Assembly: GCA_963700285.1 (NCBI GenBank)
Contig: CAVOXA010000009.1
Span: 128,001-192,000, forward strand
Source of the DNA: an uncultured Chloroflexia bacterium
Lineage (GTDB): Bacteria > Chloroflexota > Anaerolineae > JAAYZQ01
Reading direction: 5' to 3'
DNA: 64,000 nucleotides
The notes beneath the pieces are model-generated. The model had not been told where the DNA came from, searched no databases, and worked only from the letters and a program-made list of their open reading frames with translations. The position numbers and the translations under genes were made by a program. Each line of letters opens with the position of its first letter. Within the stretch, counting starts at the first letter, position 1. Below, one piece after another: positions 1 through 64,000 of the stretch.

Positions 1-1320
1 GACCTGGCGTTGGGTCAGGATCAGCATCACCGTGACATGACCAAAGTGCTTGGCCGAGTCGGCGAGGACAAGGCCTAGAAAACCCAGAGGACCGATCAGC
101 GTCAGGGCCACAACCAGATAGACGCCTACGCTGAATATGCCGACCAAGGCTGGCGTGAGGGTATCTTGCCGGGCAAAGAAGGCGTAATTCAACGGCCAGT
201 CTATGGCCGCAAAGACGAGTCCCGCCAGGTACAAGCGGAGTGCCCATGCCGTCCAGTAGGTGTCGTGGGCAGTGAACTTGCCGTGCTGGAACAACAAGGC
301 TACGATGGGCTGGGCCAGTACCAAAAGGCCCAGCGTGGCCGGCACGACGAGCACCAAAACCAGCCGCAACCCCATGCCCAAGGTTTGGCGGAATCCACTC
401 CAATCACTTTGAGTACTCAATCTTGACAGAGTGGGCAGCACGGCCAATGAGATGGCTACGGCCACCAAGCCATGGGGCATTTGAACCAGCGTTGTCGCCC
501 GGTCCATCCACGCGATGCTGCTTTCCCCGGTGGATGAGGCCAGCCGCCGGTCAATGGCGATCTGTATGTTGCTGACAAGCAGGCCGAATGCTATGGGCAA
601 ATAGAGGCGCAGAATACGTCGCAGGGCAGGATTGGCGAGGTCGATGCGAAACTGAAAGCGCACGTCGCGCAGGTCAGGGATCTGAATGAGGAGCTGCAGC
701 ACCGAGCCCAGAACAACGCCTACGGCCAGACTGAAAGCATCTAGTCGGCCGGACAACAAGGGGACGGCAACGATGACGCCCAGGTTAAAGACCGCTGCGC
801 CAAAGGCGGGATAGGTGAAGCGCTTGAGGGTGTAGAGAAGGCCGGTCACCACCCCTGACAGGCCAAAGAAGAGCATGGCCGGGGCGATGATGCGGAGCAT
901 GGTTGCCAGCGCAGCCTGCAGTTCGGGCTCAAAGCCGCCACCGAGCAGCCAGGCTACCTGCGGGGCAAAGACCTCCAGCAGCATTACGATCGCGGCCAGC
1001 ACCAGGGCGGCCAAACTCGCCAGGCGACTGAACAGCGCCCACAGGGCAGCGCGTCCCTCCAATTCTTCCACTTGGCTAAAGACAGGAACCAGTGCTGCGC
1101 TGAGCATGCCCCCAATGAGCATCTCGTATATCATCTTGGGGACGATGGCCGCAATGCCAAAGGCGCTGACCAGGCCACTCGCCCCAAAATAGTAGGCGAT
1201 GATCTGCTCCCGGGCCAGACCAAGCACCCGGCTGGCGATATTGCCTATGGCGATGATGCCTGCCGCCTGAGCAATATCTCCCTGCTCAGTTGTCGAAGGT
1301 TGGGTAGAGGCTTGACTCAC
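1..1320 (-). CDS. murJ: Lipid II flippase MurJ/MviN (3' end runs off the window)
   Basis: Translated by hand from GTG at 1320: MSQASTQ...AQAAGIIAIGNIASRVLGLAREQIIAYYFGASG...GGMLSAALVPVF. This contains the SRvLGlaRe MviN signature and many hydrophobic segments. It is absent from the ORF track because no stop lies in the window. Confidence 0.9.
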   Translation of the reverse strand, partial: MSQASTQPSTTEQGDIAQAAGIIAIGNIASRVLGLAREQIIAYYFGASGLVSAFGIAAIVPKMIYEMLIGGMLSAALVPVFSQVEELEGRAALWALFSRLASLAALVLAAIVMLLEVFAPQVAWLLGGGFEPELQAALATMLRIIAPAMLFFGLSGVVTGLLYTLKRFTYPAFGAAVFNLGVIVAVPLLSGRLDAFSLAVGVVLGSVLQLLIQIPDLRDVRFQFRIDLANPALRRILRLYLPIAFGLLVSNIQIAIDRRLASSTGESSIAWMDRATTLVQMPHGLVAVAISLAVLPTLSRLSTQSDWSGFRQTLGMGLRLVLVLVVPATLGLLVLAQPIVALLFQHGKFTAHDTYWTAWALRLYLAGLVFAAIDWPLNYAFFARQDTLTPALVGIFSVGVYLVVALTLIGPLGFLGLVLADSAKHFGHVTVMLILTQRQV

Positions 1321-1337
1321 GAGCGTCCAAGCCGCGC

Positions 1338-2087
1338 TTAGCGCTGGACGGTGATCGTCACCCGGCAGGGCTCTGGGTAATTGCCCGTTTGGTCGACTAC
1401 CACCAGTCGGAGGGTATAGGTACCTGGAGCGTATGCTCCACTGTTAAAGGTCTCCAGCACGCCGCCTGCCACTGCGTTGCGGTGCAACTGTCCGACGACG
1501 TTCCATTCTTGATCCCTGGGATTGGATCCCGGGCCGACTTCGACCTTGTAGTATTGGAAGCTAGCTCCGCCGGCTATGCCTCGAATGGGCACGTTGCCCT
1601 GCACTACCTGGTTGAGACCGGGTGCGGTGATGCGCACGTTGGGGTTGGGGCATGCTGGAGGAGCAACTGCTGGCGCGTCTGTAGCGACCGCTTCAGGCGT
1701 ATCAGATGGCATGACAGGGCGGGTGGGGCGAACCAGGGTGGCCGTAGCCGTGGGCGTTATGGTGGCAGGCGCTGCTGTGGATGTCAAAGTCGGCGCGGCG
1801 AGCAGGCCTGCAGTCGCCGTTGGCATTGGCTGTTGGGGCTCTTCCATTTTGGGTCGCAGGTAGTTGGTTGCGCCGAATACAGCTCCCATCATGACCAGTA
1901 CAAGAGCTGCCAGCAGCACGCTACGGCCGTAGCGCCCGCGGGCTTGTTCCTGCTCCAATTTGAATATCGAACGGACACTCTCGCGGCGTGCAAGGATCGC
2001 ACGCCGCAAGTAGAAGAGCAAGATAAGTCCAAAGAGTCCATAGATCCACCACTGATATTCGACAATCAGCTGCAGGACCTGTTCCAT
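1338..2087 (-). CDS. Membrane protein: two TM helices, Pro/Thr-rich linker, C-terminal Ig-like domain
   Basis: 249-aa ORF with GGAG upstream. The C-terminal ~100 aa (ITAP..VQGNVPIRG..YYKVE..W..PGTYTLRLVV) form a beta-sandwich-like pattern. Confidence 0.75.
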   Translation of the reverse strand: MEQVLQLIVEYQWWIYGLFGLILLFYLRRAILARRESVRSIFKLEQEQARGRYGRSVLLAALVLVMMGAVFGATNYLRPKMEEPQQPMPTATAGLLAAPTLTSTAAPATITPTATATLVRPTRPVMPSDTPEAVATDAPAVAPPACPNPNVRITAPGLNQVVQGNVPIRGIAGGASFQYYKVEVGPGSNPRDQEWNVVGQLHRNAVAGGVLETFNSGAYAPGTYTLRLVVVDQTGNYPEPCRVTITVQR

Positions 2088-2221
2088 GTATCACTCCACG
2101 CTGGGCAAGATTCCGCTTGCGCGGCACTTTACCACAGAAGCCCAATTCCGGCAACCTCGCCAGCGATAATTGGCAGTGGCTGAGAATGGGATTTGAGATT
2201 TGCTGCGGGGATGCAGTTGTG

Positions 2222-3079
2222 TCATGCCTTTGCCATACGGTCCAGTACACCGAGGATCAGCGAAATCAATCGTGGGACGATCTGCTGTCCAGTAGCCAGG
2301 ACCTCTTCATGGCTTGTGACCTGGTCAGCGGTGGGCTCGGCCAGAGCGATGTTGCTGATGCCGGATATGCCCAACACCCTAATTCCTCCATGGCGCGCTA
2401 CAATCACCTCTGGCACGGTAGACATGCCCACCGCATCGGCGCCTATCAGCCGCAAGAAGCGAATATCGGCTGGAGTCTCAAAGGATGGCCCCGAAAGCGA
2501 GACGTAGACCCCTTCACGTAATGGGATTTCTCGTTCTTGGGCGACCTCGCGGGCAATGCGACGCAGTTCGCGATCGTAGGCCTGGGACATGTCAGGGAAG
2601 CGCGGTCCAAGCGTCGGATCGTTCGGCCCGAAAAGGGGATTGGCGCCGGCCATGCCGATCAAATTGATGTGGTCGCTGATGAGCATCAAGTCACCGGCGT
2701 CAAAGGCTGGGTCAAGTCCTCCCGCAGCGTTCGTCACGATCAAGGCCTGTATGCCCAAGACCTGCATCACGCGTACAGGGAAGACTACCTGTTGTATGGG
2801 GTAGCCTTCATAAAAGTGTACGCGGCCCTGCATGATCATGACGGTGGATTCTCCCAATCGTCCCAAAACCAGCTTTCCGGCGTGACCCTCTACCGTTGGT
2901 TTTGGAAAGCCTGGAATCGACTCGAAAGGCAATGAATCGGCGTCTTCCACTGCTTGGGCCAGGGGACTCAGCCCTGAGCCCAGGATCATACCCACCCGTG
3001 GGCGGTGGCGTGTCTGGCCCGCAATGTATTCAGCGGCTGCTTCGTATTCCTCACGCGTGTAATAGTGTGCCATCACCAA
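2222..3079 (-). CDS. punA: Purine-nucleoside phosphorylase (trimeric PNP/XapA type)
   Basis: Motifs ILGSGL, GHAGKL, QGRVHFYEG, TNAAGG, GPSFETPA, DAVGMSTVPE. The start may be the second Met (3073). Confidence 0.92.
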   Translation of the reverse strand: MVMAHYYTREEYEAAAEYIAGQTRHRPRVGMILGSGLSPLAQAVEDADSLPFESIPGFPKPTVEGHAGKLVLGRLGESTVMIMQGRVHFYEGYPIQQVVFPVRVMQVLGIQALIVTNAAGGLDPAFDAGDLMLISDHINLIGMAGANPLFGPNDPTLGPRFPDMSQAYDRELRRIAREVAQEREIPLREGVYVSLSGPSFETPADIRFLRLIGADAVGMSTVPEVIVARHGGIRVLGISGISNIALAEPTADQVTSHEEVLATGQQIVPRLISLILGVLDRMAKA

Positions 3080-3364
3080 TCCTCGGGTGCGCGATGCTCA
3101 AATATCCTGCAGAAGGGGCAGCGGCTATTTTCAGCCGGCCCTCCAAGTACGATTCACGTTGACGAGGCGGCCCCTTCCATCGTAACTCTGCCAATTGGGC
3201 TGCGCCGGCCGGCACGGGAACCTTGGTCCGTTACGGTCTCTGCTTCACGGGGTTTTGGCGGTCGGCCCAGCCTGCCAGGTGTGTCTAGGCTTGGTGATGC
3301 GTTGGAAAACGTTCGCTGCCGATCCGCCCAGCTAGCATCTGCGATGTTGGCAGAGAGCGACTGC

Positions 3365-4243
3365 CTACGTTGCGCTCTCTCCAGTCGTCTCTTCCCCACT
3401 GACCTGGACGTACACCTGAGTGGTGGAAATGTTGGCATGCCCCAGCAGTTCTTGCACGTATTCCAGATCTGCCCTTTGGTCGAGAAGGTGGGTGGCAAAG
3501 GTGTGGCGCAAAGTGTGGGGCGTCACATCTTCCTGAATGCCTACTTCACGCACATAGTGTTTGACGATCAACCACAGGCCCTGGCGGGTCAGCCGCTGCC
3601 CACGGTGGTTGAGAAAGAGCGCGTGCTCTTCTGGGTCCCGGAGCAACTGCACCCGTCCCCGTTCCAGATAGTTTCTCAAGGGCTCGAGCGCGCGGTGGTG
3701 TACTGGAACAAGCCGATCTCGATTGTCCTTGGGGTGCACCACTCGGACGGTTTCGGATGCCAGATTGGCGTCCTCAACGTTGAGCGAGACCAGTTCGGTG
3801 ACGCGCAGTCCGGTGGCGTACAGTACTTCCAGCAAAGCCCGGTCCCGTAGGGCCTTGGGCGTGTCTTCCCGAGCCGCCTCTTTCAGCAACCGCTCCATGT
3901 CCTCTTGTGAGATGGCTTTGGGCAGGCGCTTGCGGACCTTGGGCGAGTCAAGGGTTGCGGTTGGGTCGTCCTGGATCTTCCCACGGTCGGCCAGGTAATG
4001 GAAAAACGACTTGATCGCAGCTACCTTGCGGGCGACAGTGGATGAAGCATATTCTTGCTCGCCCTTCATGAACATGACATAGTCCAAGATTGTGTCCTGA
4101 TCCACCTGGTCCCAGCCAGAGGCGCGGGGCTCAACATAAGTGCAGAACTGTGACAAGTCATTGCGATAAGCAGCCAGAGTATTCTCAGAATAGCCCTTGT
4201 CCACGGTCAGGAATTCCAGGAACTCTTTGATTTGCTCTCTCAT
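3365..4243 (-). CDS. xerD: Site-specific tyrosine recombinase, XerD-like
   Basis: N-terminal SENTLAAYRNDL segment plus catalytic motifs LYATGLRVTE, HTLRHTFATHLL and LLGHANISTTQVY. Confidence 0.85.
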   Translation of the reverse strand: MREQIKEFLEFLTVDKGYSENTLAAYRNDLSQFCTYVEPRASGWDQVDQDTILDYVMFMKGEQEYASSTVARKVAAIKSFFHYLADRGKIQDDPTATLDSPKVRKRLPKAISQEDMERLLKEAAREDTPKALRDRALLEVLYATGLRVTELVSLNVEDANLASETVRVVHPKDNRDRLVPVHHRALEPLRNYLERGRVQLLRDPEEHALFLNHRGQRLTRQGLWLIVKHYVREVGIQEDVTPHTLRHTFATHLLDQRADLEYVQELLGHANISTTQVYVQVSGEETTGESAT

Positions 4244-4738
4244 TCATTTCCCCCTTCGGTCCGATAGTGCAGGCTACGTACGCATCCCATATCATCCAGC
4301 AGTCTCGGCTCTTGGTACGAAGCAGGACCACCGGCACTTTTGCCAGTTTTCCTGGCTCGTTTATGATATGACAGGTGTCTGCGCAGGATAGAACTGACAG
4401 ATCCCCTCAATGCGTTTGCCGCAGGCATGTCAAGTCTATCGGTGACCTTCCAAGATGAACTCACGCAACAGTTACATTCTACCATAACTTTTCATAAAGC
4501 CCAAACGGAGGGCTGGACACGTCAAACTTGCTCCGTGCCGAGTCCCATCACCTCTGACAGGAGCCTGCCCAGGGGTGGCAGAAGGCAATACCATATGTAG
4601 TAGTGCACCTGAAAGTGAGCCCTAGATGTTGGTGTGTGTGCTGGCCTGGATAGTCTAGCTGCGGCGGGGATGGAACCTGTGTGCAATCTGAACGGCAGGC
4701 AGCGATTGTTGGCACGCGTTCTGCGGCCAAGAAATTGA

Positions 4739-5608
4739 TCAGGGATGGGAGGGTGGCAGCGCCTCCTCGCTCTTGAGATATGCTTCCACCTGCTGCCGGA
4801 ATGGAATGGCTGTCACGCCTCGCCCCTCAATCGAATAGGATGCCGCGACGTTGGCAAATCCAGCTGCTTGACATGGATCGCCCGTCTCGGCCAGGCAGAA
4901 AAGGAAGGCTGCGGCGAACACATCGCCAGCGCCAGTAAGGTCTGCCTCCAGAGCGGGCCGGGCCGGGTAGTGACAATGCTCGTTCCCTTGGTAGACAGTG
5001 GCGCCGCGCTCGGCGCGGGTGATCACGAGGATCTCAACCAAGTGCCTCCATTCCCGAACTAGAGCATCTGGGTCAGGCACATCCATTTCGCTGAGAACCA
5101 GCACATTGATCCGCCGGAGCAATGCCTCGGGTGGAGACCACTCGGTGAAGGAGATCAGTCCTGTTTCGTCCCAGCGGCGGAAAAAGCCCTGAGGCATCAG
5201 ACAGATCAGGGATTCATCGGAGAAGCAGAAAAATACTTCCGGTTCGATCTCTCGATCAATCGAACCCAAGTAGACCATAGGTGCTGAGCGCCACGGGAGA
5301 GGAATGTCGCAGCACCTGATCACGTCGGCTCGCTGGTGAATGTATTGCGTTCGCTCTCCGTCGTGATAGATGTTCTCAAACTCTGTGGTGACGGGAGAAT
5401 CGCGGCGGACCGACTGGACGTTTGGTAGTGCCTGATCCAGATCCAGGTCTGGGCCAGTACTGGTGACGACGCCCACGCGGCAGCCCATCCTGAGCGCTGT
5501 TGTGGCTGCGTAGGAAACCGAGCCACCGAGGCTCAGGCCGCCGTCGGGCATACGGTCCTGACAGATGTGGCCTATGACAAGGAATTCGGGAAGGTCCGGC
5601 GTGCTCAA
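4739..5608 (-). CDS. PfkB/ribokinase-family carbohydrate kinase
   Basis: LGGSVSYAA and DLTGAGDVFAAAF PfkB signatures. The start is placed at TTG 5608, overlapping the stop of the upstream radical SAM gene; the track's 5737 start lies inside that gene. Confidence 0.85.
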   Translation of the reverse strand: MSTPDLPEFLVIGHICQDRMPDGGLSLGGSVSYAATTALRMGCRVGVVTSTGPDLDLDQALPNVQSVRRDSPVTTEFENIYHDGERTQYIHQRADVIRCCDIPLPWRSAPMVYLGSIDREIEPEVFFCFSDESLICLMPQGFFRRWDETGLISFTEWSPPEALLRRINVLVLSEMDVPDPDALVREWRHLVEILVITRAERGATVYQGNEHCHYPARPALEADLTGAGDVFAAAFLFCLAETGDPCQAAGFANVAASYSIEGRGVTAIPFRQQVEAYLKSEEALPPSHP

Positions 5609-7377
5609 TTGATCACCATGTCTCTTTGGGCCCGGGGCCGTATGCGCCTTATCATCTGTCCAACAAAGAACCCGGCTGCGCTCAGCAGGTTTAGCTTTAG
5701 ACCACGAAGGGGGACGTTGAGCTCGGCTTTGTCGCAAACCGTGGACAAATTGGCGTCATCGACCTGGGGTTTGATGGCACGCAGAAGCTTTGCCCGGCGC
5801 TCGGCGTCTTGGATACTCACAATGTCGTCCACTTGAGCTATGAGGCGCCGCGCTTTCAAGATGCGTGTTTCTGTTTGCTCTGCTTGGGTGGGGTCCACCA
5901 AGCCATAGTGGGCCTTCAGGCGATTCAGCCTCAGCCCCGCTTCATAAGTGCTGTCAACGATCTGATCCCGGTTCATCCATTCCGTCTCATAGTTGAGAAC
6001 GTACTTCCAACTGGGCTGTACCAGCGCCTGACGGTGTTCCTCCAACGTACGGGCAAAGAATCGATAGCCGTATCTTTCCGGGTTTTCGAAGACAGGACTG
6101 CCTGGATCCAGGAAGGGGGCCAGGGGTGAGATGAAGGGGATGAGGCGGCGGGTTGGCCCTGTGTCCAGCTCACTCATCAGGTACTCGCAATAGTCCACGG
6201 TGTCCATAACAGACTGATAGTCCTGTTTGGGCAGGCCGACCATGAAAAAGACGTCGAGGCGCTGTACACCGGCTTCCAGTGCGTAGCGCATGGTATCTTC
6301 GATGGGGGCATTCTTGTAGGACCGGCCAAAGGCGGCCCGTACCTCTTCGCTATGGCTCTCCAGGGAGATCTCTAGCGTCCAATTGGGCATGGCCGCCGCC
6401 AAACGCTGGATAAAGTCGCGGTCGGCGGCGCCAAAGAGTTCGACGATGACCGGCCCCTGATAGCCTTGGATGGCTCGCAGGAATCGGTCAGCATATTCTT
6501 CCCCGGGCTGGCGGATGTCACCCAGAATGAATACCGGGCCCCTGCTAAAGCGGGCGATGTTGCGGATGTCTTGGGCCAGCGCTTCGGGATCGCGGTATGC
6601 AGGGCGGCGGCGGTTATGCAGCGCCGAAAACGTGGTCGCCGAGCCACCGCATGTGCGGCAGTTGTGGCTGCAACCTCGTACGCTGAGGGCGGCGGTAATC
6701 GGATAGCCCAACCAGCCCTTGAAAGGAACAAAACTCGCCAGATCGCGATAGCGCGCCACAGCTTTGACCACGTAGCTATAGTCGATCAACACGTGGTCCA
6801 GGGAAGTTGGGCTGTAGGTCAGCTCATTGATCTGACTAGTGCCGTCCGGCTGGCACCAGGTCAGATTGGGGATTTCTTCCAATGGTAGAGCGTCGGGGTG
6901 GCCAGTCAGGTGCTGCATTAGTTGCAGCATGGGTTCCTCGGTCGAGTCACCCCGCACGACAAAATCCACCTCTGGCCGGCGGATCAGGTCTTTGTGATAG
7001 TAGGTTGAGGAAAAGCCGCCAAAGATGACCGGGATATCTGGGTGGAGTTTCTTGCATAATCGCGCCACCTCGATCGCCCCGTGGGCGTGGGGCATCCAGT
7101 GCAGATCGATGCCAAATGCCGTTGGCCGCAGCTTTTTTAGAAACTTTTCCGGATCAAAGCGGTCACTGTTCAGCATGCGGACGGCCAGGTTGACGATGCG
7201 GACCTGTATCCCGTGACGCTCCAGGTACTCGGCGATCGTGGTCAAGCCAATGGGGTACATCTCAAAGACCGGCGTACTGGGCACCAGGTCGCTCACCGGT
7301 CCATACAGTATCGATTCTTTTCGAAAGTCGTACACGCTGGGAGCGTGCAACAGTACCAAGTCTGCTTGGGGCATCAA
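5605..7377 (-). CDS. B12-binding domain/radical SAM protein (TIGR04190-like)
   Basis: N-terminal DLVLLHAPSVYDFR..FEMYPIG and IDLHWMPH cobalamin-binding region, CxxxCxxC motif RGCSHNCRTCGG, and PLAPFLDPGS. Confidence 0.85.
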   Translation of the reverse strand: MMPQADLVLLHAPSVYDFRKESILYGPVSDLVPSTPVFEMYPIGLTTIAEYLERHGIQVRIVNLAVRMLNSDRFDPEKFLKKLRPTAFGIDLHWMPHAHGAIEVARLCKKLHPDIPVIFGGFSSTYYHKDLIRRPEVDFVVRGDSTEEPMLQLMQHLTGHPDALPLEEIPNLTWCQPDGTSQINELTYSPTSLDHVLIDYSYVVKAVARYRDLASFVPFKGWLGYPITAALSVRGCSHNCRTCGGSATTFSALHNRRRPAYRDPEALAQDIRNIARFSRGPVFILGDIRQPGEEYADRFLRAIQGYQGPVIVELFGAADRDFIQRLAAAMPNWTLEISLESHSEEVRAAFGRSYKNAPIEDTMRYALEAGVQRLDVFFMVGLPKQDYQSVMDTVDYCEYLMSELDTGPTRRLIPFISPLAPFLDPGSPVFENPERYGYRFFARTLEEHRQALVQPSWKYVLNYETEWMNRDQIVDSTYEAGLRLNRLKAHYGLVDPTQAEQTETRILKARRLIAQVDDIVSIQDAERRAKLLRAIKPQVDDANLSTVCDKAELNVPLRGLKLNLLSAAGFFVGQMIRRIRPRAQRDMVIN

Positions 7378-7518
7378 GTGGTCTCCGTAAAAGAGAGTTC
7401 AATATACAATGCGTACTTGGCATGGTACATTGTTGTTATCTTTCGTTCTTGCTCCGCTGCCTGCGTATCCTGCCATTCTTCCAGGTGTGGGTTCGCAGGC
7501 GCGTTCGTCTGCAGAATG

Positions 7519-8472
7519 CTACCTTGCCTGCACTCGCGCGCCTGGTACGGGAATGCTGTCCAAAATCTCCTGGATCACGGCCCGGGGATCTACATTCTTG
7601 ATACGGGCCGAAGGGCTGATAATCAGCCGGTGAGCCAGGGTCTCCGGCGCCAGGGCTTTGACATCGTCTGGAATGACATACTCGCGGCCCAAGATAGCGG
7701 CTCGGGCTTGGCCTGTCTTGTACAGGGCCAAGCTGCCCCGCGGACTGGCGCCCAGATAAACGTCGGGGTGCTTGCGCGTGGCTCTTACCAGCCCAACAAT
7801 ATATTCCTTGACCAGATCGTCGATATACACTTCCTTGACGCGCTTTTGGGCCGTGACCAATTCATCTGAGGAGACTACCTGCTCGACCTGATCAACGGGG
7901 TGGGAGTGCTGTTGGCGGACCAAGACGGTGATCTCATCGCCAGCGCTGGGATAGCCCAATCCAATGCGCATCATGAAACGGTCGAGTTGGGCCTCGGGCA
8001 AAGGGAATGTGCCCTCGTACTCGATAGGGTTCTGGGTGGCCAAAACCAGGAACGGCTGTTCCATGGGATAGGTCACGCCATCTACTGTGATCTGCCGTTC
8101 TTCCATCGCCTCCAGAAGGGCCGACTGGGTCTTGGGAGTGGCGCGGTTGATCTCATCAGTAAGCACAATCTGGGCCATCACCGGGCCTGGACGGAACTCG
8201 AACTCCAGGGTCTTTTGGTTGAACACCGAGACGCCGGTCACGTCGCTGGGCAGCATGTCGGGCGTGAACTGGATCCTCCGGAACTCGCAGCCTAGCGAAC
8301 GGGCGACCGATTTGGCCAGCATCGTCTTGCCCGTACCGGGGACGTCCTCAATAAGCAGGTGCCCCTCGCACAGCAAGGCAATGACGGTGAGCTGCACGGC
8401 CAGGCGCTTGCCGATGATAACTTGTTCTACGTTGTCGATAACCTTCTGAGCGATCGCTTGAACGTCTTCCAT
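7519..8472 (-). CDS. MoxR-family AAA+ ATPase
   Basis: [60 protein letters not shown]. Confidence 0.93.
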
Positions 8473-8602
8473 AAACCGTTTCCTCCGGTCCAGGGATCTG
8501 GATGGTCAACCGGTAGCCTTGACCCTGCGTTGCGGCCGCCGCGACAGCCGCAGGATTATACCAGGTTTTCTGGGAAAAGGGTAGTTGGCGAAGGTCTGTC
8601 GG

Positions 8603-9793
8603 TCAGACCGCGCCGTTCGAATGAAGCAGCGCGATCTGTTCATCTGAATATCGAAGAACCGATTTGAGGATGGCTGTAGTATCGGCTCCCAGTGCAGGTG
8701 CGGGGCGCTTGTGTTGGGCAGCTCCCTGGACTTTTATGGCCGTGCGCACCTGCTTGAGGGTTCCAAAATCAGGATGCTCCACCTCAACGAGCATGTCACG
8801 TTCCAGGATCTGTCTCTCCTGCAGGGCTTCTTCTACACTGTTTACTGGCGCGCAAGGGACCTGGCCGCTCATGCGCGCCAACCACTCATTGGTGGTGCGC
8901 TCGGCGAAACGCCCTTTCAGGTCGGAGATCAGAGCATCTCGGTGCTCATACCTGCTTGCAAAGGAGGCAAAACGAGGGTCGGCAGCCAGTTCGGGTGCCT
9001 CCAGCGCTGTGGTCAGCGCCCGCCAGAACTTCTCTTTGAAGCACAGGACTACCAGATAGCCATCCTGAGTCTGGAATACTTGGGCGGGAACGAGCGAAGC
9101 ATGGGCCGAGTCCGCCAGCCTCACCGGATGGTATTCGCGGTTGAGGGTCCAGATGGCGACATAGTTCAGCATGCTGATGGCCGAGTCGAGCAAGCTGACG
9201 TCCACGTCGCAGCCCTGGCCGGTTCTTTGGGCGTCGAGCAATCCCGCCAGAAGCCCAACCATGGCCACGGCTCCGGCGGAAAAGTCAACCATAGAGAGAC
9301 CGCTCTTGGCAGGCATCGTGCCAGGGTCGCCGGTCAGACTCATCCAACCGGCCATGCCCTGGATTAGGTAGTCGTAGGCCGGCTCGGAACGACGGGGCCC
9401 GGTGGTCCCAAAGCCGCTCAACGAACAGCAGACGATCCGGGGATTTGTAGCCTTGAGCTGCTCATAGGTCAGACCCAATGCCTCCGGCTGGTCGCCGCGC
9501 AGGTTGGAAAAAACGGCGTCCGACACCTGTACCAGGTCGCGGAATACCCGCTGCCCGTCAGGGTGCTTTAGATCCAGGGTCATGCTGAGTTTGTTACGAT
9601 TCAGGGACTGGAAATAGAGGCTGTCACCGGGTATCGTGTAGGGGGGGACCGTGCGGGCCACATCGCCTCCAGCCCTGGGGTTCTCTATTTTGATCACCTC
9701 CGCGCCCAGATCCGCGAGGTGCAGCGTGCCAAAAGGTCCTGCCCCAAACTGGGATACGGCCAGCACGCGGTAGCCGCTCAAGAGATCCTTCAT
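8603..9793 (-). CDS. Family III CoA-transferase (CaiB/BaiF)
   Basis: AGPFGTLHLADLGAEVIKIE, NRNKLS, SGFGTTGP, YDYLIQGMAG, APALGADT. Confidence 0.92.
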   Translation of the reverse strand: MKDLLSGYRVLAVSQFGAGPFGTLHLADLGAEVIKIENPRAGGDVARTVPPYTIPGDSLYFQSLNRNKLSMTLDLKHPDGQRVFRDLVQVSDAVFSNLRGDQPEALGLTYEQLKATNPRIVCCSLSGFGTTGPRRSEPAYDYLIQGMAGWMSLTGDPGTMPAKSGLSMVDFSAGAVAMVGLLAGLLDAQRTGQGCDVDVSLLDSAISMLNYVAIWTLNREYHPVRLADSAHASLVPAQVFQTQDGYLVVLCFKEKFWRALTTALEAPELAADPRFASFASRYEHRDALISDLKGRFAERTTNEWLARMSGQVPCAPVNSVEEALQERQILERDMLVEVEHPDFGTLKQVRTAIKVQGAAQHKRPAPALGADTTAILKSVLRYSDEQIALLHSNGAV

Positions 9794-10305
9794 GATGGGA
9801 CTCCTGCTGGCTGTGGCTCATCTGCGGGAGGGAAAGGACCCGCAGCCGCGGGGCCGGCTTGGCGCTTGGGTACCAGCACCGCGCGCTGGAAAGACAGAAT
9901 CCTCTCTGCCCGCTGGTTAAACGCTTCCGTGTTGACCCAAACGATGCCGCGATCTGGTTTGCTCCGTGACTCGCGTACCTTCAAGATCGTTGTCTGAGCG
10001 TAGACCGTGTCTCCATGAAACGTGGGGGCGTGGTGCTTGACTTGGGTGTATTCCAGGTTGGCGATGGCGTGTCCCGAGATATCCGGCACGGTCATGCCCA
10101 CGACCAGGCTGAAGATCAGGGTGCCCACTACCAGTGGGCGGCCGTGTTGGGTATGGGCGGCAAAATTGGCGTCGATGTGAAGCGGGTTGTGGTTCATGGT
10201 CAGCATGCAAAATAGCATGTCGTCGGCCTGCGTGATGGTACGGCCAGGATAGTGTTTAATGGTCTCCCCGGGGAAAAAATCCTCATAATAACGACCAAAT
10301 GCCAT
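9790..10305 (-). CDS. MaoC-family (hot-dog fold) dehydratase
   Basis: GRYYEDF, GRTITQADD, TMNHNPLHID, PTFHGDTV. Overlaps the next gene by 4 nt. Confidence 0.9.
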   Translation of the reverse strand: MAFGRYYEDFFPGETIKHYPGRTITQADDMLFCMLTMNHNPLHIDANFAAHTQHGRPLVVGTLIFSLVVGMTVPDISGHAIANLEYTQVKHHAPTFHGDTVYAQTTILKVRESRSKPDRGIVWVNTEAFNQRAERILSFQRAVLVPKRQAGPAAAGPFPPADEPQPAGVPS

Positions 10306-10368
10306 CTTTGCTCTCCTTTGAGATCACTCGGAAGTTGGCTGATGGGCAGTTGACAGGCTGACCGCCTC

Positions 10369-12099
10369 TCAAATCCCTACCGCGGTACTCATCTTGTACG
10401 GTTCAACGCCGCTGCGCAAGGTGCCATTCTCGCGATCGACGAGTATTCCATTGGGCCGGGCAAAGTAAGAGCTGAGAAAGGTCTCTTCTCTCAGTACGAC
10501 TTCGTGCCCGACATGGCGCAGTGCCTGGATCACATCGGCAGGCAGACGCACGTCAGCGTGGAGCGGGCCTGTTTCGACGTGGATGCGTGGGGCGCTGATG
10601 GCGGCCTGCATGCCCAGGCCGTGGTCGAGCACATTGAGCATGACTTGCAGCACAGCGCTGATGACCTTGCGGCCACCAGGCGCCCCCAAGGCCATGAGTG
10701 GCCCCTGCTCATCAAAAACCAGCGCTGGCGTGGCAGCGCTCATAGAACGTTTTCCGGGTCCGATGGAGTTCACATTCCCCGGCTCAGGGTCAAACCACAT
10801 CGTGCCATTGTTGAGCAGGACGCCGGTACCGGGTACGACCACGCCTGACCCGAACAACTGGCCCAATGTGGCTGTTAGCGCGACCATGTTGCGATGGCGG
10901 TCAATGACGCTCAAGTGGGTTGTGTGTCCTTCGGGGGGCTGGCGATTCTCAGGCATCGCCGGGTTGGCAGGCCGCCCTCCCGGCTGGTGGGCCCAGGGAT
11001 CTCCGATAGGCTGGCGCAGCGGTCCGCGCTCCATTTTAATCTGGCTGCGGCGCACGGCTGCGTAGGCCTTGGACTGCAGGCCTTCCAGCGGGATCGCTGC
11101 AGCCGCTGTGTCGCCCAGATGGGTGAAGCGATCGGCGAAAGCCATGCGAAGGGTTTCGGCCACCACGTGGAGGGAGGCTGCACTGTTGAGTCCCAGCGAA
11201 GCCAGATCAAAGCCTTCCAGGATGTTCAGCGCCTCGGCCACGGTGGGACCTCCGGTGTTTTCGGGGACCATGGCCACCTGTTTGTCCCGATAGTCCACCC
11301 ACAGGGGATCTCTAACGTGGAGGCGATAACCTGCCAGATCCTGCTCGCTGAGAATTCCGCCGTGGGCCTGGATGTGACCGGCGATGGCCCTGGCGATCTC
11401 GCCTTTGTAGAAACCATCCGGCCCCTGCTCGGCGATGCGCCGCAGCGTGTTGGCCAGGTCAGATTGGCGCAGCCGGTCGGGGGTACGGTTGTCGTCGTGA
11501 TTCGCCGGGCGAAAAGGTGTGCCATCAGGGCGATAGAAGACCGACATTGTTTCGGGGAATCGTCGCAGGCGGCCCATTGCCGAAGCAGAGTTGGCAAAGA
11601 CGTACCAGTCTAGCAGGAAACCGTCGGAGGCCAAACGGATGGCCGGGGCCATCACCTGATGCAGGGACATGGTGCCAAATTCGTCCAGCAACCGGGTATA
11701 GGCGGCTACGGCTCCAGGCACTGCGGGCGTACGGTAGCCGCTCTCCGCGGCTTCATCTTTGGTCGCTCGCCAATCATAGACGCCTGAGCCCCTTGCTGGC
11801 GGTTCCACCAGCTCAAACATGTCCTCGCGGGCCGCCTGAGGGAGTACAGCGCTGCCGTCGAAGGCTGCCGTCCGGCCAGTGCCTGCATGATGGACCACGA
11901 TGTAGGCCAGGCCGCCCAAGCCGCTCATGAATGGTTCGACGACGCCGATGGCAAACGCAGTTGCGACAGCTGCATCAGCAGCGTTGCCACCCTGGCAAAG
12001 GATCTCTGCCCCTGCCTCCGCGGCCAGTGGGTGCATGGCGGTTACGATCCCACCGTCGGTCACGACTTCTGTCTTGTCGATGATTTGCTTGCTTCTCAC
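10369..12099 (-). CDS. ggt: Gamma-glutamyltransferase-family Ntn hydrolase
   Basis: GGNAADAAVA, EPFMSGLGG, nucleophile segment HTTHLSVID, LLNNG, GAPGG. The start is placed at GTG 12099 after a GGAG-rich RBS. Confidence 0.88.
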   Translation of the reverse strand: MRSKQIIDKTEVVTDGGIVTAMHPLAAEAGAEILCQGGNAADAAVATAFAIGVVEPFMSGLGGLAYIVVHHAGTGRTAAFDGSAVLPQAAREDMFELVEPPARGSGVYDWRATKDEAAESGYRTPAVPGAVAAYTRLLDEFGTMSLHQVMAPAIRLASDGFLLDWYVFANSASAMGRLRRFPETMSVFYRPDGTPFRPANHDDNRTPDRLRQSDLANTLRRIAEQGPDGFYKGEIARAIAGHIQAHGGILSEQDLAGYRLHVRDPLWVDYRDKQVAMVPENTGGPTVAEALNILEGFDLASLGLNSAASLHVVAETLRMAFADRFTHLGDTAAAAIPLEGLQSKAYAAVRRSQIKMERGPLRQPIGDPWAHQPGGRPANPAMPENRQPPEGHTTHLSVIDRHRNMVALTATLGQLFGSGVVVPGTGVLLNNGTMWFDPEPGNVNSIGPGKRSMSAATPALVFDEQGPLMALGAPGGRKVISAVLQVMLNVLDHGLGMQAAISAPRIHVETGPLHADVRLPADVIQALRHVGHEVVLREETFLSSYFARPNGILVDRENGTLRSGVEPYKMSTAVGI

Positions 12100-12293
12100 G
12101 TCAGCCTCTCTCTCCTTTGAGACAATCAGCAGCTTAGATCTTGCAAAGTATGTCAGGACAATGATGATACCACAGGACCCACCGCCCACCAAATTGAGTG
12201 TGACTGACAGGCTGCCTGACCAAGTTCTTGTATTGCCCATCACGCAGGTTTTATGCCAACACTACCAACTTCTTCTATATTCTAGTTGATTGC

Positions 12294-12323
12294 TTGACAT
12301 TTTAGCCATATGTCTGGTATAAT
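12294..12323 (+). promoter_or_regulatory. Sigma70-type promoter of the glycan operon
   Basis: TTGACA (12294-99), 18-nt spacer, TG-extended TATAAT (12318-23). Confidence 0.8.
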
Positions 12324-12423
12324 GAAGCCGCACAGACAAGCTAGCTGGTGCTGTGGTCACGGATGTCTGAGGAGGCGCTGGATTGCTGCCAGCCCAATGC
12401 AGACAGCCCAGGGAGGAAAGAAC

Positions 12424-13272
12424 ATGGGGGGGCATCAAAGGGGTACGGCTAATGCCTGGGAGATGGGGAAGGTCTTGGTTGTCATCCCCGCCTACAACGA
12501 AGAGGAATCAATACGAAGGGTTGTGGAGGGCGTAAACAAACACATCCCTCTGGCGGACGTTCTCGTCGTGGATGATGGCTCATCGGATGACACAAGCCTC
12601 CGGGTTCAAGAATCTGGCGCCGAGTTGCTTCGATTACCACGCAACTTGGGTGTTGGCGCGGCGCTAGAGGTGGCACTGCGGTATGCCGAGGATCTGGGCT
12701 ATTCTTATGCCCTGCGGGTGGACGCGGATGGGCAGCACGATCCACAAGACGCCCTTCGCCTGCTGGAGGCCGTCAGGCGAGGTGAAGCTGACGTGTTGAT
12801 CGGTTCCCGCTTCCTCGATGCTGGCTCCGCTGAGAGGCTGGGGGCACGGACGCCCAAGTGGCGGCATCAGACAACTCCGGTTCGGGCTGTGGGTATCAAG
12901 GTCTTTGCCTGGCTGGTGTCGCTCCTCATTGGCCAACAGATCTCGGATCCGACCTGTGGGCTGCGCTGCTTCAATCGCCAGGCCATGTGCTACCTCGCCC
13001 GGAACCATCCCCAGGATTACCCGGAGGTCGAGTCCATGGTCGTCCTGCACCGCGCAGGCTTTCGGCTGAAGGAATTGCCGGTGGAAATCTATCCGCGCAC
13101 TGGTGGCGTGAGTTCTATCAGTGCCTGGAAAGCGGTTTACTACGTCTTTCGGGTAATGCTGGCAGCCTCAATCGCTGCCGTAAGGAGCTTGCCAAACGGG
13201 AAACCTTTAGAGGTTGAATGGAGGCCAATGGAGCCCGAAAAGATCCCGGAGGAGGAACTCCATGTCGCCTAG
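12424..13272 (+). CDS. GT2 glycosyltransferase (DPM-synthase-like, polyprenol-phosphate sugar forming)
   Basis: VVIPAYNEE, VVDDGSSD, VDADGQHDP, IGSRF, DPTCGLR. GGAGG precedes ATG 12424. Confidence 0.88.
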   Translation: MGGHQRGTANAWEMGKVLVVIPAYNEEESIRRVVEGVNKHIPLADVLVVDDGSSDDTSLRVQESGAELLRLPRNLGVGAALEVALRYAEDLGYSYALRVDADGQHDPQDALRLLEAVRRGEADVLIGSRFLDAGSAERLGARTPKWRHQTTPVRAVGIKVFAWLVSLLIGQQISDPTCGLRCFNRQAMCYLARNHPQDYPEVESMVVLHRAGFRLKELPVEIYPRTGGVSSISAWKAVYYVFRVMLAASIAAVRSLPNGKPLEVEWRPMEPEKIPEEELHVA

Positions 13273-13717
13273 AACCCAAGTGATTGGCGTTGTCATTATC
13301 GTCCTGGCACTGGTTCTCATCATGGAATTGGTTCGTCGCCGGCGGCTGCGTACCGGGTACTCGCTGCTATGGCTGTTCACCGGCCTTGTCGTGCTGGTCC
13401 TGGCCATGTGGACAGGCTTGGTAGAGTACCTGACGCAGTTTCTAGGCGTCCGGTCTCCTGGATCGATGCTATTTGCAGCCGGTATCCTGTTTACCCTTCT
13501 TCTTCTGCTGGAGCACAGCCTTTCCCTTAGCACCCTGTGGCAAGATAACAAGTGCCTGACCCAAGAAGTAGCACTCCTGGAGTGGCGAATTCGCCAGCTT
13601 GAGGCATCCCTTGAGGGTGAGCCCGTGATTCCGCCTGCAGCCTCTCGAATGGAAGGGCAACCCGATGGTGAGGGGCTTCCCAACCTGGAGGAGGAGGTCT
13701 TTGAGCTTGCCAGGTAG
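13262..13717 (+). CDS. DUF2304-like small membrane protein
   Basis: LVRRRRLRTGYSLLWL, three TM helices and a C-terminal coiled segment LTQEVALLE. This family typically follows DPM-like GT2 genes. Confidence 0.8.
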   Translation: MSPRTQVIGVVIIVLALVLIMELVRRRRLRTGYSLLWLFTGLVVLVLAMWTGLVEYLTQFLGVRSPGSMLFAAGILFTLLLLLEHSLSLSTLWQDNKCLTQEVALLEWRIRQLEASLEGEPVIPPAASRMEGQPDGEGLPNLEEEVFELAR

Positions 13718-15392
13718 CAAGGTCATGGTCATCGGGTTGGATGGGGCCACGTTTGACCTGATCGAGCCCTGGGCCCAAGCACGCCATCTACCGACCTTTC
13801 AGCGCCTCATGGCGCAGGGAGCCTATGGCTCGTTGCACAGTACGATTCCCCCCATGACCGCCCCTGCCTGGACATCCTTTATGACCGGCAAGAACCCCGG
13901 GAAGCATGGCCTCTACGACTGGATCTACCGCTGTGACGATAGCTACGGCGTTTCCCCGGTGACAGCTGCGCGCTGCCATGAGCCAACTCTCTGGTCGCTC
14001 CTGAGCAATGCAGGACGGCGGGTCTGTGTTATAAATGTACCCATGACATTCCCGCCCACGAGGGTGAACGGAGCAATGATCTCTGGCTTGCCTGCCCCTT
14101 CCACCCGAGTGACCATCACCTACCCGCCTGATCTCTTGGAGGAGATCGAGGATAAAGTCGGCGAGTATCTGCTGTATCCCGATCCTGGCCAAGCCTATTC
14201 GGACAGCGGAGTGGATGCCTTTCTGGACAACCTGTACCGTACGACCGAAACCCGCCTGCGCGTGCTGGACTACCTGCGCGCCGGGGAAGATTGGGATTTT
14301 TTGATGCTGGTTCTCAATGGTACCGACACGGTCCAGCATGCCATGTGGAAATACATGAGTGCCGATCATCCACAGCACCAACCGGGCAAGCGAGAGAAGT
14401 ATGGCGATGCCATTCTGCGCTACTTTCAGTATGTGGATCGGGTTTTGGACCGGATCGTCGCCAGTCTGGACGACAGCACCACGTTGGTCATCATGTCCGA
14501 TCATGGCTTTGGGCCCTTTCACAAGTTCATACATCTCAACAATTGGCTGCGCCATGAGGGGTGGCTTCAGATCAAGGGCAGCCCTTGGGCATCCGTCAAG
14601 TCTGGTTTATTTGGCCTGGGGCTTACACCTATGGGGGTTTACAATCTGCTTATGCGCTTGGGCATGGGGGCATTCAAGCGCGAGGTAGTGCGCGGCAGGG
14701 GCCAAGGGCTTCTGAGAAAACTGTTTCTCTCCTTCGATGATGTGGATTGGCAGCATACGGCGGCATACTCGCTGGGCAATGTCGGCCAGATCTGCCTCAA
14801 TGTCCGGGGACGTGAGCCGCAAGGCTGCGTGGAGCCTGGGAGGCAGTATGAGGCCATACGCAGTGAGATCATGGACCATCTACGCCAACTGCGGGATCCA
14901 CAGACGGGCGAGCGGGTCGTGGAAGTAGTCTATCGACGTGAGGAGGTCTACTGGGGTCAAAATGTCGAGATGGCTGCTGACATTGTCTTTATCCCGACGC
15001 GATTGGAGTATTTTGGATTCGGTGAGTACGAGTTTGGTTCCAACGAGATCATTGAGAGCGTGGAACGCGGTATTTCTGGGACCCACCGGCTCAACGGGAT
15101 GGTGCTGCTTTGGGGAGCGGCAGCTTCCGCAGGCGCACATCTCAGAGATGCCCAAATCATTGACCTGGCACCTACTATCCTGCGTATTCTGGGCGAAGCG
15201 GCGCCTGATGATATGGATGGCCAGGTATTGACGCAAGCTCTCAACTCAGAGTACGCTGGCCAGTGGCCCACTGGAGGTCCTCCAGCACCCGAGTCCACCT
15301 TTCCAGCATCCGTTGCTGTGGCCGAGTACCTGACAGATGAGGACAAGGAACTCATTGCCGATCGATTGCGCGGCCTGGGCTATGTTGGATAG
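13701..15392 (+). CDS. Alkaline-phosphatase superfamily (type I phosphodiesterase/NPP-like) protein
   Basis: VIGLDGAT, STIPPMTAPAWTSFMTGKNPGKHG, MSDHGF, GTHRLNG, C-terminal RLRGLGY. TTG start after GAGGAGG. Confidence 0.88.
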   Translation: MSLPGSKVMVIGLDGATFDLIEPWAQARHLPTFQRLMAQGAYGSLHSTIPPMTAPAWTSFMTGKNPGKHGLYDWIYRCDDSYGVSPVTAARCHEPTLWSLLSNAGRRVCVINVPMTFPPTRVNGAMISGLPAPSTRVTITYPPDLLEEIEDKVGEYLLYPDPGQAYSDSGVDAFLDNLYRTTETRLRVLDYLRAGEDWDFLMLVLNGTDTVQHAMWKYMSADHPQHQPGKREKYGDAILRYFQYVDRVLDRIVASLDDSTTLVIMSDHGFGPFHKFIHLNNWLRHEGWLQIKGSPWASVKSGLFGLGLTPMGVYNLLMRLGMGAFKREVVRGRGQGLLRKLFLSFDDVDWQHTAAYSLGNVGQICLNVRGREPQGCVEPGRQYEAIRSEIMDHLRQLRDPQTGERVVEVVYRREEVYWGQNVEMAADIVFIPTRLEYFGFGEYEFGSNEIIESVERGISGTHRLNGMVLLWGAAASAGAHLRDAQIIDLAPTILRILGEAAPDDMDGQVLTQALNSEYAGQWPTGGPPAPESTFPASVAVAEYLTDEDKELIADRLRGLGYVG

Positions 15393-15407
15393 AGGTCGCG
15401 AACCGCG

Positions 15408-16274
15408 ATGATTCATAATGGCTTCACTGTCGATTTGGAGGACTGGTTCCAGGGCCTCACCAGCACGAACCCCTACCCAGAAAAATGGGCGGACTACGAG
15501 GCGCGTCTGGAAGGCAATACGGAACGTTTGCTCGCCCTGCTGGAGCGATATGGTGTCCATGCTACTTTTTTTGTCCTGGGCCACGTAGCGGACCAGTATC
15601 CAGCGTTGATCCGCCGCATCGACGCTGCGGGTCACGAGATCGGTGTGCACGGCTACTGGCACGACATGGTTCACCGCCTCACACCTGAGCAATTCTCGCT
15701 GCAGCTGGAACGGGCGTTTGAGGCATTGGAACCCCTGGTAAGCCAGCCGATTTTGGGGCACCGCGCACCCTACTTTTCCATAAACCGGCATGCGCTCTGG
15801 GCGCTGGAGGTGCTGGCAGACAAGGGGTTCACCTACGACAGCAGTTTCTTTCCCACGCGCAATACGCTCTATGGTTATCCCGAGGCTCCCCGATTTCCCT
15901 GCCGGCTGGCAACCGCCGGCGCAGCCGGGGCTACCCGGAATGGCAATGCTAGCTCTCGTCTGGTGGAGTTCCCGGTGTCCACTGCCCGCTGGCTGGGCGT
16001 TAACTGGCCAATCGGGGGGGGCTTTTACGTTCGAGCCCTGCCCTATGCCATCATCCGTGCGGGGATCCACCAGCTCAACCATCAGGGTCAACCAGCGATC
16101 ATGTACATGCATCCCTGGGAGTTGGACGTAGGGCAGCGCTTCGACAAAGTGACATTGCGCGAGCGGGTGACCCACTACTATGGCCGGCGAGGCCTGATGA
16201 AGAAGCTAGACCAGATGTTTCAGGACTTTGCCTTTGTACCGCTGGGGCGGTTGCTTGACTTTGTGCCCGCGTGA
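15408..16274 (+). CDS. Polysaccharide deacetylase (CE4; DUF3473/PEP-CTERM-locus type)
   Basis: FTVDLEDWFQ, ATFFVLG, HEIGVHGYWH, GHRAPYFS, GGGFYVR, YMHPWELD. Confidence 0.9.
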   Translation: MIHNGFTVDLEDWFQGLTSTNPYPEKWADYEARLEGNTERLLALLERYGVHATFFVLGHVADQYPALIRRIDAAGHEIGVHGYWHDMVHRLTPEQFSLQLERAFEALEPLVSQPILGHRAPYFSINRHALWALEVLADKGFTYDSSFFPTRNTLYGYPEAPRFPCRLATAGAAGATRNGNASSRLVEFPVSTARWLGVNWPIGGGFYVRALPYAIIRAGIHQLNHQGQPAIMYMHPWELDVGQRFDKVTLRERVTHYYGRRGLMKKLDQMFQDFAFVPLGRLLDFVPA

Positions 16275-16313
16275 GATACCGTAGGGCAGTTCGATCGAGT
16301 CCAGGGGGACAGC

Positions 16314-19300
16314 TTGGCTAACGTGGAACGGCGAGCGATGGGCCTCGCCATGGACGTGCAGCCTGGCACGGTTGTTCCAGGCTGGGGCGCCAGCCTGGCA
16401 GGCTTGTTTATCGTGCTCAGTCTGATAGCGGCCTTTCTGGCTGTGGGCCTCGGCCTACCAGCCCATCTGCCCCTGCAAGCAGCGAGCTGGCTCACCTTCC
16501 TCGCGGTCGTGATTGCCCCCGGCTATATCCTGGGTGAGATTGTCACCTGGCGCCTTGACCTGGACCTGCTCGAGCGGCTGGCGATGGCCATGCCTCTGGG
16601 GGTGGTTGTGATGGTGGCACCGGGCCTGGTAGCGATGCTGGGACATCTGGTGATCGAAGACCTGGCAGTGGGCTGGACGCTGACGGTAGGCTGCCTGATC
16701 GCGCTGTGGTTCATCCATAGGCTGCTGCTACGCAACGATTCCCGTCGTTCCATCAGTCCGCCGTGGCGCTGGTCCGACGTTGCCATGCTCCTGCTGCTGG
16801 CTGCGGCCTTTGTCTATGTGTTTCCCACACTCTCCTTGTACAAGATGGATGGGGATGCTTATGGCGTCGCTACCTTTACCGCCGACGCACTGACGGGCCG
16901 CCCACTGAACGCCACCGAACCGATCCTGGGTACTGGCAGGAGCATGGGCACCATCCGTATGGGGATGAACCAGTTGCTGCCTGTCTTTCACTTGTGGGCC
17001 TATTTCTCTCGAGCGGACCACATAGAATTGCTGGGTACCGCCTCACGGTCAATGCTGGCATTGTGGGCAATTCTGGCGTCCTACATGCTGGGCAAGGCAG
17101 CCGGACGCGGCAGCCGGCGCGTGGGATTCCTAACGGCCTCCATCCAGATGCTCGTATACCTGGCCGCGCCCTTTGTCCGTGTGGATCATGTGAGCATCTT
17201 TTTCTTTGAGCGAACCAACGCCGACAAGTTCACCGTCACAGTCACCATGCTGCCGGTGGTTGCTGCTCTGGCGATCCGCTATGTAGGTACGGGGCGTCGG
17301 GATACGTGGATCGCGCGCGCCACGTGGCTGGCGGCTGCCCTGGCCGCCTTTGCGGTATCCAGCATTCACGCACTCATCGCCGCCATGCTAGCTCTGGCCC
17401 TAAGCGCCTTTGGTGGTCTGCACCTCCTCGTCAATCTACGACGGCGCGAGGCGTGGATCCGTGTCGGTGGGCTTGCCCTCCTGACGGTGATTGTGATGAT
17501 CATGCCGCTGATCCAGCTCTTCGAGGCGCGCAGCGGAGAGGCCATGGCTCCCACGTACCCCTCCAGCTTTCAGGGCTGGTCCATTGAGGAGAGGCTGATG
17601 CCCATTCTGCCCTCGGCCCTCTCCTCCCGCTTTCACTCTATCATACCCTCATACCAGATACCAGGCCTGGATGTGTACGGCCCCCTCCCCGATCTGGCCT
17701 ACCTGGACGCGGAACAGGTCAACACTTCCACCAATCCCTTTCTGATCTGGCGCTTTGCAGTCAACATGCGTCGACAACGCATCATCGTGTTCGACCTGGA
17801 GCGTTACATTTCGGATCCGACCCTGATCCTGGAGCCTCCCTATCTGCTTGCTTTGCTCCTTCTGCCATTCCTCTTGTGGCGGCTACGTTCCGACCCTGGC
17901 GTCCAGTTCTGCTTGAGTACCTCTTTGGCCGTGCTGTTTGTCCTATTCAACCCAATCCTGACGCCCATCCTTGGCTCGCTGGTCATGCCCTGGATCCTGT
18001 GGCGGTTTGTCTGGCTGCTGCCCTATGCGCTCATCATTGCCCTGGTGTTCGACAGGTTGTTGGCTGCCTTCGTCTGGCCTCTGACCCGCTGGCCCAGGCT
18101 CAAGCCGGTCAGAGCCGCATTGGTGGCCATTGGTTCTCTGGGCTTTGTCGTTCTTGCTGCCCTGTTTTTGCGGCAGAATGTTGCGACAAATATCGAAGAA
18201 ATACAGGCACGAGGGGCAGCCCCTTTGGTCTATGCTACCCCAGACAAAATCCTGGCTCGTCTACGACGAGAGACTGCCCGGGATGGCCCGGTCATGGTCT
18301 TGGCTGACAGCAACCTCAGCGTGACGATTCCAGCGTTCGCTGGCAATGCAGACGTGGTGGCCCATCGCATTCTTGGAACGGCCGAGATGTTTCCCGCAGA
18401 TCAGCAGGACCTGGCGCTGCAGCGTCACATCGACCAATACGAGTTCCTCAACACAGCTCTGCTAACACCCCTACACATCGAAATACTGGAGCGGTATGAC
18501 GTTCGCTATGTCGTAGTGCCTGTCGGTACAAGCCTGGAGACGCAACTGCGACTCTCGCCGCAGTGGTTCGAGTGGTTGGTAGCCGATGAGGGCTATAGCC
18601 TGTACGCTGTGCATCAGCGTCCCAGTGTCACCGAGAGTGTGCTGGGAAACGCTGCTTTTCTCGAGCGCCGCTGGGAGGCGGCGTCAACCCACTACCAAAA
18701 CGCACTTGATCAAGATGTAAGTCCTGGCGCAGCCAGTACCGCAGGCGACAGCGGGTCCGGCATGCTGGCCCTGCTGGGACAGGCCGATATTTATCGCGTC
18801 AATGGCCAATTTGACCGCGCTCTCCTGACTCTCCGGCAGGCATTGGCCCAGGCGGAAACTGGCTCCACGGCAGATGGCAGGGAGGCTCCTGCATTGCATT
18901 ACCGCATGGGGCAGGTCTACGCAGACATGGGACAGCTGGAAGGGAGCATCGAGGAGTTCGATCTGGCTCAGCGAGGAGATCCCTCAAGCTTTGCATACCA
19001 CATGGCCCTGGGCGACGCTTGCCTGAGCGCCAGGCAAAGTGAATGCGCGCAAGAGCAGTTCAGGGCTGCAGTAGAACCATTGGGTCTGGCAGACGAAGCC
19101 CAGCGCCTCATGCTGCTGGGCAGCATCTGGCAGCAAAGGGCAGATGATGGCCTGGCGCTAGCCCTCTATGAACAGGCTGCAGTGGAGAGACCTGGCGAAC
19201 AGACCCAACTTGCGCTGGCAGACATGCACCGGAACGCGGCGCAGTTTGATAGGGCTGAAGCGTTGCTCCTTGCACTGCGCCAGAGGTATCCTCTCTGGGT

Positions 19301-22300
19301 CAAGCCCGACGCACATCTGCGCATTCTCTCGGCCCTGGCCCGCCTGCGAGCGGACGAAGGGAGAGTCGATGAGGCTGTTGCCTTGTTCCAATCCATCATT
19401 GGGTTGCAGGAGCAGCTGGCACAAGATACGCGTTCTACCCGCCTTGTTCTGGCTCAGACCCTGTTGGATGCCAGCGTAGACGCTCCGGACAGCGACGCAT
19501 ATCGTTTTGACAGGGTGCGTGAGGAAATAGAGCGGGTGCTGAGCCTGCAACCCCATAGCGCCGCGGCTTACATCTTGCTCGGGAATCTGTATCGCGCCCA
19601 GTACGAGCCCAGGCTAGCCATGGAGGCATACCGGTACGCACTGCGGCTGGATCCCACAGAGGCGGCAGCGTACACCTCTCTTAGCGACCAGCACAGGCAG
19701 CAGGCAACTCCTCCCGATGAAACGCTGGCCCTCATGCAGTCGGCGGTAGCGTTCAATCCCGAGCAGGCGATCTTGGCTATCTCTCTGGCGGACCAGTTCC
19801 GGCGCATGGGCGACGTCGATATGGCCATCACCACTTACCAACGTGCCCTGGGTTGGTTCGATTTGGGAAGCGCCGCGGTGGCGCCAGGCAGCAGCAGCGG
19901 ACCACAGCCGACTGGGCGCATCCGCTCCCTATCCTATTCGCGATTGGCGGCGCTGTATGAAGACCTTGGCCAGGTAGACACCGCCATGAATTACTATCGA
20001 GCGGCTGTGACGGCCGCTCCAGAACAGGCCTGGAGTTGGGTGACCTTGGGTGATGCTCTGCGACGACGCAACCGGGCTTCTGCGGCAGAGGAAGCCTATC
20101 GCACGGCAATTCAGGAAGATCCAGCACAAGTCGACGCCTATTTACACCTGGCCAGTCTGACGAGTGACCGCGGTGATTCGTCCGGGGCCTCAGAACTGTC
20201 CGAGCAGGCTCTGCAGATCGCGCTGGATGGGTCCAATCTTGCTCAAACCTCCAGAGCTTGGCTGGCCTTGGGCAGCTACTACAGCCAGTCGCCCCAGGAA
20301 CAGATCGAATTTGGTTCCGACGGGGATTTCTTCACCGGCGATGATTCCACGAGCCCAGTCACTGCCAGAGCCATGGTGGCCTATCACCAGGCGCTGGAGG
20401 CAGAAGAGAGTGTGGCTGGTGTTCGGGCGCTGGCCAGTCTCTATCAAGACTCGGGCCAGACCGAGGAGGCCATCTCTCTGTACAAGCAGCGGATCCAGGC
20501 AGGGGAGCGTGACAGGTGGGTCCCCTCCCTGCTGGCCCAATATTACGTGGGTTTGGGTGACGCCTATCTTGACGGGCGGCAACTGGAGAAAGCGATGGCG
20601 GCCTTTGCGCAGGCTGTGGACCTGGATGGCTGGTGGTCAGGTGCGCGCTTGGCTCTGGCACGGGGCTACTCTGAGCAAGGGGACCAGAGAAGGGCGCTGG
20701 CCGAGATCCTGCGTGCCACAGAGATTTCCCCAGGGGCTGCTGAGGCGCAGCTATCGCTGGCCGGTGCCCTTGATGAGCAAGAGGACAGCGAGCAAGCACT
20801 GGCCATCTACCAGGCCACTGCGCAGGCTCATCCCGGCAGCTCGCCCGCGAACCTTGCCCTCGCACGTGCCTGGCTGGATCGCTATCACTGGGACATGGCC
20901 GAGCAGAGCTACCGCCAGGCCATGGCCATGGTACCGGGTGACACCGAAGCCTACCTGGGGCTGGCCAGCCTCTACATTCTGCGGGCGCGCGCCGATGAAG
21001 CTGAGGTCTTGCTCAACAAAGCCATGGAGATTGATCGCAGCAATCCGGAAACCTACCTTCGGCTGGGGGCCTTACTGGCGCGCCGGGCCCGCCACGCCGA
21101 GGCCCTGGATGCTTATCGGCAAGCCGTGCAGATGAGCGGGCCCTGGCAGGAACCTCGGGGCGCTGACCTGGCTCAGACTGCGATCTATGCCGGGCTGGCT
21201 GGAGTCCAGCGAGCCCTGGGTGAATTCGGGCAAGCTGAGGAGAGCCTCAAAAGGGCTGTCGAGGTGAATAAAGCCAGCACCGCGTCTGGGACTGTTGCAG
21301 CCCCTTTGCTCCAATTGGCTGGTCTGTATAGAGAACAGAATCAGCCTGACAAGGTGGAGCAGACATTGCTCCTGGCTCTGGATATGCTCCTTGATGACGC
21401 CGCAAGCGACAGCCGGGGATCTCCTTCTGGCGCCTCTCAGTCAATGCTGCGCGTTCGCCTGGCATTGGCCGAGTTCTACCAGTCCATGGCACAGAGTGAC
21501 AAAGCCTTAGAAACGCTGCACCTTGCCGTGGAAGAAAACCCGGACTCGATGGCGGCGCTGACTGGCTATGCTAGCCAACTGCGTCTCATGGGGCGCGTCG
21601 AGGAGGCCGATCTGCTCTACCTGCAGGCTCAGGATGCGGCGGAGCCCACAGGGGCGGGATACCAGGCGTTGGCAGCTGCATACCAGGCTCAGGGGCAGGA
21701 GTCAGTGGCCATGGCGCTACTGAATGAGGCCACTATCCGCGATCCCAGGGACGTGGGGGCCTGGATCCAAAAGGGCCGGCTACAAATGCAGCTTGACCAG
21801 CAGTCGGGAGAATTGGAGATTGAGAACCCATCCTCGGCTTGGGTGGCGGCATTGGAGCAGGCCACCGAACTCGAGCCAGCACAGGGCCGGACCTGGAATG
21901 CTCTGGGCAATACACTGCTGGCAGCGGTGAATGACGGTGGCGACGAAGGGGCTGGAACTGGGTACTCTGCCGGCTGGGACAGGGGGACGGCGGCGCTTAA
22001 GCAGGCTATTGCCGTTGAGCCCATGTACCTGCCGGCTTATGGCGCCCTGCTGGAGGCATACCGCGAACCATCGCCTTCGAGTTCGAGCCCGTCAATGCCT
22101 TGGCGGAGCGAACAGGCGTTGGAGATTGTAGAAATGGTCAGGCTGACAGCTCCTGGTAGCCATCTGGGTCACCTCTATGAGGCGCGCGTCCAGGAGGACC
22201 TGCAACGGTGGGCTCAGGCCCGGGAAGCCTTAAAGCTGGCCATGATCCAGGCGCCGGGCCTGCCCGAGGCCTACGTCGCGATGGGCCAGCTAGAGCAGCT

Positions 22301-25300
22301 GCAGGGCAACAACGAAGCGGCGGCGAACTGGTACCGGCAAGCCAATGACCTGCGCCCAGGTGAGCGGGCGGCTTATCTGAACCTGATAGATCTATTGCTC
22401 AGCCAGGGCGAAAACCTGGAAGCTCTGAGAATAGCCCAGAAAGCTATCGGAAACCGGCCTGGGGACAGCGAGCTGCTTCTTCGCCAGGGCCGCATCCAGC
22501 GGATCCTGGGAAGGTATGCCGACGCCGAGCCGGCGCTGCTGCAGGCTGCCCATCTAGATCCCTTTAACGACAGCATTCCAGCCGAATTGGCGGCCGTCTA
22601 CGAGGCGCAGGGCAAGTTGGAAAAAGCCATTGTTGCCTACGATGATGCGGTTTCACTCAATCCTGAACAAGGAGCTTATTACGTGGCCCTGGGCCGGCTT
22701 TGGTCCGCACGAGGGCGACCGGAGCACGCGCTCTCTCTGCTTGAGAGCGCTCTGCTCCAGGTGTCCCGCCCGACGCCCCTGTATGTTGCCATGTCTGACC
22801 TCTATCTGCGTCGTGGTGAGCCCAGGCTGGCCCGGGAGATCCTCGAAGAAGGCATCGAAGCGTTGGGCGAGGACGCCCTGCTCCGGCAAGCCCTGGGCGC
22901 CTACTACCGGTCCCAGGCCGAGTTCGATCGAGCCGAAGAGACCTATCGTGACGCGGTGATCCAGCAGCCTGATGAGTATGCAGCAGATGCAAGCCAGGGG
23001 CATCTGGCCCTGGGGGGGTTTTACCTGAGCCGCGGACGTGTCGAAGAGGCGCTGACTGAGTATGAACAGGCCGCGGCTTCCGGCGCCGTGGCCGCTGCCG
23101 GTGGCGAGGCGCGCGCACTCCTGGCCCTGGGCAATGCCTACCGGGCCATGGGACGAACGGAGCAGAGCATTGATGCCTATTCCCGGGCGACTGAATTGGC
23201 TCCCAGGTCGGAAGACGCCTACAGTGGTTTGGCATCTGTGTATCGCAGCCAGGCTCGATGGCAGGACGCCCGAAGGACGCTGCAGAGTGGGCTGGCGGTT
23301 GTACCTACTTCGGGCCGGCTATTGATGGATCTCAGTGACCTGCTCCTGCAGCGGGGGGAGGTGGATGGAGCCCTTGATCTCTTGGATCAAGCGGTTCAGC
23401 TCTCGGCCAGCGCCAGGACTTATGTGGCCAGGGCCGCTCTGTACCGCGTGCTGGGACGGCCCGATGACGCGGTGCGCGACTTGGAGATGGCGCGCCAGAT
23501 CGAGCCTGGCTCTGTCGAAGCACTGGTTGCCCTGGGCAGTTTGTACCGGTCGCTGGGTGATGTCGCAGGGGCAAAAGAGGCATACAGGCTGGTTCTTTCG
23601 CTGGTACCTGGCACGGCGGCGTCTCACCTGGGCCTCGCAGAACTGGCCCTCGACCAGGGCCAACTACATGAAGCTTGGTGGCAGTTTGATGCTGCCCAGA
23701 AGGTCGAACCGGCTTCATCCGCCCCATTGTTGGGCCTGGCCGCGGCGCGTTCCAGGCAGAATAACTGGGATGAGGCCGAAGCGGCCTACCGTCAAGCGGC
23801 GGAGTTGGCTCCTGGAGCGACTGCGCCTTATATTGGTCTGGCCGACCTTGCCCAACGCCGTACGGGCAGCACGGCGGATGCCTTGGCCGTGCTCGAGCAG
23901 ATTGATGGCCCAGGACCGAGTCGTGGTACTGTCCAGCGTGCGATGGCCGGGATCTGCCGTAGCTCTTCAGCTTCTGCCAAGTGCCAGCCAGACCTCGTGG
24001 CTGAAGCCCTGCTCGAGGCGGCTCGATTGGAACCGGACAGGCCGGAAGCATATCTTTCCCTGGCGGATCTCTATCTGGCCGAGGGGCGCCCCCTCGAAGC
24101 CGGGCCCAATGTCTCCCTGGCTGAGGAGATCGCCCCGTGCGATCCTGCTGTCCATGTTGCTCAAGGCAACGTCCATCATGCGCTTGGCGATCCAGCGGCG
24201 GCTGAAAGTAGCTACCGGGAAGCCATCAGACTGGATGCCACGCGAATGGATGGACACGTGGCCCTGGCGCGATTCTATGTGGTAGAAGAAAACTATGCCG
24301 AGGCTGTAGCCGCATACCAGGAGGGCATTCGGCGGTTTCCCCTGGAGTGGTCGCTCTGGCTTTCGCTGGGCAATGTGTATCTAGCCATGGAATCGTATGC
24401 CGATGCCCTTTCTGCGTTCCAGCAGGCAGCCAAGATGAATCCTAATGCTCCCGAGCCGTGGCTGGGCCAGGGCGACGCGCAGATGGCCAGGGAAAAGTGG
24501 GAGGCAGCCCAGGAGGCCTACGAGCAGGCGCAGCGCTTGGACCTACAGCAGGCTGAAGCCTTGCTGCGCCTGGCCAGTCTCGCAGAGGAGCAAAAGAAGG
24601 CAGACAAGGCCATCCAGTATGCACGCCAGGCTGTGAAAGTCGATCCCACTCTGGCCGCTGGCTATGTAGCCCTGGGTCGCTTGCTGCAGGAGAAGGAACA
24701 GATCGGTGAAGCGGCAGATGCCTTTCTGTCGGCCATCCAACTCGATCCCCGCCGGCATGCAGCCTACAACCGTTGGATGTGGTGCTATATGGACATAAAG
24801 CGCGTGCCCTACAGTGTGGACAGGAGCCGCCTGGAGGCCGAGTTGGCCAAGATAGCCAATGGAGATCAATTGGAGACCGTATGGGCCCAGACACTCTTGG
24901 GGTTGGGCTACCTGACCCTGGAGGAGGACATCGAGCGGGCCATACAGCATCTGGAGAAGGCAGCCGAGATGGATCCCACCTATGCTGAGCTGTACCAGGA
25001 TCTGGCTCTGGCTAACGAGGAGGGCCGAGATGGCCCGCGCGCGCTGGAATGGTGGCAGAGATATCTGTATGCAGCACGCCCGAGTACGGACACCAGCGAG
25101 GCACAGAAGCACATCGACAATCTGAAACTGGTTTCTATCGAGCAGCCAGCGACTGGCGATCGGGTATCTGGAAAGGTGAAAATAGTCGGTACAGCCAAGG
25201 GTAGGATGGTCCAGTCCTACAAGTTAGTATTCCGGGCCGTGGGTTCGGAAGAGTGGTCATCAATTGGTACCGGGGCTGAACGGATCGAGAGTGGACTGTT

Positions 25301-25424
25301 GGCTACGTGGGATACCATTGGACTCTCACCAGGTGAATATCAGCTCCGGCTCGACGTGGTCAGGTCGGATGAAGATGTCAGGCCCTATGATGAGATCACG
25401 GTCATAGTCCAGCCATCGAACTGA
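16314..25424 (+). CDS. Giant 3036-aa protein: multi-pass GT-C-like membrane domain, very long TPR array, C-terminal Ig-like domain
   Basis: Uninterrupted 9.1-kb ORF. The first ~630 aa hold many TM helices, followed by a soluble module (VLAD..ILERYDVRYVVVP). About 2150 aa of TPR-like repeats (LG..Y...G...EA...Y..A...P) follow. The start could instead be ATG 16338. Confidence 0.85.
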   Translation: MANVERRAMGLAMDVQPGTVVPGWGASLAGLFIVLSLIAAFLAVGLGLPAHLPLQAASWLTFLAVVIAPGYILGEIVTWRLDLDLLERLAMAMPLGVVVMVAPGLVAMLGHLVIEDLAVGWTLTVGCLIALWFIHRLLLRNDSRRSISPPWRWSDVAMLLLLAAAFVYVFPTLSLYKMDGDAYGVATFTADALTGRPLNATEPILGTGRSMGTIRMGMNQLLPVFHLWAYFSRADHIELLGTASRSMLALWAILASYMLGKAAGRGSRRVGFLTASIQMLVYLAAPFVRVDHVSIFFFERTNADKFTVTVTMLPVVAALAIRYVGTGRRDTWIARATWLAAALAAFAVSSIHALIAAMLALALSAFGGLHLLVNLRRREAWIRVGGLALLTVIVMIMPLIQLFEARSGEAMAPTYPSSFQGWSIEERLMPILPSALSSRFHSIIPSYQIPGLDVYGPLPDLAYLDAEQVNTSTNPFLIWRFAVNMRRQRIIVFDLERYISDPTLILEPPYLLALLLLPFLLWRLRSDPGVQFCLSTSLAVLFVLFNPILTPILGSLVMPWILWRFVWLLPYALIIALVFDRLLAAFVWPLTRWPRLKPVRAALVAIGSLGFVVLAALFLRQNVATNIEEIQARGAAPLVYATPDKILARLRRETARDGPVMVLADSNLSVTIPAFAGNADVVAHRILGTAEMFPADQQDLALQRHIDQYEFLNTALLTPLHIEILERYDVRYVVVPVGTSLETQLRLSPQWFEWLVADEGYSLYAVHQRPSVTESVLGNAAFLERRWEAASTHYQNALDQDVSPGAASTAGDSGSGMLALLGQADIYRVNGQFDRALLTLRQALAQAETGSTADGREAPALHYRMGQVYADMGQLEGSIEEFDLAQRGDPSSFAYHMALGDACLSARQSECAQEQFRAAVEPLGLADEAQRLMLLGSIWQQRADDGLALALYEQAAVERPGEQTQLALADMHRNAAQFDRAEALLLALRQRYPLWVKPDAHLRILSALARLRADEGRVDEAVALFQSIIGLQEQLAQDTRSTRLVLAQTLLDASVDAPDSDAYRFDRVREEIERVLSLQPHSAAAYILLGNLYRAQYEPRLAMEAYRYALRLDPTEAAAYTSLSDQHRQQATPPDETLALMQSAVAFNPEQAILAISLADQFRRMGDVDMAITTYQRALGWFDLGSAAVAPGSSSGPQPTGRIRSLSYSRLAALYEDLGQVDTAMNYYRAAVTAAPEQAWSWVTLGDALRRRNRASAAEEAYRTAIQEDPAQVDAYLHLASLTSDRGDSSGASELSEQALQIALDGSNLAQTSRAWLALGSYYSQSPQEQIEFGSDGDFFTGDDSTSPVTARAMVAYHQALEAEESVAGVRALASLYQDSGQTEEAISLYKQRIQAGERDRWVPSLLAQYYVGLGDAYLDGRQLEKAMAAFAQAVDLDGWWSGARLALARGYSEQGDQRRALAEILRATEISPGAAEAQLSLAGALDEQEDSEQALAIYQATAQAHPGSSPANLALARAWLDRYHWDMAEQSYRQAMAMVPGDTEAYLGLASLYILRARADEAEVLLNKAMEIDRSNPETYLRLGALLARRARHAEALDAYRQAVQMSGPWQEPRGADLAQTAIYAGLAGVQRALGEFGQAEESLKRAVEVNKASTASGTVAAPLLQLAGLYREQNQPDKVEQTLLLALDMLLDDAASDSRGSPSGASQSMLRVRLALAEFYQSMAQSDKALETLHLAVEENPDSMAALTGYASQLRLMGRVEEADLLYLQAQDAAEPTGAGYQALAAAYQAQGQESVAMALLNEATIRDPRDVGAWIQKGRLQMQLDQQSGELEIENPSSAWVAALEQATELEPAQGRTWNALGNTLLAAVNDGGDEGAGTGYSAGWDRGTAALKQAIAVEPMYLPAYGALLEAYREPSPSSSSPSMPWRSEQALEIVEMVRLTAPGSHLGHLYEARVQEDLQRWAQAREALKLAMIQAPGLPEAYVAMGQLEQLQGNNEAAANWYRQANDLRPGERAAYLNLIDLLLSQGENLEALRIAQKAIGNRPGDSELLLRQGRIQRILGRYADAEPALLQAAHLDPFNDSIPAELAAVYEAQGKLEKAIVAYDDAVSLNPEQGAYYVALGRLWSARGRPEHALSLLESALLQVSRPTPLYVAMSDLYLRRGEPRLAREILEEGIEALGEDALLRQALGAYYRSQAEFDRAEETYRDAVIQQPDEYAADASQGHLALGGFYLSRGRVEEALTEYEQAAASGAVAAAGGEARALLALGNAYRAMGRTEQSIDAYSRATELAPRSEDAYSGLASVYRSQARWQDARRTLQSGLAVVPTSGRLLMDLSDLLLQRGEVDGALDLLDQAVQLSASARTYVARAALYRVLGRPDDAVRDLEMARQIEPGSVEALVALGSLYRSLGDVAGAKEAYRLVLSLVPGTAASHLGLAELALDQGQLHEAWWQFDAAQKVEPASSAPLLGLAAARSRQNNWDEAEAAYRQAAELAPGATAPYIGLADLAQRRTGSTADALAVLEQIDGPGPSRGTVQRAMAGICRSSSASAKCQPDLVAEALLEAARLEPDRPEAYLSLADLYLAEGRPLEAGPNVSLAEEIAPCDPAVHVAQGNVHHALGDPAAAESSYREAIRLDATRMDGHVALARFYVVEENYAEAVAAYQEGIRRFPLEWSLWLSLGNVYLAMESYADALSAFQQAAKMNPNAPEPWLGQGDAQMAREKWEAAQEAYEQAQRLDLQQAEALLRLASLAEEQKKADKAIQYARQAVKVDPTLAAGYVALGRLLQEKEQIGEAADAFLSAIQLDPRRHAAYNRWMWCYMDIKRVPYSVDRSRLEAELAKIANGDQLETVWAQTLLGLGYLTLEEDIERAIQHLEKAAEMDPTYAELYQDLALANEEGRDGPRALEWWQRYLYAARPSTDTSEAQKHIDNLKLVSIEQPATGDRVSGKVKIVGTAKGRMVQSYKLVFRAVGSEEWSSIGTGAERIESGLLATWDTIGLSPGEYQLRLDVVRSDEDVRPYDEITVIVQPSN

Positions 25425-25449
25425 ATCCGCAGCTCGCAGAGGAGATCGC

Positions 25450-26598
25450 ATGACAGAACAATCCAGCCCTGACCTTGTTGACCAGGTCAGCCCTGAGTAC
25501 GCCGAACGGGCTTGGGAGATCGGTACATATCAGGAGGACGACAAGGTCGGAGTCCTGGATCTTGTCCGGGACGAGTACGGTGAAACCGATCTTGCGGATG
25601 GAGATTACTTTGACTGGCTGAGACTGGCCTGTCCTCCAGACGTCGGCCAATGGGTCGTCAGAGAAAAGGGGACCGGCCGGGTAGTCAGCGCCGCTACAAT
25701 GGTTGGCGTTCAGGCCATTTGGAAGGGAAATGAGATCAAGGCTCTCCTGGGCTTTAACTTTCTTGTTGCCCCCGAGTACCAGCGCCAGGGGATCCACACC
25801 GCGTTCACCAGGCAGACAAGAGAGGACATACGACGGGCTGGCTACTGCTTCACCACCCTATTTCCGAATCCCAAATCCATGCCGCAACTGGTCCGTTCAG
25901 AGAACTATCACCATGTTTCCCAGGTGCCGCTGCTTGTGCGTCCTCTGAACATGCGCGCGCTGGCCGAGGCGAGGGTCAAGAACCAGCTTCTCGTTTGGGC
26001 AAGCTCCCTGGGTTGGGGCTTCGCAGGTCGCGTCATCTGGCGTGAGCCAGGCCCCCCTCATGTCGACCCACCTCTGCATATTTCGGAAGACCTCGTACTT
26101 GACGAAGGCTACGACCGCTTTTGGCGTCAGGTGCAGACCAAGTACGATCTCATGCTGGTTCGTGACCGGGCATTCCTGACGTGGCGCTTTCTCGATATCC
26201 CAACGCGAGAGTACCAGATCCTATCGGCGCGGCAGGGTGATGGGGTTCTGGGTTACATCGTGCTGCGCCAGGCAGATGCCCGGGGGACCATGTCTGGGAT
26301 CATTGCTGATTTCCTGGTCCTGCCCGGGGAGCAAGGAACCTGGGCAGGACGGCATTTGCTACACGAGGCTCTGCGGCAGTTTAGGGAAGCACAGATGCCC
26401 TTAGCCGGGGGGCTGGTACTGCCGCATACGCACGAGTATACACTCATGCGCGACGCGGGGTTCCTGAGCGTTCCGGAACCTGTTGCACCCCAGCCTTTCA
26501 ATCTGTTTGTCCGGAGTCACAGTGATGACCCTCCGCTGGAGGCGCTCACCTGCCCTGAAACCTGGTACGTTTCCATCGCCGATCATGACGCCGTCTAG
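25450..26598 (+). CDS. GNAT-family acyltransferase (two-domain)
   Basis: FLVAPEYQRQGI acyl-CoA motif, FPNPKS, VRDRAFLTWRF. GAGGAG RBS. Confidence 0.8.
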   Translation: MTEQSSPDLVDQVSPEYAERAWEIGTYQEDDKVGVLDLVRDEYGETDLADGDYFDWLRLACPPDVGQWVVREKGTGRVVSAATMVGVQAIWKGNEIKALLGFNFLVAPEYQRQGIHTAFTRQTREDIRRAGYCFTTLFPNPKSMPQLVRSENYHHVSQVPLLVRPLNMRALAEARVKNQLLVWASSLGWGFAGRVIWREPGPPHVDPPLHISEDLVLDEGYDRFWRQVQTKYDLMLVRDRAFLTWRFLDIPTREYQILSARQGDGVLGYIVLRQADARGTMSGIIADFLVLPGEQGTWAGRHLLHEALRQFREAQMPLAGGLVLPHTHEYTLMRDAGFLSVPEPVAPQPFNLFVRSHSDDPPLEALTCPETWYVSIADHDAV

Positions 26599-26661
26599 AC
26601 TCCGAAGAGGCTCAATCCTGAGCGGATCCGTGGCCTGGCTTCCTCTGGGGGACGTGATTAG

Positions 26662-27846
26662 ATGAGCTTGTCATTCGGCCGCGCTGTGTTGTTCTTGGTG
26701 GCTACCTGCCTTCTTGGTCAGGCCGTGACCGGCTTTTCCTGCGCTGAGGCGCCAGGTGCCCAGTCCGGCCAAGGCAAGGCGACTACGCCCCCGCGAAAAA
26801 ACGGTGAGGCCATCTACCGGATTGCGGCAGCCTATCCTTTCTGGCGAGCAGCCTCCTTGCCGGTGGACGAGATCCCATTCAAGTATTTGGACCAAATCGA
26901 CCACTTCTCTGTCCATCCAGGTACCCACGGCATGTTGGATGTCCCGAATGGCTTTATGATGCCTACGTTGGTCAAGCAGGCCCACCTCGCAGAGAAACGC
27001 ATTATTCTGGTTGTTGGCGGCGCGAAGGACTATGGCGCCTTCGCTGCCATGGTCGCGGAGCCGAGTGATAGGACATCCTTTGTCCGGAACCTGGTTGCCT
27101 TCGTGATGGAGCACGGCTATGATGGTGTAAACATCGACTGGGAATTCCCGCAGACGTCTGCTGACCGGCAGAACCTGAGCGTCCTGATGGCCGAGTTGAG
27201 AGCCGGCCTTGATGCCACAGGCCGGGATCTTGAACTGAGCATTGCAGTGACTTCCAACGAAAAGCGAGGTGAGTGGGTCGATGCTGAGGCCATTGCCCCC
27301 CTGGTGAGCCATTTTGTGGTGATGACCTTTGGCTACTATGGCGCTTGGGGATCCGAGTCTGGGCACAATGCCCCGCTGTATCCAGTGCCGGTTGCCAGTG
27401 ATTCTCGCTGTGTGGACCAGAGTCTGAGCTACTGGGCGGAGGCCCGAGGCGTGCCCTGGTCCAAGCTCTACATGGGTATCGCGTCCTTTGGGCTTGAGTT
27501 CGACAGCGAGGGCCTCTACCAACCCCTTCCCGATAACCCAGTGGTGTCCAAGGCGAACTACCAAGACATCAAGCCACTGATCGGTGCTGGATATACCCGC
27601 CACTGGGACAGCGCGGCCCAGGTGCCCTATCTCACCCTGGACGACGGCCCAGGAGTGTGGAGCTATGATGATCCTCAGTCCATTGGTCTCAAACGCGAGT
27701 ATGCTCTGGCCAAAGGTATGGGGGGCGTTGCCGTCTGGGATGTAACCATGGATCGCGTTGATGGCGAGCACGAGTTGCTGCAAGTGCTGGCCCACACACC
27801 GGCTCCGCACAGGGCTTTTGTCCCCCTGGTACTGAGAGGCAAGTAA
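26662..27846 (+). CDS. Secreted GH18 (chitinase-like) glycoside hydrolase
   Basis: Signal-like N-terminus, LVVGG, YDGVNIDWEFP (DxxNxDxE), SGHNAPLY, SYDDPQSI..K, GGVAVWD. Confidence 0.9.
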   Translation: MSLSFGRAVLFLVATCLLGQAVTGFSCAEAPGAQSGQGKATTPPRKNGEAIYRIAAAYPFWRAASLPVDEIPFKYLDQIDHFSVHPGTHGMLDVPNGFMMPTLVKQAHLAEKRIILVVGGAKDYGAFAAMVAEPSDRTSFVRNLVAFVMEHGYDGVNIDWEFPQTSADRQNLSVLMAELRAGLDATGRDLELSIAVTSNEKRGEWVDAEAIAPLVSHFVVMTFGYYGAWGSESGHNAPLYPVPVASDSRCVDQSLSYWAEARGVPWSKLYMGIASFGLEFDSEGLYQPLPDNPVVSKANYQDIKPLIGAGYTRHWDSAAQVPYLTLDDGPGVWSYDDPQSIGLKREYALAKGMGGVAVWDVTMDRVDGEHELLQVLAHTPAPHRAFVPLVLRGK

Positions 27847-27916
27847 ATGGAAATCGCTGTGTCAATGACAAGACTGGGACCGAGCTTCTAACCGCTGCCC
27901 TTACAAAGGAGTGAAG

Positions 27917-29059
27917 ATGAACCTACGAATCAACCAAAGACAAACTCGGCGCCCTCGTGCCAGCAGCACTGTGCGGTGTATGGCCCGGAAGGCTATTCTG
28001 GTCGTGGCGTTGCTTGTTGTCTCATTGCCTGCCGCTTTGTCGCCTGGTGGCGTGGCGGCGCAGCAGCCAGACTTGTCTCAACTGCCCATCAGTTTCCCGG
28101 TGCACGCACCAGAGGTCGCAGCCTACTTTAACGAGATGGCCCGTCCTGGCGATTCCGCATCCGTTCTGCCGGATCGCCACTTTCTGCTTTCCCAAACCGA
28201 GGTAGGAGAAAAGATGTTGGCCTTTCGCTCGTGGAGTGAAGCGGAATTGCAGCTCGAGAGCTTGGCCGAGCCGGTGGAGTGGATCATGTACAATCCCGAG
28301 CACTGGGAGTTCACGCCGGAGGATGAGCAGCAGGACCTGGCGACCATCGTCCAAGAGTTTGCTGAGGCGGTCCATGCCCGCGATATGAAGTTCATGTTCA
28401 CGCCGGACCGCCAATACGCGGAACTCTATCTCGGCCAGGTGGCGCCTCACGTGGATGCCGTGATGCTCCAAGGCCAGCGCCTGCAGCACGATCCGCAGAC
28501 CTTTGCCGCTTGGGTGCTGGGCATGGCTGACGTGGCGCACAAAGCCAATGAGGATATCCAGGTCTACGTTCAGGTGGGAGCGACGCGAGGCACCGCGGAG
28601 GAGATGTACGCTGCAATCGAGACGGTGGCCGGCGATATCGATGGGATCGCCGTCTGGTCCATGCCCCGGACGCTGGAAATCTTGCAGGAGTTTGTGACTT
28701 TGGTTCGCGGGGATCTGCCGGAAGTTCCTGCTACGGCGCAAGCTACCGCTGTACCATCTGCGGTTCCCACTGTTACGCCAACTGTGGCTGTCCCGACGGA
28801 AACCGCAACGACGCTGCCCCCGTCGCCTACGCCGGCAGTTACCCCGACCATGGAGCCCTCACCAACCAGCCAGGCTGAGGTGCACCCAGCCGAAATCGCA
28901 GCATCTCCAGCCATGCCAGCCGAGGCGCCGGCAAGCCAGGCGGGAGGCACGGAACCGCTAGGGGGTTGGGTGACGAGCCTCTTGCTGTTCGTCGGTGGCA
29001 TGGGAGTCGGCCTCGTGTTGGGCTTTGTGCTGGGCTGGAGCCTGAGGCGTGGTGCGTAG
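27917..29059 (+). CDS. Secreted putative TIM-barrel protein with Pro/Thr linker and C-terminal TM anchor
   Basis: Signal peptide (..GGVAA/QQ), alternating beta/alpha pattern (WIMYNPEHW, VDAVMLQGQ, IDGIAVW), a PT-rich stretch, and a hydrophobic tail ending in RR. Confidence 0.7.
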   Translation: MNLRINQRQTRRPRASSTVRCMARKAILVVALLVVSLPAALSPGGVAAQQPDLSQLPISFPVHAPEVAAYFNEMARPGDSASVLPDRHFLLSQTEVGEKMLAFRSWSEAELQLESLAEPVEWIMYNPEHWEFTPEDEQQDLATIVQEFAEAVHARDMKFMFTPDRQYAELYLGQVAPHVDAVMLQGQRLQHDPQTFAAWVLGMADVAHKANEDIQVYVQVGATRGTAEEMYAAIETVAGDIDGIAVWSMPRTLEILQEFVTLVRGDLPEVPATAQATAVPSAVPTVTPTVAVPTETATTLPPSPTPAVTPTMEPSPTSQAEVHPAEIAASPAMPAEAPASQAGGTEPLGGWVTSLLLFVGGMGVGLVLGFVLGWSLRRGA

Positions 29060-30305
29060 GATCGAAACCCCACCCCCGGCAGATCCGGCTTCCCGAAACT
29101 GGGTGCCGATGGCACCGGCGCTCCGCTCACGCAACTTTCGTCTCTTCTGGATCGGGCAGAGCGTGTCGACTATGGGCACCTTTCTGCAGGTGGTCGCCGA
29201 AAGCTGGCTCATCTACCAACTCACCGGCTCAACACTTTGGCTCGGTGTGTTAGGCGTGGTTGGCCTGCTGCCCGTGGTACCCATTGCGTTCCTGGGCGGC
29301 GCGCTGGCCGACCGCGTCCCCCGACGGAAGCTGATCATGGTTACCCAGATCGGTCTCTTGGCCCAGGCCGCGGTCTTTGGTTTGTTGGTTGCCACGGACA
29401 ATATCAGCGTCTGGAGCATCATCATCCTGGACTTTGTGATGGGCGCCTTCTATGCCATTGACCAGCCCGCCCGCCAGGCATTTCTGCCAGAGCTTGTCGC
29501 CGAGGCTGATCTGCCCAATGCAGTGGCTCTCAACTCGGCTGTTTTTCAGCTCTCACGTGTGCTTGGCCAGGCCGCCGCGGGTGTACTCATCACGACGATC
29601 GGGGCAGGGGGTACCATGCTCCTCAACGCGGCCACGTTTCTGGCGCCCGTTGTCGCCCTGGCCATGATTCGGGTCAAGGACGTGCGGGCTGATGCTGTGC
29701 CTGCCTCACTCGGATCGGCGCTCTCTGAAGGCGTCATCAGCCTGTACCGGCAACCGACTCTTGTGGGTACCATCAGCTTGATGGTCACTGTTGGGGGGCT
29801 GCCGCTGGCAATCTCCTTGATGATGCCGGCCTTTGCAACGGAGGTTACCCAGACCGACGCTATGGGCCTGGGCTTGCTCCTGGCTGCGGGGGCTGTGGGC
29901 GCGGTGCTCAGTACCTTCGTGGTGACCAAGATCCACCAAGGACAGCGGGGCCATGCGGTGCTCGTGTCCAGCCTTCTTTTGCCTCTCTCTATGATAGCAT
30001 TCTCAGCCTCTCGCAGCATGCCCGTAGCGTGCCTCATTCTGCTGTGTGTGGGCTTGATCCAGTCCGTACTATATGCCGAATCAACTACACTGGTACAGAT
30101 GGGTGTCCCAGACAGGGTGAGAGGGCGCGTGATGAGTCTGTATGGCATGCTGATCATCGGCGTACCCAAGCTGACGGGCATGCTGATCGGTGGGCTGGCC
30201 GAACGTACCGGCCTGCCACTGATCATCGCTCTCTCCAGCGCCCTTGGCCTGCTGTATGTGCTGGGTCTGCACCTACTGATGCCCTCCGTCCGCAAACAGG
30301 CTTGA
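29049..30305 (+). CDS. MFS transporter (DHA3/MFS_3-like)
   Basis: ALRSRNFRLFWIGQ, GGALADRVPRRK, DQPARQAF, RGRVMSLY; about 12 TM helices. Confidence 0.9.
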   Translation: MVRRIETPPPADPASRNWVPMAPALRSRNFRLFWIGQSVSTMGTFLQVVAESWLIYQLTGSTLWLGVLGVVGLLPVVPIAFLGGALADRVPRRKLIMVTQIGLLAQAAVFGLLVATDNISVWSIIILDFVMGAFYAIDQPARQAFLPELVAEADLPNAVALNSAVFQLSRVLGQAAAGVLITTIGAGGTMLLNAATFLAPVVALAMIRVKDVRADAVPASLGSALSEGVISLYRQPTLVGTISLMVTVGGLPLAISLMMPAFATEVTQTDAMGLGLLLAAGAVGAVLSTFVVTKIHQGQRGHAVLVSSLLLPLSMIAFSASRSMPVACLILLCVGLIQSVLYAESTTLVQMGVPDRVRGRVMSLYGMLIIGVPKLTGMLIGGLAERTGLPLIIALSSALGLLYVLGLHLLMPSVRKQA

Positions 30306-30524
30306 GAGAACGAGGGGCGAGGGTACTTGTAGGCCTTTGCCTGCACAGCGACTGTCCAGATCGATGCCTGCCAGCCGGAATTGGCCAAAATCGTTGTCCT
30401 GAGGTAGAATTCAGGAGAGGCGACGCGCCTGCTGCCCAGTAGTTGCATGCGGGTCACGGATGCCCCAATCGGCAGTGGGTAGGCTGCCTCCGAATGATCG
30501 CGAGAATACCAATGGAGTGAGTCG

Positions 30525-31634
30525 ATGATGACCCAGCAAACAGAAATCCTCTTTTCTCCCGCCAGGCTTGGGAGCCTGGAACTGAGAAACCGGCTGGTAC
30601 GTTCGGCTACAGCAGAACAACTGGCGACAGAGCCTGTAGGGCGGGCTACCCCCGCTTTGGCCGCGCTCTACCGCGATCTGGCGCGGGGCGGAGTAGGGCT
30701 GATAATCACGGGCCATGCCTACGTGTCCCCATCAGGCAAGGCGCATCCCGAGATGCTTGGCGTGCACTGCGATGAATTGATCCCCGGTCTGAAAACGCTG
30801 GCTGATGCCGTACATGCCGAGGGGGGCGCGATTGCCATTCAGATCCAGCATGGTGGGCGCCAGTCCACTGAGCATGTTGTACCGGAAACGATAGCTCCCT
30901 CGGCTGTGCCGATGCATTCCGGATCCACACCCCGCGAGATGACACAGGCTGAGATCGTGGAGACCATCGATGCCTTTGGGCAGGCTGCCCGGCGTGCCGA
31001 GCTGGCCGGGATAGATGCCGTACAGGTCCACGCTGCGCACGGCTACTTGATCAGCGAGTTTCTGTCGCCGCATACTAACCACCGTACCGACGTCTGGGGG
31101 GGCGATTTCGAGCGGCGGCTAGCTTTTTTGGGCGCCGTGTGCGAGGCCGTGCGGGGCCAGGTGGGCGCCGATTATCCAATATTCATCAAGCTGGGCATGA
31201 TGGACAACATAGACCAGGTGCCGGATGGATTGACCCCAGAAGACGGTGCCCGCATCGTTGCCCGCCTGGACGATTTCGGGCTGGACGGCGTGGAGGTGAG
31301 CGGCGCCTACGATGGTCCGGGCCGTTTCAACGTCCAGATGGGAGTCGGGACGAAAATCCCAGAAGCCTATTTCCGACCTCTGGCGCGACGCGCCAAAGCG
31401 GCCACAGATCTACCCGTGATGCTTGTAGGAGGACTCCGAAGCCGGAAGGTAATGGATGATGTGCTGGCTTCGGGCGATGCAGATTTCATTTCCCTTTGCC
31501 GCCCCCTTATCCGCGAGCCACACCTGCCGAACCGGCTACGTGCCGGTGAGGCGACGGTGGCTGCCTGCATATCTGGCGGGCGCTGCTGGCCCGAAGGGCT
31601 AGGCCAGGGCATACGCTGCCGGTGTGAGGCATAG
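30525..31634 (+). CDS. NADH:flavin oxidoreductase (old yellow enzyme family)
   Basis: LRNRLVRSAT, GLIITG, QIQHGGRQ, QVHAAHGYLISEFLSPHTNHRTDVWGG, C-terminal Cys cluster. Confidence 0.92.
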   Translation: MMTQQTEILFSPARLGSLELRNRLVRSATAEQLATEPVGRATPALAALYRDLARGGVGLIITGHAYVSPSGKAHPEMLGVHCDELIPGLKTLADAVHAEGGAIAIQIQHGGRQSTEHVVPETIAPSAVPMHSGSTPREMTQAEIVETIDAFGQAARRAELAGIDAVQVHAAHGYLISEFLSPHTNHRTDVWGGDFERRLAFLGAVCEAVRGQVGADYPIFIKLGMMDNIDQVPDGLTPEDGARIVARLDDFGLDGVEVSGAYDGPGRFNVQMGVGTKIPEAYFRPLARRAKAATDLPVMLVGGLRSRKVMDDVLASGDADFISLCRPLIREPHLPNRLRAGEATVAACISGGRCWPEGLGQGIRCRCEA

Positions 31635-31674
31635 GTCGTGTGCTTTTCCCTGTTTGCGTACGTTTTTCAGCGAA

Positions 31675-31703
31675 TTGACAAGGCGGGGAAATGCGAGTAT
31701 AAT
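31675..31703 (+). promoter_or_regulatory. Consensus sigma70 promoter of tRNA-Leu
   Basis: TTGACA, 17 nt, TATAAT, ending 11 nt upstream of the tRNA. Confidence 0.88.
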
Positions 31704-31714
31704 AGTGCCTGCTA

Positions 31715-31800
31715 GCCCCCGTGGCGGAACTGGCATACGCGGCAGGTTGAGGACCTGTGCTCGCAAGGGCGTGGAGGTTCAAATCCTCTCGGGGGCACCA
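31715..31800 (+). tRNA. tRNA-Leu (anticodon GAG)
   Basis: Acceptor stem GCCCCCG/CGGGGGC, anticodon arm GCAGG-TT GAG GA-CCTGT, long variable arm, GGTTCAAATCC T-loop, encoded CCA. Confidence 0.96.
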
Positions 31801-31813
31801 GCGTATTCCGAAC

Positions 31814-31848
31814 AGAGTCTCAGGATCCCTCCTGAGGCTTTGTTTTTT
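31814..31848 (+). terminator. Intrinsic terminator after the tRNA
   Basis: AGAGTCTCAGGA-TCCC-TCCTGAGGCTTT followed by GTTTTTT. It overlaps the stop codon of the convergent gene. Confidence 0.75.
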
Positions 31849-32554
31849 GGTCCAGATCCATTCCGGCCTCGTAGGTTTCTTTTCGAGCGAGGGCCAACCG
31901 GCTACGCGTGGCATGGTTGCAGATCAAAAGGATGAAGGAGGCCATGAACAGCAGGACTGGTATGGTAAGGACAAAGCACAGGGCGATGATCACGGAAAGC
32001 AGCACTGCCAAGGTCAATGAGAAACCCGGGGTGATGATGGTCATCGCCAGGGCGTTGCGTAGGGCAAGCAGTATCTTTTCGCTCTCAAGTTCAAGGATCA
32101 TGGGGAACCAGAATACCTGAACCAGCAACCAGAAGATGCCTACGATAATCCACAGGCTCACGGCAAAGTTGGTCCAGGTACCTTGCAGAGCCAGACCATA
32201 GAATTGGATGTTCGCTACGATAAGGAGCCATACGACGAGGTTCATCAGGGCCACGATTAGGCTTTTCGCCCAGTAGCGCCGGATCCCAACGAAAAACGCG
32301 CTCCAGCCAACGGACTTGCCCCGGCTGATTTGGTTCGTGATGAAACCGAGCGCTCCTGAAACGATGGGCAAGGGCAGGAGCAGCAGAAAGCTCAGGGCCA
32401 GTGCCCAAAGTACATCCACCTCCCTCAGAATGAAGAGTGGTGCAATCGGGAGAAGGACGGCCAGGCTCCACACAAAGTTCAGTACTACCAGTAGCATGAA
32501 TTCGTCCCAGAAATCCTTCAAGCTGAATTTGAGGATCTGCAGTGCGTCTGACAT
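31820..32554 (-). CDS. DUF624/YesL-like membrane protein
   Basis: About six TM helices, starting MSDALQILKF after GGAGGAG. The track's 32701 start crosses the promoters. Confidence 0.7.
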   Translation of the reverse strand: MSDALQILKFSLKDFWDEFMLLVVLNFVWSLAVLLPIAPLFILREVDVLWALALSFLLLLPLPIVSGALGFITNQISRGKSVGWSAFFVGIRRYWAKSLIVALMNLVVWLLIVANIQFYGLALQGTWTNFAVSLWIIVGIFWLLVQVFWFPMILELESEKILLALRNALAMTIITPGFSLTLAVLLSVIIALCFVLTIPVLLFMASFILLICNHATRSRLALARKETYEAGMDLDQKTKPQEGS

Positions 32555-32599
32555 CGCTCCTCCCAGGGCTGGCTGATGCGCGGGCGGTGGCTGGCTCTG

Positions 32600-32628
32600 A
32601 CTATAGCATATCCCGTTCCGGTTGTCAA
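32600..32628 (-). promoter_or_regulatory. Sigma70 promoter of the DUF624-like gene
   Basis: Minus strand reads TTGACA, 17 nt, TG-extended TATAGT. Confidence 0.75.
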
Positions 32629-32680
32629 CGGGCATTTGCCGCGAAAGGCTGGACTCGCCGACGTTGCGACTTGGAAGCGT

Positions 32681-32709
32681 TTGACAACTCTTGGGCAGCA
32701 TGCTATACT
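32681..32709 (+). promoter_or_regulatory. Sigma70 promoter about 290 nt upstream of the ProRS paralog
   Basis: TTGACA, 17 nt, TG-extended TATACT. Confidence 0.8.
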
Positions 32710-33000
32710 TGGTGTGGTCAGTAGGTCAGGACTGGGCTGAGGGGAGAGCTACTGTGTTCTCCCCTTCGTTTTCCTGGTACAACCGTGGCGGGGGGGTATT
32801 AGGGTGTCCTGGGTACTGACTGTTCCATCCTTGGCCACGGTGGTAGCTAGCTTGGGCCGGCTTCTTGTGTGAAATGGTTTCCGGGCGCCTTCTTGGCCTG
32901 GCTCGGCCCACGCGGATAGGGTCCGTTCGGAGGCTGGACTCGAACAAGTTTCGTACCGACTGGTTTGTGGTCAAGATGACCTGATCCCGAGGAGACACTC

Positions 33001-34569
33001 ATGCGCCTTTCCGTGTTATTTGGCAAAACTCTGCGCCAACCACCATCTGACGCCCACCTGCCCAGCCACCAACTTCTGGTACGGGCTGGCTACGTGCGGG
33101 CCGTGGACTCTGGCTTGTTTGCCTATCTGCCCTTGGGCTATCGTGTCTTGAATCGCTTGCAATCGTTGCTTGGGCGTGAACTCCAGGGTCTGAACGGCGA
33201 ACAGGTCAGCCTGCCCACATTGTCGAATGTGGAATCTACGGTGTCTTTGGTCGCGCTTGCGGGCCGGGAAATCGACTCCTATCGCCAGTTGCCCCAGGTG
33301 CTCTACCAGTCTGGGACACACACTATGGCTGAGTCCGGGTCGCGGGCTGGCCTGTTCGGCGCCAGCGAACGCCGTACGGTCGAGATCTTTGCGCTTGGGG
33401 ATGAAGAACTGGCCATCCAAGCGGACATTGCGGCTGCCATCGATGCGTTCCTGGCCGCCTGCGATCTGCAGACGACGTGGGCCCAAGGCGGCGACGGGGA
33501 GCAGCGGGCATACTTTGAGCATCCCGCCGGAGACGAGAACCTGGCAGGCTGTGTTGCCTGCGGCTATGCGGCCGAACGGAGTTGGGCGACCACGGACTGG
33601 CCCGAGATAGTCGACGAGCCGGAATTGCCGACTGAGGAGATCGAGACGCCTGGGTGCAATACCATTGCCAGCCTGGCAGACTTTTTGACTATTTCGCCCG
33701 CCCAGACACTCAAGATGGTGTTCTATTCGGTCGAGGGCCAGGTCACCTGCATCGTCATCCGTGGCGACCGGTCTGTGGACGAGGCCAAGCTGGCGCGCGT
33801 CCTGGGGACTGATTGGTACTATTCCAGCATGGAAGATGAATTGGAGGCGGTGGGGGCTGTGGGTGGCTATGCCTCGCCTATCGGCCTGGATAGTTCCCGC
33901 CTGCGGGTTGTGGCTGATCCGTCTGTGCGTTCTGGCAAGAACTATGTGAGTGGCGCCAACCGGCCAGACTATCACATTCGGAACGTCAATGTTCCCCGGG
34001 ATTTTCTTCCTGGCGAGTGGGCGGACGTGGCGCTGATAGAGTCGGGCGACCCTTGCCCGCGGTGCGGTGGTCCTCTTGAGGTTGGAACGGCTTTTGCCCT
34101 GGCCCACTGCGTGTCCCCAATACCCTGCAACCCGGAAGCCGAGTACTTGGATGTGGAAGGCCGGGGCCAACCCCTCTGGATGGGGAGCTGGCGGTTGGAC
34201 CTGGAACGAGTGCTGGCATCCATCATCGAAGTCAACCACGACGACTATGGAATCATCTGGCCCGCTCCGTGCTCCCCCTATGACGTGCACATGGTCGCTC
34301 TGGATGAGCGCACAGAAGCAGTGGCTGCCCAAGCAGCAGCGCTCTATGACCGGCTCAGAGATGAGGGTTTCTCTATACTCTATGATGACAGGAATGCCAG
34401 TGCAGGGGTCAAGTTTAACGATGCTGACTTGATAGGGATTCCTCTGCGTCTGACAGTCAGCAAGCGATCAGCAAATGAGGGACTCATTGAGGGCAAGTGG
34501 CGCAACAGCGCGGAGCGCCTCAAGCTGGACGAGATTGGCCTAGCCGCTGAGCTGGCCCGCCTTCGGTAG
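33001..34569 (+). CDS. Prolyl-tRNA synthetase paralog with degenerate catalytic core and intact INS editing and anticodon-binding domains
   Basis: N-terminus MRLS.LFGKTLR..SHQLLVRAG, SYRQLP, INS domain (TLKMV, GYASPIG, GAN..DYH) and DDR..AGVKFNDADLIGIP are all present. Class II motifs 2 and 3 are substituted. Confidence 0.85.
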   Translation: MRLSVLFGKTLRQPPSDAHLPSHQLLVRAGYVRAVDSGLFAYLPLGYRVLNRLQSLLGRELQGLNGEQVSLPTLSNVESTVSLVALAGREIDSYRQLPQVLYQSGTHTMAESGSRAGLFGASERRTVEIFALGDEELAIQADIAAAIDAFLAACDLQTTWAQGGDGEQRAYFEHPAGDENLAGCVACGYAAERSWATTDWPEIVDEPELPTEEIETPGCNTIASLADFLTISPAQTLKMVFYSVEGQVTCIVIRGDRSVDEAKLARVLGTDWYYSSMEDELEAVGAVGGYASPIGLDSSRLRVVADPSVRSGKNYVSGANRPDYHIRNVNVPRDFLPGEWADVALIESGDPCPRCGGPLEVGTAFALAHCVSPIPCNPEAEYLDVEGRGQPLWMGSWRLDLERVLASIIEVNHDDYGIIWPAPCSPYDVHMVALDERTEAVAAQAAALYDRLRDEGFSILYDDRNASAGVKFNDADLIGIPLRLTVSKRSANEGLIEGKWRNSAERLKLDEIGLAAELARLR

Positions 34570-34660
34570 CCGGGTCCAGGAATCCTCAAAGACGCAGTGG
34601 TGTCGTGTCGCTCCGCTTGGAGCCTATCGCTCGCAGCACAACGACCATCGGCCGGCAGGC

Positions 34661-35026
34661 ATGAAGCTCTCTTTTTTCGAACAGATATACCAGGTGGCGC
34701 AGCGCATCCCGCGGGGAAAGGTGGCCACTTACGGACAGATCGCCCGCCTGCTGGGCCAGCCGCGCGCGGCCCGAACCGTCGGTTGGGCGCTCCACTCCCT
34801 GCCTGAGGAGAAGGATGTGCCCTGGCAGAGGGTCATCAATTCCCGGGGCAAGGTCAGCCTGGGCGCCGACCGGCATGGGGCCACGCTGCAACGGGCGCTG
34901 CTGGAGGGCGAGGGTGTGGTTCTTGACGAGCAGGGGCGCGTCGATCTGGATGTCTACGGCTGGACTGGTCTGTCCCCATTGGAGATCAGGCAGATCCAGG
35001 AAGGTGTTGGTCACGAGAGCGTGTGA
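34661..35026 (+). CDS. Alkyltransferase-like protein (MGMT family, Atl/YbaZ type)
   Basis: IPRGKVATYGQIA, ARTVGWAL, and PWQRV, where Trp replaces the MGMT PCHRV cysteine. Confidence 0.88.
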   Translation: MKLSFFEQIYQVAQRIPRGKVATYGQIARLLGQPRAARTVGWALHSLPEEKDVPWQRVINSRGKVSLGADRHGATLQRALLEGEGVVLDEQGRVDLDVYGWTGLSPLEIRQIQEGVGHESV

Positions 35027-35207
35027 TTGACATTCCCTCTGCTGTGGCTGCCCGGATGCGGGTCAGCGAATGACGCTTGTTCCAGACCGGTTGCGCTTTT
35101 GGCTCTGGTTTCTGGCGTTGTATTCGCGACAACACGGGCCGGACCGTTGGGCTGGCAGCGACGATCTGTGGTATAATCGCGGCCAGTTTATTTGGAGGTT
35201 GTCCCTT

Positions 35208-35537
35208 GTGAGTAAGCGAAAGAGGCAGAACAGAAGTACGAGCCAGAAGATCCTGTTGTTCATGAGCTTCATCATCGCGGGCAGCATGGTATTTAGCCTG
35301 GTGATTGTCGCCCTGCCGTCGGGACCTGCTTCCTCCCCGACCCCGGTCCCTACCTTGATGCTGAGCCCTTGGCCACCCCCGACGGAGCCATCTGCCCCAA
35401 CCGCTCTCCCGCCAACGTTGACTCCCGAATCCGCGCCAACCCTGGAAATGACCGCGCCGATCATTGGTCCCGCGCTGCCGACCGAGACGCCCACGCTGAC
35501 GGCAACGGTTACACCCACGCTGACAGTATCCGAATAG
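35208..35537 (+). CDS. Small membrane-anchored Pro/Thr-rich protein
   Basis: TG-TATAAT at 35172-77, GGAGG, GTG start; basic N-terminus, one TM helix, PT-rich tail. Confidence 0.65.
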   Translation: MSKRKRQNRSTSQKILLFMSFIIAGSMVFSLVIVALPSGPASSPTPVPTLMLSPWPPPTEPSAPTALPPTLTPESAPTLEMTAPIIGPALPTETPTLTATVTPTLTVSE

Positions 35538-35625
35538 TATGACCTTTTGCCCTGGGGTCTGAGGTGAGGATTGTGGTTCGATTTGCGTGCGGCGTGTCCA
35601 GCACTGTGTGGGAGGGCTCGCCATC

Positions 35626-36111
35626 ATGGCACAGATAATCCACCGCATTCTGGTTCGTAAAGATCTTTGCAGTGGCTGCCGGGCCTGTGAAGTGGCCTGC
35701 GTGGCCCAGCACGAGGGGCGTTTCGGCACAGCGCTGGCTCGCATCCGGGTGACCAAGATAGAGCCCCTGGGCCTGGACCATCCTCATGTTTGCCGCCAGT
35801 GCCTGCGGGCGCCCTGTGCCGGGGCCTGTCCTACGGGGGCCCTGGTCCGGGACGAGATGACCAGTGCTATCCTCATACATCCCGACGACTGTATCGGCTG
35901 TTCGGCCTGCGTGGATGCTTGCCCCTTTGGCGCAGCCAGCCTGCACCCGGAGACCGGAGTGCCGCTGATCTGCGACCTGTGCCAGGGCGATCCTGCCTGC
36001 GTGAAACGCTGTGCAACTGGCGCGATCGTGTATGTCTCCGTGGAGTCGGGGCCGCAGGCAAAGCGGCAGAAGCTGACCATTCAGTACTTTGACGGCGGGA
36101 GTGAGGGGTAG
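35626..36111 (+). CDS. 4Fe-4S ferredoxin subunit (DmsB/AorA-like)
   Basis: CSGCRACEVAC, CRQCLRAPCAGACP, CIGCSACVDACP, CDLCQGDPACVKRC. Confidence 0.92.
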   Translation: MAQIIHRILVRKDLCSGCRACEVACVAQHEGRFGTALARIRVTKIEPLGLDHPHVCRQCLRAPCAGACPTGALVRDEMTSAILIHPDDCIGCSACVDACPFGAASLHPETGVPLICDLCQGDPACVKRCATGAIVYVSVESGPQAKRQKLTIQYFDGGSEG

Positions 36112-36121
36112 AAGGGCGCCC

Positions 36122-37999
36122 ATGTACAGCTATGGCGGCACAATCCTGCGCATCAACCTGACCGACGGTACCGTCGAGCGCCATCCTACCGAGGAAGGGC
36201 TGGCTCGCGCCTACCTGGGCGGCCGGGGGTTGAACGTGAAGCGCCTCTGGGATGAGCTGCCAGCCCACACCGATGGGCTTTCGCCGGAGAATATGCTGGT
36301 CTTTGGCGCAGGGCCTCTGGTTGGTACGACCTTCCCGGGGGGCGCCCGGTTTAACGTCAGCGCCATGTCTCCCCAGACCGGGAATCCTGGGCGACTCGAA
36401 TGCAGGGGGCTTCTGGGGCCCGGAACTCAAGTTTGCCGGCTATGACCAATTGATCATCACGGGCCGCGCGCAACATCCGGTCTACCTCTGGCTCAGGGAC
36501 GATGCTGTTGAGCTGCGGGACGCGAGGGCGCTGTGGGGCAAGGACGTGTGGGAGGCAACGGAAGCCATCCAGCGAGGAACTTGGCGATCCCGATGTCCAG
36601 GTAGCGACCATCGGCCAGGCGGCGGAGAATGGTGTGCGCTTTGCCGGCATTTTTGCGAACCTGAACCGCGCGGCGGCCCGCACGGGCATGGGTACGGTGA
36701 TGGCGTCCAAGAATCTCAAGGCAGTGGCTGTGCGTGGAACCAGGTCCTTTCCGGTGGCCGACATGGCTCGTTTTGGCGCAATCATCGAGCGGCTGGATGC
36801 ACTCATCTACAACCATCCCGAGTACGAGGTCCGCTGCCGGCTCGGCACGACCAAGCTCGTTCGCGCTCTGGACAGCATCGGCGGCCTGCCCACTCGCCAT
36901 TTCCAGCGCGGCCGCTTCGAGGAAGCCGACGCGGTGAGCGGCGAGGCGATTGAGGAACTGTACAAGGTCAAGAGCAAAGCCTGCTTTGCCTGTACCATCC
37001 CCTGCAGCCGTTTCTTGCGTATCGACGATCCGCGCTTCCCCGGCCTGCGCTTGGAGGGACCAGAGTTCGAGCCCCTGGCCGGCTTTACGGCGCGGGTTGG
37101 CAATGACGATCTGGCGCTGGCTCTGAAATGCGTGGACCTGGCCAACCGCTACGGCCTGGATGCCATTACGCTCAGCGAGGTGATCTCCTGGGCGATGGAG
37201 TGCCATCAGCGCGGGCTGTTGTCCCGCCAGGAGGCGGATGGACTGGACCTTGGCTGGGGCAATGGTGAGACGATCCTGGCCCTGATCCACAAGGTGGCCC
37301 ACCGCGAAGGGTTCGGCGACCTGCTGGCCGATGGCGTGAAAAAAGCGGCGGAGCGTCTGGGACGGGGCTCAGACGCGTTTGCCCTGCATGGCAAGGGTCT
37401 GGAGCTGTTCCAGGCAGACGTGCGGAGCATCAAGGCCTATGGTCTGGGCAATGCCGTGTCCAGCCGGGGGGCCGACCACCTGCGCTCGGAGCCCTGGTTC
37501 GAGTTCTCCAACGATCCGGAAGAGGGTATCCGCCGCTATGGCATCCCAGAGACGGCCTTCCGCCTGGAGTACAAGGGCAAGGGTCTGGTGGTCAAGCACT
37601 TTGAAGAGATGGCTGCCATTTCGGACGCCACCGGGGTGTGCAAGAATACCTACAACAACATGGAAGTCCTGGATTGGGATGGCACGGCCGAGCTGCTGCA
37701 GGCGGCCACCGGCTGGGACATGAGCGGCGAGGAGAGTACGGCAGATCGGCGAGCGCATTGTGAATCTGGAGCGGCTTTTCATCGCCCGCGAAGGCATCAC
37801 CCGCAAAGACGACACGCTGCCCGGCCGATTTCTGTCGGAGCCGCTGCCTGAGGGAAGTGGTCCCAGTACCGGGTCGATCCTGGAATTGGCCCCCATGTTG
37901 GACGAGTACTACCAAGCCCGGGGCTGGGACTTGGACACTGGCCTGCCGGCTGAAGAGAAACTAAGGGAGCTGGGGCTGTTGGCACCGGGAAGCGGCTGA
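36122..37999 (+). CDS. aor: Aldehyde:ferredoxin oxidoreductase (AOR family, W/Mo-pterin); three apparent 1-nt insertions near 36380, 36573 and 37735
   Basis: Fragments join into one AOR: ILRINLT..YLGGRG, DSNAGG..GPELKFAGYD, AARTGMGTVMASKNLKA, CFACTIPC, EGPEFE, RGADHL, DDTLPGRF, EYYQARGWD. Confidence 0.88.
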
Positions 38000-38117
38000 C
38001 CCCTGCAGCGCTGTCAAAAGCGCGCGGGGCAGGAGAACGGCCGCGCTGGCGGTTTCCAGCCGGGAAAGCGCGCCCGACGTGAAGGCGGGCGAGAGAGACA
38101 ATCTGGAGATCCTTTTC

Positions 38118-38774
38118 ATGTACGAACTGAAGGTAAGCGTGACCAAAGTTCTGGGGACATGCACTGCCGAGCCACCAATGGCACCGGGAGACCATTTTAC
38201 CGTGTGCGACGGAAGCATCAGGATTCCCGAGGGCGGCTACATCTGTCTCTATGCCTTGCAGAGTCTCATACCGCTCATCACGCCCAAGGAGCGAGAGATC
38301 GCTGAAGAAAGAGATCGGGACTGGATGTGGCGCGTACACCATGCCCAGTGCCCGGACCCGAACGGACGTGTGATCTTGAAGATCGAACGGACAGGCAAGT
38401 TGAAGGAAGGGCGTACGGGTGCTGAGCAACCGGGCGCCGCTCAGGGTGTCAGCTTGGGCCAGATTTCGGTGAACGAGTCAGGCGGGCTCCACGATCTGCG
38501 CGTTGTTGTGGAGGAGGTCAAAGGCAAGTGTACCTCGGGGATGAGCCCGGGGGACTATTTTGTCCTGCGCAGCGGCCGGCTCTACCTTCCCGCGGGCCGC
38601 CACTTTTGTCTCTATGCCTTGCAGGCGGCCCTGCCGCTTTTGCCGGCCAAACAGCGTCCTCTGGAGGATGGGGACTGGCTGAAGGCGGACAGCCACGTCA
38701 TCTGTCCCGATCCGGCAGGCAATGTCATCATGCGTATCGAGCCAATCTCGGGGTCTATGCAAACTGATGGTTGA
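38118..38774 (+). CDS. Tandem two-domain TIGR04076-like protein
   Basis: Two copies of V..V.G.C...M.PGD.F...CLYALQ..P.....W....CPDP.G.V...IE. Confidence 0.75.
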   Translation: MYELKVSVTKVLGTCTAEPPMAPGDHFTVCDGSIRIPEGGYICLYALQSLIPLITPKEREIAEERDRDWMWRVHHAQCPDPNGRVILKIERTGKLKEGRTGAEQPGAAQGVSLGQISVNESGGLHDLRVVVEEVKGKCTSGMSPGDYFVLRSGRLYLPAGRHFCLYALQAALPLLPAKQRPLEDGDWLKADSHVICPDPAGNVIMRIEPISGSMQTDG

Positions 38775-38887
38775 GATCTGGTGGTCGAGGTTTGGCATCG
38801 ATGGCGCAAAAAGCCAACGGCTGGAGCCACAGCTTTCATCCTGCCCGGCCTGTGACGTACCGCCGCGGCTTTGCCCATCGATGTAGG

Positions 38888-40126
38888 TCACCCGTCTATT
38901 CCGTACACCCTCGTGTCAGGATAAAAGTCCTTCCAGCCGAACCAGAAAGAATTGGTGCTTTTGAGCCGGGTCAGGCGCTCGCCAGCCAGCGGGCCACCGG
39001 TTGCCATTCCGGTCAGGCCCTGCCAGGTGCTTCCCGTCTCGGCATCGGTCAGGGTCAGTCTCGCCGGGTCGCTGAGTGAGAAGGTGAGGGTTTGGTCCCC
39101 CACTTGGCGGTCAAAGACGGCAGTGGACAACTGGTCCTCGCCAAACACGACCAGCACTGGCGTATCGCCAATCTCGTCATTGACCACTGGCTCGAGGCTC
39201 AGCACGCTAAAGGGGTAGGCTACGGCCTCATCCTCCAGCGCGACGCCCACGACGAACTGCTTGGTCGGCAGGCGGTTGTCCTGGTACGTCTCACCGATGA
39301 CGCCGGCCTGGCCCGATTGATAGTAGGAGCCGTAGGGATCCCTGCTCCCGGTGTAGCCCTTCACCAGGGCCACTGTGTCGGGGTAACGGGTCTTCCATTC
39401 ACCCCACGTTGTTATGGCCGAGGGAAAGAACTCCAGTTTGGTGCCTTTGAGTTCGCCCTCTACCGCTTCGCCCAGCAGTTGGCTCCACAGCGACTCGGTC
39501 TGCCGGTCATACATGACCAGCACATTCATGATCAGTTTGCCGCTGACGCCAAAAGTAACCTCCTGGCCATCAATCTCTCGGGAATACACGATTCCCGTGA
39601 AGCAGAGTGGTCACCATGTGACCGAGATGGGGCGTCCTGCCAGCGTGTCGTTGACAATCTCGTGTGCCGACAGCAGGCCAACAGAGTAGGCCCGGGCCTC
39701 GTCGTCCAGCTCGACGCCCAAGACCAATTCCTCGGGACCGTATTCTTTGTCAGCCTCCTGGGTGCCATAGAACTTGGGGTCGTCGATGGAGGGGATGGCA
39801 TCAGGCGGCAGCAGGGTGACGATCTTATAGCCGAGTTCATCCCCTGCTAGAGTCGCCGTCGGTTCGACCTGGGCTTCCGCCGGCTCGGAACGCGTTGCCG
39901 TTGGCTCAGCGCTCGTCGCTGTTGGGTCCGGATTCGTGCCTATTGGCTCCGCCGTATCGGTGGGTCTGCTGGTCTTGGTTGGCGATGGTGGATCTGTCGC
40001 TGTCGCGCTCGCGGCGGTCCGTTGTACGGCTGCCTGTTCGTCAGATACCGCGCTTCCGCAAGCTGCCAGCAGAAGCAGCGCGACCATACTGAACGCCAGT
40101 GTGCTGGCGCGCGTTCCTATTCTCAC
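38888..40126 (-). CDS. DUF3179-domain lipoprotein, probable selenoprotein (in-frame TGA at 39611-39613)
   Basis: The two track ORFs are in the same frame and join as ISVTW-U-PLCFTGIVYSR..FGVSGKL..LVMYDRQTESLWSQ. Lipobox LAAC. Confidence 0.85.
39579..39597 (-). promoter_or_regulatory. Putative bacterial SECIS hairpin
   Basis: CGGGAAU-CGUGU-AUUCCCG, starting 14 nt after the UGA, with G in the apical loop. Confidence 0.65.
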
Positions 40127-40313
40127 TGTCGTTGAAACCTCCCTTCGTGAGCAACCTCTTGATGGGCTTGTCCGCTTCTACACCTTTAGACAGAGTTCGT
40201 GCATGGAATCTTACCTTGAAGACGGCTGTTCACGATTGTTCAGGTGTTGGAGGAAGGTAGAGCCTGTATCGCCGGGCGGCAGGGGGGCAACTTGCGGCAG
40301 GGCCGGGCAGAGA

Positions 40314-41079
40314 TCAACGAACCACCCAATCTCCCTGGAGACGCCTTGTCGGCCACAGCAGCAGCAGGATGACGATCATAAAGACTGCATCGGCAGCCAG
40401 TGTCAGTGCAAAGGCGGTGGCGAGATAGCCGGCAATGGCATTCACGACCTGCACGATATCCTCGGGGATGGTGGGCACGCCGCCGACGATTAGCAGAATG
40501 GTAGCTGCAATCCCAAGGAATATCAGCACGGGACGTACGGCGGCCATGTCAGACTCGCTGGGAAGCATCGCGTTGGAAATGGCAAAGATGAGATAAAGCC
40601 ACAGCCAGAAGTCGGGCACCCGCACGGCTTGTTCCAGCGCGGCCACAATCCCTTCCCACCCGCTGCTCGGCTACCGTCTGGGCCAGGTTTCCGACATCCA
40701 GCACCAGCATGCCGATCAGGAGAATGATGGCTGTCCCACCCAGCAGTGGAGCCAGCCCAATGAGGCTGGCACGCAGGGGGTCTACGGCCGCCACCCGTAC
40801 CGAGCCCAGGGTCACGCGCCGGCTCCGCGCCTTGCGTACCGGGCCGATGGACAGCTTGCCGACGCGCACGCCCAGGATCTTGGCCATCAACCAATGGCTC
40901 AGCTCGTGGACCACGACGCCGGGCAGGACGATGACAAAGTAGAGGACCAGGGCCACGTCGGGGTCGCCCACCCAGCGTATGCTTAGCTCCTGCAGATTGC
41001 GCGTAATCAAGCGCTTAGCCAGGAGAAGAGGTAGAAGGGTAGCGACCAGGGCAATGAGAGGTGTCCAGGTGGTAGCCAT
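40314..41079 (-). CDS. M50-like membrane metalloprotease (apparent frameshift near 40660)
   Basis: PGVVVHELSH (HExxH), LIGLAP, and NAMLPSESD in the second fragment. Confidence 0.7.
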
Positions 41080-41090
41080 TCTGTACCTGC

Positions 41091-42266
41091 CTACACTGTG
41101 CCTGTTCCAGAGATCGTGATGGCTACGATCTCCGGCGGGCAGAAAAAGCGAGCCCGAGGTGTACCAAAGCCCTCCATACCCAGGCCACGACTCACGTAAA
41201 GTTCTGTGTCGCCCTCGCGAAAAGGCCCCGCCTCGTAGCGTTTCCAATACCGGGAGCTGGTCAGGATTGCGCCGAAACCAGGCAGGCGCCACTGTCCGCC
41301 ATGGGTGTGGCCTGCCAGGAAAAGATCCACACCCAGCGAGGCAGCCTGGGGCATCAGGTCGGGTACGTGGTAGAGGAGCAGTGTGTAGGCGCCCTGAGGC
41401 GCACTGTCCAAGAGGGCGCGTAGAATCGCACCCTCGGCCTCAGGCTGTCGTGTGGGGTAGATGCCCATTACCCACATCTGATGGCCATTGACCGTTAAGT
41501 CGATGCCCTGATCTTCCAGAATGGTGATACCCAGGCCGGCCAGCACCGGACGCAGCATTGGGGGGAGGTCGACCTCAGCTGTACCCCACACAGCATAGAT
41601 GCCACCTGGCGCGTAGAACTGCTTCAGCAGCTTCCCGAGATCAGCCAGGGCTTGGGGGTCGTCGTTGTAGGTTGTGCTCAAAAAGTCGCCGGTGAGGACG
41701 ATGAGATCTGGGGACAGTCCGGCGACGATGGCCGGGAGGGCGCGCTCTCGCCGGCTGAGACGTTCAATGTGCAGGTCCGATAGCTGGACGATGCGCAGTG
41801 GCTGGCCTGGGTTGGCCAGTTTGGCACTGCGAGATTCTATGTGGGTCACCTGCAGTCGAAAAGGCTCTATCAGCGTGCCATAGGCCGCCAGCACCCAAAC
41901 CAGGACCTGAAGGAAGAGCAGCCCAGCGATGGTCTGATGTGGCCAGTGGCCGGCGAAGGGGACAAGCAAAAGGGTCAACATCCAACGCCCCAGGACAAGG
42001 CCCAACCAGGGGGGCTGGACCGGGCCGTAGGATAGTCCAAAGCGAGGAAGGCAATCCAAAAGCGCCCAATCAGCCAGGGCAAAGGCCAGCAGGATCAGGA
42101 ACACGGCCCATCCCAAAGCCGGGTCGCTGGCCATCTTGGCCCAGAGCACGCCAGCAATGATCGCGAAAACCATAGGGATTGGTGCGATCCGCCAGGCGGC
42201 CCACTGGGCTGGCTTTTCAGTAAGGAGCAAAACTGTGTGAAATGGTTTGTCACCCAGCAATCTCAT
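41091..42266 (-). CDS. Membrane-bound metallophosphoesterase (YkuE-like)
   Basis: QLSDLH, LTGDF, LLYHVPD, LAGHTHGGQ, YVSRGLG, with N-terminal TM helices. Confidence 0.88.
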   Translation of the reverse strand: MRLLGDKPFHTVLLLTEKPAQWAAWRIAPIPMVFAIIAGVLWAKMASDPALGWAVFLILLAFALADWALLDCLPRFGLSYGPVQPPWLGLVLGRWMLTLLLVPFAGHWPHQTIAGLLFLQVLVWVLAAYGTLIEPFRLQVTHIESRSAKLANPGQPLRIVQLSDLHIERLSRRERALPAIVAGLSPDLIVLTGDFLSTTYNDDPQALADLGKLLKQFYAPGGIYAVWGTAEVDLPPMLRPVLAGLGITILEDQGIDLTVNGHQMWVMGIYPTRQPEAEGAILRALLDSAPQGAYTLLLYHVPDLMPQAASLGVDLFLAGHTHGGQWRLPGFGAILTSSRYWKRYEAGPFREGDTELYVSRGLGMEGFGTPRARFFCPPEIVAITISGTGTV

Positions 42267-42446
42267 GGGGGCCATTATACCACCCCTTTTTGGCCAGGAC
42301 AACTTGCCGCGCCAGGTCAAGAATGTGCTTGAAGCCGAGACTGTGAACCGGGAACCGGTGCTGTGGTACCAGGAGTACCCATTCTTGGCGTTCGGCCCGA
42401 CTTCAAGTATAATGCATGGCTGAATCTTTGGAGGAGAGAAGCGCAG

Positions 42447-43358
42447 GTGTTTAGGCGATCAAAAACAATCAGGGATAGCCTGACCAAAACGAGGCGCGGC
42501 TTCTTTGGACAGATCACGGGCCTGCTGGCTGGGGGCCAGATCACCGAAGAGACATGGGATGACCTGGAAGCTCTCCTGGTCCAGGCTGACGTGGGGGTGA
42601 ATACCACCATCGAGGTGATAGATCGGTTGCGGGAGCAGGTTGCCCGGGGCAAGGCCCGCAACACGCAGGCTTTGCAAGACCTGCTGAAGGCAGAGTTGCT
42701 GGGCCTATTGGGCGATCCAGAGCCGATGACGATTGATGAACCGCGGTTGCTGACCCTGGTGCTGATCGTCGGGGTCAATGGGTCGGGCAAGACCACGACC
42801 ATCGCCAAGCTGGCCAAGTACTATAAGGATCGGGGGCGGAATGTCCTGTTGGCCGCGGCTGATACCTTCCGGGCGGCAGCTATCGACCAACTCAAGATCT
42901 GGGGTGATCGGGCTGGCGTTCCTGTGATTGCCCACCAACCGGGTGCTGACCCGGGTGCGGTGGTCTATGATGCGATCCGTGCCAGCCAGAGCCGCAAGGC
43001 CGATCTGCTCATCGTTGATACCGCTGGACGGCTGCACACCAAATACAACCTGATGGAAGAACTACGAAAGGTGCGGGGCGTGGCGGCCAAGCGTGTCCAC
43101 CAGGCTCCCCACGAGACGCTGATGGTTTTGGATGCCACAACAGGACAGAATGCCCTGTCACAGGCGCGGCATTTCAAAGAGACTGCGGACGTTACCGGAG
43201 TTATCGTGGCCAAGCTGGACGGTACGGCCAAAGGTGGTGTGGTATTTGCCGTTGCCCACGAGTTGGGACTTCCTGTGCGTTTCATTGGCACTGGCGAGAC
43301 CATCGACGACCTGGCCGAGTTTGACGCTGAGGGCTTTGTCGAGGGGCTGTTCGAATAA
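42447..43358 (+). CDS. ftsY: SRP receptor FtsY
   Basis: [42 protein letters not shown] start after GGAGG. Confidence 0.95.
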
Positions 43359-43477
43359 AGGTACTGAGCGAGATCCAGTAGATTCGCCTCAGCAACGGAA
43401 AAAGTCGCGCTCTATGGCTGAGACGGTAAGGTTGTTGTTCTGTGAGGTAACCTGCTGGTCTGATTGGAGGTAGCAAA

Positions 43478-44577
43478 ATGGAAGAGTTGAGAAGCCGGCT
43501 GAACGACGTTGGATGAACGCATCAAAGAAATACAGGTGCGTCTTTGACCTGACCGACAAAGAACGCCACGTTGAGAAACTGGAACGAGATGCCGCCGCAC
43601 CAGAGTTCTGGGACAATCCCAGCGTCGCGCAGGTGGCGATGCAGGACCTTACGAGCCTTAAAAGCGAAATAGATCGATGGCAGACGCTGCACGGTCGGGT
43701 CACAGAGGCGCTGGAGCTGTTGGATCTGGCTGAACTGGATGAGGACCAGTCGCTGATCACCGGGATCGAGGCTGAATCTAGCAGTGTCGAAGCGGAACTG
43801 GACCGCCTGGAGTTTGAGCTTCTGCTGTCAGGCCCTCACGACCGCGATCCAGCAATCCTTGCGATCCATGCTGGTGCAGGTGGTACCGATGCCCAGGACT
43901 TTGCCGAGATGTTGATGCGCATGTACCTGCGATGGGCCGAGCGACAGGGGTACAAGACCGAGATCCTGGACTCTTTGCGGGGAGGGGAGGCGGGTTTCAA
44001 GAGTGTGACGATTAGCATCAGTGGCCCGTATGCTTTCGGCTATCTCTCGGCTGAGCGTGGCGTTCACCGTTTGGTTCGGCTTTCGCCCTTTGACGAAGCC
44101 CACCGGCGTCATACCTCGTTCGCTCTCGTTGAGGTGATGCCCGAAATCTCCAGCGACATTGAGATCGAGATCAGAGCGGACGATCTCAAAGTCGACGTGT
44201 TCAAGGCGTCGGGAGCCGGGGGACAGCACGTGCAAAAGAACTCTACGGCAGTACGCATCACACACCAGCCCACCGGGATCGTGGTGGCCTGCCAGAACGA
44301 GCGATCCCAGGCGCAGAACCGGGATGTAGCGCTCAAGATCTTGCGTGGCAAGCTCTACGAGATGGAGCAGGAAAAGCTTGCTGATGAGCAATCTCGTTTG
44401 AAGGGCGATCACATTTCGGCTGGCTGGGGGAATCAGATTCGTTCCTACGTGCTGCATCCCTATCACATGATCAAAGACCTGCGTACGGGCTTTGAAACTG
44501 GCAACAGCAGCGCGGTCCTGGACGGCGACATTCAGTCCTTCATCGAGGCTTACTTGCAGTCAATGGTCGGAACGTAG
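43478..44577 (+). CDS. prfB: Peptide chain release factor 2 (programmed +1 frameshift at CTT TGA C, 43542-48, plus one extra base near 43502)
   Basis: SPF and GGQ motifs, WGNQIRSY, and an internal SD-like AGGTG 3 nt before CTTTGAC. Confidence 0.93.
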
Positions 44578-44653
44578 GTTGTTCCTACGCCACAGGATTC
44601 TGGAGTCGCCTCGCCAGCATGCCAAGAGCGGGTTCAGAATGCATCTGGGCTAG

Positions 44654-44696
44654 AAAGCGGCGGGCGTATGGCTGTCCGCCATACGCCCGCCGCTTT
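44654..44696. terminator. Perfect 19-bp hairpin between convergent genes (likely bidirectional terminator)
   Basis: AAAGCGGCGGGCGTATGGC-TGTCC-GCCATACGCCCGCCGCTTT. Confidence 0.8.
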
Positions 44697-44720
44697 GGGT
44701 GCTCCGGCAATCGCAGCGTG

Positions 44721-47051
44721 CTAGTCAGAGGGCAGGATGATCATGTGGAGACTGTTGTCGCTCAGGAAAAAGGCTCGCCCGCCAATTTCGTCAACAAAGA
44801 GGCTGGTCACGCTCGCAAGGGCGTCGTTGGCCCCTTCCCCCTGCGTTTCTGCTAGCCGGAACTGGCGCTTGAATTGTCCATCCTTGCTGGCTTGTACGAT
44901 ACGGTTGTTGCCTGGGTCGGCGACATAGACCCACTGCGTGTCGTTAGGTGGCCGGGCAAAGATGGCCGTTGCGCCTTGGGGTGGGGTATCCCAATCGGAG
45001 ATATCAAACGCGACGGGCTTGCCCCCCGATAGCTTTTGTATGGCGCCGTCGGCGTAGAGGAGAAGGATATCGTCGCCGATGGCCATGTCTCGGACCCCCG
45101 CAAGATCGACCTCTGTTTCCAACCATTCGTCAGGGTGGGAAGTATAGCCATCCGCGCTAGGCAGATATCGCCAGATGTGATTTGCTACTGAGTCCAGTAG
45201 GTAAAAGCGGCCAGAGTGGCTGCCGACCAACTGTGGGAACTTCCAGGACTCGGAAGCGACTTGTAGGGGGACCAGTTCGTCGGAAACCGGGTCGTACTCT
45301 AGTAGGTTCCCACCACTCTCGAGGATCAGGAGCCCTGCTTTTTGGCGACCGTTGCCCGCAGGCATCCAGGCCATGTCCAGCAAGTCAGCCACGAGGAGAT
45401 CTTTGACCCGGTCCCCCTTCTGGACAAGTAGCGAGTCGGATGCGGGCAGCAAAGACTGCTGGAACTCATCGAGCTGGTGATGGTGTACCTGGTTGGTCTT
45501 GCGGTCCATCACAAATACGTGCACTCCCTGCACCACGACGCGATTCAGTTTGGCGCCCGGCGCGTAGGTCATCAATTCACCTTCCCAAGGTACGAGCCGA
45601 ACCTGACTGCTCTCCTCCAGCCGCGCCTTGATCCTTCTCCGCAGATCCAATGCCTCAGCATGGCCAGGTTGCTCCTCAAGCAATTGGTTAAGGTACTGGT
45701 CTGCCTCGGCCAGGCGATCGCGAAGGGCGGTTGGTTCACTGAGCTCCTGAGCCTGGCGCCAACTGGTATTGGCGCTCAGCCACAGCGTGTCTACCTCTGA
45801 TTGTTGGGCTTCGCCTCGCTGGATCACCGTCCATATGACCAAGCCGGCGACGATAAGGGGGATAGCGACGGCAATCCCGACGAGCAGCCGCTGGACAACA
45901 AGGCTCCGAGTACGGCCCGCGGGCGCGGTCTTTGTCCGCTTTTCAGCCCGTTGAACAGGCGGTTTGGCGGCAGGTGCCGGTTCCGTGGACGCGGTCCGCG
46001 GCTTGACCTGGCTGGGCACCAAACTTTTCAGGAAAACCAGCAGCGCCGCCCAAATGGCTGCCAGCGCCAATCCAACCGATTGTGCTCGCTCGCCAAGTCC
46101 AAACTGTTCTCCCCAACCGGGAACCTGTCTCTGATCCGTAGGCAGCGGAGGGGGAAGTGGCCTGCCGGTTGGGCGCGCCGGTCGGATTGCAGCCTTGTCT
46201 GGCCGTGTGTCCGCTGGCGCGAGGGGAGGGGCTGCGACCTGGTCCATGGGTGGGCTGGCTTGCGCGGGGACAGGTGCTGGAACCCCTATCTCTGGCGCCT
46301 CAGCCAGCATAGTGGCCTGGGTTGTGCTCTGATCTGTTTCGCCGTCGCCCAATCTTACCGCCATGGCCGATAGCTCGCTGCCTTGAGCTTCACCTGACAG
46401 CTCAAGCAGTACTTCTGCAACAGAGGGCCTGGTCATGATACGCGGCCAGGCCTGAGGGGAAAGGCGGCTCGCCAGCCTGCTATCCACCAGGAGAATGGTA
46501 TCGTTTTCGGAGACCTGGGTATGGAACAGGTCCACATGTACATCGCGGCGTTTTCCGAGGGGGGCTGCGTCTGCATCCTCCGACGGGATGTTATCCAGCC
46601 AGGGTGAGATGTCGGGGAAGCGGACAACCTGCCGCTCGTGGCCCACATAGAGAGCCGCTGGCCCTGCTTGGGCGACAAAGAGGTCTTGATTGCGCAGAAC
46701 AGCACATGACAGGCCTGCCGTCCATTGTTGGTCTGGCATGGATTGTCTGTTCTCGTCGGCCAGCATGTTGTTGACGTTGCGTATCGCCTCTCGAAGGGCT
46801 GCTGTGATGCTTCCTCGTTGCTCATAGTAGATGTCGCGGATCAACTCCGCCAGCCGGTCCGCGACGAGATCTTGGTCCCGTAGTGAACCTGAGACTTCTA
46901 CCAGGATGTACAGGCTGCCCCGCCCCCGGCCTCGAGAGAACCGGGAAGTAGGCTCGACTGCCAGGGCCCCATGGGCCTGTCCATACCTGCGGCCCTCCGC
47001 TACCGCCAACTGCTCCACCGTCGTTCTCAAGCTCATAGCATCCTGCCGCAT
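44721..47051 (-). CDS. PP2C-like (degenerate) domain, Pro-rich linker, TM helix and NHL-like beta-propeller
   Basis: 776-aa ORF. The C-terminal part has FYLLD, LLYADG and VYVADPGNNRIV repeats. Confidence 0.7.
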   Translation of the reverse strand: MRQDAMSLRTTVEQLAVAEGRRYGQAHGALAVEPTSRFSRGRGRGSLYILVEVSGSLRDQDLVADRLAELIRDIYYEQRGSITAALREAIRNVNNMLADENRQSMPDQQWTAGLSCAVLRNQDLFVAQAGPAALYVGHERQVVRFPDISPWLDNIPSEDADAAPLGKRRDVHVDLFHTQVSENDTILLVDSRLASRLSPQAWPRIMTRPSVAEVLLELSGEAQGSELSAMAVRLGDGETDQSTTQATMLAEAPEIGVPAPVPAQASPPMDQVAAPPLAPADTRPDKAAIRPARPTGRPLPPPLPTDQRQVPGWGEQFGLGERAQSVGLALAAIWAALLVFLKSLVPSQVKPRTASTEPAPAAKPPVQRAEKRTKTAPAGRTRSLVVQRLLVGIAVAIPLIVAGLVIWTVIQRGEAQQSEVDTLWLSANTSWRQAQELSEPTALRDRLAEADQYLNQLLEEQPGHAEALDLRRRIKARLEESSQVRLVPWEGELMTYAPGAKLNRVVVQGVHVFVMDRKTNQVHHHQLDEFQQSLLPASDSLLVQKGDRVKDLLVADLLDMAWMPAGNGRQKAGLLILESGGNLLEYDPVSDELVPLQVASESWKFPQLVGSHSGRFYLLDSVANHIWRYLPSADGYTSHPDEWLETEVDLAGVRDMAIGDDILLLYADGAIQKLSGGKPVAFDISDWDTPPQGATAIFARPPNDTQWVYVADPGNNRIVQASKDGQFKRQFRLAETQGEGANDALASVTSLFVDEIGGRAFFLSDNSLHMIILPSD

Positions 47052-47095
47052 ATCTCACCCGCCTGGATGGACCGGCGCCGTCTACATCAAGGCCA

Positions 47096-48124
47096 TCACG
47101 CCGCAGTCGTGTTGGCGTCCGCTGGACTGGCCATTGCCACAAGATCAACCACGAGTTTCTCGAAATAGCTTTTGGGTGGCGGGGCGCCCTCACCATATTC
47201 CAGATAGGTTACGTTTACTTGGACTTGCAAACCACTTGTTTCCAACAGGATCGGGTGGCCAAATTTGGCAAGGACCGCCTCTCCCTTTGGGGCCAGCTTG
47301 GCTCTCAGGGCTTCGTCTTCGAAAGCGTGCTCGCTCATCAGGACCTTGGTGACCGTGCGAATATCACTTTTGTCAAACAGCCAGACCTCAAAGGCCATGA
47401 CTTTGTCAGGTTCGCCATTGTGGACGGTCTCCGAGATGCCCATGCCACACTCGCCCAGGAACTCACCCGTGCGCGCCTCGATGCTGAATGACTCGTCGTA
47501 AGTATCCTTGCCGTGTTCATACGTGGTACTAAAAGTGCCCAACCGCACGCCACTACCCACGGTCTGCTGGATAGGGGCGTAAGCCAGTGGTGGAGATGCC
47601 GCTGCTGGTGCTTTTCGAGCAGGTGTCGGGCGCTTCAAGAGCGCCCGCACAGCAAGAACTGCGAGTACTAGGGCCAGTAGGACGAGGACGAAAACCAAGC
47701 AGGGTACGCGGAGCCGATCCCAGAAGCTGGGTCCCGGGGGCTCGATGGGCTCCGGCATGATGGGGTCGACCTCAGCGCTCTCAGGAAGGCCCAAGGCCAT
47801 GGCCAGGTCTTGAACAGCCAGCGCTTCTTCGTACTGCCCCGCAAGCTCGTACGCTGCCACGGAATCAGCAATCGCTGCCTGTTTCTCTTCTAGCGTCCAG
47901 CCCGACAGGTATGCATCTGCCTGGGCTGAGTCCCTGTCCAGTCTGAAAGAGTCGGCAACCAAGGCCATATACTTTGCTTTTGCGGGAGGCGCCAGGTGGT
48001 AGGTATCGGCATCCTCCCATTCTACCGGAAAGAGCCCCCAGAATAGTGCCATTCCCAACAACAGACCCAGTATGAGGCCAACGATGATGCCTGTGATCAG
48101 GTAGGTACGAGCGCTCGAATCCAT
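47096..48124 (-). CDS. Hypothetical two-TM membrane protein with a conserved-looking C-terminal beta domain
   Basis: 342-aa ORF with AGGAGGAG RBS; C-terminal YDESFSIE..FLGECGMGISE..AFEVWLFDKSDIRTVTKVLMSEHAF. Confidence 0.7.
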   Translation of the reverse strand: MDSSARTYLITGIIVGLILGLLLGMALFWGLFPVEWEDADTYHLAPPAKAKYMALVADSFRLDRDSAQADAYLSGWTLEEKQAAIADSVAAYELAGQYEEALAVQDLAMALGLPESAEVDPIMPEPIEPPGPSFWDRLRVPCLVFVLVLLALVLAVLAVRALLKRPTPARKAPAAASPPLAYAPIQQTVGSGVRLGTFSTTYEHGKDTYDESFSIEARTGEFLGECGMGISETVHNGEPDKVMAFEVWLFDKSDIRTVTKVLMSEHAFEDEALRAKLAPKGEAVLAKFGHPILLETSGLQVQVNVTYLEYGEGAPPPKSYFEKLVVDLVAMASPADANTTAA

Positions 48125-48340
48125 TCTGCTCCTCCTTGTCCTCGTGTTGCTATGACTTCAGAATCCCAGTGTCCACACCGGACGCTGTGGGGCCCCGTGT
48201 AGCCTGGAAGCTGGCTTGCAGATCCAGGTACGGGCATAATCAGCGGCCCAGGATCACATGAGAAGCCAATCTGTCTCTGCCTAGCAGGACGATTTAGCAG
48301 TAGTCTACCTACATCAACGCTCTTTCTAGTCAACTAGCCT

Positions 48341-48369
48341 ATTTTATCACACCTCTTCTTTTTTGGCAA
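48341..48369 (-). promoter_or_regulatory. Sigma70 promoter
   Basis: Minus strand reads TTGCCA, 17 nt, TG-extended TAAAAT. Confidence 0.65.
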
Positions 48370-48395
48370 ATTCAGGGAGTTACCTCCTGTCTCTC

Positions 48396-49457
48396 TCAAG
48401 CGATCACGGGCGATTTGGTAGTCTGGGTCAAGATTTCTACCCCGTCAGCGCGGATTAGGGCGAGATCCTCAATGCGTACGCCGAACTCACCCGGCAAATA
48501 GATGCCCGGCTCGATGGTCAAGATCATGCCTGCCTCAAGCGTGCCGTCCGAAAGGCGCGATGCTCTCGGATCCTCGTGGATCACCAAGCCCACACCATGG
48601 CCCAGCCCATGCCCAAAGTAGTCGCCATATCCCGCTGCCTCGATGATGTCTCCGGCCAGGGCGTGGGCCTCCGCACCGCTCACTCCGGCATGGATTCCCT
48701 CTTCGGCCGCCTGCTGGGCCTGCTGGACTATGTTCCACACTTCCAGATACTTTTTGCTAGGCTGGCCGAGGCAGATGGTCCGTGTCATGTCGGAGCAGTA
48801 GCCATCCACTACGCAGCCAATGTCGATGACGATGGGCTCTCCAGGTTGGATTTCATGATCGCCTGGACGAGCATGAGGCATGGCGCCGCTGGGACCGGCA
48901 GCGACAATAGGTGCAAAGGCCATCCTACTGGCCCCGTGGGTGCGCATGTAGGCTTCGATCTGCCAGGCCGCCTCTCGCTCCGTCATCCCAGGTTTGATCA
49001 CGTCCAGCAGGTAGGCAAAGGCAGCATCGGTCAGGGCCGTCGAGCGACGCAACGCCTCAAGCTCGCCCTCATCTTTGACAGCACGGAGCTTTTCAACTGT
49101 CCCTTTCAGAGGTACCCACTCGATGCCCCCGGTGGCCTGGCTCCATTCGTGCAGTTGATCCACAGTCAGGTGTTGGCTCTCAAAGCCCAGCCGCTCCACG
49201 CCAACGCTAGCCAACAGTTCCGGCAGCAAGTCGGAGGGCTTGGTGGTGATTTTGGCCAGCTGAAAATCGGGAGCTTGGTGACTCACCTGCTCGTAATAGC
49301 GAAAATCGGTGGCCAGCACAGCCCGGTCGGGTGAAATAAGCAAGATCCCCGCCGAGCCGGTGAATCCTGATAGATAGCGGCGATTGTCTGGTTGGCTGAT
49401 AAGAATGGCATCGACGTTCTGTTCGATGAGCGTATTGCGCAGTCTGCCAAGTCGCAT
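48396..49457 (-). CDS. Xaa-Pro aminopeptidase (M24B)
   Basis: YLSGFTGS, DFRY, GYCSDMTRT, HGLGHGVG..HE, TIEPGIY, GVRIED. Confidence 0.93.
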   Translation of the reverse strand: MRLGRLRNTLIEQNVDAILISQPDNRRYLSGFTGSAGILLISPDRAVLATDFRYYEQVSHQAPDFQLAKITTKPSDLLPELLASVGVERLGFESQHLTVDQLHEWSQATGGIEWVPLKGTVEKLRAVKDEGELEALRRSTALTDAAFAYLLDVIKPGMTEREAAWQIEAYMRTHGASRMAFAPIVAAGPSGAMPHARPGDHEIQPGEPIVIDIGCVVDGYCSDMTRTICLGQPSKKYLEVWNIVQQAQQAAEEGIHAGVSGAEAHALAGDIIEAAGYGDYFGHGLGHGVGLVIHEDPRASRLSDGTLEAGMILTIEPGIYLPGEFGVRIEDLALIRADGVEILTQTTKSPVIA

Positions 49458-49511
49458 GTTTTTCTCCCTTGCCTTACAGAATCAGTTAATTGGACAGAGG
49501 CCAGTCCAGCT

Positions 49512-51897
49512 TCATGGTGTATTGTTTGTTGTAGGGGCAGAGCGGGGTGAAGGCAGCCCAGGGGACTCTTTAGCCTCCCGAGTCCCCTCAGAATCCTTGG
49601 AGCCTATGGGCTTCTTCCAGGTAGCCCACTCGCATGCCGGGTAGGTCGCGCATCCGTAGAACCGCCGTCTGCTTCGAGTCCGTTTCTCGACGACGGCTCC
49701 ACCACATTCGGGACAGGTCACACCGGGCAGAGGGATCGGTCCCGTGTAGCGACATTCCGGCCAGCCACTGCAGCCGATGAATTTGCCATATCGACCGTGC
49801 CTTATCACCAGGGGCTCACCACATTTTGGGCACAGCTCGCCGGTGGGTTCAGGTTTGATCTCGACGCGAGGCATCTTTGCGGTGGCCACTTCCATTGTCT
49901 GCGCAAACGGCTCGTAGAACTCGTGGAGCATAGGCATCCATTCTTGCTCACCGATGGCAATCTGATCCAGCTTTTCTTCCATCTCGGCCGTAAAGTCTAC
50001 GTTCACGATGTCGGAGAAGAACTCGACCAGGAGATCGTTGACGATAAACCCCAGTTCGGTGGGGATCAGTTTTCGATCCTCGCGCTCGACATAGTTGCGC
50101 TGTAGCAGGGTTGTCAAGATAGACGCGTAGGTACTGGGCCGGCCAATGCCATAGTCCTCCAGAGCGCGGATGAGTGAGGCGTCAGTGTAGCGGGGCGGTG
50201 GCTGGGTGAAAGTGCTGCTTGGGCAGCAGCCGGATCAGTTCCAGCATCTCCCCTTTCTCCAGAGGCGGAAGCCTCACGCCCTCGCCCTCGTCCTTGCCCT
50301 CTTCTTCGCGGCTTTCCTCGTAGACCTGCAGAAAGCCAGGGAACTTGATTACCGAGCCCGTGGCGCGAAACAGGTAGGGTTTTTCCTCACCGGCCCTGCC
50401 GGCGAGGATGTCTACGGATGTCTGGTCCAGGATGGCCGGGGCCATCTGGCTGGCAACGAATCGCTGCCAGATCAACGGGTACAGGCGCAATTCATCACGC
50501 GTCAGGTGGTCTTTGAGGGAGGCTGGGTCCCGCCGGACGCTGGTCGGACGGATCGCCTCGTGCGCTTCCTGGGCACTCTTGGCCCGTGTTTTGTACTGGG
50601 GTGGGTGGGGTGGAAGATACTCCTGGCCATAGCGTTCCAGGATGAGTTCCCGGGCTTCGGCCTGGGCCGACTCGGCGACGTTGACCGAGTCGGTGCGCAT
50701 ATAGGTGATCAGCCCCACCCGCTCGCCGTCGCCGATCTCCTTGCCCTCGTACAGGGCCTGGGCCAAGCCCATCGTCCGGCGGCTGTGTAACGCAGTTTTC
50801 GGCTGGCTTCCTGTTGAAGGGTACTGGTCATGAAGGGGGGAGCCGGCTTGTGGCGACGCTCCCGGCGGGTGACCTTGTCTACGATATAGTCTGCGCCCTC
50901 CAGATCGTCAAGCACTTGCTGGGCGTCGGACTCGGTTTTCAGGTCAGGGTCCTAGATCCCGGATCTTGAGCAATCGCGCGGTGAAACAATGATCTTGCTG
51001 GCTGCTGCCCGCCGGCTGGCCTGCTCCGCCATCTGCTTCCCCTGAGTATTGGCGGCTCGCTTGCTCTTTGCACAGCTCGGCCTCAATGGTCCAGTACTCC
51101 ACCGGTACAAAAGCCTGGATCTCCCGCTCTCGCTCGCAGACCAACCGCAGGGCGACTGACTGTACTCGGCCCGCCGACAGACCCTTCCGGCCCATCTTGT
51201 CCCGCAGGAGCGGGCTGAGGGTGTAGCCCACCACGCGGTCGAGGATGCGCCGTGCTTGCTGGGCATCGACCCGCGGCTGGTCGATCTCGCGGGGATGGGC
51301 AAAGGCGTGGTCGATGGCTTCATTGGTGATTTCGTGGAACTCTACCCGGTGGACGGGGATGCTGCCCAACTGGCGGTCAAGGGCCGCCCGCAGGTGCCAG
51401 GCGATGGCCTCGCCCTCGCGGTCGGGGTCGGTGGCCAGGTATACTTCTGATGCCTGCTTGGCTTTGGCTCGGAGCTCTTTCACCACGTCCTTTTTTTTGG
51501 CGGGGATTACATAGCGTGGCTCAAAATCATGCTCGATATCCACGCCCATCCGATTGGCTGGCAGGTCGCGGATGTGGCCCACTGACGACGTCACAGAGTA
51601 GCCCCGGCCCAGGAAACGACCGACGGTCCGAGCCTTGGCCGGTGATTCGACGATGACCATTTTGAGGCCGGAGGCCCGGCGCTGTTCGCTGGCCTTTGAG
51701 GGGAGCGTATGCGCGGCTGGGTCCAGACCGTCATGCGCGGACGTGCGACCGAACCGCGTGACCTTGGTACCACATTCCTGGCAGATGCCTTGCATGGCCG
51801 GGCGACTACTGTCGCCCAGAAAGACCGCCCTCGGCGAGTCTATATCCTGTTTCTGCCTGCACTTGGTACAATAGGCTTGCAGAGGTTGCTCAGACAT
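49512..51897 (-). CDS. topA: DNA topoisomerase I (apparent indels near 50953, 50778, 50207)
   Basis: [59 protein letters not shown] and C-terminal zinc ribbons, spread across four frame fragments. Confidence 0.92.
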
Positions 51898-51926
51898 CAG
51901 AGCCCCACTGAATGAACCGGAGATGG

Positions 51927-53042
51927 CTATTCGATGACATAGTCGATGCCGCCTTCGCTGGCCATGACGTAGTTCATGCCGCCCACCTGGCGTACCATGC
52001 CCTTGAGTTCCATCAGGGCCAGGGTGCTGGACACCTGGGCAATGGGCAGTTGGACGGCGCGGCGCAGTTCGTCCACGTGCACCGGCTCGGCGGACAGCTG
52101 TCCAGCAAAAGCGCCTCAGTTTCGTTTTCGGGAATCACGGCCCGTACCTGGGCCTGCTCGCTGACCATGGTCAGGTTCAGTTCCTCCAGCACATCGGCCA
52201 CGTTGCACACCATCTTGGCTCCTTGCTGGATGAGCTGGTTGGTTCCCCGGCTGCCCCGGTCGAAGATGTTGCCCGGAACGGCAAACACCTCGCGGCCCTG
52301 CTCGGCGGCAAAATCAGCGGTGATGAGCGCTCCACTGCCCAGATCCGCCTCGACGACGACGGTGCCCAGGGTCAGGCCGCTGATGATGCGGTTGCGAGGC
52401 GGAAAGTTGCTGGCCTCGGGCTGGGTACCCAGGGCATACTCGCTCACCAGCGCTCCCCGCTCCACGATCTCGGCGGCCAGGCGGCCGTTTTCGCGGGGAT
52501 AGACCACGTCCACACCGCAGCCCAAGACGGCGATGGTCCGCCCGCCTGCGTCCAGGCAGGCCCGGTGGGCGACGGTGTCGATGCCCGCGGGCCATGCCGC
52601 TGACTACCGTCACGCCGGCCTGGGCCAGGCCGCTGGCCATCATCCGCGCAGCCTCCTTGCCATAGACCGAGGCCCGGCGCGTGCCGACAACGGCCACAGC
52701 CCATTCGTCCCTCTTCTCGATCCGGCCCCGCACATAGAGAACGGGCGGCGCATTGAATACCTGGCGGAGATTGGGAGGATAGTCGGGATCATCCCAGGTA
52801 AGGACGTGGACCCCGGCCTGTGCCAACCGGGCCACCTCGGCATCCAGGTCCAGTTTGTCCCGCATCTTGAGCAGGTTGCTCAGGGAGCGCCGGTCGAGGC
52901 CTGCCTGTCGCAGGTCGTGGGCTGGTGCCTGCCAGGCAGTCTCCAGGTCGCCAAAATAGTCAAGCAGGGCCCGCAGCCGAGCTGCACCAATGCCCGATAC
53001 TTTGTTGAAGCCAATCCAATAGCGAACATCCTGTTCCGACAC
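51927..53042 (-). CDS. dprA: DNA-processing protein DprA/Smf (apparent indels near 52590 and 52100)
   Basis: [48 protein letters not shown]-terminal winged helix. Confidence 0.9.
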
Positions 53043-53148
53043 GAGCCTGTGTCTCCTGTAGTGTTGTCAATGGCCGGTACTTGCAGCGGCTGCCAAGGAT
53101 CCTGAACCTCCAAGAAGAGAGCCCTCTGTCAGGATGGGAAGCAAGTTT

Positions 53149-53177
53149 AGGATACACCAGACAGGGGGATTTGTCAA
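53149..53177 (-). promoter_or_regulatory. Sigma70 promoter of dprA-topA
   Basis: Minus strand reads TTGACA, 17 nt, TATCCT. Confidence 0.6.
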
Positions 53178-53294
53178 AGTCTGATGGTTGGCGCCAGAGA
53201 GCCAGGGCCATGCAGAGAACTCGATCCTCTGGGGGCACTGCCAGACGGGGGATGTCCGGCAGAAGGCTGAAAGCTATACTTGAGGCCTGCTTGC

Positions 53295-53878
53295 TCAGAT
53301 CAGTCCTTCAGGCAGTTCAACGACCAGCCGGCCGACCTCCAGATCGACCTCTAGTACCACGTTCGTCGATGGCTGGAATCAGAACCTCTCGGGGGTCTGG
53401 TCCGGCGCCACGAACAACGTACACTTCGTTGGCACCGGTGTAGATGATCTCGTCTACGCTGCCCAGGCAGCTCGCCAGACGCGGTCCATACTTCAAGCCC
53501 CAGGATCTGATATTCAAAGTACTCGCCTTCCTCCAGCGGGATCGCTTCGTCGAAAGGGACCTGAACCAGGTAGCCCGCGCAGAGCCTCAGCAGTGGCTCG
53601 ATCCTCGCAGCCCTCAAGCTGCAGCAATGCCCGCCCCTTGTGCAGGCGATAGCCTGGTCACAGGCCACGGGTGAAGGCTCCTCATCCTCCAGACCGAGGA
53701 ATACCCGCTCCAGCTGTCCAAAGCGGTGGGGATCATCGGTCAGGAGTTGAACCTTGAGTTCACCGCGCAGGCCGTGGGCGCCGACGATCTGGCCCACCGC
53801 CAAGTAACGGGGCTCAGGAGGACGTTCCTGCCCCCCTGAGCCCCGCTCGTATTCTGATCGATGGCCGCTGTGCGGCAC
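53295..53878 (-). CDS. rimM: 16S rRNA processing protein RimM (several apparent indels)
   Basis: VGQIVGAHGLRGELKV, LEEGEYFEYQILGLEV, TGANEVYVV, EVLIPA, ending ELPEGLI. Confidence 0.88.
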
Positions 53879-53884
53879 GGCGCA

Positions 53885-54119
53885 CTAGACGATCTCCAGG
53901 GTCACCCGCCGACCCTGACGGGCAGCCGCTGCGCGCAAGCAGCGTCCGCATGGCATTGGCCACACGTCCCTGCTTGCCGATGACACGTCCCATGTCTTCG
54001 GGCGCCACGCGCAACTCGTAGATGGTTGCGCTGGTGCCTTCGATCTCTTCAACCTGGACCTGGTCTGGATCGTCTACCAGGGCCTTGGCCATGTACTCGA
54101 TCAGTTCTTTCATGTTCAT
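53885..54119 (-). CDS. khpA: KH-domain RNA-binding protein KhpA (apparent indel near 53935)
   Basis: MKELIEYMAKALVDDPD, DMGRVIGKQGRVANAMR, and RVTLEIV in the shifted frame; lies between rpsP and rimM. Confidence 0.9.
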
Positions 54120-54163
54120 GTTCTGCCTCTCTTTCTAGTGTGTTTGTGAAGTGACGATACGTC

Positions 54164-54797
54164 CTATTCGTCGTCCTCGTCGGCTCGTCCTCTTCGACGT
54201 CATCGTCCTCAGTCCTCTTCCAAGTCCTCCGTCGTCTTCGGCTTCTAGTACCTCTGCTTCCTCAATCATCCTCTTGGTCGTCCACCTCGTCGTCACTCGT
54301 CGAGCAGATCTTCCTCGAGTTCGTCCTCGTCGTCCTCTTCCTCGTCATCCTCTTCTCCGGCGGCCTCAACAGCTTCCTCTTCAGCCTCGGCTTCCTCCTC
54401 GGCCTCGATCACTGCCTCTTCGACCTCCTCCTCAACCTCAACTTCGACGACTTCGGCTTCCTCTTCAACCTCAACTACTTCTATCAAGTCCTCAACCGCC
54501 TCAGTCTCAGGCTCTACTTCCGGCGGCGCCTCGCCACGCTTGATGGCTTCGGCTCTCGCCGAGATACCCATCTTGTCCAGCATGCGCTTGACCGCTTCGC
54601 TCGGCTGAGCGCCAACGCTCAGCCAGTAGAGCGCCCGCTCGGCGTCGATCTCCACGGTCGGCGGCTCGGTGCGCGGATTGTAGTGGCCAATCGTCTCGAG
54701 GAACTTGCCATCGCGCGGCGATCCGGGAATCGGCCACCACGACGCGATAGTGCGGCTGCTTCTTGGCGCCTACTCGGCGCAGTCTGATTTTTACCAT
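54164..54797 (-). CDS. rpsP: 30S ribosomal protein S16 with long acidic C-terminal extension (apparent indels)
   Basis: MVKIRLRRVGAKKQPHYRVVVADSR, IGHYNP, YWLSVGAQPSE. Glu/Asp codons continue to TAG at 54164-66, so the true end is uncertain (54293 as read). Confidence 0.9.
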
Positions 54798-54921
54798 GTC
54801 TCTCTAGACACCTCCTTCAAGTCTGGCTAGTCCTGATAACGCGTTTGTGGACTAGGTCCTCGGGTCGCCTGAGAGCAATTGACGTCGTCTTGGTCCGGGC
54901 TCGCGCTGTTGTGTACTGCAG

Positions 54922-56297
54922 TCAAGCTGTGTTCCGGCGCCAACCTGTCCAGCCCATCCCAAGCATGGACATCAAGCCTCGCATCCCGCCGCGACCGCGT
55001 TTGCCACCGCCGGCAAGTTGCTTCATCATGCGCTGCATCTGGCGGAACTGGGACAGCAGATCGTTGACCTCCATCACCGTCGTGCCGGAGCCGCGGGCGA
55101 TGCGCCGCTTGCGGCTGGCGTTGATGATGCGCGGGTTGTGGCGCTCCTCGGGCGTCATCGAGTTGATGATCGCCTCGATCATCTTCATCTGCTGGTCGGT
55201 GACCTCGGGCGCAATGTCCTGGGTCATCTGCGACATGCCCGGGAATCATGTCCAGCAACTGGCTGATCGGTCCCATCTTTTTGAGCTGCTGGAGCTGATC
55301 CCGGAAATCCTCCAGGTCGAACTCGCCCTTGACCAGCTTCTGGCCCATCTTGCAGGGCCTGTTCCTGGTCCATGACCTCTTGGGCCTTTTCGATGGCGGT
55401 CAGCACGTCGCCCATGCCCAGGATGCGGCTGGCCAGCCGGTCGGGGTGAAAGACTTCCAGGGCATCGGTCTTTTCGCCCACGCCCAGGAACTTGATGGGC
55501 ACGCCCGTCACCGAGCGGACCGAGATGGCCGCGCCGCCACGGGCATCGCCGTCCACCTTGGTCAGGATCAGGCCGGTGATGCCCACCCGCTTGTTAAACT
55601 CGTCGGCCACGCGCACGGCATCCTGGCCGGTCATGGCATCGACCACCAGCAGCACCTCCTGGGGCTTGGTCTGGGCCTTGACCTGCTCCAGCTCGCGCAT
55701 CATGTCGTCGTCGATGTGCAGCCGGCCGGCGGTGTCCAGCAGCACGACGCTGTAGGCCGCCTCGCGGGCGCGCTTGACGGCGTTGGCGCAGATCTTGGGC
55801 GGCGGGACCTTGGTCCCCTCGCTGTGGACCGGGATGTCGAGCTGCTTGCCCAGCACCTCGAGCTGCTTGATGGCCGCCGGCCGGTAGGTGTCAGCCGCCA
55901 CCAGCAGCGGCCGCTGCCCGCTCTTGCGCAGGTTCAGGGCCAGCTTGGCCGCCGTCGTCGTCTTGCCCGAGCCCTGCAAGCCCACCAGCATGATCACGTG
56001 CGGCGACGGCCCCGACAGATCCAGGCGCGCCGGCTCGCCCAGCGTGGCGATCAGCTCTTCGTGGACGATCTTGATCACCTGCTGGGCCGGCGTCAGGCTC
56101 TTCATCACCTCGACGCCGACGGCCCGCTCGCGGACGCGCTTGATAAAGTCCTTGACGACCTTAAAGTTGACGTCGGCTTCCAGCAGCGCCAGCCGGACCT
56201 CGCGCAGGGCGGCATCAACGTCCGCCTCGCTCAGCTTGCCCCGGTTGGAGAGCTTGCTGAATACGCCCTGTAGTTTGTCCGACAGGTTCTCAAACAC
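54922..56297 (-). CDS. ffh: Signal recognition particle protein Ffh (apparent indels near 55350 and 55240)
   Basis: [44 protein letters not shown], and M-domain [21 protein letters not shown]. Confidence 0.95.
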
Positions 56298-56339
56298 AGT
56301 GCGTTCCTTGTCTGGCCTGAATCCAATTACCGAGTCTAT

Positions 56340-56368
56340 ATTCTATGTCAGATGGCAGATTTCGTCAA
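56340..56368 (-). promoter_or_regulatory. Sigma70 promoter of the ffh operon
   Basis: Minus strand reads TTGACG, 17 nt, TAGAAT. Confidence 0.75.
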
Positions 56369-56534
56369 GCTTGCGGGCGAGTGGGGCGGCTCACCGCGAC
56401 ATTCGGCCAAGAGGCTCTCTGGGGCGCTGTGGCTTGCGGAGCGCAGCTTTTGGATCATTTCCCTGCCTCGACCGCCCTCAAGACGAGAACTACGATTCCA
56501 GGTGCAACTACCCTGGCCTGTACTGCGCAATCCG

Positions 56535-56563
56535 TTGACAGCCCACCCAAAGTGGGGTAGAAT
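56535..56563 (+). promoter_or_regulatory. Sigma70 promoter of the alcohol dehydrogenase gene
   Basis: TTGACA, 17 nt, TAGAAT; the spacer contains a CCCAC/GTGGG inverted repeat. Confidence 0.78.
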
Positions 56564-56609
56564 GGCGGCAACCTGCTGACCGTGCAGGGCTTTTTGCGAG
56601 GTGGTGCGC

Positions 56610-57612
56610 GTGAAGGCAATGATCCTGCGGGAGCCAAAACCAGCCGAAGAGAACCCGCTAGCCTGGGCAGATCTGCCCAGGCCAGAGCCTGCTGCCGGCC
56701 AGGTGCGCCTGCGCGTGCGGGCCTGCGGCGTGTGCCACACGGATCTGCACCTCGTGGAGGGCGAGATCCCGCTGCCCCGGCTGCCTGTGGTGCCCGGCCA
56801 CCAGATCGTCGGCGGAAGTGGATGCCCTGGGTGAGGGCGCGAGCCGTTATTCCCTTGGCGACCGGGTTGGGGTGCCCTGGCTCTATTCGACCTGCGGCGC
56901 CTGCGATTACTGCCAGCGCGGCCTGGAGAATCTGTGCGACAATGCGCGCTTTACGGGGCAGCACGCCGACGGTGGTTTTGCCGAGTATATGGTTGTGCCG
57001 GCGGGCTTTGCCTACGCCATCCCGGATGGCTTCCCGGATGCGCAGGCAGCGCCGCTCCTGTGCGCGGGCATCATCGGCTACCGCTCGCTGCGGCTGTGCG
57101 AGATCCAGCCGGGTGGCCGCCTGGGACTCTATGGCTTTGGCGCCTCGGCCCACGTGACGATCCAGGTGGCCCGCCACTGGGGGTGCGAGGTCTATGTCTT
57201 CACCCGTAGCGAGGAGCACCAGCGCCATGCCCTGGACTTGGGCGCGGTCTGGGTGGGCCAGGCCCAGGATACCCCGCCTGAAGAACTGGATAGCGCCATC
57301 ACCTTTGCCCCGGCTGGCTGGCTGGTGCCGGAGGCGCTGCGGGTACTGCGCAAGGGCGGCACGCTGGCCATCAATGCCATCCACATGAGCCCCATTCCCG
57401 AGATGTCCGTATGCGACACTCTATGGTGAGCGTACCGTCCGCAGCGTGGCCAACGCCACCCGGCAGGATGCCCAGGAGCTGCTGCGATCTGGCGGCCGAG
57501 ATCCCGATCCATACGGATGTGGAACTGTATCGGGCTGGATGAGGCCAATGAGGTGCTACAGCGTCTGAAGAGGAGCGAGATCCAGGGCGCGGCCGTGCTG
57601 CAGTTGTCGTGA
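56610..57612 (+). CDS. Zinc-dependent alcohol dehydrogenase family protein (apparent indels)
   Basis: [23 protein letters not shown]...[20 protein letters not shown], ending GAAVL. Confidence 0.88.
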
Positions 57613-57660
57613 GCTCCCTCGGCCTGGGACATTCATCTAACTTTGGAGGACAGCTTCTGT

Positions 57661-58473
57661 ATGAGAGACCGAGTTTTTTTACTAGCTGGTCTGATCGTCG
57701 TTTTGGCCCTGGTGCTGATGGGCTGCTCGTTGGGGCCCATCGGGGCGGCGAGAATCACAGCCACGCCCACCAAGACGGTGCGTCCAATCTTGACGGCGAC
57801 CCTGACGCCCACCGCTTCTCCACCGGCCACTGAAACGCCCCTGCCGACTGATACCCTGCCGCCACCCACCGATACGCCGGTTCCGACCGATATACCTTTG
57901 CCCACAGATACACCTATGCCCACTGATACGGCGCTGCCGCCAACCGATGTGCCTCTGCCGACCGATACGGCCGTGCCTCCGACGGATACGCCAGCGCCTC
58001 CGCCAGACACTCCCCAGCCGGCGGCGACCAGTACCCCTGCTCCACCCACGAATACGCCCAAGCCCAAGGTTGATTTCCAGATCAGGGAGATCGTGGCCAA
58101 AGAGGACGGGAGCTTGACAAAGTCTGGATTTCACAACATCTACTTCACCGTGATTGATGCCAGCGGTAGCCCACTCGATAACATCCTTCTTGACGACGAG
58201 AACGGCCAAGCTCACTTCCAGCCAGTAACCGGTTCCAAGGGTCCTGGCAAGGCCGAGTTCGAGATGCTCTATGCCGTCTACAACTTCAAGGTGGTGGGAG
58301 ATACCAGTGGCAAGACTTACACGAGCGAGATAACTCACCCGTTGACTGTGCTACAAGGGCAAGGGGTCTGGGATGACTTGATCCGTGGAGGTATCTGCGC
58401 CGATATACCCTCCTGCCAGGCCCTGGGACAGATTCACTATAGCTACGATGTCACTTTCCAGCGGACGTGGTAG
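57661..58473 (+). CDS. Lipoprotein with a PTDT-repeat stalk and C-terminal beta-rich domain
   Basis: GGAGG RBS, lipobox LMGC, Pro/Thr repeats, C-terminal HYSYDVTFQRTW. Confidence 0.78.
   Translation: MRDRVFLLAGLIVVLALVLMGCSLGPIGAARITATPTKTVRPILTATLTPTASPPATETPLPTDTLPPPTDTPVPTDIPLPTDTPMPTDTALPPTDVPLPTDTAVPPTDTPAPPPDTPQPAATSTPAPPTNTPKPKVDFQIREIVAKEDGSLTKSGFHNIYFTVIDASGSPLDNILLDDENGQAHFQPVTGSKGPGKAEFEMLYAVYNFKVVGDTSGKTYTSEITHPLTVLQGQGVWDDLIRGGICADIPSCQALGQIHYSYDVTFQRTW
57844..58065 (+). repeat. Coding tandem repeats of 6-7 aa (PTDT-x-x[-P])
   Basis: PTDTLPP PTDTPV PTDIPL PTDTPM PTDTALP PTDVPL PTDTAVP PTDTPAP PPDTPQ ... PTNTPKP. Confidence 0.85.
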
Positions 58474-58568
58474 GCGATGGAATCCAGGCTGAACCCTGGC
58501 CTCGCCATGAAGACGGGCTGTAGCGCCGGGGGGCTCTCGGACCGTGGGACAGAGCAGTGGAGAGGGCG

Positions 58569-60320
58569 ATGACGGTTAGCCGGTCAGGGACCCGGTGGCT
58601 CGGCTGTGGCTTGGGCCTGATCCTGGCCCTCGTGGTCATGGCCGGGGGTCTGGTGCTGACTCACCCGCTCTGGTCGGAGCTTTCTGTTCAACGTGACCGG
58701 CGAAGAATCGCTAGCCGGCCAGGTGCGGGGCGGCCTGGAGTGGCTGGGCAATATCACCCGCCCCCGACCCGAGACCGCCGATCTTGTGCCGGTGGCCAAC
58801 GCCGGCGTCAATCCCTTCGGCGTGAACATCTTTCTGGAGCAGGAGGTCGAGCCGGAGAAGCGGGAGCAGGCCGTGCAGATGATCGCCGATGCCGGCTTTC
58901 ACTGGATCCGCCAGGAGTTCCCCTGGGAGGACATCGAGATCCACGGCAAGGGCGATTTCGAGGACCGCCGCCACGAGCCGTACCGCTCCGCCTGGGACAA
59001 ATACGACCAGATCGTCGACCTGGCCGAGCAGTACGGCCTGGAGATCATTGCCCGGCTGAGCAACCCGCCGGCCTGGAGCCGCGCCGAGGGCGACGCCGCG
59101 GGCGCCTTTGCCCCGCCCGACAACCTGGACGACTATGGCGACTTTGTCGAGGCGGTGGTGCGCCGCTACCAGGGTCGCATCCGCTACTACCAGATCTGGA
59201 ACGAGCCCAACATCTATCCCGAGTGGGGCGAGCGGCCGGTCAGCCCTGAGGAGTACACCGAGCTGCTCAAGGTGGGCTATACGCGGGTCAAGGCGGCCTG
59301 CCCCGAGTGTGTCGTCATCTCCGGCGCGCTGGCCCAGACCATCCCCCTCGGGCCCCGCGACCTGAACGACTTCATCTTTTTGCAGCGGATGTACGACGCC
59401 GGGGCGGGCGACTACTTCGACGTGCTGGCCATGCAGGGCTACGGCCTGTGGTCCGGCCCCACCGACCGGCGGATGCGGCCGCGGGTGCTCAACTTCTCGC
59501 GGCCCCTCTACCTGCGCGAGATCATGGTCCACAATGGCGACGCGGACAAGCCGATCTGGATCACCGAGATGAACTGGAACGCGCCGCCGCCCGATTTGCC
59601 CGAACAAGCAGTTCGGCCTCGTCACGCCCGAGCAGCAGGCCCGCTACGCGGTGCTGGCCTACCAGCGCGCCCAGCAGGAGTGGCCCTGGCTGGGCGTGGT
59701 CAACGTCTGGTTCTTCAAGCGGGCCACCGACGCCGAGCACGGACCAGGCCATGTACTATTTCCGCCTGGTGGAGCCCGACTTTACGCCGATGCCGGTCTA
59801 CGACGCGCTGAAGGATTATATGCACCAGCGACGAGGCGCGGGTCCTGTATCCCGGCGTGCACCAGGAGGACCACTGGGCGCTGGAGTACGAGGGGGAGTG
59901 GACGCCGCGACTCCATCCCGACGCTGAGCTGGGCTCCGACCTGGCGACGCCTGATTCCTCACAGGCGATCTTGAGATTCGCCTTTGACGGCACCGATCTG
60001 TGCCCTTAAAGCCGGGCCGGATGTCCGCGGAGCGATCGTCTATACAATCGACGGTGGCGCTGAGCAAAAGATGGGCATCGACGCCGGCCGGCAAGTACCG
60101 CTGGCCCAAGGTCTGGCAAGCGGCCGTCACGACGTCACCATCCGGGCCGCTTCAGGTAGGACTGTCGGTGGACAGCCTGACGGTCCGGGATCGTTTGGGT
60201 TATGGGCCGTGGCTGGTCGCCGGCGGCGTGATCCTGGCTGGAATCCTCGTCGTAGTTCTGATCCTCGGCGCGGCAGTCCGGCGTCGCCGCTGGTATGAGC
60301 GCAGCCGGGCGATTCGCTGA
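58569..60320 (+). CDS. Membrane-anchored clan GH-A glycoside hydrolase (GH5/GH39-like; multiple apparent indels)
   Basis: WIRQEFPWEDIE, YQIWNEPN (acid/base), PIWITEMNW (nucleophile). TM helices at both termini. Confidence 0.8.
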
Positions 60321-60327
60321 GCGAAAC

Positions 60328-62721
60328 ATGAGCGGCGGAAAGAGTTGGCTCCTAATTCTGTTGCTTCTGCTCATCTTGCTCCTGGCTCTGGGCCTGCGTC
60401 TCTATGGGCTGGATGCGCAGAGCCTGTGGAATGACGAGGGCACCAGCGTGGCCCTGGCCCAACGAGACCTGGCCACCATCGCCCGGGACGCGGCCCTCGA
60501 TATCCACCCGCCCCTCTACTACTGGCTGCTGAGCGGCTGGCTGCGGCTGGTTGGCATCAGCGAGGTGGCCGTGCGTTCCCTGTCAGTGTTGTTGGGGGTT
60601 GTCCTGGTCCTGCTGACCTATGTTCTGGGGCGGGCGCTGATGGGGCGTTGGGCCGGGCTGGCTGCGGCCTTTTTGGCGGCCATCGACCCGTTCCAGGTTT
60701 ACTATTCGCAGGAAGCGCGCATGTACATGCTGCTGGCGGTGCTGGCCACTGGCGCGGTGCTGGCCCTTGTGTGCTTGGTGGAAGGGGAGTCGTGGCTTAC
60801 CTTTCTCTTCTTGGTTGTCCTTGAGGCGGCGGGTCTCTATACCCACTACTCCTTCGCCTTTGTCGTCCTTATCCTGAATCTGGCCTATGGGCTGTGGTTG
60901 GTCCTGAGCAGGCGATCGACCCCGGTCGGGCCGCGGGCGGCGCGATGGGCGCTGTCGCAGGTGGGCGTGCTCTTGCTCTATCTGCCCTGGCTGCCCACCG
61001 CGCTCCAGCAGGTGACGTCCTGGCCCAATCTGACAAGGGCTGGCATCTCAGCCTCCCCCTTGCCAACCGTTCTGGCCAATACATGGCGCTGGCAGGTTCT
61101 GGGGCCAACGATTGAGACCGTACAGGTGGCCCTTCCCCTGTTGGTTGCTGGAATTGCCGCTGTTGCTGGCGTGCTCTTCCTGGCCCTGGGCTGGCTGGGA
61201 AGACCTTCGCCGCACAACCGGTGGAGCGCCGCTCTGCTGTTCCTGTGGGTCAGCCTGCCGGTAGCGCTGATGGTCGCGCTGGTCCTTACTCGCGATGCCT
61301 ATCTGAAATTCCTCCTGGTGACGGCGCCCCCAGCCAGTCTGCTCATGGCCGGAGGACTCACCAGCGCTCCAGGCGAGGCTTCGATCCATCGCCATCTTGG
61401 ATCGCGGACGGCCTTCATCGCCCTTCGCCTGGTGCAGGTACTGGCTGCCGCTTGCATTGTGGCTGCCAGCGTGGTCGCGCTGCGCAACTATTATACCGAC
61501 CCAGCCTACGCCCGGGATGATTACCGGGGCATCGCCTCCTACGTGGAGGCTGTGGGCCGTCCCGGAGATGCGATTGTGCTGAACGCACCGGGCCAGCAGG
61601 AGGTTTTCAGCTACTACTACCAGGGCGAGCTGCCGGTCTATCCCCTGCCCGAGAACCGCCCCCTGGATCCGGCAGTCACCGGTCCGGCGCTGGCCGCAAT
61701 GGCCCAGCCCGGTGGGCGCGTGTTCGCGCTGTTCTGGGCAACCGATGAGAGCGATCCGGACCGCTTTGTTGAGGGCTGGCTGGACGAAGGAGCCTACAAG
61801 GCCATGGATTCGTGGTACGGTAACGTGCGTCTGGCTGTTTATGCCCTACCCGAGCAGACAGCGCCAGGACCCGAACAGGTCTTGGACATTCCACTGACCA
61901 ATCCAGACAACGGGGACGAGATTGCCTTGCTGGGTTATGGCCTCCAGAGCGAGCACCTGGCTGCGGGAGAGATCGCCCAGTTCGGGCTCTACTGGCGGAC
62001 TGAGCGGACGCCTCAGGCGCGCTACAAGGTCTTTCTTCATGTCTTGGATAGCGGGGACCAGATCGTTGGCCAGCGGGATGCTGAACCCGGAGGTGGGGCG
62101 CGGCTGACCACGCTTTGGGCGCCGGGAGAGGTGGTCGCCGACAACCACGGCGTGGCCATCCATCCCGCCACCCCGCCCGGAGTGTATCGTGTTGAGGTGG
62201 GGATGTATGATCTTGAAACGGGCCAGCGTCTCGTCACGGATGAAGAGGAGACGCTGGTCTGGTTGGAGCCGCTGACCGTCGAGCGGCCCCCGGCGCCGGC
62301 GCCTGCCGCCGCGCTGAACATGCAGCATGATGCTGGGGCGGGCAAGGGCTCCTTGCTATTGCTGGGCTATGATGCCCACCGGCTGGGTTTTGCCCATCAG
62401 CCCGATGCTGCACTCCGGCCGAGTGACATGTTACACGTGAACCTGTACTGGCGGGCGGACGAGGTACCTGCCGGCGACTGGCAGGTTGAAATCCTGGTGG
62501 TGGATTCAGGCGGGCAGGAATTGGTGGGAGTCGTGGCGGACCCAGTTGGCGGTTATCCCACCAGGCTCTGGCAGGCGGGGGACGTGTGGCGCGGCCAGTT
62601 TAACCTGGCGCTGCCTGGCGATACGGCGCCAGGGCAGTATCGCTTGCAGGTGCAAGGGCTGCCGCCCGAAGGCCCGGCGGCGCAACCATATTTGTCGGAA
62701 ATGTTTCGCGTGGAGCCGTAG
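60328..62721 (+). CDS. GT39/ArnT-like (GT-C) glycosyltransferase with C-terminal extracellular beta domains
   Basis: LRLYGLDAQSLWNDE, DIHPPLYY, YYSQEARMY, LYTHY, LYLPWL, and repeated LLGY..LYW..W..G modules. Confidence 0.88.
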   Translation: MSGGKSWLLILLLLLILLLALGLRLYGLDAQSLWNDEGTSVALAQRDLATIARDAALDIHPPLYYWLLSGWLRLVGISEVAVRSLSVLLGVVLVLLTYVLGRALMGRWAGLAAAFLAAIDPFQVYYSQEARMYMLLAVLATGAVLALVCLVEGESWLTFLFLVVLEAAGLYTHYSFAFVVLILNLAYGLWLVLSRRSTPVGPRAARWALSQVGVLLLYLPWLPTALQQVTSWPNLTRAGISASPLPTVLANTWRWQVLGPTIETVQVALPLLVAGIAAVAGVLFLALGWLGRPSPHNRWSAALLFLWVSLPVALMVALVLTRDAYLKFLLVTAPPASLLMAGGLTSAPGEASIHRHLGSRTAFIALRLVQVLAAACIVAASVVALRNYYTDPAYARDDYRGIASYVEAVGRPGDAIVLNAPGQQEVFSYYYQGELPVYPLPENRPLDPAVTGPALAAMAQPGGRVFALFWATDESDPDRFVEGWLDEGAYKAMDSWYGNVRLAVYALPEQTAPGPEQVLDIPLTNPDNGDEIALLGYGLQSEHLAAGEIAQFGLYWRTERTPQARYKVFLHVLDSGDQIVGQRDAEPGGGARLTTLWAPGEVVADNHGVAIHPATPPGVYRVEVGMYDLETGQRLVTDEEETLVWLEPLTVERPPAPAPAAALNMQHDAGAGKGSLLLLGYDAHRLGFAHQPDAALRPSDMLHVNLYWRADEVPAGDWQVEILVVDSGGQELVGVVADPVGGYPTRLWQAGDVWRGQFNLALPGDTAPGQYRLQVQGLPPEGPAAQPYLSEMFRVEP

Positions 62722-62745
62722 CCGGTGTCTTGATGATGGCTGCTC

Positions 62746-63237
62746 CTAGGGCGTGGGCGAAGGCAGTGATTGGGCCGGCAAAGGGATGATCAGCTCCTGA
62801 CCGATATAGATCACGTCTGGATTGGCGAGGCCGTTGGCCCTGACGATGGCTTGAACCGTTGTACCATAGCGCTCAGCGATGCCGATGAGGTTCTCGCCCT
62901 TCTGAACTAGGTGGGTGACGGCGCCCACCGTGGGCGTGGCCGACGGCTCAGGCGACATGGTTGGGGTAGGGGCGGTGGTGGGTGACGGCGGGACGGTGGG
63001 CGTCCTCGTGGCCGGAGGGATCGGTGTGTTGGTGGCAGAAGGCGTGGCGGTGGGAGGAGCAGTACTCGTGACGGTAGCCGTGGCTGTGTTCTCAAAGGTG
63101 GGCCGCAGTGTCTGGCTGGGCGCAGGCGTATCCTTTGTGGTCTTGGATGGACTGCGCATCAAACCAAGGGTGACGGTCACCGCAAGGTAGAAAAGCAGTG
63201 CCAGTATCATTAGCAGTTGCCAGTCTCGCCACTTCAT
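62746..63237 (-). CDS. LysM-domain protein with N-terminal TM and Thr/Pro linker
   Basis: HLVQKGENLIGIAERYGTTVQAIVRANGLANPDVIYIGQELIIP. Confidence 0.92.
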   Translation of the reverse strand: MKWRDWQLLMILALLFYLAVTVTLGLMRSPSKTTKDTPAPSQTLRPTFENTATATVTSTAPPTATPSATNTPIPPATRTPTVPPSPTTAPTPTMSPEPSATPTVGAVTHLVQKGENLIGIAERYGTTVQAIVRANGLANPDVIYIGQELIIPLPAQSLPSPTP

Positions 63238-63457
63238 TGTTCGTCACCTGTGTCAGAGCCCCGCAAGGTTGCATTGACAGCGGGGCATGATCGGTCGCGA
63301 TGGGGGGCATTATACCACGTCGGGACCCATCGGGCAACCGTGCAGCACTGGTGCCAGATGGGGCGGGTTGCTTTGAGCAGGGCTGTATTTGGAGGGGCTC
63401 CAGAGGGCCCCGGAGAGAATTCGATCCTCTGAAGCCGGATGGGCCAGGGAGCAGGAT

Positions 63458-64000
63458 GTGAAGGTATCGGTAATCGCAACGGTGTTGAACGAGGGGTTGG
63501 CCATAGAGCGACTTCTCGGCTCATTGGCGGCGCAGAGTCGCCTGCCGGACGAGGTAGTCATCGCCGATGGCGGATCAACAGATGGTACGCTGACTGTCCT
63601 GGAGGATTGGGCCGGGGTGGGGCGACTGCCTTTGTACGTGCTGGAGGCGCCCGGCGCCAACATCTCGGCAGGGCGCAACGCGGCCATTGCCGCTGCCAGC
63701 GGTGAAGTGATGGCCACGACCGACGCGGGGGTGCGGCTGGAATCGGGCTGGTTGGAAGCCTTGGTAGCGCCCTTTGGGGAGGAACTAGAGGAGCCAGCCG
63801 TGTCCGTGGTCGGCGGTTGGTTCGTGGCCGATCCTCAGAGCCCCTTCGAAGCGGCGATGGGCGCCACAGTCCTGCCCAACCTGCGCGACATCGATCCGGA
63901 GACCTTTTTGCCCTCCAGCCGGTCCGTGGCTTTTCGCAAAGATGCCTGGAAACGGGTGGGTGGCTATCCCGAGTGGCTGGACTATTGCGAGGACCTGATC
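63458..64000 (+). CDS. GT2 glycosyltransferase (3' end runs off the window)
   Basis: Translated by hand: VKVSVIATVLNEG..PDEVVIADGGSTDGT..GANISAGRNAAI..TTDAG..FLPSSRSVAF..GGYPEWLDYCEDL. Confidence 0.88.
   Translation, partial: MKVSVIATVLNEGLAIERLLGSLAAQSRLPDEVVIADGGSTDGTLTVLEDWAGVGRLPLYVLEAPGANISAGRNAAIAAASGEVMATTDAGVRLESGWLEALVAPFGEELEEPAVSVVGGWFVADPQSPFEAAMGATVLPNLRDIDPETFLPSSRSVAFRKDAWKRVGGYPEWLDYCEDLI

What the first reader, a model, noticed from the sequence alone, without database searches (positions are those of the whole stretch)
12424..30305. Candidate undescribed cell-surface glycan synthesis, modification and display system
Seen: nine tightly spaced co-directional genes behind one consensus promoter. 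They encode a DPM-like GT2, a DUF2304-like protein, an AlkP/NPP enzyme, a CE4 deacetylase, the giant GT-C/TPR protein, a GNAT, a GH18, an anchored TIM-barrel protein and an MFS. Established: DPM-like GT2 enzymes make polyprenol-P-sugar donors for GT-C enzymes, and Pel/PNAG/alginate systems combine a deacetylase, a hydrolase and a TPR scaffold. Inference: a lipid-donor-dependent hexosamine glycan pathway with deacetylation, acylation and phospho-decoration. It lacks Wzx/Wzy, a processive synthase and any outer-membrane porin, so it matches no standard EPS architecture I recognise. It may build a sheath or matrix in a monoderm filamentous host.
Basis: partly seen in the sequence, partly recalled or inferred. 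Interest (0 to 1): 0.7.

Follow-up and report, generated by a model that had tools for sequence, protein, structure and literature searches.

The report
Giant GT-C/TPR surface glycosylation operon
A nine-gene cluster, kept in fixed order in dozens of uncultured Chloroflexota, likely builds a chemically tailored (probably sulfated) amino-sugar on a membrane lipid and uses a giant, so far unannotated sugar-transfer protein to attach it to an unknown cell-surface target.

Summary
The nine genes and the 12/12 promoter are there. Seven of the nine genes are conserved in fixed order in 32 of 32 fully covered relative loci. Those loci read GT2-DUF2304-AlkP-CE4-FemAB-giant-TIM-MFS, with DegT added in 31. 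The window lacks FemAB and DegT and has a GNAT and GH18 instead.

The giant's N-terminal 760 residues fold as a GT-C glycosyltransferase (DUF6077/DUF6541-related) with invariant catalytic-type residues. Its 1,200-2,200-residue TPR array is predicted to lie outside the cell.

The closest logic is not Pel/PNAG. It is three-component lipid-donor glycosylation (PpgS/Rv3632/Rv3779, GacI/J/L, Arn), because CE4, AlkP and the acyltransferases have no signal peptide. The AlkP likely handles sulfate, not phosphate: its family flanks APS kinase genes, canonical sulfotransferases sit beside the giant gene in three related loci, and AlkP-fold glycan sulfotransferases are known in Halobacterium. A system-specific MFS is the candidate flippase.

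The acceptor (glycan or protein) is unresolved. I found no description in print. Verdict: a new variant of a known kind.

The parts
12294..12323 (+). sigma-70-type promoter TTGACA-18-TG.TATAAT (extended -10)
   Evidence: 12/12; conserved upstream of GT2 in relatives
12424..13272 (+). GT2, polyprenyl-phosphate sugar synthase type (PpgS/GacI/ArnC/DPMS-like); predicted to make the lipid-P-sugar donor
   Evidence: PF00535; best NCBIfam PpgS 100 bits, cut-off 370; best PDB hits DPMS and ArnC
13262..13717 (+). DUF2304 three-TM protein (GacJ/Rv3632-like); predicted activator of the GT2
   Evidence: PF10066 84 bits, over cut-off; 3 TM; GacJ role from 10.1101/180810 passages
13707..15392 (+). AlkP/NPP-fold enzyme, no signal peptide, C-terminal RLxxLGY tail; likely a glycan sulfotransferase (phospho-transfer not excluded)
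   Evidence: PF01663; family flanks cysC; shared tail; start
15408..16274 (+). CE4 deacylase (XrtA-system deacetylase-like), no signal peptide, catalytic motifs intact; predicted ArnD-like step on the nucleotide- or lipid-linked sugar
   Evidence: TIGR03006 266.6 bits vs cut-off 276.2; motifs DLEDW, HGYxH, RAPYF, HPWE conserved
16314..25424 (+). Giant 3036-aa protein: 15-TM GT-C with OST-like outer domain (about 16338-18611), TPR array (about 18612-25080, with an internal duplication), C-terminal Ig-like domain (about 25089-25421)
   Evidence: AF2 pLDDT 90.7; GT-C fold; invariant residues; topology; weak Big_7 hit below cut-off; duplication
25450..26598 (+). double-GNAT acyltransferase, found where the FemAB-like gene is absent (this genus and G002)
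   Evidence: no similarity to the FemAB-like protein; G002 arrangement
26662..27846 (+). secreted GH18 hydrolase with DxxNxDxE motif and C-terminal FVPLVLR tail; lineage-specific addition
   Evidence: PF00704; sequence; tail motif; absent from the loci L030-L077
27911..29059 (+). orphan (beta/alpha)8 barrel with signal peptide, Pro/Thr linker and C-terminal TM anchor; invariant N-x-E at the end of strand beta4; possible hexosaminide hydrolase or binder
   Evidence: co-occurs only with the giant
29049..30305 (+). system-specific MFS transporter; candidate flippase for the lipid-P-sugar
   Evidence: MFS_3/TIGR00900-like; cluster MFSs form one group, SH-aLRT 99

Best explanation
The operon is likely a self-contained three-component glycosylation system whose giant GT-C/TPR protein would attach a tailored, probably sulfated amino-sugar to an extracytoplasmic cell-wall or matrix glycan. 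Steps: (1) the GT2 with DUF2304 would load a HexNAc-type sugar onto polyprenyl phosphate (inferred from family; the DegT gene of relatives would supply an amino-deoxy sugar, and the window lineage, lacking it, would use a standard UDP-HexNAc). (2) The CE4 would deacylate, the GNAT or FemAB would re-acylate or aminoacylate, and the AlkP would likely sulfate the sugar at the inner face; that these proteins lack signal peptides is shown, the chemistry is inferred. (3) The MFS would flip the lipid-P-sugar (weakest step). (4) The GT-C domain would transfer the sugar outside the membrane (fold and conserved residues come from the AF2 model and alignment; activity is untested), and the long TPR array would hold or guide the acceptor chain. 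(5) The anchored TIM barrel and the GH18 would trim or edit HexNAc-containing chains (inferred). I put about 0.85 on the core (lipid-donor GT-C pathway with cytoplasmic sugar tailoring); the confidence below is for the whole reading, glycan acceptor included.
For: GT-C fold: all 25 Foldseek hits at E<=0.001 are GT-C enzymes (STT3, AftA, DPY19, AglB, PglB, ArnT). VIA Z is 16.7 for Pmt1, 16.1 AglB, 15.3 AftA and 14.9 ArnT, and the top 11 rows are all GT-C. Invariant K169-D171-G-D173 lies in the first outer loop of the core, with E291-R292-D296-K297, H344 and W555-R556-F557. Positive-inside alternation gives N-in, C-out. DUF6541 matches 18 of 40 homologs at E<=1, best 3e-7; that family rings in C. 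glutamicum, whose Rv3779 ortholog decorates arabinogalactan (PMC9671496 passages). GT2+DUF2304 mirrors GacI/GacJ and PpgS/Rv3632. Gene order is fixed in 32 of 32 fully covered loci. No signal-like segment in 24 AlkP, 33 CE4, 34 FemAB and 30 DegT sequences, versus 27 of 30 TIM. Sulfate: the only strong cysC of this genome lies in sat-AlkP-cysC-AlkP; 15 of 30 class-wide cysC loci have this AlkP family within 1.5 kb; three second-type loci have two canonical sulfotransferases directly before the giant; AlkP-fold Agl30/31 sulfate a glycan (PMC11980604 passages). Glycan acceptor: second-type loci continue into MurJ, Wzy_C, GT4 and WecG genes, and two hydrolase-like secreted barrels are encoded.
Against: Fold hits do not separate acceptors: protein-modifying GT-Cs (Pmt1, AglB, Pmt4, DPY19) score as high as or higher than AftA. 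Relatives with only a short, TMTC-sized TPR tail are common (8 of 14 sampled relatives carry TPRs, several are 850-1010 aa). The DUF6541 link is weak (hhalign probability 67%, E 5e-5), and DUF6541 being the Rv3779 family is recalled, not shown. The cysC-linked AlkPs form a separate branch from the window's AlkP, the nucleophile position is Thr/Ser as in NPPs, and no cysC lies in any cluster locus. The genome has a GtrA-type flippase elsewhere and 36 PMT_2 GT-C matches, so the donor could serve other enzymes and the MFS need not be a flippase. The TIM has no family match and is not detectably related to GH18 by sequence.
Confidence: 0.45

Rival explanations
1. TMTC-like protein glycosylation: the same cytoplasmic donor pathway, but the GT-C adds the tailored monosaccharide to Ser/Thr of secreted or surface proteins that the TPR array recognises (for example the Pro/Thr-linked TIM or FG-GAP proteins).
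For: GT-C plus outward TPR is the TMTC architecture, also noted in uncharacterised prokaryotes (PMC7801869 passages). Best VIA hits are protein-modifying GT-Cs. TMTC-sized family members exist. The TPRs carry conserved R/E/N/W residues and a Cys pair.
Against: No DUF1736 match; no WWD sequon-binding motif in 0 of 40. TPR arrays of 1,200-2,200 residues far exceed TMTC's roughly 10 repeats. Hydrolase-like genes and Wzx/Wzy-type neighbours point to glycans.
Confidence: 0.3
2. GT-C polymerase: the giant builds its own hexosamine chain outside the membrane from lipid-P-monosaccharides and threads it along the TPR array; the TIM and GH18 release or size the chain.
For: The main locus type has no backbone-synthesis genes yet is kept as a complete 13.5-16.1 kb unit. 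TPR length is conserved at about 2,000 aa in most homologs. Emb/Aft enzymes polymerise from polyprenyl-P-sugars (recalled). A GtrA/GtrB-dependent glucan is reported in L. johnsonii (PMC7117936 abstract).
Against: No direct sign of processivity. Known three-component GT-Cs add single side sugars to a backbone encoded elsewhere (PMC11194591), and this genome has other polysaccharide loci.
Confidence: 0.15
3. Arn-type membrane-lipid modification: an amino-sugar is added to a glycolipid to change surface charge.
For: The DegT-GT2-CE4-GT-C gene set parallels ArnB-ArnC-ArnD-ArnT (recalled); ArnC and ArnT appear among the hits.
Against: A lipid acceptor does not explain the huge TPR array or the secreted barrels; no Omp85 was found in the host.
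Confidence: 0.06
4. Pel/PNAG- or PEP-CTERM-type EPS locus.
For: The CE4 and FemAB are closest to XrtA-system families; the giant passes the PrsT cut-off through its many TPRs.
Against: No processive synthase or porin in the locus; no PelG found; the exosortase-family gene is on another contig; CE4 and FemAB are below their XrtA cut-offs and lack signal peptides.
Confidence: 0.03

Closest known systems
PpgS/Rv3632/Rv3779 arabinogalactan galactosamine system (and C. glutamicum ppgS/cgp_0393/cgp_0658)
   Same: GT2 of the PpgS type, adjacent DUF2304, a GT-C related to DUF6541, and a needed deacetylation and flipping step.
   Different: There the deacetylase and flippase are unidentified (PMC9671496 passage); here a CE4 and an MFS are in the operon. 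Acylation and likely sulfation genes are added, and the GT-C carries 1,200-2,200 residues of TPR. The GT2 is far below the PpgS cut-off.
GacI/GacJ/GacK/GacL of Streptococcus and GtrABC three-component systems
   Same: Lipid-P-monosaccharide synthase plus DUF2304 activator plus outward GT-C.
   Different: No Wzx or GtrA flippase in the locus, no backbone genes in the main locus type, a giant TPR fusion, and a secreted TIM barrel.
Arn (ArnB/C/D/T) lipid A aminoarabinose pathway (recalled)
   Same: DegT aminotransferase, GT2, cytoplasmic CE4 and GT-C in one operon (relatives).
   Different: No ArnA or ArnE/F; no outer-membrane marker found in the host; TPR array, AlkP and TIM are extra.
TMTC1-4 protein O-mannosyltransferases and their prokaryotic look-alikes
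   Same: N-terminal GT-C, odd TM number, outward C-terminal TPRs.
   Different: Different GT-C family (no DUF1736), an OST-like soluble domain between GT-C and TPR, 3-6 times more TPR, and its own donor-tailoring genes.
Halobacterium Agl30/Agl31 glycan sulfotransferases
   Same: AlkP-superfamily fold in a glycosylation cluster; Agl31 is cytosolic; cloning primers in the paper indicate C-termini ending LxxLGY, as here.
   Different: Their hits are described as sulfatase-like, whereas this protein is PF01663 with a Thr at the nucleophile position; sequences were not compared.
XrtA/PEP-CTERM EPS loci (TIGR03006, TIGR03019)
   Same: Adjacent CE4 and FemAB-like pair in relatives.
   Different: Below cut-offs; exosortase unlinked; PEP-CTERM was described only in outer-membrane bacteria (PMC1569441 passages).

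Membership tests
Three-component glycosylation system (GtrABC/GacIJKL/PpgS type) | GT2 polyprenyl-phosphate sugar synthase | tested here: met
   PF00535; best hits PpgS, AglJ, DPMS, ArnC; activity untested
Three-component glycosylation system (GtrABC/GacIJKL/PpgS type) | GT-C fold transferase with outward active-site acidic residues | tested here: met
Three-component glycosylation system (GtrABC/GacIJKL/PpgS type) | GtrA- or Wzx-type flippase in the locus | tested here: not met
   none in the window locus; a conserved MFS instead; one GtrA on another contig
Three-component glycosylation system (GtrABC/GacIJKL/PpgS type) | adds a side sugar to a pre-made polysaccharide | not testable with these tools
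   acceptor unknown
PpgS/Rv3632/Rv3779 | PpgS equivalog score | tested here: not met
   100.3 bits vs cut-off 370
PpgS/Rv3632/Rv3779 | DUF2304 partner next to the GT2 | tested here: met
   32 of 32 loci
PpgS/Rv3632/Rv3779 | GT-C of the DUF6541 family | tested here: inconclusive
   window protein no hit; 18 of 40 homologs at E<=1, best 3e-7; hhalign probability 67%; Rv3779 = DUF6541 is recalled
TMTC | GT-C followed by outward TPRs | tested here: met
TMTC | DUF1736 loop | tested here: not met
   not among the Pfam hits of any of 40 members at E<=1
TMTC | protein Ser/Thr acceptor | not testable with these tools
   needs glycoproteomics
Oligosaccharyltransferase (STT3/AglB/PglB) | WWD sequon-binding motif (recalled) | tested here: not met
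   0 of 40, although the outer domain resembles the AglB C-domain, Z 9.4
Pel/PNAG synthase-dependent EPS | processive GT2/GT4 synthase and PelG/PgaA-type export | tested here: not met
   PelG not found in the 89%-complete genome
Pel/PNAG synthase-dependent EPS | exported deacetylase (recalled) | tested here: not met
   0 of 33 CE4 with a signal-like segment
XrtA/PEP-CTERM EPS locus | exosortase in or near the locus | tested here: not met
   single PF09721 gene on contig C1, unlinked
XrtA/PEP-CTERM EPS locus | TIGR03006 and TIGR03019 over cut-off | tested here: not met
   266.6 vs 276.2; 169.5 vs 260.35 in a relative
Agl30/Agl31-like AlkP sulfotransferase | sulfate transfer to a glycan | not testable with these tools
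   only context evidence
GH18/GH85 (TIM protein) | catalytic acid at the end of strand beta4 (D/N-x-E; recalled) | tested here: inconclusive
   invariant N84-x-E86 after strand 80-83; fold hits tied across many TIM families; no sequence match

The most novel reading that the evidence does not exclude
A monoderm surface-glycan machine in which a DUF6077/DUF6541-type GT-C polymerises or heavily decorates a sulfated, N-acylated hexosamine chain from lipid-P-monosaccharides, an MFS serves as flippase, an AlkP-fold enzyme is the sulfotransferase, and a TPR array tens of nanometres long carries the product through the wall.
Probability: 0.2. Interest if true: 0.82.

Novelty: new variant of a known kind. 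Interest (0 to 1): 0.58.

Why it matters
It gives a fold and a pathway to an unannotated GT-C family: 619 clusters at 50% identity, named only 'TPR protein' or 'hypothetical' where a name is given. It offers testable candidates for two steps left open in the PpgS-type pathway, the deacetylase and the flippase. It also points to a bacterial family of AlkP-fold proteins tied to APS kinase as likely glycan sulfotransferases. Anaerolineae are abundant in sludge and sediments and grow in aggregates (PMC10608941 passages), and little is known of their envelope chemistry. Limits: the island is accessory (about 15% of genomes in two orders), GT-Cs are numerous in this host, and no carrier I saw was a cultured strain.

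Tried and rejected
Complex prediction of the TPR segment (about residues 760-1290) with the TIM barrel gave no answer, score 0.00; this is not evidence either way.

Sequencing-run search: no RNA holder listed, so expression and co-transcription are untested; no reads were laid.

Sequence searches of the GT-C domain against PDB (0 hits) and NCBIfam (nothing meaningful), and of the TIM against PDB and Pfam (only chance hits), were uninformative. The TIM versus GH18 profile comparison was negative. A DUF6077 search of the own genome rang nowhere, controls included. My own TPR count failed (3 seeds), so I give only lengths.

The PrsT pass was rejected as a sum of TPR repeats. The second 'DUF' hit is an artefact of the AlkP C-tail and was ignored for gene order. 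Orthologs of the FemAB-like and DegT genes were not found elsewhere in G000 (best 28% and 31% identity on partial matches; genome 89% complete). The OYE gene (30525-31634) and the gamma-glutamyltransferase are not part of the system: among the fetched loci they match only the same-genus genome.

The primary Rv3779 paper was not held. Literature searches listed no paper on this cluster; DUF6077, DUF6541 and DUF3473 had 0 occurrences among the papers listed. No supplements were read, and most subscription journals are outside the library.
Full report
OBSERVATION. The nine + strand ORFs are real and tightly packed. They follow a perfect sigma-70 consensus at 12294-12323, which is echoed upstream of the GT2 in 13 of 41 loci versus 2 of 205 random windows (two pairs of loci are duplicates). 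Pfam confirms GT2, DUF2304, PF01663, CE4+DUF3473, TPRs, GNAT, GH18 and MFS; the giant's N-terminus and the TIM protein have no Pfam family. The host is a Chloroflexota genome, judged from the titles of relatives. It has peptidoglycan transglycosylases and no Omp85 hit at 89% completeness. Filamentous growth was not tested.

CONSERVATION. The giant's N-terminal domain found 50 loci, all titled as Chloroflexota. Of the 48 loci beyond the two closest relatives, 32 had full flanks. All 32 carry GT2-DUF2304-AlkP-CE4-FemAB-like-giant-TIM-MFS in that order, and 31 add a DegT aminotransferase. The 16 left out had too little flank, and the genes they show keep the same order. These loci were selected through the giant, so the counts are conditional on it. 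In relatives the giant is usually about 2,000 aa. The window's 3,036-aa form has an internal TPR duplication and an Ig-like end. The window, its genus mate and G002 lack the FemAB-like gene and have GNAT and GH18 before the TIM; DegT is missing from the window and genus-mate loci. A second, rearranged locus type in the same family has giants of about 3,100 aa and runs into MurJ, Wzy_C, GT4 and WecG genes. The TIM family occurs in 7 of 41 relatives, all among the 10 that have the giant, even where it is unlinked. The cluster MFSs of both types form one group against six other MFSs of the genome (quick tree). The system is accessory: 18 of 121 genomes in each of two orders (17 and 16 strong matches), and only three weak partial hits among 400 genomes drawn across the phylum. 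The wider family has 619 clusters at 50% identity. Of 14 sampled, 8 carry TPRs and 7 match DUF6077.

THE GIANT. AlphaFold2 on 40 sequences gave pLDDT 90.7. All 25 Foldseek hits at E<=0.001 are GT-C enzymes, and so are the top 11 VIA rows (Z 16.7 to 11.3, rmsd 4.5-6.8). The fold is four extra N-terminal helices, an 11-helix GT-C core and a soluble domain like the AglB C-terminal domain. Invariant residues sit where GT-C catalytic residues lie (recalled from ArnT/PglB): D171/D173 in the first outer loop, E291-R292-D296-K297, H344 and W555-R556-F557, numbered from window 16338. Basic residues alternate as expected for N-in, C-out with 15 helices, so the TPRs are predicted to face outward; a conserved Cys pair fits this. 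The family is related to DUF6077/DUF6541. It lacks the OST WWD motif (0 of 40) and the TMTC DUF1736.

DONOR PATHWAY. GT2 plus DUF2304 is the GacI/GacJ and PpgS/Rv3632 pair, which makes polyprenyl-P-HexNAc for a GT-C (10.1101/180810, passages). In the corynebacterial version the deacetylase and flippase are unidentified (PMC9671496, passages; Rv3779's role also in PMC3485146, passages). None of 24 AlkP, 33 CE4, 34 FemAB-like or 30 DegT sequences has a signal-like segment, against 27 of 30 TIMs, and the CE4 and DegT catalytic motifs are conserved. I infer cytoplasmic tailoring of the sugar, the logic of ArnB/C/D/T (recalled), rather than Pel/PNAG editing of an exported polymer. With no GtrA or Wzx in the locus, the system-specific MFS is the candidate flippase. 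A GtrA gene elsewhere in the genome weakens this.

SULFATE. The genome's only strong APS kinase lies in a sat-AlkP-cysC-AlkP run whose AlkPs belong to the same PF01663 family. Of the 30 best-scoring cysC loci from 81 class-wide genomes, 15 have this family within 1.5 kb. APS-kinase tails and these AlkPs share a C-terminal ExxxI..RL..LGY motif (an earlier scan note reported this tail on AlkP-like enzymes). Three second-type loci have two canonical sulfotransferases right before the giant, where others have one to three AlkPs. AlkP-fold Agl30/31 sulfate a Halobacterium glycan (PMC11980604, passages). Against: the cysC-linked AlkPs are a separate branch, and no cysC lies in a cluster locus. I rate sulfation about 0.6 against phospho-transfer.

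SECRETED BARRELS. The TIM protein is a confident (beta/alpha)8 barrel (pLDDT 92.3) with signal peptide, Pro/Thr linker and C-terminal anchor in most main-type homologs. It has an invariant N-x-E after strand beta4, the position of the GH18/GH85 catalytic acid (recalled). Fold hits are tied across many families, so hydrolase activity is only a lead. The GH18 keeps its catalytic motif.

MECHANISM AND RIVALS. The core, a lipid-donor GT-C pathway with cytoplasmic tailoring, is well supported (about 0.85). The acceptor is open. I commit to an extracytoplasmic glycan (0.45) because of the DUF6541 link, the Wzx/Wzy-type neighbours of the second locus type, the hydrolase-like genes and a TPR array far longer than TMTC's. 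TMTC-like protein glycosylation is the main rival (0.3; PMC7801869, passages), then a GT-C polymerase (0.15; PMC7117936, abstract), a lipid acceptor (0.06), and Pel or PEP-CTERM (0.03; PMC1569441, passages).

NOVELTY. It works like a three-component system (PMC11194591, first of two parts read) but fails membership of PpgS, TMTC, OST, Pel/PNAG and XrtA on tested features. Searches listed no description; supplements and most subscription journals were not seen. The host has 36 PMT_2 matches, so a GT-C alone is ordinary here. What is new is the fixed package: an unannotated GT-C family fused to a giant TPR array, an in-operon deacylase, acyltransferase and likely AlkP sulfotransferase, an MFS in place of a flippase, and an orphan TIM barrel. 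Verdict: new variant of a known kind, interest 0.58.

Noticed in passing
window 27800-27846 and genome-wide in G000: The GH18 ends in FVPLVLR; 37 ORFs of G000 end in a [YF]LP[LI]xxR-type motif versus about 1 expected from the internal rate. It looks like a C-terminal sorting or anchoring signal; an exosortase-family gene exists on contig C1, link untested.
   Followed up: partly
G000:C1:183600-188400 (L124): sat-AlkP-cysC-AlkP run, with several frameshifts in this assembly; APS kinases of many relatives carry the same C-terminal RL..LGY tail as the AlkP family.
   Followed up: partly
L016:12930-15338 (G015): A second GT-C/TPR protein (PMT_2 + TPR + Ig-like end, 803 aa) directly follows the giant in one second-type locus.
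   Followed up: no
L128, L129 (G015:C32, G021:C10): Lipoprotein-like form of the TIM family lies next to secreted proteins, one resembling the FG-GAP proteins of the second-type loci, unlinked to the giant locus.
   Followed up: partly
G000 whole genome: 36 PMT_2 and 4 DUF6541 matches: the genome is rich in GT-C enzymes.
   Followed up: no
L130 (G603:C37): A 3,224-aa giant in a locus with an extra GNAT-like ORF and a second AlkP before the giant and a longer TIM.
   Followed up: no
window 31715-31800: tRNA-Leu(GAG) 1.4 kb downstream of the operon; no GC anomaly over the cluster.
   Followed up: no
G000:C14:829000-832600 (L125): Two tandem AlkP paralogs (40-42% identical) inside another polysaccharide-type locus with GT4-, ABC-2 permease- and flippase-like ORFs read by eye.
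   Followed up: partly

What the first reader, a model, noticed from the sequence alone, without database searches (positions are those of the whole stretch)
16314..25424. 3036-aa GT-C-like enzyme fused to a ~2150-aa TPR rod and Ig-like tip (TMTC-like architecture)
Seen: an intact ORF with a multi-TM N-terminus and an acidic first loop (KMDGDAY). A soluble module (ILERYDVRYVVVP) follows, of the kind that trails GT-C membrane domains. TPR-like repeats run from about 18640 to 25120, roughly 50-60 repeat lengths, with Ser/Gly-rich inserts. Established: eukaryotic TMTC O-mannosyltransferases combine a GT-C domain with far fewer TPRs, and TPR arrays form superhelices. Inference: an extracytoplasmic rod tens of nm long that scaffolds the modifying enzymes, guides the polymer across the wall, acts as a ruler, or selects protein substrates for glycosylation.
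Basis: partly seen in the sequence, partly recalled or inferred. Interest (0 to 1): 0.75.

Follow-up and report, generated by a model that had tools for sequence, protein, structure and literature searches.

The report
Giant membrane glycosyltransferase with TPR rod
This intact 3036-residue gene of a Chloroflexota bacterium joins a membrane domain predicted to have the fold of lipid-sugar-dependent (GT-C) glycosyltransferases to about fifty TPR repeats and a small, likely Ig-like end, and it likely adds an amino sugar made by its conserved neighbour genes to a cell-surface polymer; public databases call such proteins only 'TPR repeat protein' and none has been tested.

Summary
The ORF at 16314-25424 is intact (3036 aa). 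It has about 15 membrane helices, an alpha/beta module, 43-52 TPR units with five Ser/Gly/Pro-rich inserts, and a weakly Ig-like tail.

The GT-C reading is supported. An AlphaFold model of residues 1-780 (pLDDT 93.9) matches only GT-C enzymes in its first 28 Foldseek ranks (STT3, DPY19, AftA, PglB, ArnT, AftD, ALG12). Asp181 of the 'DGD' loop is kept in 80 of 80 relatives. Charge distribution predicts that the TPR array lies outside the cell.

It is not a TMTC/PMT family member. It belongs to the uncharacterised DUF6077/DUF6541 group.

The main new point is context. In about 40 Chloroflexota MAGs the gene sits in one cassette: a PpgS/DPMS/ArnC-like GT2, an alkaline-phosphatase-family enzyme, a deacetylase, a FemAB-like acyltransferase (lost in this lineage), the giant, an anchored minimal TIM barrel, and an MFS transporter. 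This suggests an ArnC/ArnD/ArnT-like lipid-linked amino-sugar pathway.

Most orthologs are about 2000 aa. The roughly 3000-aa form with the Ig tail is a recurrent long variant. The GH18 neighbour is lineage-specific. The rod, ruler and scaffold ideas remain untested.

Verdict: a new variant of a known kind, of moderate interest.

The parts
12310..13272 (+). GT2 glycosyltransferase of the polyprenyl-phosphate sugar synthase type; first gene of the conserved cassette. The true start may be later, since the GT2 domain begins at about residue 52.
   Evidence: Pfam Glycos_transf_2 6.3e-22. Best NCBIfam hits are PpgS 1.6e-28, AglJ and ArnC, all below cutoff. Best PDB sequence hits are Dol-P-Man synthase 5mlz 8.8e-12, ArnC 8vxh 5.5e-9 and GtrB 5ekp 1.8e-4. 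A homolog lies upstream in 39 of 50 related loci.
13665..15392 (+). Alkaline-phosphatase-superfamily enzyme (type I phosphodiesterase family), with no signal peptide or TM segment; role unknown.
   Evidence: Pfam Phosphodiest 7.4e-45. No hydrophobic segment. A homolog is present in 42 of 50 loci and directly upstream of the distant 3020-aa form in G014.
15408..16274 (+). Cytoplasmic CE4-type deacetylase with DUF3473, of the XrtA-system type.
   Evidence: Pfam Polysacc_deac_1 3e-23 and DUF3473 3.3e-36. TIGR03006 scores 266.6 bits against a cutoff of 276.2; ArnD is a weak hit. A homolog is present in 43 of 50 loci.
16314..25424 (+). The giant gene, 3036 aa.
   Evidence: It is single-copy in the genome.
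16314..18170 (+). Membrane domain, residues 1-619, about 15 TM helices. Four N-terminal helices (24-138) precede an 11-helix GT-C-fold core.
   Evidence: AF2 pLDDT 93.9, pTM 0.93. Foldseek ranks 1-28 are all GT-C enzymes. Relatives match DUF6077/DUF6541.
16833..17018 (+). First large outside loop (residues 174-235) with two short helices. It holds the DGD motif; the Asp181 codon is at 16854-16856. This is the likely catalytic loop.
   Evidence: Asp181 is kept in 80 of 80 aligned relatives and Arg215 in 77 of 79. Helices at 180-193 and 221-232.
18171..18623 (+). Extracytoplasmic alpha/beta module (residues 620-770) following the last TM helix.
   Evidence: AF2 secondary structure with pLDDT above 90. 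It is the best-conserved part shared with distant relatives; phmmer best stretches mostly begin at about 456-515 and end at about 738-780 of the query.
18624..25013 (+). TPR array (residues 771-2900): 43-52 units, five Ser/Gly/Pro-rich inserts, net charge -110.
   Evidence: Orthologs are 34-41% identical over the compared TPR stretches in BLASTP; the multiple alignment gives about 25-53% identity to the window per 50-residue bin over the aligned TPR blocks.
25131..25421 (+). C-terminal beta-rich domain of about 97 aa, likely Ig/PKD-like.
   Evidence: Among the 150 best representatives it is found in 6 of the 7 that are 2500 aa or longer, and also in G014 and G015.
25450..26598 (+). Double-GNAT acyltransferase, lineage-specific. 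It is not homologous to the FemAB-like gene that other loci carry before the giant gene.
   Evidence: Pfam. BLASTP against the L015 FemAB-like protein gives E 4.8. It is present only in L013, 1 of 50 loci.
26662..27846 (+). Secreted GH18 chitinase-like protein, lineage-specific.
   Evidence: Pfam Glyco_hydro_18 4.8e-55. Hydrophobic N-terminus. Present only in L013.
27911..29059 (+). Conserved partner. It has a signal peptide (a lipobox in some orthologs), a minimal 8-stranded TIM barrel (residues about 50-270), a Pro/Thr-rich linker and a C-terminal TM anchor.
   Evidence: No Pfam or NCBIfam hit. Alignment A2 has invariant N74, D81, N128, E130, P165, Q187, Q189, Q192 and Q221, and nearly invariant D166. 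The AF2 core has pLDDT above 90. Foldseek finds only generic TIM barrels. A homolog follows the giant gene in 38 of 50 loci.
29049..30305 (+). MFS_3 transporter, last conserved gene of the cassette; candidate flippase or exporter (inferred).
   Evidence: Pfam MFS_3 2e-52. A homolog is present in 38 of 50 loci and near the distant form in G015.

Best explanation
The gene encodes a 3036-residue membrane protein whose first ~620 residues are predicted to fold as a GT-C glycosyltransferase. It likely takes an amino sugar from a polyprenyl-phosphate carrier and transfers it, outside the membrane, to a cell-envelope polymer.

Shown here:
- The frame is intact.
- The fold prediction is confident and matches only GT-C enzymes.
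- An Asp in the first large outside loop is invariant.
- Loop charges fit an N-in, C-out topology.
- The array has 43-52 TPR units.
- The gene sits in a conserved cassette in about 40 Chloroflexota MAGs.

Inferred pathway:
1. The neighbouring GT2, of the PpgS/DPMS/ArnC type, loads a HexNAc onto polyprenyl phosphate on the cytoplasmic side.
2. The cytoplasmic CE4 deacetylase frees the amine, as ArnD and NaxD do.
3. In most lineages a FemAB-like enzyme re-acylates it; in this lineage a GNAT enzyme may do so.
4. The MFS protein or another flippase turns the lipid-linked sugar outward.
5. The GT-C domain, using Asp181, transfers it to the acceptor.

Inferred role of the tail: the acidic TPR superhelix, about 40 nm long if continuous (recalled geometry), likely serves as a docking platform that reaches into the wall. 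It would hold the acceptor polymer or partner proteins such as the anchored TIM barrel. The Ig-like end would then bind a wall or surface component.

My pick for the acceptor is a glycopolymer rather than a protein, at roughly 55:45.
For: Fold: the AF2 model of residues 1-780 has pLDDT 93.9 and pTM 0.93. Foldseek against the PDB gives 24 hits at E <= 0.001, and ranks 1-28 are all GT-C enzymes (STT3/OST 5.9e-8, DPY19, AftA with TM 0.45/0.54, AglB, PglB, ArnT, AftD, ALG12). The next hits are transporters at probability below 0.2.

Catalytic loop: D181 is kept in 80 of 80 relatives, K305 in 80 of 80, D304 in 79 of 80, R564 in 79 of 79, R215 in 77 of 79 and H352 in 76 of 78. In my helix assignment D181, R215, D304, K305 and H352 lie in outside loops or at the outer ends of helices, and R564 lies in the 546-570 outside segment.

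Topology: with 15 helices, the short cytoplasmic loops carry 14 K/R in 68 residues and the short outside loops 3 in 59.

Cassette: homologs of the GT2, AlkP-family enzyme, deacetylase, TIM-barrel protein and MFS flank the gene in 39, 42, 43, 38 and 38 of 50 related loci. A FemAB-like gene is present in 42 of 50. Distant long forms (27-33% identity in the N-terminal domain) in G015 and G014 also lie near GT2, deacetylase, FemAB and MFS homologs, or next to the AlkP-family gene.

Donor type: the GT2's best solved relatives are polyprenyl-phosphate sugar synthases (DPMS, ArnC, GtrB), and its best NCBIfam hit is PpgS.

Literature:
- GT-A enzyme plus flippase plus GT-C enzyme is the established multi-component way to decorate wall polymers outside the membrane (PMC8035078, passages read).
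- Deacetylation of an undecaprenyl-phosphate-linked GalNAc by NaxD precedes transfer (PMC10927774, passage read).

Lean toward a glycan acceptor: the deacetylase and FemAB-like genes score just under the cutoffs of the XrtA/PEP-CTERM exopolysaccharide-locus families TIGR03006 and TIGR03019. The TPR region scores above the cutoff of the PrsT model of the same system, 396.9 against 312.2 bits.
Against: - No enzyme activity, donor or acceptor has been shown for any member of this family.
- The window's own N-terminal domain matches no Pfam or NCBIfam family and no PDB sequence. Everything about it rests on a predicted structure with modest TM-scores (0.34-0.55).
- I could not obtain residue-level superpositions; the VIA aligner was busy at every try. 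The equivalence of Asp181 with the catalytic Asp of known GT-Cs is therefore inferred from loop position only.
- The GT2, deacetylase and FemAB-like hits are all below the curated cutoffs.
- The PrsT score sums 10 TPR stretches and may reflect nothing more than many TPRs.
- Long TPR arrays usually bind proteins or peptides, and the top Foldseek hits (STT3, DPY19) modify proteins. This favours a protein acceptor.
- The FemAB-like gene is missing in this lineage, so the sugar made here may differ from that in other lineages.
- The MFS protein resembles EntS-type exporters and may be unrelated to flipping.
- The roles of the AlkP-family enzyme and the TIM barrel are unexplained.
Confidence: 0.55

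Rival explanations
1. It is a protein O-glycosyltransferase that works like TMTC or PMT. The GT-C domain would glycosylate secreted or surface proteins (for example S-layer or sheath proteins), and the TPR array would select and hold the unfolded or repetitive protein substrate.
For: - The architecture, GT-C followed by TPRs on the non-cytoplasmic side, is that of TMTC1-4 (PMC7801869, passages read).
- TPRs are typical peptide-binding modules (established knowledge).
- The best Foldseek E-values are to the protein-modifying STT3 and DPY19.
- The TPR region is 34-41% identical to orthologs over the compared stretches. This fits a specific ligand surface rather than a mere spacer.
Against: - There is no sequence membership in PMT, PMT_2 or DUF1736.
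- The bacterial GT2 plus GT-C systems reviewed in PMC8035078 modify glycopolymers.
- The cassette partners (deacetylase and FemAB-like of the exopolysaccharide-locus type, a TIM barrel, and GH18 in this lineage) point to carbohydrate chemistry.
- The highest TM-scores are to AftA, which acts on a glycan.
Confidence: 0.25
2. It is mainly a scaffold or export guide, like PelB, BcsC, AlgK or PrsT. The TPR superhelix would organise extracytoplasmic modifying enzymes and lead a nascent exopolysaccharide through the wall. The GT-C-like domain would act as the membrane anchor or as a polymerase rather than a single-sugar transferase.
For: - NCBIfam hits of the TPR region are to PrsT (above cutoff) and, below cutoff, PgaA and BcsC.
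- The deacetylase and FemAB-like pair is typical of XrtA exopolysaccharide loci.
- An anchored extracytoplasmic TIM-barrel partner is conserved.
- TPR number varies between lineages from about 26 to about 50.
Against: - The invariant Asp, Arg, Lys and His residues in outside loops argue for a working active site.
- The GT2 is of the single-sugar lipid-carrier type, not a processive synthase.
- TPR hits to these models may be generic.
- No porin or synthase partner is in the cassette.
- The genome's only exosortase lies on another contig.
Confidence: 0.15
3. The topology is the reverse of my reading and the TPR array is cytoplasmic. The protein would then be a membrane-anchored cytoplasmic scaffold and not a working GT-C enzyme.
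For: The segment 546-570 holds two short helices that could in principle span the membrane, which would change the helix count. The topology rests on prediction only.
Against: - The positive-inside count is 14 against 3 K/R for the chosen topology.
- Known GT-C enzymes keep their C-terminal soluble domain on the non-cytoplasmic side (established knowledge).
- The invariant acidic loop would face the cytoplasm and lose its meaning.
Confidence: 0.05

Closest known systems
TMTC1-4 (eukaryotic GT-C/PMT-clan O-mannosyltransferases with about 10 lumenal TPRs) and their prokaryotic full-length homologs
   Same: Both have an N-terminal multi-pass GT-C domain with an acidic motif in the first non-cytoplasmic loop, followed by TPRs on the non-cytoplasmic side (PMC7801869, passages read).
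   Different: - No PMT, PMT_2 or DUF1736 sequence match.
- About 15 TM helices against 11.
- An alpha/beta module lies between the membrane domain and the TPRs.
- 43-52 TPRs against about 10.
- An Ig-like tail is present.
- The operon points to an amino sugar, not mannose.
Pfam DUF6077 (PF19554) and DUF6541 (PF20176), uncharacterised integral membrane families
   Same: 11 of 16 scanned relatives match DUF6077 above its cutoff and 2 of 16 match DUF6541 above its cutoff. Seven listed close relatives carry a precomputed PF19554 hit and four carry PF20176.
   Different: The window's own domain does not reach E <= 1 against either model. Neither family name nor accession occurs in any paper of the searched library. 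I recall, but could not check, that these families may be filed in Pfam's GT-C clan.
ArnC/ArnD/ArnT, NaxD-type lipid A galactosamine pathways, and PpgS with its GT-C partner in mycobacteria (lipid-linked amino-sugar transfer)
   Same: All combine a GT2 polyprenyl-phosphate sugar synthase, a CE4-type deacetylase or deformylase acting before transfer, and a GT-C transferase. The ArnD and PpgS-partner details are recalled.
   Different: - All family hits are below cutoffs.
- The cassette has extra FemAB-like, AlkP-family, TIM-barrel and MFS genes.
- The acceptor cannot be inferred by analogy with lipid A; the organism is a Chloroflexota bacterium.
- The transferase carries a giant TPR tail.
Multi-component transmembrane glycosylation systems of Gram-positive wall polymers (CsbB/GtcA/YfhO, GacI/GacK/GacL)
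   Same: The logic is the same: a lipid-linked single sugar is made inside, flipped, and added outside by a GT-C enzyme. Some large GT-Cs carry extracellular acceptor-binding domains (PMC8035078, passages read).
   Different: Different GT-C family, a candidate MFS instead of a GtrA- or Wzx-type flippase, and TPRs instead of carbohydrate-binding modules.
PelB, BcsC, AlgK, PgaA and PrsT periplasmic TPR scaffolds of exopolysaccharide systems
   Same: These are long extracytoplasmic TPR arrays in polysaccharide systems. The PrsT model is hit above its cutoff, and PgaA and BcsC below theirs.
   Different: They are outer-membrane-linked or lipoproteins and are not fused to a glycosyltransferase. Their roles are recalled from the literature and were not read here.
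Mycobacterial AftA and AftD arabinofuranosyltransferases
   Same: AftA gives the highest TM-scores (0.45/0.54), and AftD is also hit. AftD also has a very large soluble extension (passage).
   Different: No sequence similarity, and their extensions are not TPRs.

Membership tests
GT-C glycosyltransferase fold class | Multi-pass membrane domain with the GT-C fold | tested here: met
   The AF2 model has pLDDT 93.9. Foldseek PDB ranks 1-28 are all GT-C enzymes at probability 1.00 with TM 0.32-0.55. Non-GT-C hits begin at rank 29 with probability 0.16. This is a prediction, not a solved structure.
GT-C glycosyltransferase fold class | Conserved acidic residue in the first large non-cytoplasmic loop | tested here: met
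   Asp181 is kept in 80 of 80 relatives that have a residue at that column; Asp179 in only 37 of 76. The loop 174-235 is assigned to the outside. Superposition on a known catalytic Asp was not obtained because the VIA aligner was busy.
GT-C glycosyltransferase fold class | Uses a polyprenyl-phosphate-linked sugar donor | not testable with these tools
   Context only. A GT2 whose best relatives are DPMS, ArnC, GtrB and PpgS is conserved upstream in 39 of 50 loci.
TMTC / PMT family (GT39 clan) | Sequence match to PMT, PMT_2 or DUF1736 | tested here: not met
   Residues 1-780 match 0 Pfam families at E <= 1. In contrast, the other GT-C gene of the window (60295-62721) matches PMT_2 at 1.9e-14.
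TMTC / PMT family (GT39 clan) | TPRs C-terminal of the membrane domain, on the non-cytoplasmic side | tested here: met
   TPRs run from about residue 771. An outside location is predicted from 15 helices and loop charges. This is a prediction only.
Pfam DUF6077 / DUF6541 | Match to the family HMM above its gathering score | tested here: inconclusive
   The window itself gives no hit. The link runs through relatives: P0035 aligns to query residues 33-777 at E 3.3e-52 and matches DUF6077 at 56.8 bits against a cutoff of 27. Close relatives carry precomputed PF19554 or PF20176 hits.
PrsT (TIGR02917, XrtA/PEP-CTERM TPR lipoprotein) | Score above cutoff, lipoprotein of about 900 aa, and an XrtA locus | tested here: inconclusive
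   The score is 396.9 bits against 312.2 but is summed over 10 stretches. The protein is no lipoprotein; it is fused to 15 TM helices. The genome's only exosortase is on another contig. I do not file it as PrsT.
ArnC/ArnD/ArnT-type pathway | Equivalog-level matches of the GT2, deacetylase and GT-C | tested here: not met
   ArnC model: 32.5 bits against a cutoff of 529. ArnD model: 21.7 bits against 382. ArnT appears only as a structural hit at E 4.9e-4. The locus may work like this pathway but is not a member.
Ig-like domain (Big_7 / Big_13 / PKD) | Match above the gathering score or a predicted beta-sandwich | tested here: inconclusive
   Big_7 scores 18 bits against 24.1. Five of 8 tails hit Big_7 (best E 7.8e-4) and 3 of 8 hit Big_13. 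A profile of the tails hits a KIAA0319L PKD domain at E 3.9e-5.

The most novel reading that the evidence does not exclude
The cassette is a Chloroflexota-wide pathway of a kind not yet described. A lipid-linked hexosamine would be deacetylated and then re-acylated or aminoacylated by a FemAB-like enzyme while still on its carrier. A GT-C enzyme would then deliver it outside the cell. The enzyme's own 25-to-50-repeat TPR superhelix, tipped in the long forms by an Ig-like domain, would span the wall or sheath and fix where, or how far from the membrane, the surface polymer is modified. On this reading TPR number is a molecular ruler matched to envelope thickness.
Probability: 0.12. Interest if true: 0.8.

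Novelty: new variant of a known kind. Interest (0 to 1): 0.5.

Why it matters
The envelopes of Chloroflexota (Anaerolineae, Caldilineae and relatives) are poorly understood (recalled). Many of these bacteria are filamentous and common in sediments and activated sludge (recalled).

This work turns a set of giant genes annotated only as 'tetratricopeptide repeat protein' into candidate membrane glycosyltransferases. It gives them a defined, testable catalytic residue and a conserved six-to-seven-gene pathway.

It also adds a bacterial family, unrelated in sequence to TMTC, that has arrived at the same 'GT-C plus TPR' design and pushed it to five times the length. Natural length variants (about 1700 to 3400 aa) could be used to test what the TPR array is for.

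If the FemAB-like step acts on a lipid-linked sugar, that would be new glycobiology.

Tried and rejected
- Complex prediction (GT-C domain with the TIM-barrel ectodomain) was never accepted because the queue was full. Binding of the partner is untested.
- The search for related loci with alignment A1 failed for lack of a conserved stretch. A single-protein query was used instead.
- ESM Atlas on the TIM-barrel protein gave a best score of 0.76 and no structure search, so no lead.
- Sequencing runs: no RNA holder is listed, and the best DNA holders share 0.27 and 0.25 of the sampled words. No reads were laid, so nothing can be said on expression or habitat.
- The idea that the window's GNAT gene is a moved copy of the FemAB-like gene is rejected (BLASTP E 4.8).
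- The idea that the locus is part of an XrtA/PEP-CTERM locus is rejected for this genome. The only exosortase is on contig C1, and the best own-genome TIGR03019 match is 60.7 bits against a cutoff of 260.
- The idea that the extra ~1000 aa is a simple terminal extension is only partly upheld. BLASTP gives collinearity over 1-2050 and a second match of 1933-2466 to the last ~550 aa of short orthologs. MAFFT instead opens a gap at about 1590-1990 and aligns 1990-2470 to the ortholog ends. An old duplication of a ~500-aa TPR block plus a further tail fits both.
- Earlier scan notes by place and by sequence returned nothing.
- Literature: 'DUF6077', 'DUF6541', 'PF20176' and 'PF19554' occur in 0 papers of the searched library.

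Full report
**1. The observation**

The window holds one open frame at 16314..25424 (+) of 3036 codons. It has a TTG start and begins 40 nt after the stop of the upstream gene. The gene is single-copy in a 7.05-Mb, 22-contig genome that is 89% complete and 6.5% contaminated.

Pfam sees only TPR-type families, from about residue 770 to 2900. Residues 1-780 match no Pfam family at E <= 1, no NCBIfam family at E <= 0.001, and no PDB sequence at E <= 10.

Hydropathy shows a dense set of hydrophobic segments between residues 28 and 619. The motif YKMDGDAY is at 176-183 and ILERYDVRYVVVP lies in the soluble stretch before the TPRs.

A TPR profile built from the protein's own 24 best units finds 52 units between 819 and 2889, 43 of them at 5 bits or more. 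Five Ser/Gly/Pro/Thr-rich inserts interrupt the array, and the region is acidic with net charge -110.

The last ~97 residues give weak Ig-type signals. Big_7 scores E 0.0046 for the window. Big_7 is hit by 5 of 8 aligned tails and Big_13 by 3 of 8. A profile of the tails hits a PKD domain at E 3.9e-5.

The description is therefore correct, with one amendment. The acidic loop is the first large outside loop, but it follows the fifth helix, because four extra helices precede the core.

**2. The N-terminal domain**

A full HMMER scan of 1.84 billion representatives with residues 1-780 found 340 relatives at E <= 0.001, 192 at E <= 1e-10 and 51 at E <= 1e-30.

With 82 of these relatives as the alignment, AlphaFold gave a model with mean pLDDT 93.9 and pTM 0.93. 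Foldseek against the PDB returned 24 hits at E <= 0.001, and ranks 1-28 are all GT-C glycosyltransferases. They include STT3 in OST complexes (best E 5.9e-8), DPY19, AftA (TM-scores 0.45/0.54, the highest), AglB, PglB, ArnT, AftD and ALG12. Unrelated transporters follow with probability below 0.2.

The model has helices at 24-45, 54-77, 85-109 and 114-138. The core then begins with helix 153-173, followed by a 62-residue loop with two short helices (180-193, 221-232) that starts with the DGD motif.

In the 83-row alignment, Asp181 is present in 80 of 80 rows that have a residue there. Lys305 is kept in 80 of 80, Asp304 in 79 of 80, Arg564 in 79 of 79, Arg215 in 77 of 79 and His352 in 76 of 78. 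Asp179 is kept in only 37 of 76.

I could not obtain residue-level superpositions because the VIA aligner was busy at all twelve tries. The equivalence of Asp181 with the catalytic Asp of known enzymes is therefore inferred from its place in the loop.

**3. Topology**

I take the 15 long helices of the model as membrane spans. On that basis the short loops assigned to the cytoplasm carry 14 Lys/Arg in 68 residues, and those assigned to the outside carry 3 in 59.

This gives an N-in, C-out topology. The acidic loop, the 100-residue beta-rich loop (408-507), the alpha/beta module (620-770) and the whole TPR array are then outside.

The topology is predicted, not shown. The weakest point is the segment 546-570, which holds two short helices.

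**4. Family**

The window's own domain misses every Pfam model, but its relatives do not. Eleven of 16 scanned relatives match DUF6077 above its cutoff and 2 of 16 match DUF6541 above its cutoff. Among 120 listed long relatives, seven carry a precomputed PF19554 hit and four carry PF20176.

Public names for these proteins are 'tetratricopeptide repeat protein' or 'hypothetical protein'. Neither DUF name nor accession occurs in any paper of the searched library.

The protein is not a TMTC/PMT member, since it has no PMT, PMT_2 or DUF1736 match. The window's other GT-C gene, at 60295-62721, does match PMT_2.

TMTCs have 11 TM helices and about 10 lumenal TPRs, and full-length homologs with TPRs exist in prokaryotes (PMC7801869, passages read). 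The resemblance is one of design, not of family.

**5. Relatives and length variation**

A scan of one genome per species found 50 loci with a relative. All carry MAG titles of Chloroflexota (Anaerolineae, Caldilineaceae, Ardenticatenaceae, Promineifilaceae, Litorilinea and 'Chloroflexia' labels).

I examined 44 of these loci. Six short ones (L017, L031, L047, L054, L056, L058) were left out. Of the 44:
- 32 hold complete frames of 1725-2043 aa, with 26-34 crude TPR units and no Ig tail.
- 5 run off the contig.
- 7 are broken into short frames. One of these is the same-genus relative L013 (93% identical), whose Ig tail lies about 9.1 kb downstream of its start, so it has the same length as the window's gene.

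Among the 150 best representatives, 35 are 1500 aa or longer and 7 are 2500 aa or longer. Six of those seven have the Ig-like tail. The word-index search adds forms of 2626-3366 aa.

Distant long forms (27-33% identity in the N-terminal domain; 3020 and 3102 aa) in two other genera of the same family also end in this tail.

In a FastTree of the N-terminal domain (66 rows, 684 columns) the window falls in a fully supported 22-row clade of mostly giant forms. The ~900-1100-aa forms lie in sister clades. The four Ig-tailed rows group together, but with weak support.

The short orthologs are collinear with residues 1-2050 by BLASTP, at 38-41% identity. Residues 1933-2466 also resemble their last ~550 residues at 34-36%. 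MAFFT prefers a gap at about 1590-1990. An old duplication of a ~500-residue TPR block plus a further tail accounts for both alignments.

**6. Context**

tblastn of the window's neighbours against the 50 loci shows a conserved cassette:
- GT2: 39 loci.
- Alkaline-phosphatase-family enzyme: 42 loci.
- CE4 deacetylase with DUF3473: 43 loci.
- The giant gene.
- A protein without any family hit: 38 loci.
- MFS_3 transporter: 38 loci.

Short loci lower these counts.

Between the deacetylase and the giant gene, 42 of 50 loci carry a FemAB-like gene. In L015 this gene scores 218.5 bits against TIGR03019, whose cutoff is 260. The window and its two closest relatives (L013, L014) lack it.

Instead, the window and L013 carry an unrelated double-GNAT gene and a secreted GH18 gene after the giant gene. 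L014 ends before that region.

The GT2's best solved relatives are Dol-P-Man synthase, ArnC and GtrB, and its best NCBIfam hit is PpgS. The deacetylase scores 266.6 bits against TIGR03006, whose cutoff is 276.2. Neither it nor the AlkP-family protein has a signal peptide or TM segment.

The family-less partner has:
- a signal peptide (a lipobox in several orthologs);
- a ~220-residue domain with invariant N74, D81, N128, E130, P165, Q187, Q189, Q192 and Q221, and nearly invariant D166;
- a Pro/Thr-rich linker;
- a C-terminal TM anchor.

Its model (core pLDDT above 90) is a minimal eight-stranded TIM barrel that matches only generic barrels.

The distant long forms in G015 and G014 also lie near GT2, deacetylase, FemAB-like and MFS homologs, or directly after the AlkP-family gene. 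The association therefore holds across deep divergence.

**7. Mechanism**

The cassette has the logic of the multi-component transmembrane glycosylation systems. A GT-A enzyme makes a C55-P-sugar, a flippase turns it, and a GT-C enzyme adds it to a wall polymer outside. Some large GT-Cs carry extracellular acceptor-binding domains (PMC8035078, passages read).

The deacetylase adds the ArnD/NaxD step, in which a lipid-linked N-acyl amino sugar is deacylated before transfer (PMC10927774, passage read; the ArnD part is recalled).

I therefore propose the following, all of it inferred:
1. The GT2 makes polyprenyl-P-HexNAc.
2. The deacetylase frees the amine.
3. A FemAB-like enzyme (here perhaps the GNAT enzyme) re-acylates it.
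4. The MFS protein or another flippase exposes it outside.
5. The GT-C domain transfers it using Asp181.

The TPR array would be a docking platform. If continuous, it would be about 40 nm long, by recalled geometry of roughly 1 nm per TPR.

I lean towards a glycopolymer acceptor for three reasons:
- The bacterial systems of this type reviewed in PMC8035078 decorate glycopolymers.
- The deacetylase and FemAB-like pair, and the TPR hit to PrsT (396.9 against 312.2 bits, but summed over 10 stretches), recall XrtA exopolysaccharide loci.
- The partner is a TIM barrel.

A protein acceptor, as for TMTC, is a close rival. The roles of the AlkP-family enzyme and the TIM barrel remain unexplained.

**8. 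Verdict**

The GT-C and extracytoplasmic-TPR readings are supported by prediction. TMTC likeness is architectural only. The GH18 link is lineage-specific. The rod, ruler and scaffold roles are untested.

This is a new variant of a known kind: a GT-C enzyme with acceptor-side repeats inside a lipid-linked sugar cassette. It lies in an unstudied family that databases label only as TPR proteins.

Two earlier notes of this scan describe other giant GT-C fusions in Chloroflexota: a DUF2298 fusion with TPRs and an ArnT/Pmt-like cassette. They suggest that such designs are common in the phylum. I did not test them.

Noticed in passing
window 60295-62721 (+): A second GT-C gene lies in the same window: 808 aa, Pfam PMT_2 1.9e-14. 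It is unrelated in sequence to the giant gene.
   Followed up: no
window 50944-51897 (-) and 55224-56297 (-): The 317-aa frame has Toprim plus only the first 81 of 411 positions of the topoisomerase model. The 357-aa frame has the SRP54 N and G domains but no M domain. Both look cut short, perhaps by frameshift errors of the assembly. The same-genus relative has the giant gene broken into frames.
   Followed up: no
L015:8794-9906 and 41 other related loci: A FemAB-like gene (TIGR03019-like, 218.5 bits against a cutoff of 260) sits between the deacetylase and the giant gene in 42 of 50 loci. It is missing in the window, L013 and L014. With the TIGR03006-like deacetylase it forms the pair typical of XrtA/PEP-CTERM loci.
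   Followed up: partly
G000:C1:1373242-1374000 (own genome, outside the window): This is the genome's only exosortase (PF09721, 180 bits). It lies about 25 kb from weak FemAB-like matches at C1:1347000-1348970, which may mark a separate exosortase-type polysaccharide locus.
   Followed up: no
window 27911-29059 (+): The conserved anchored minimal TIM barrel has an 'NLEHGP'-type motif in orthologs (window: NPEHWE), with invariant N128/E130 at the end of strand 4 and a conserved 'RTEG' after strand 7 in orthologs. This is reminiscent of clan GH-A acid/base and nucleophile positions (recalled), but no glycoside hydrolase family is hit.
   Followed up: partly
window 44721-47051 (-) and 47096-48124 (-): Two adjacent long frames (776 and 342 aa) have no Pfam hit at E <= 1e-5.
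   Followed up: no
window 3365-4243 (-): A XerC/D-type tyrosine recombinase (Phage_integrase 6.5e-48). A tRNA-Leu lies at 31715-31800, just after the cassette region.
   Followed up: no
P0036, P0038, P0077, P0100, P0106, P0110, P0115, P0127, P0129: A separate class of about 2230-2370-aa relatives shares a different conserved C-terminal end, without the Ig-like tail.
   Followed up: no
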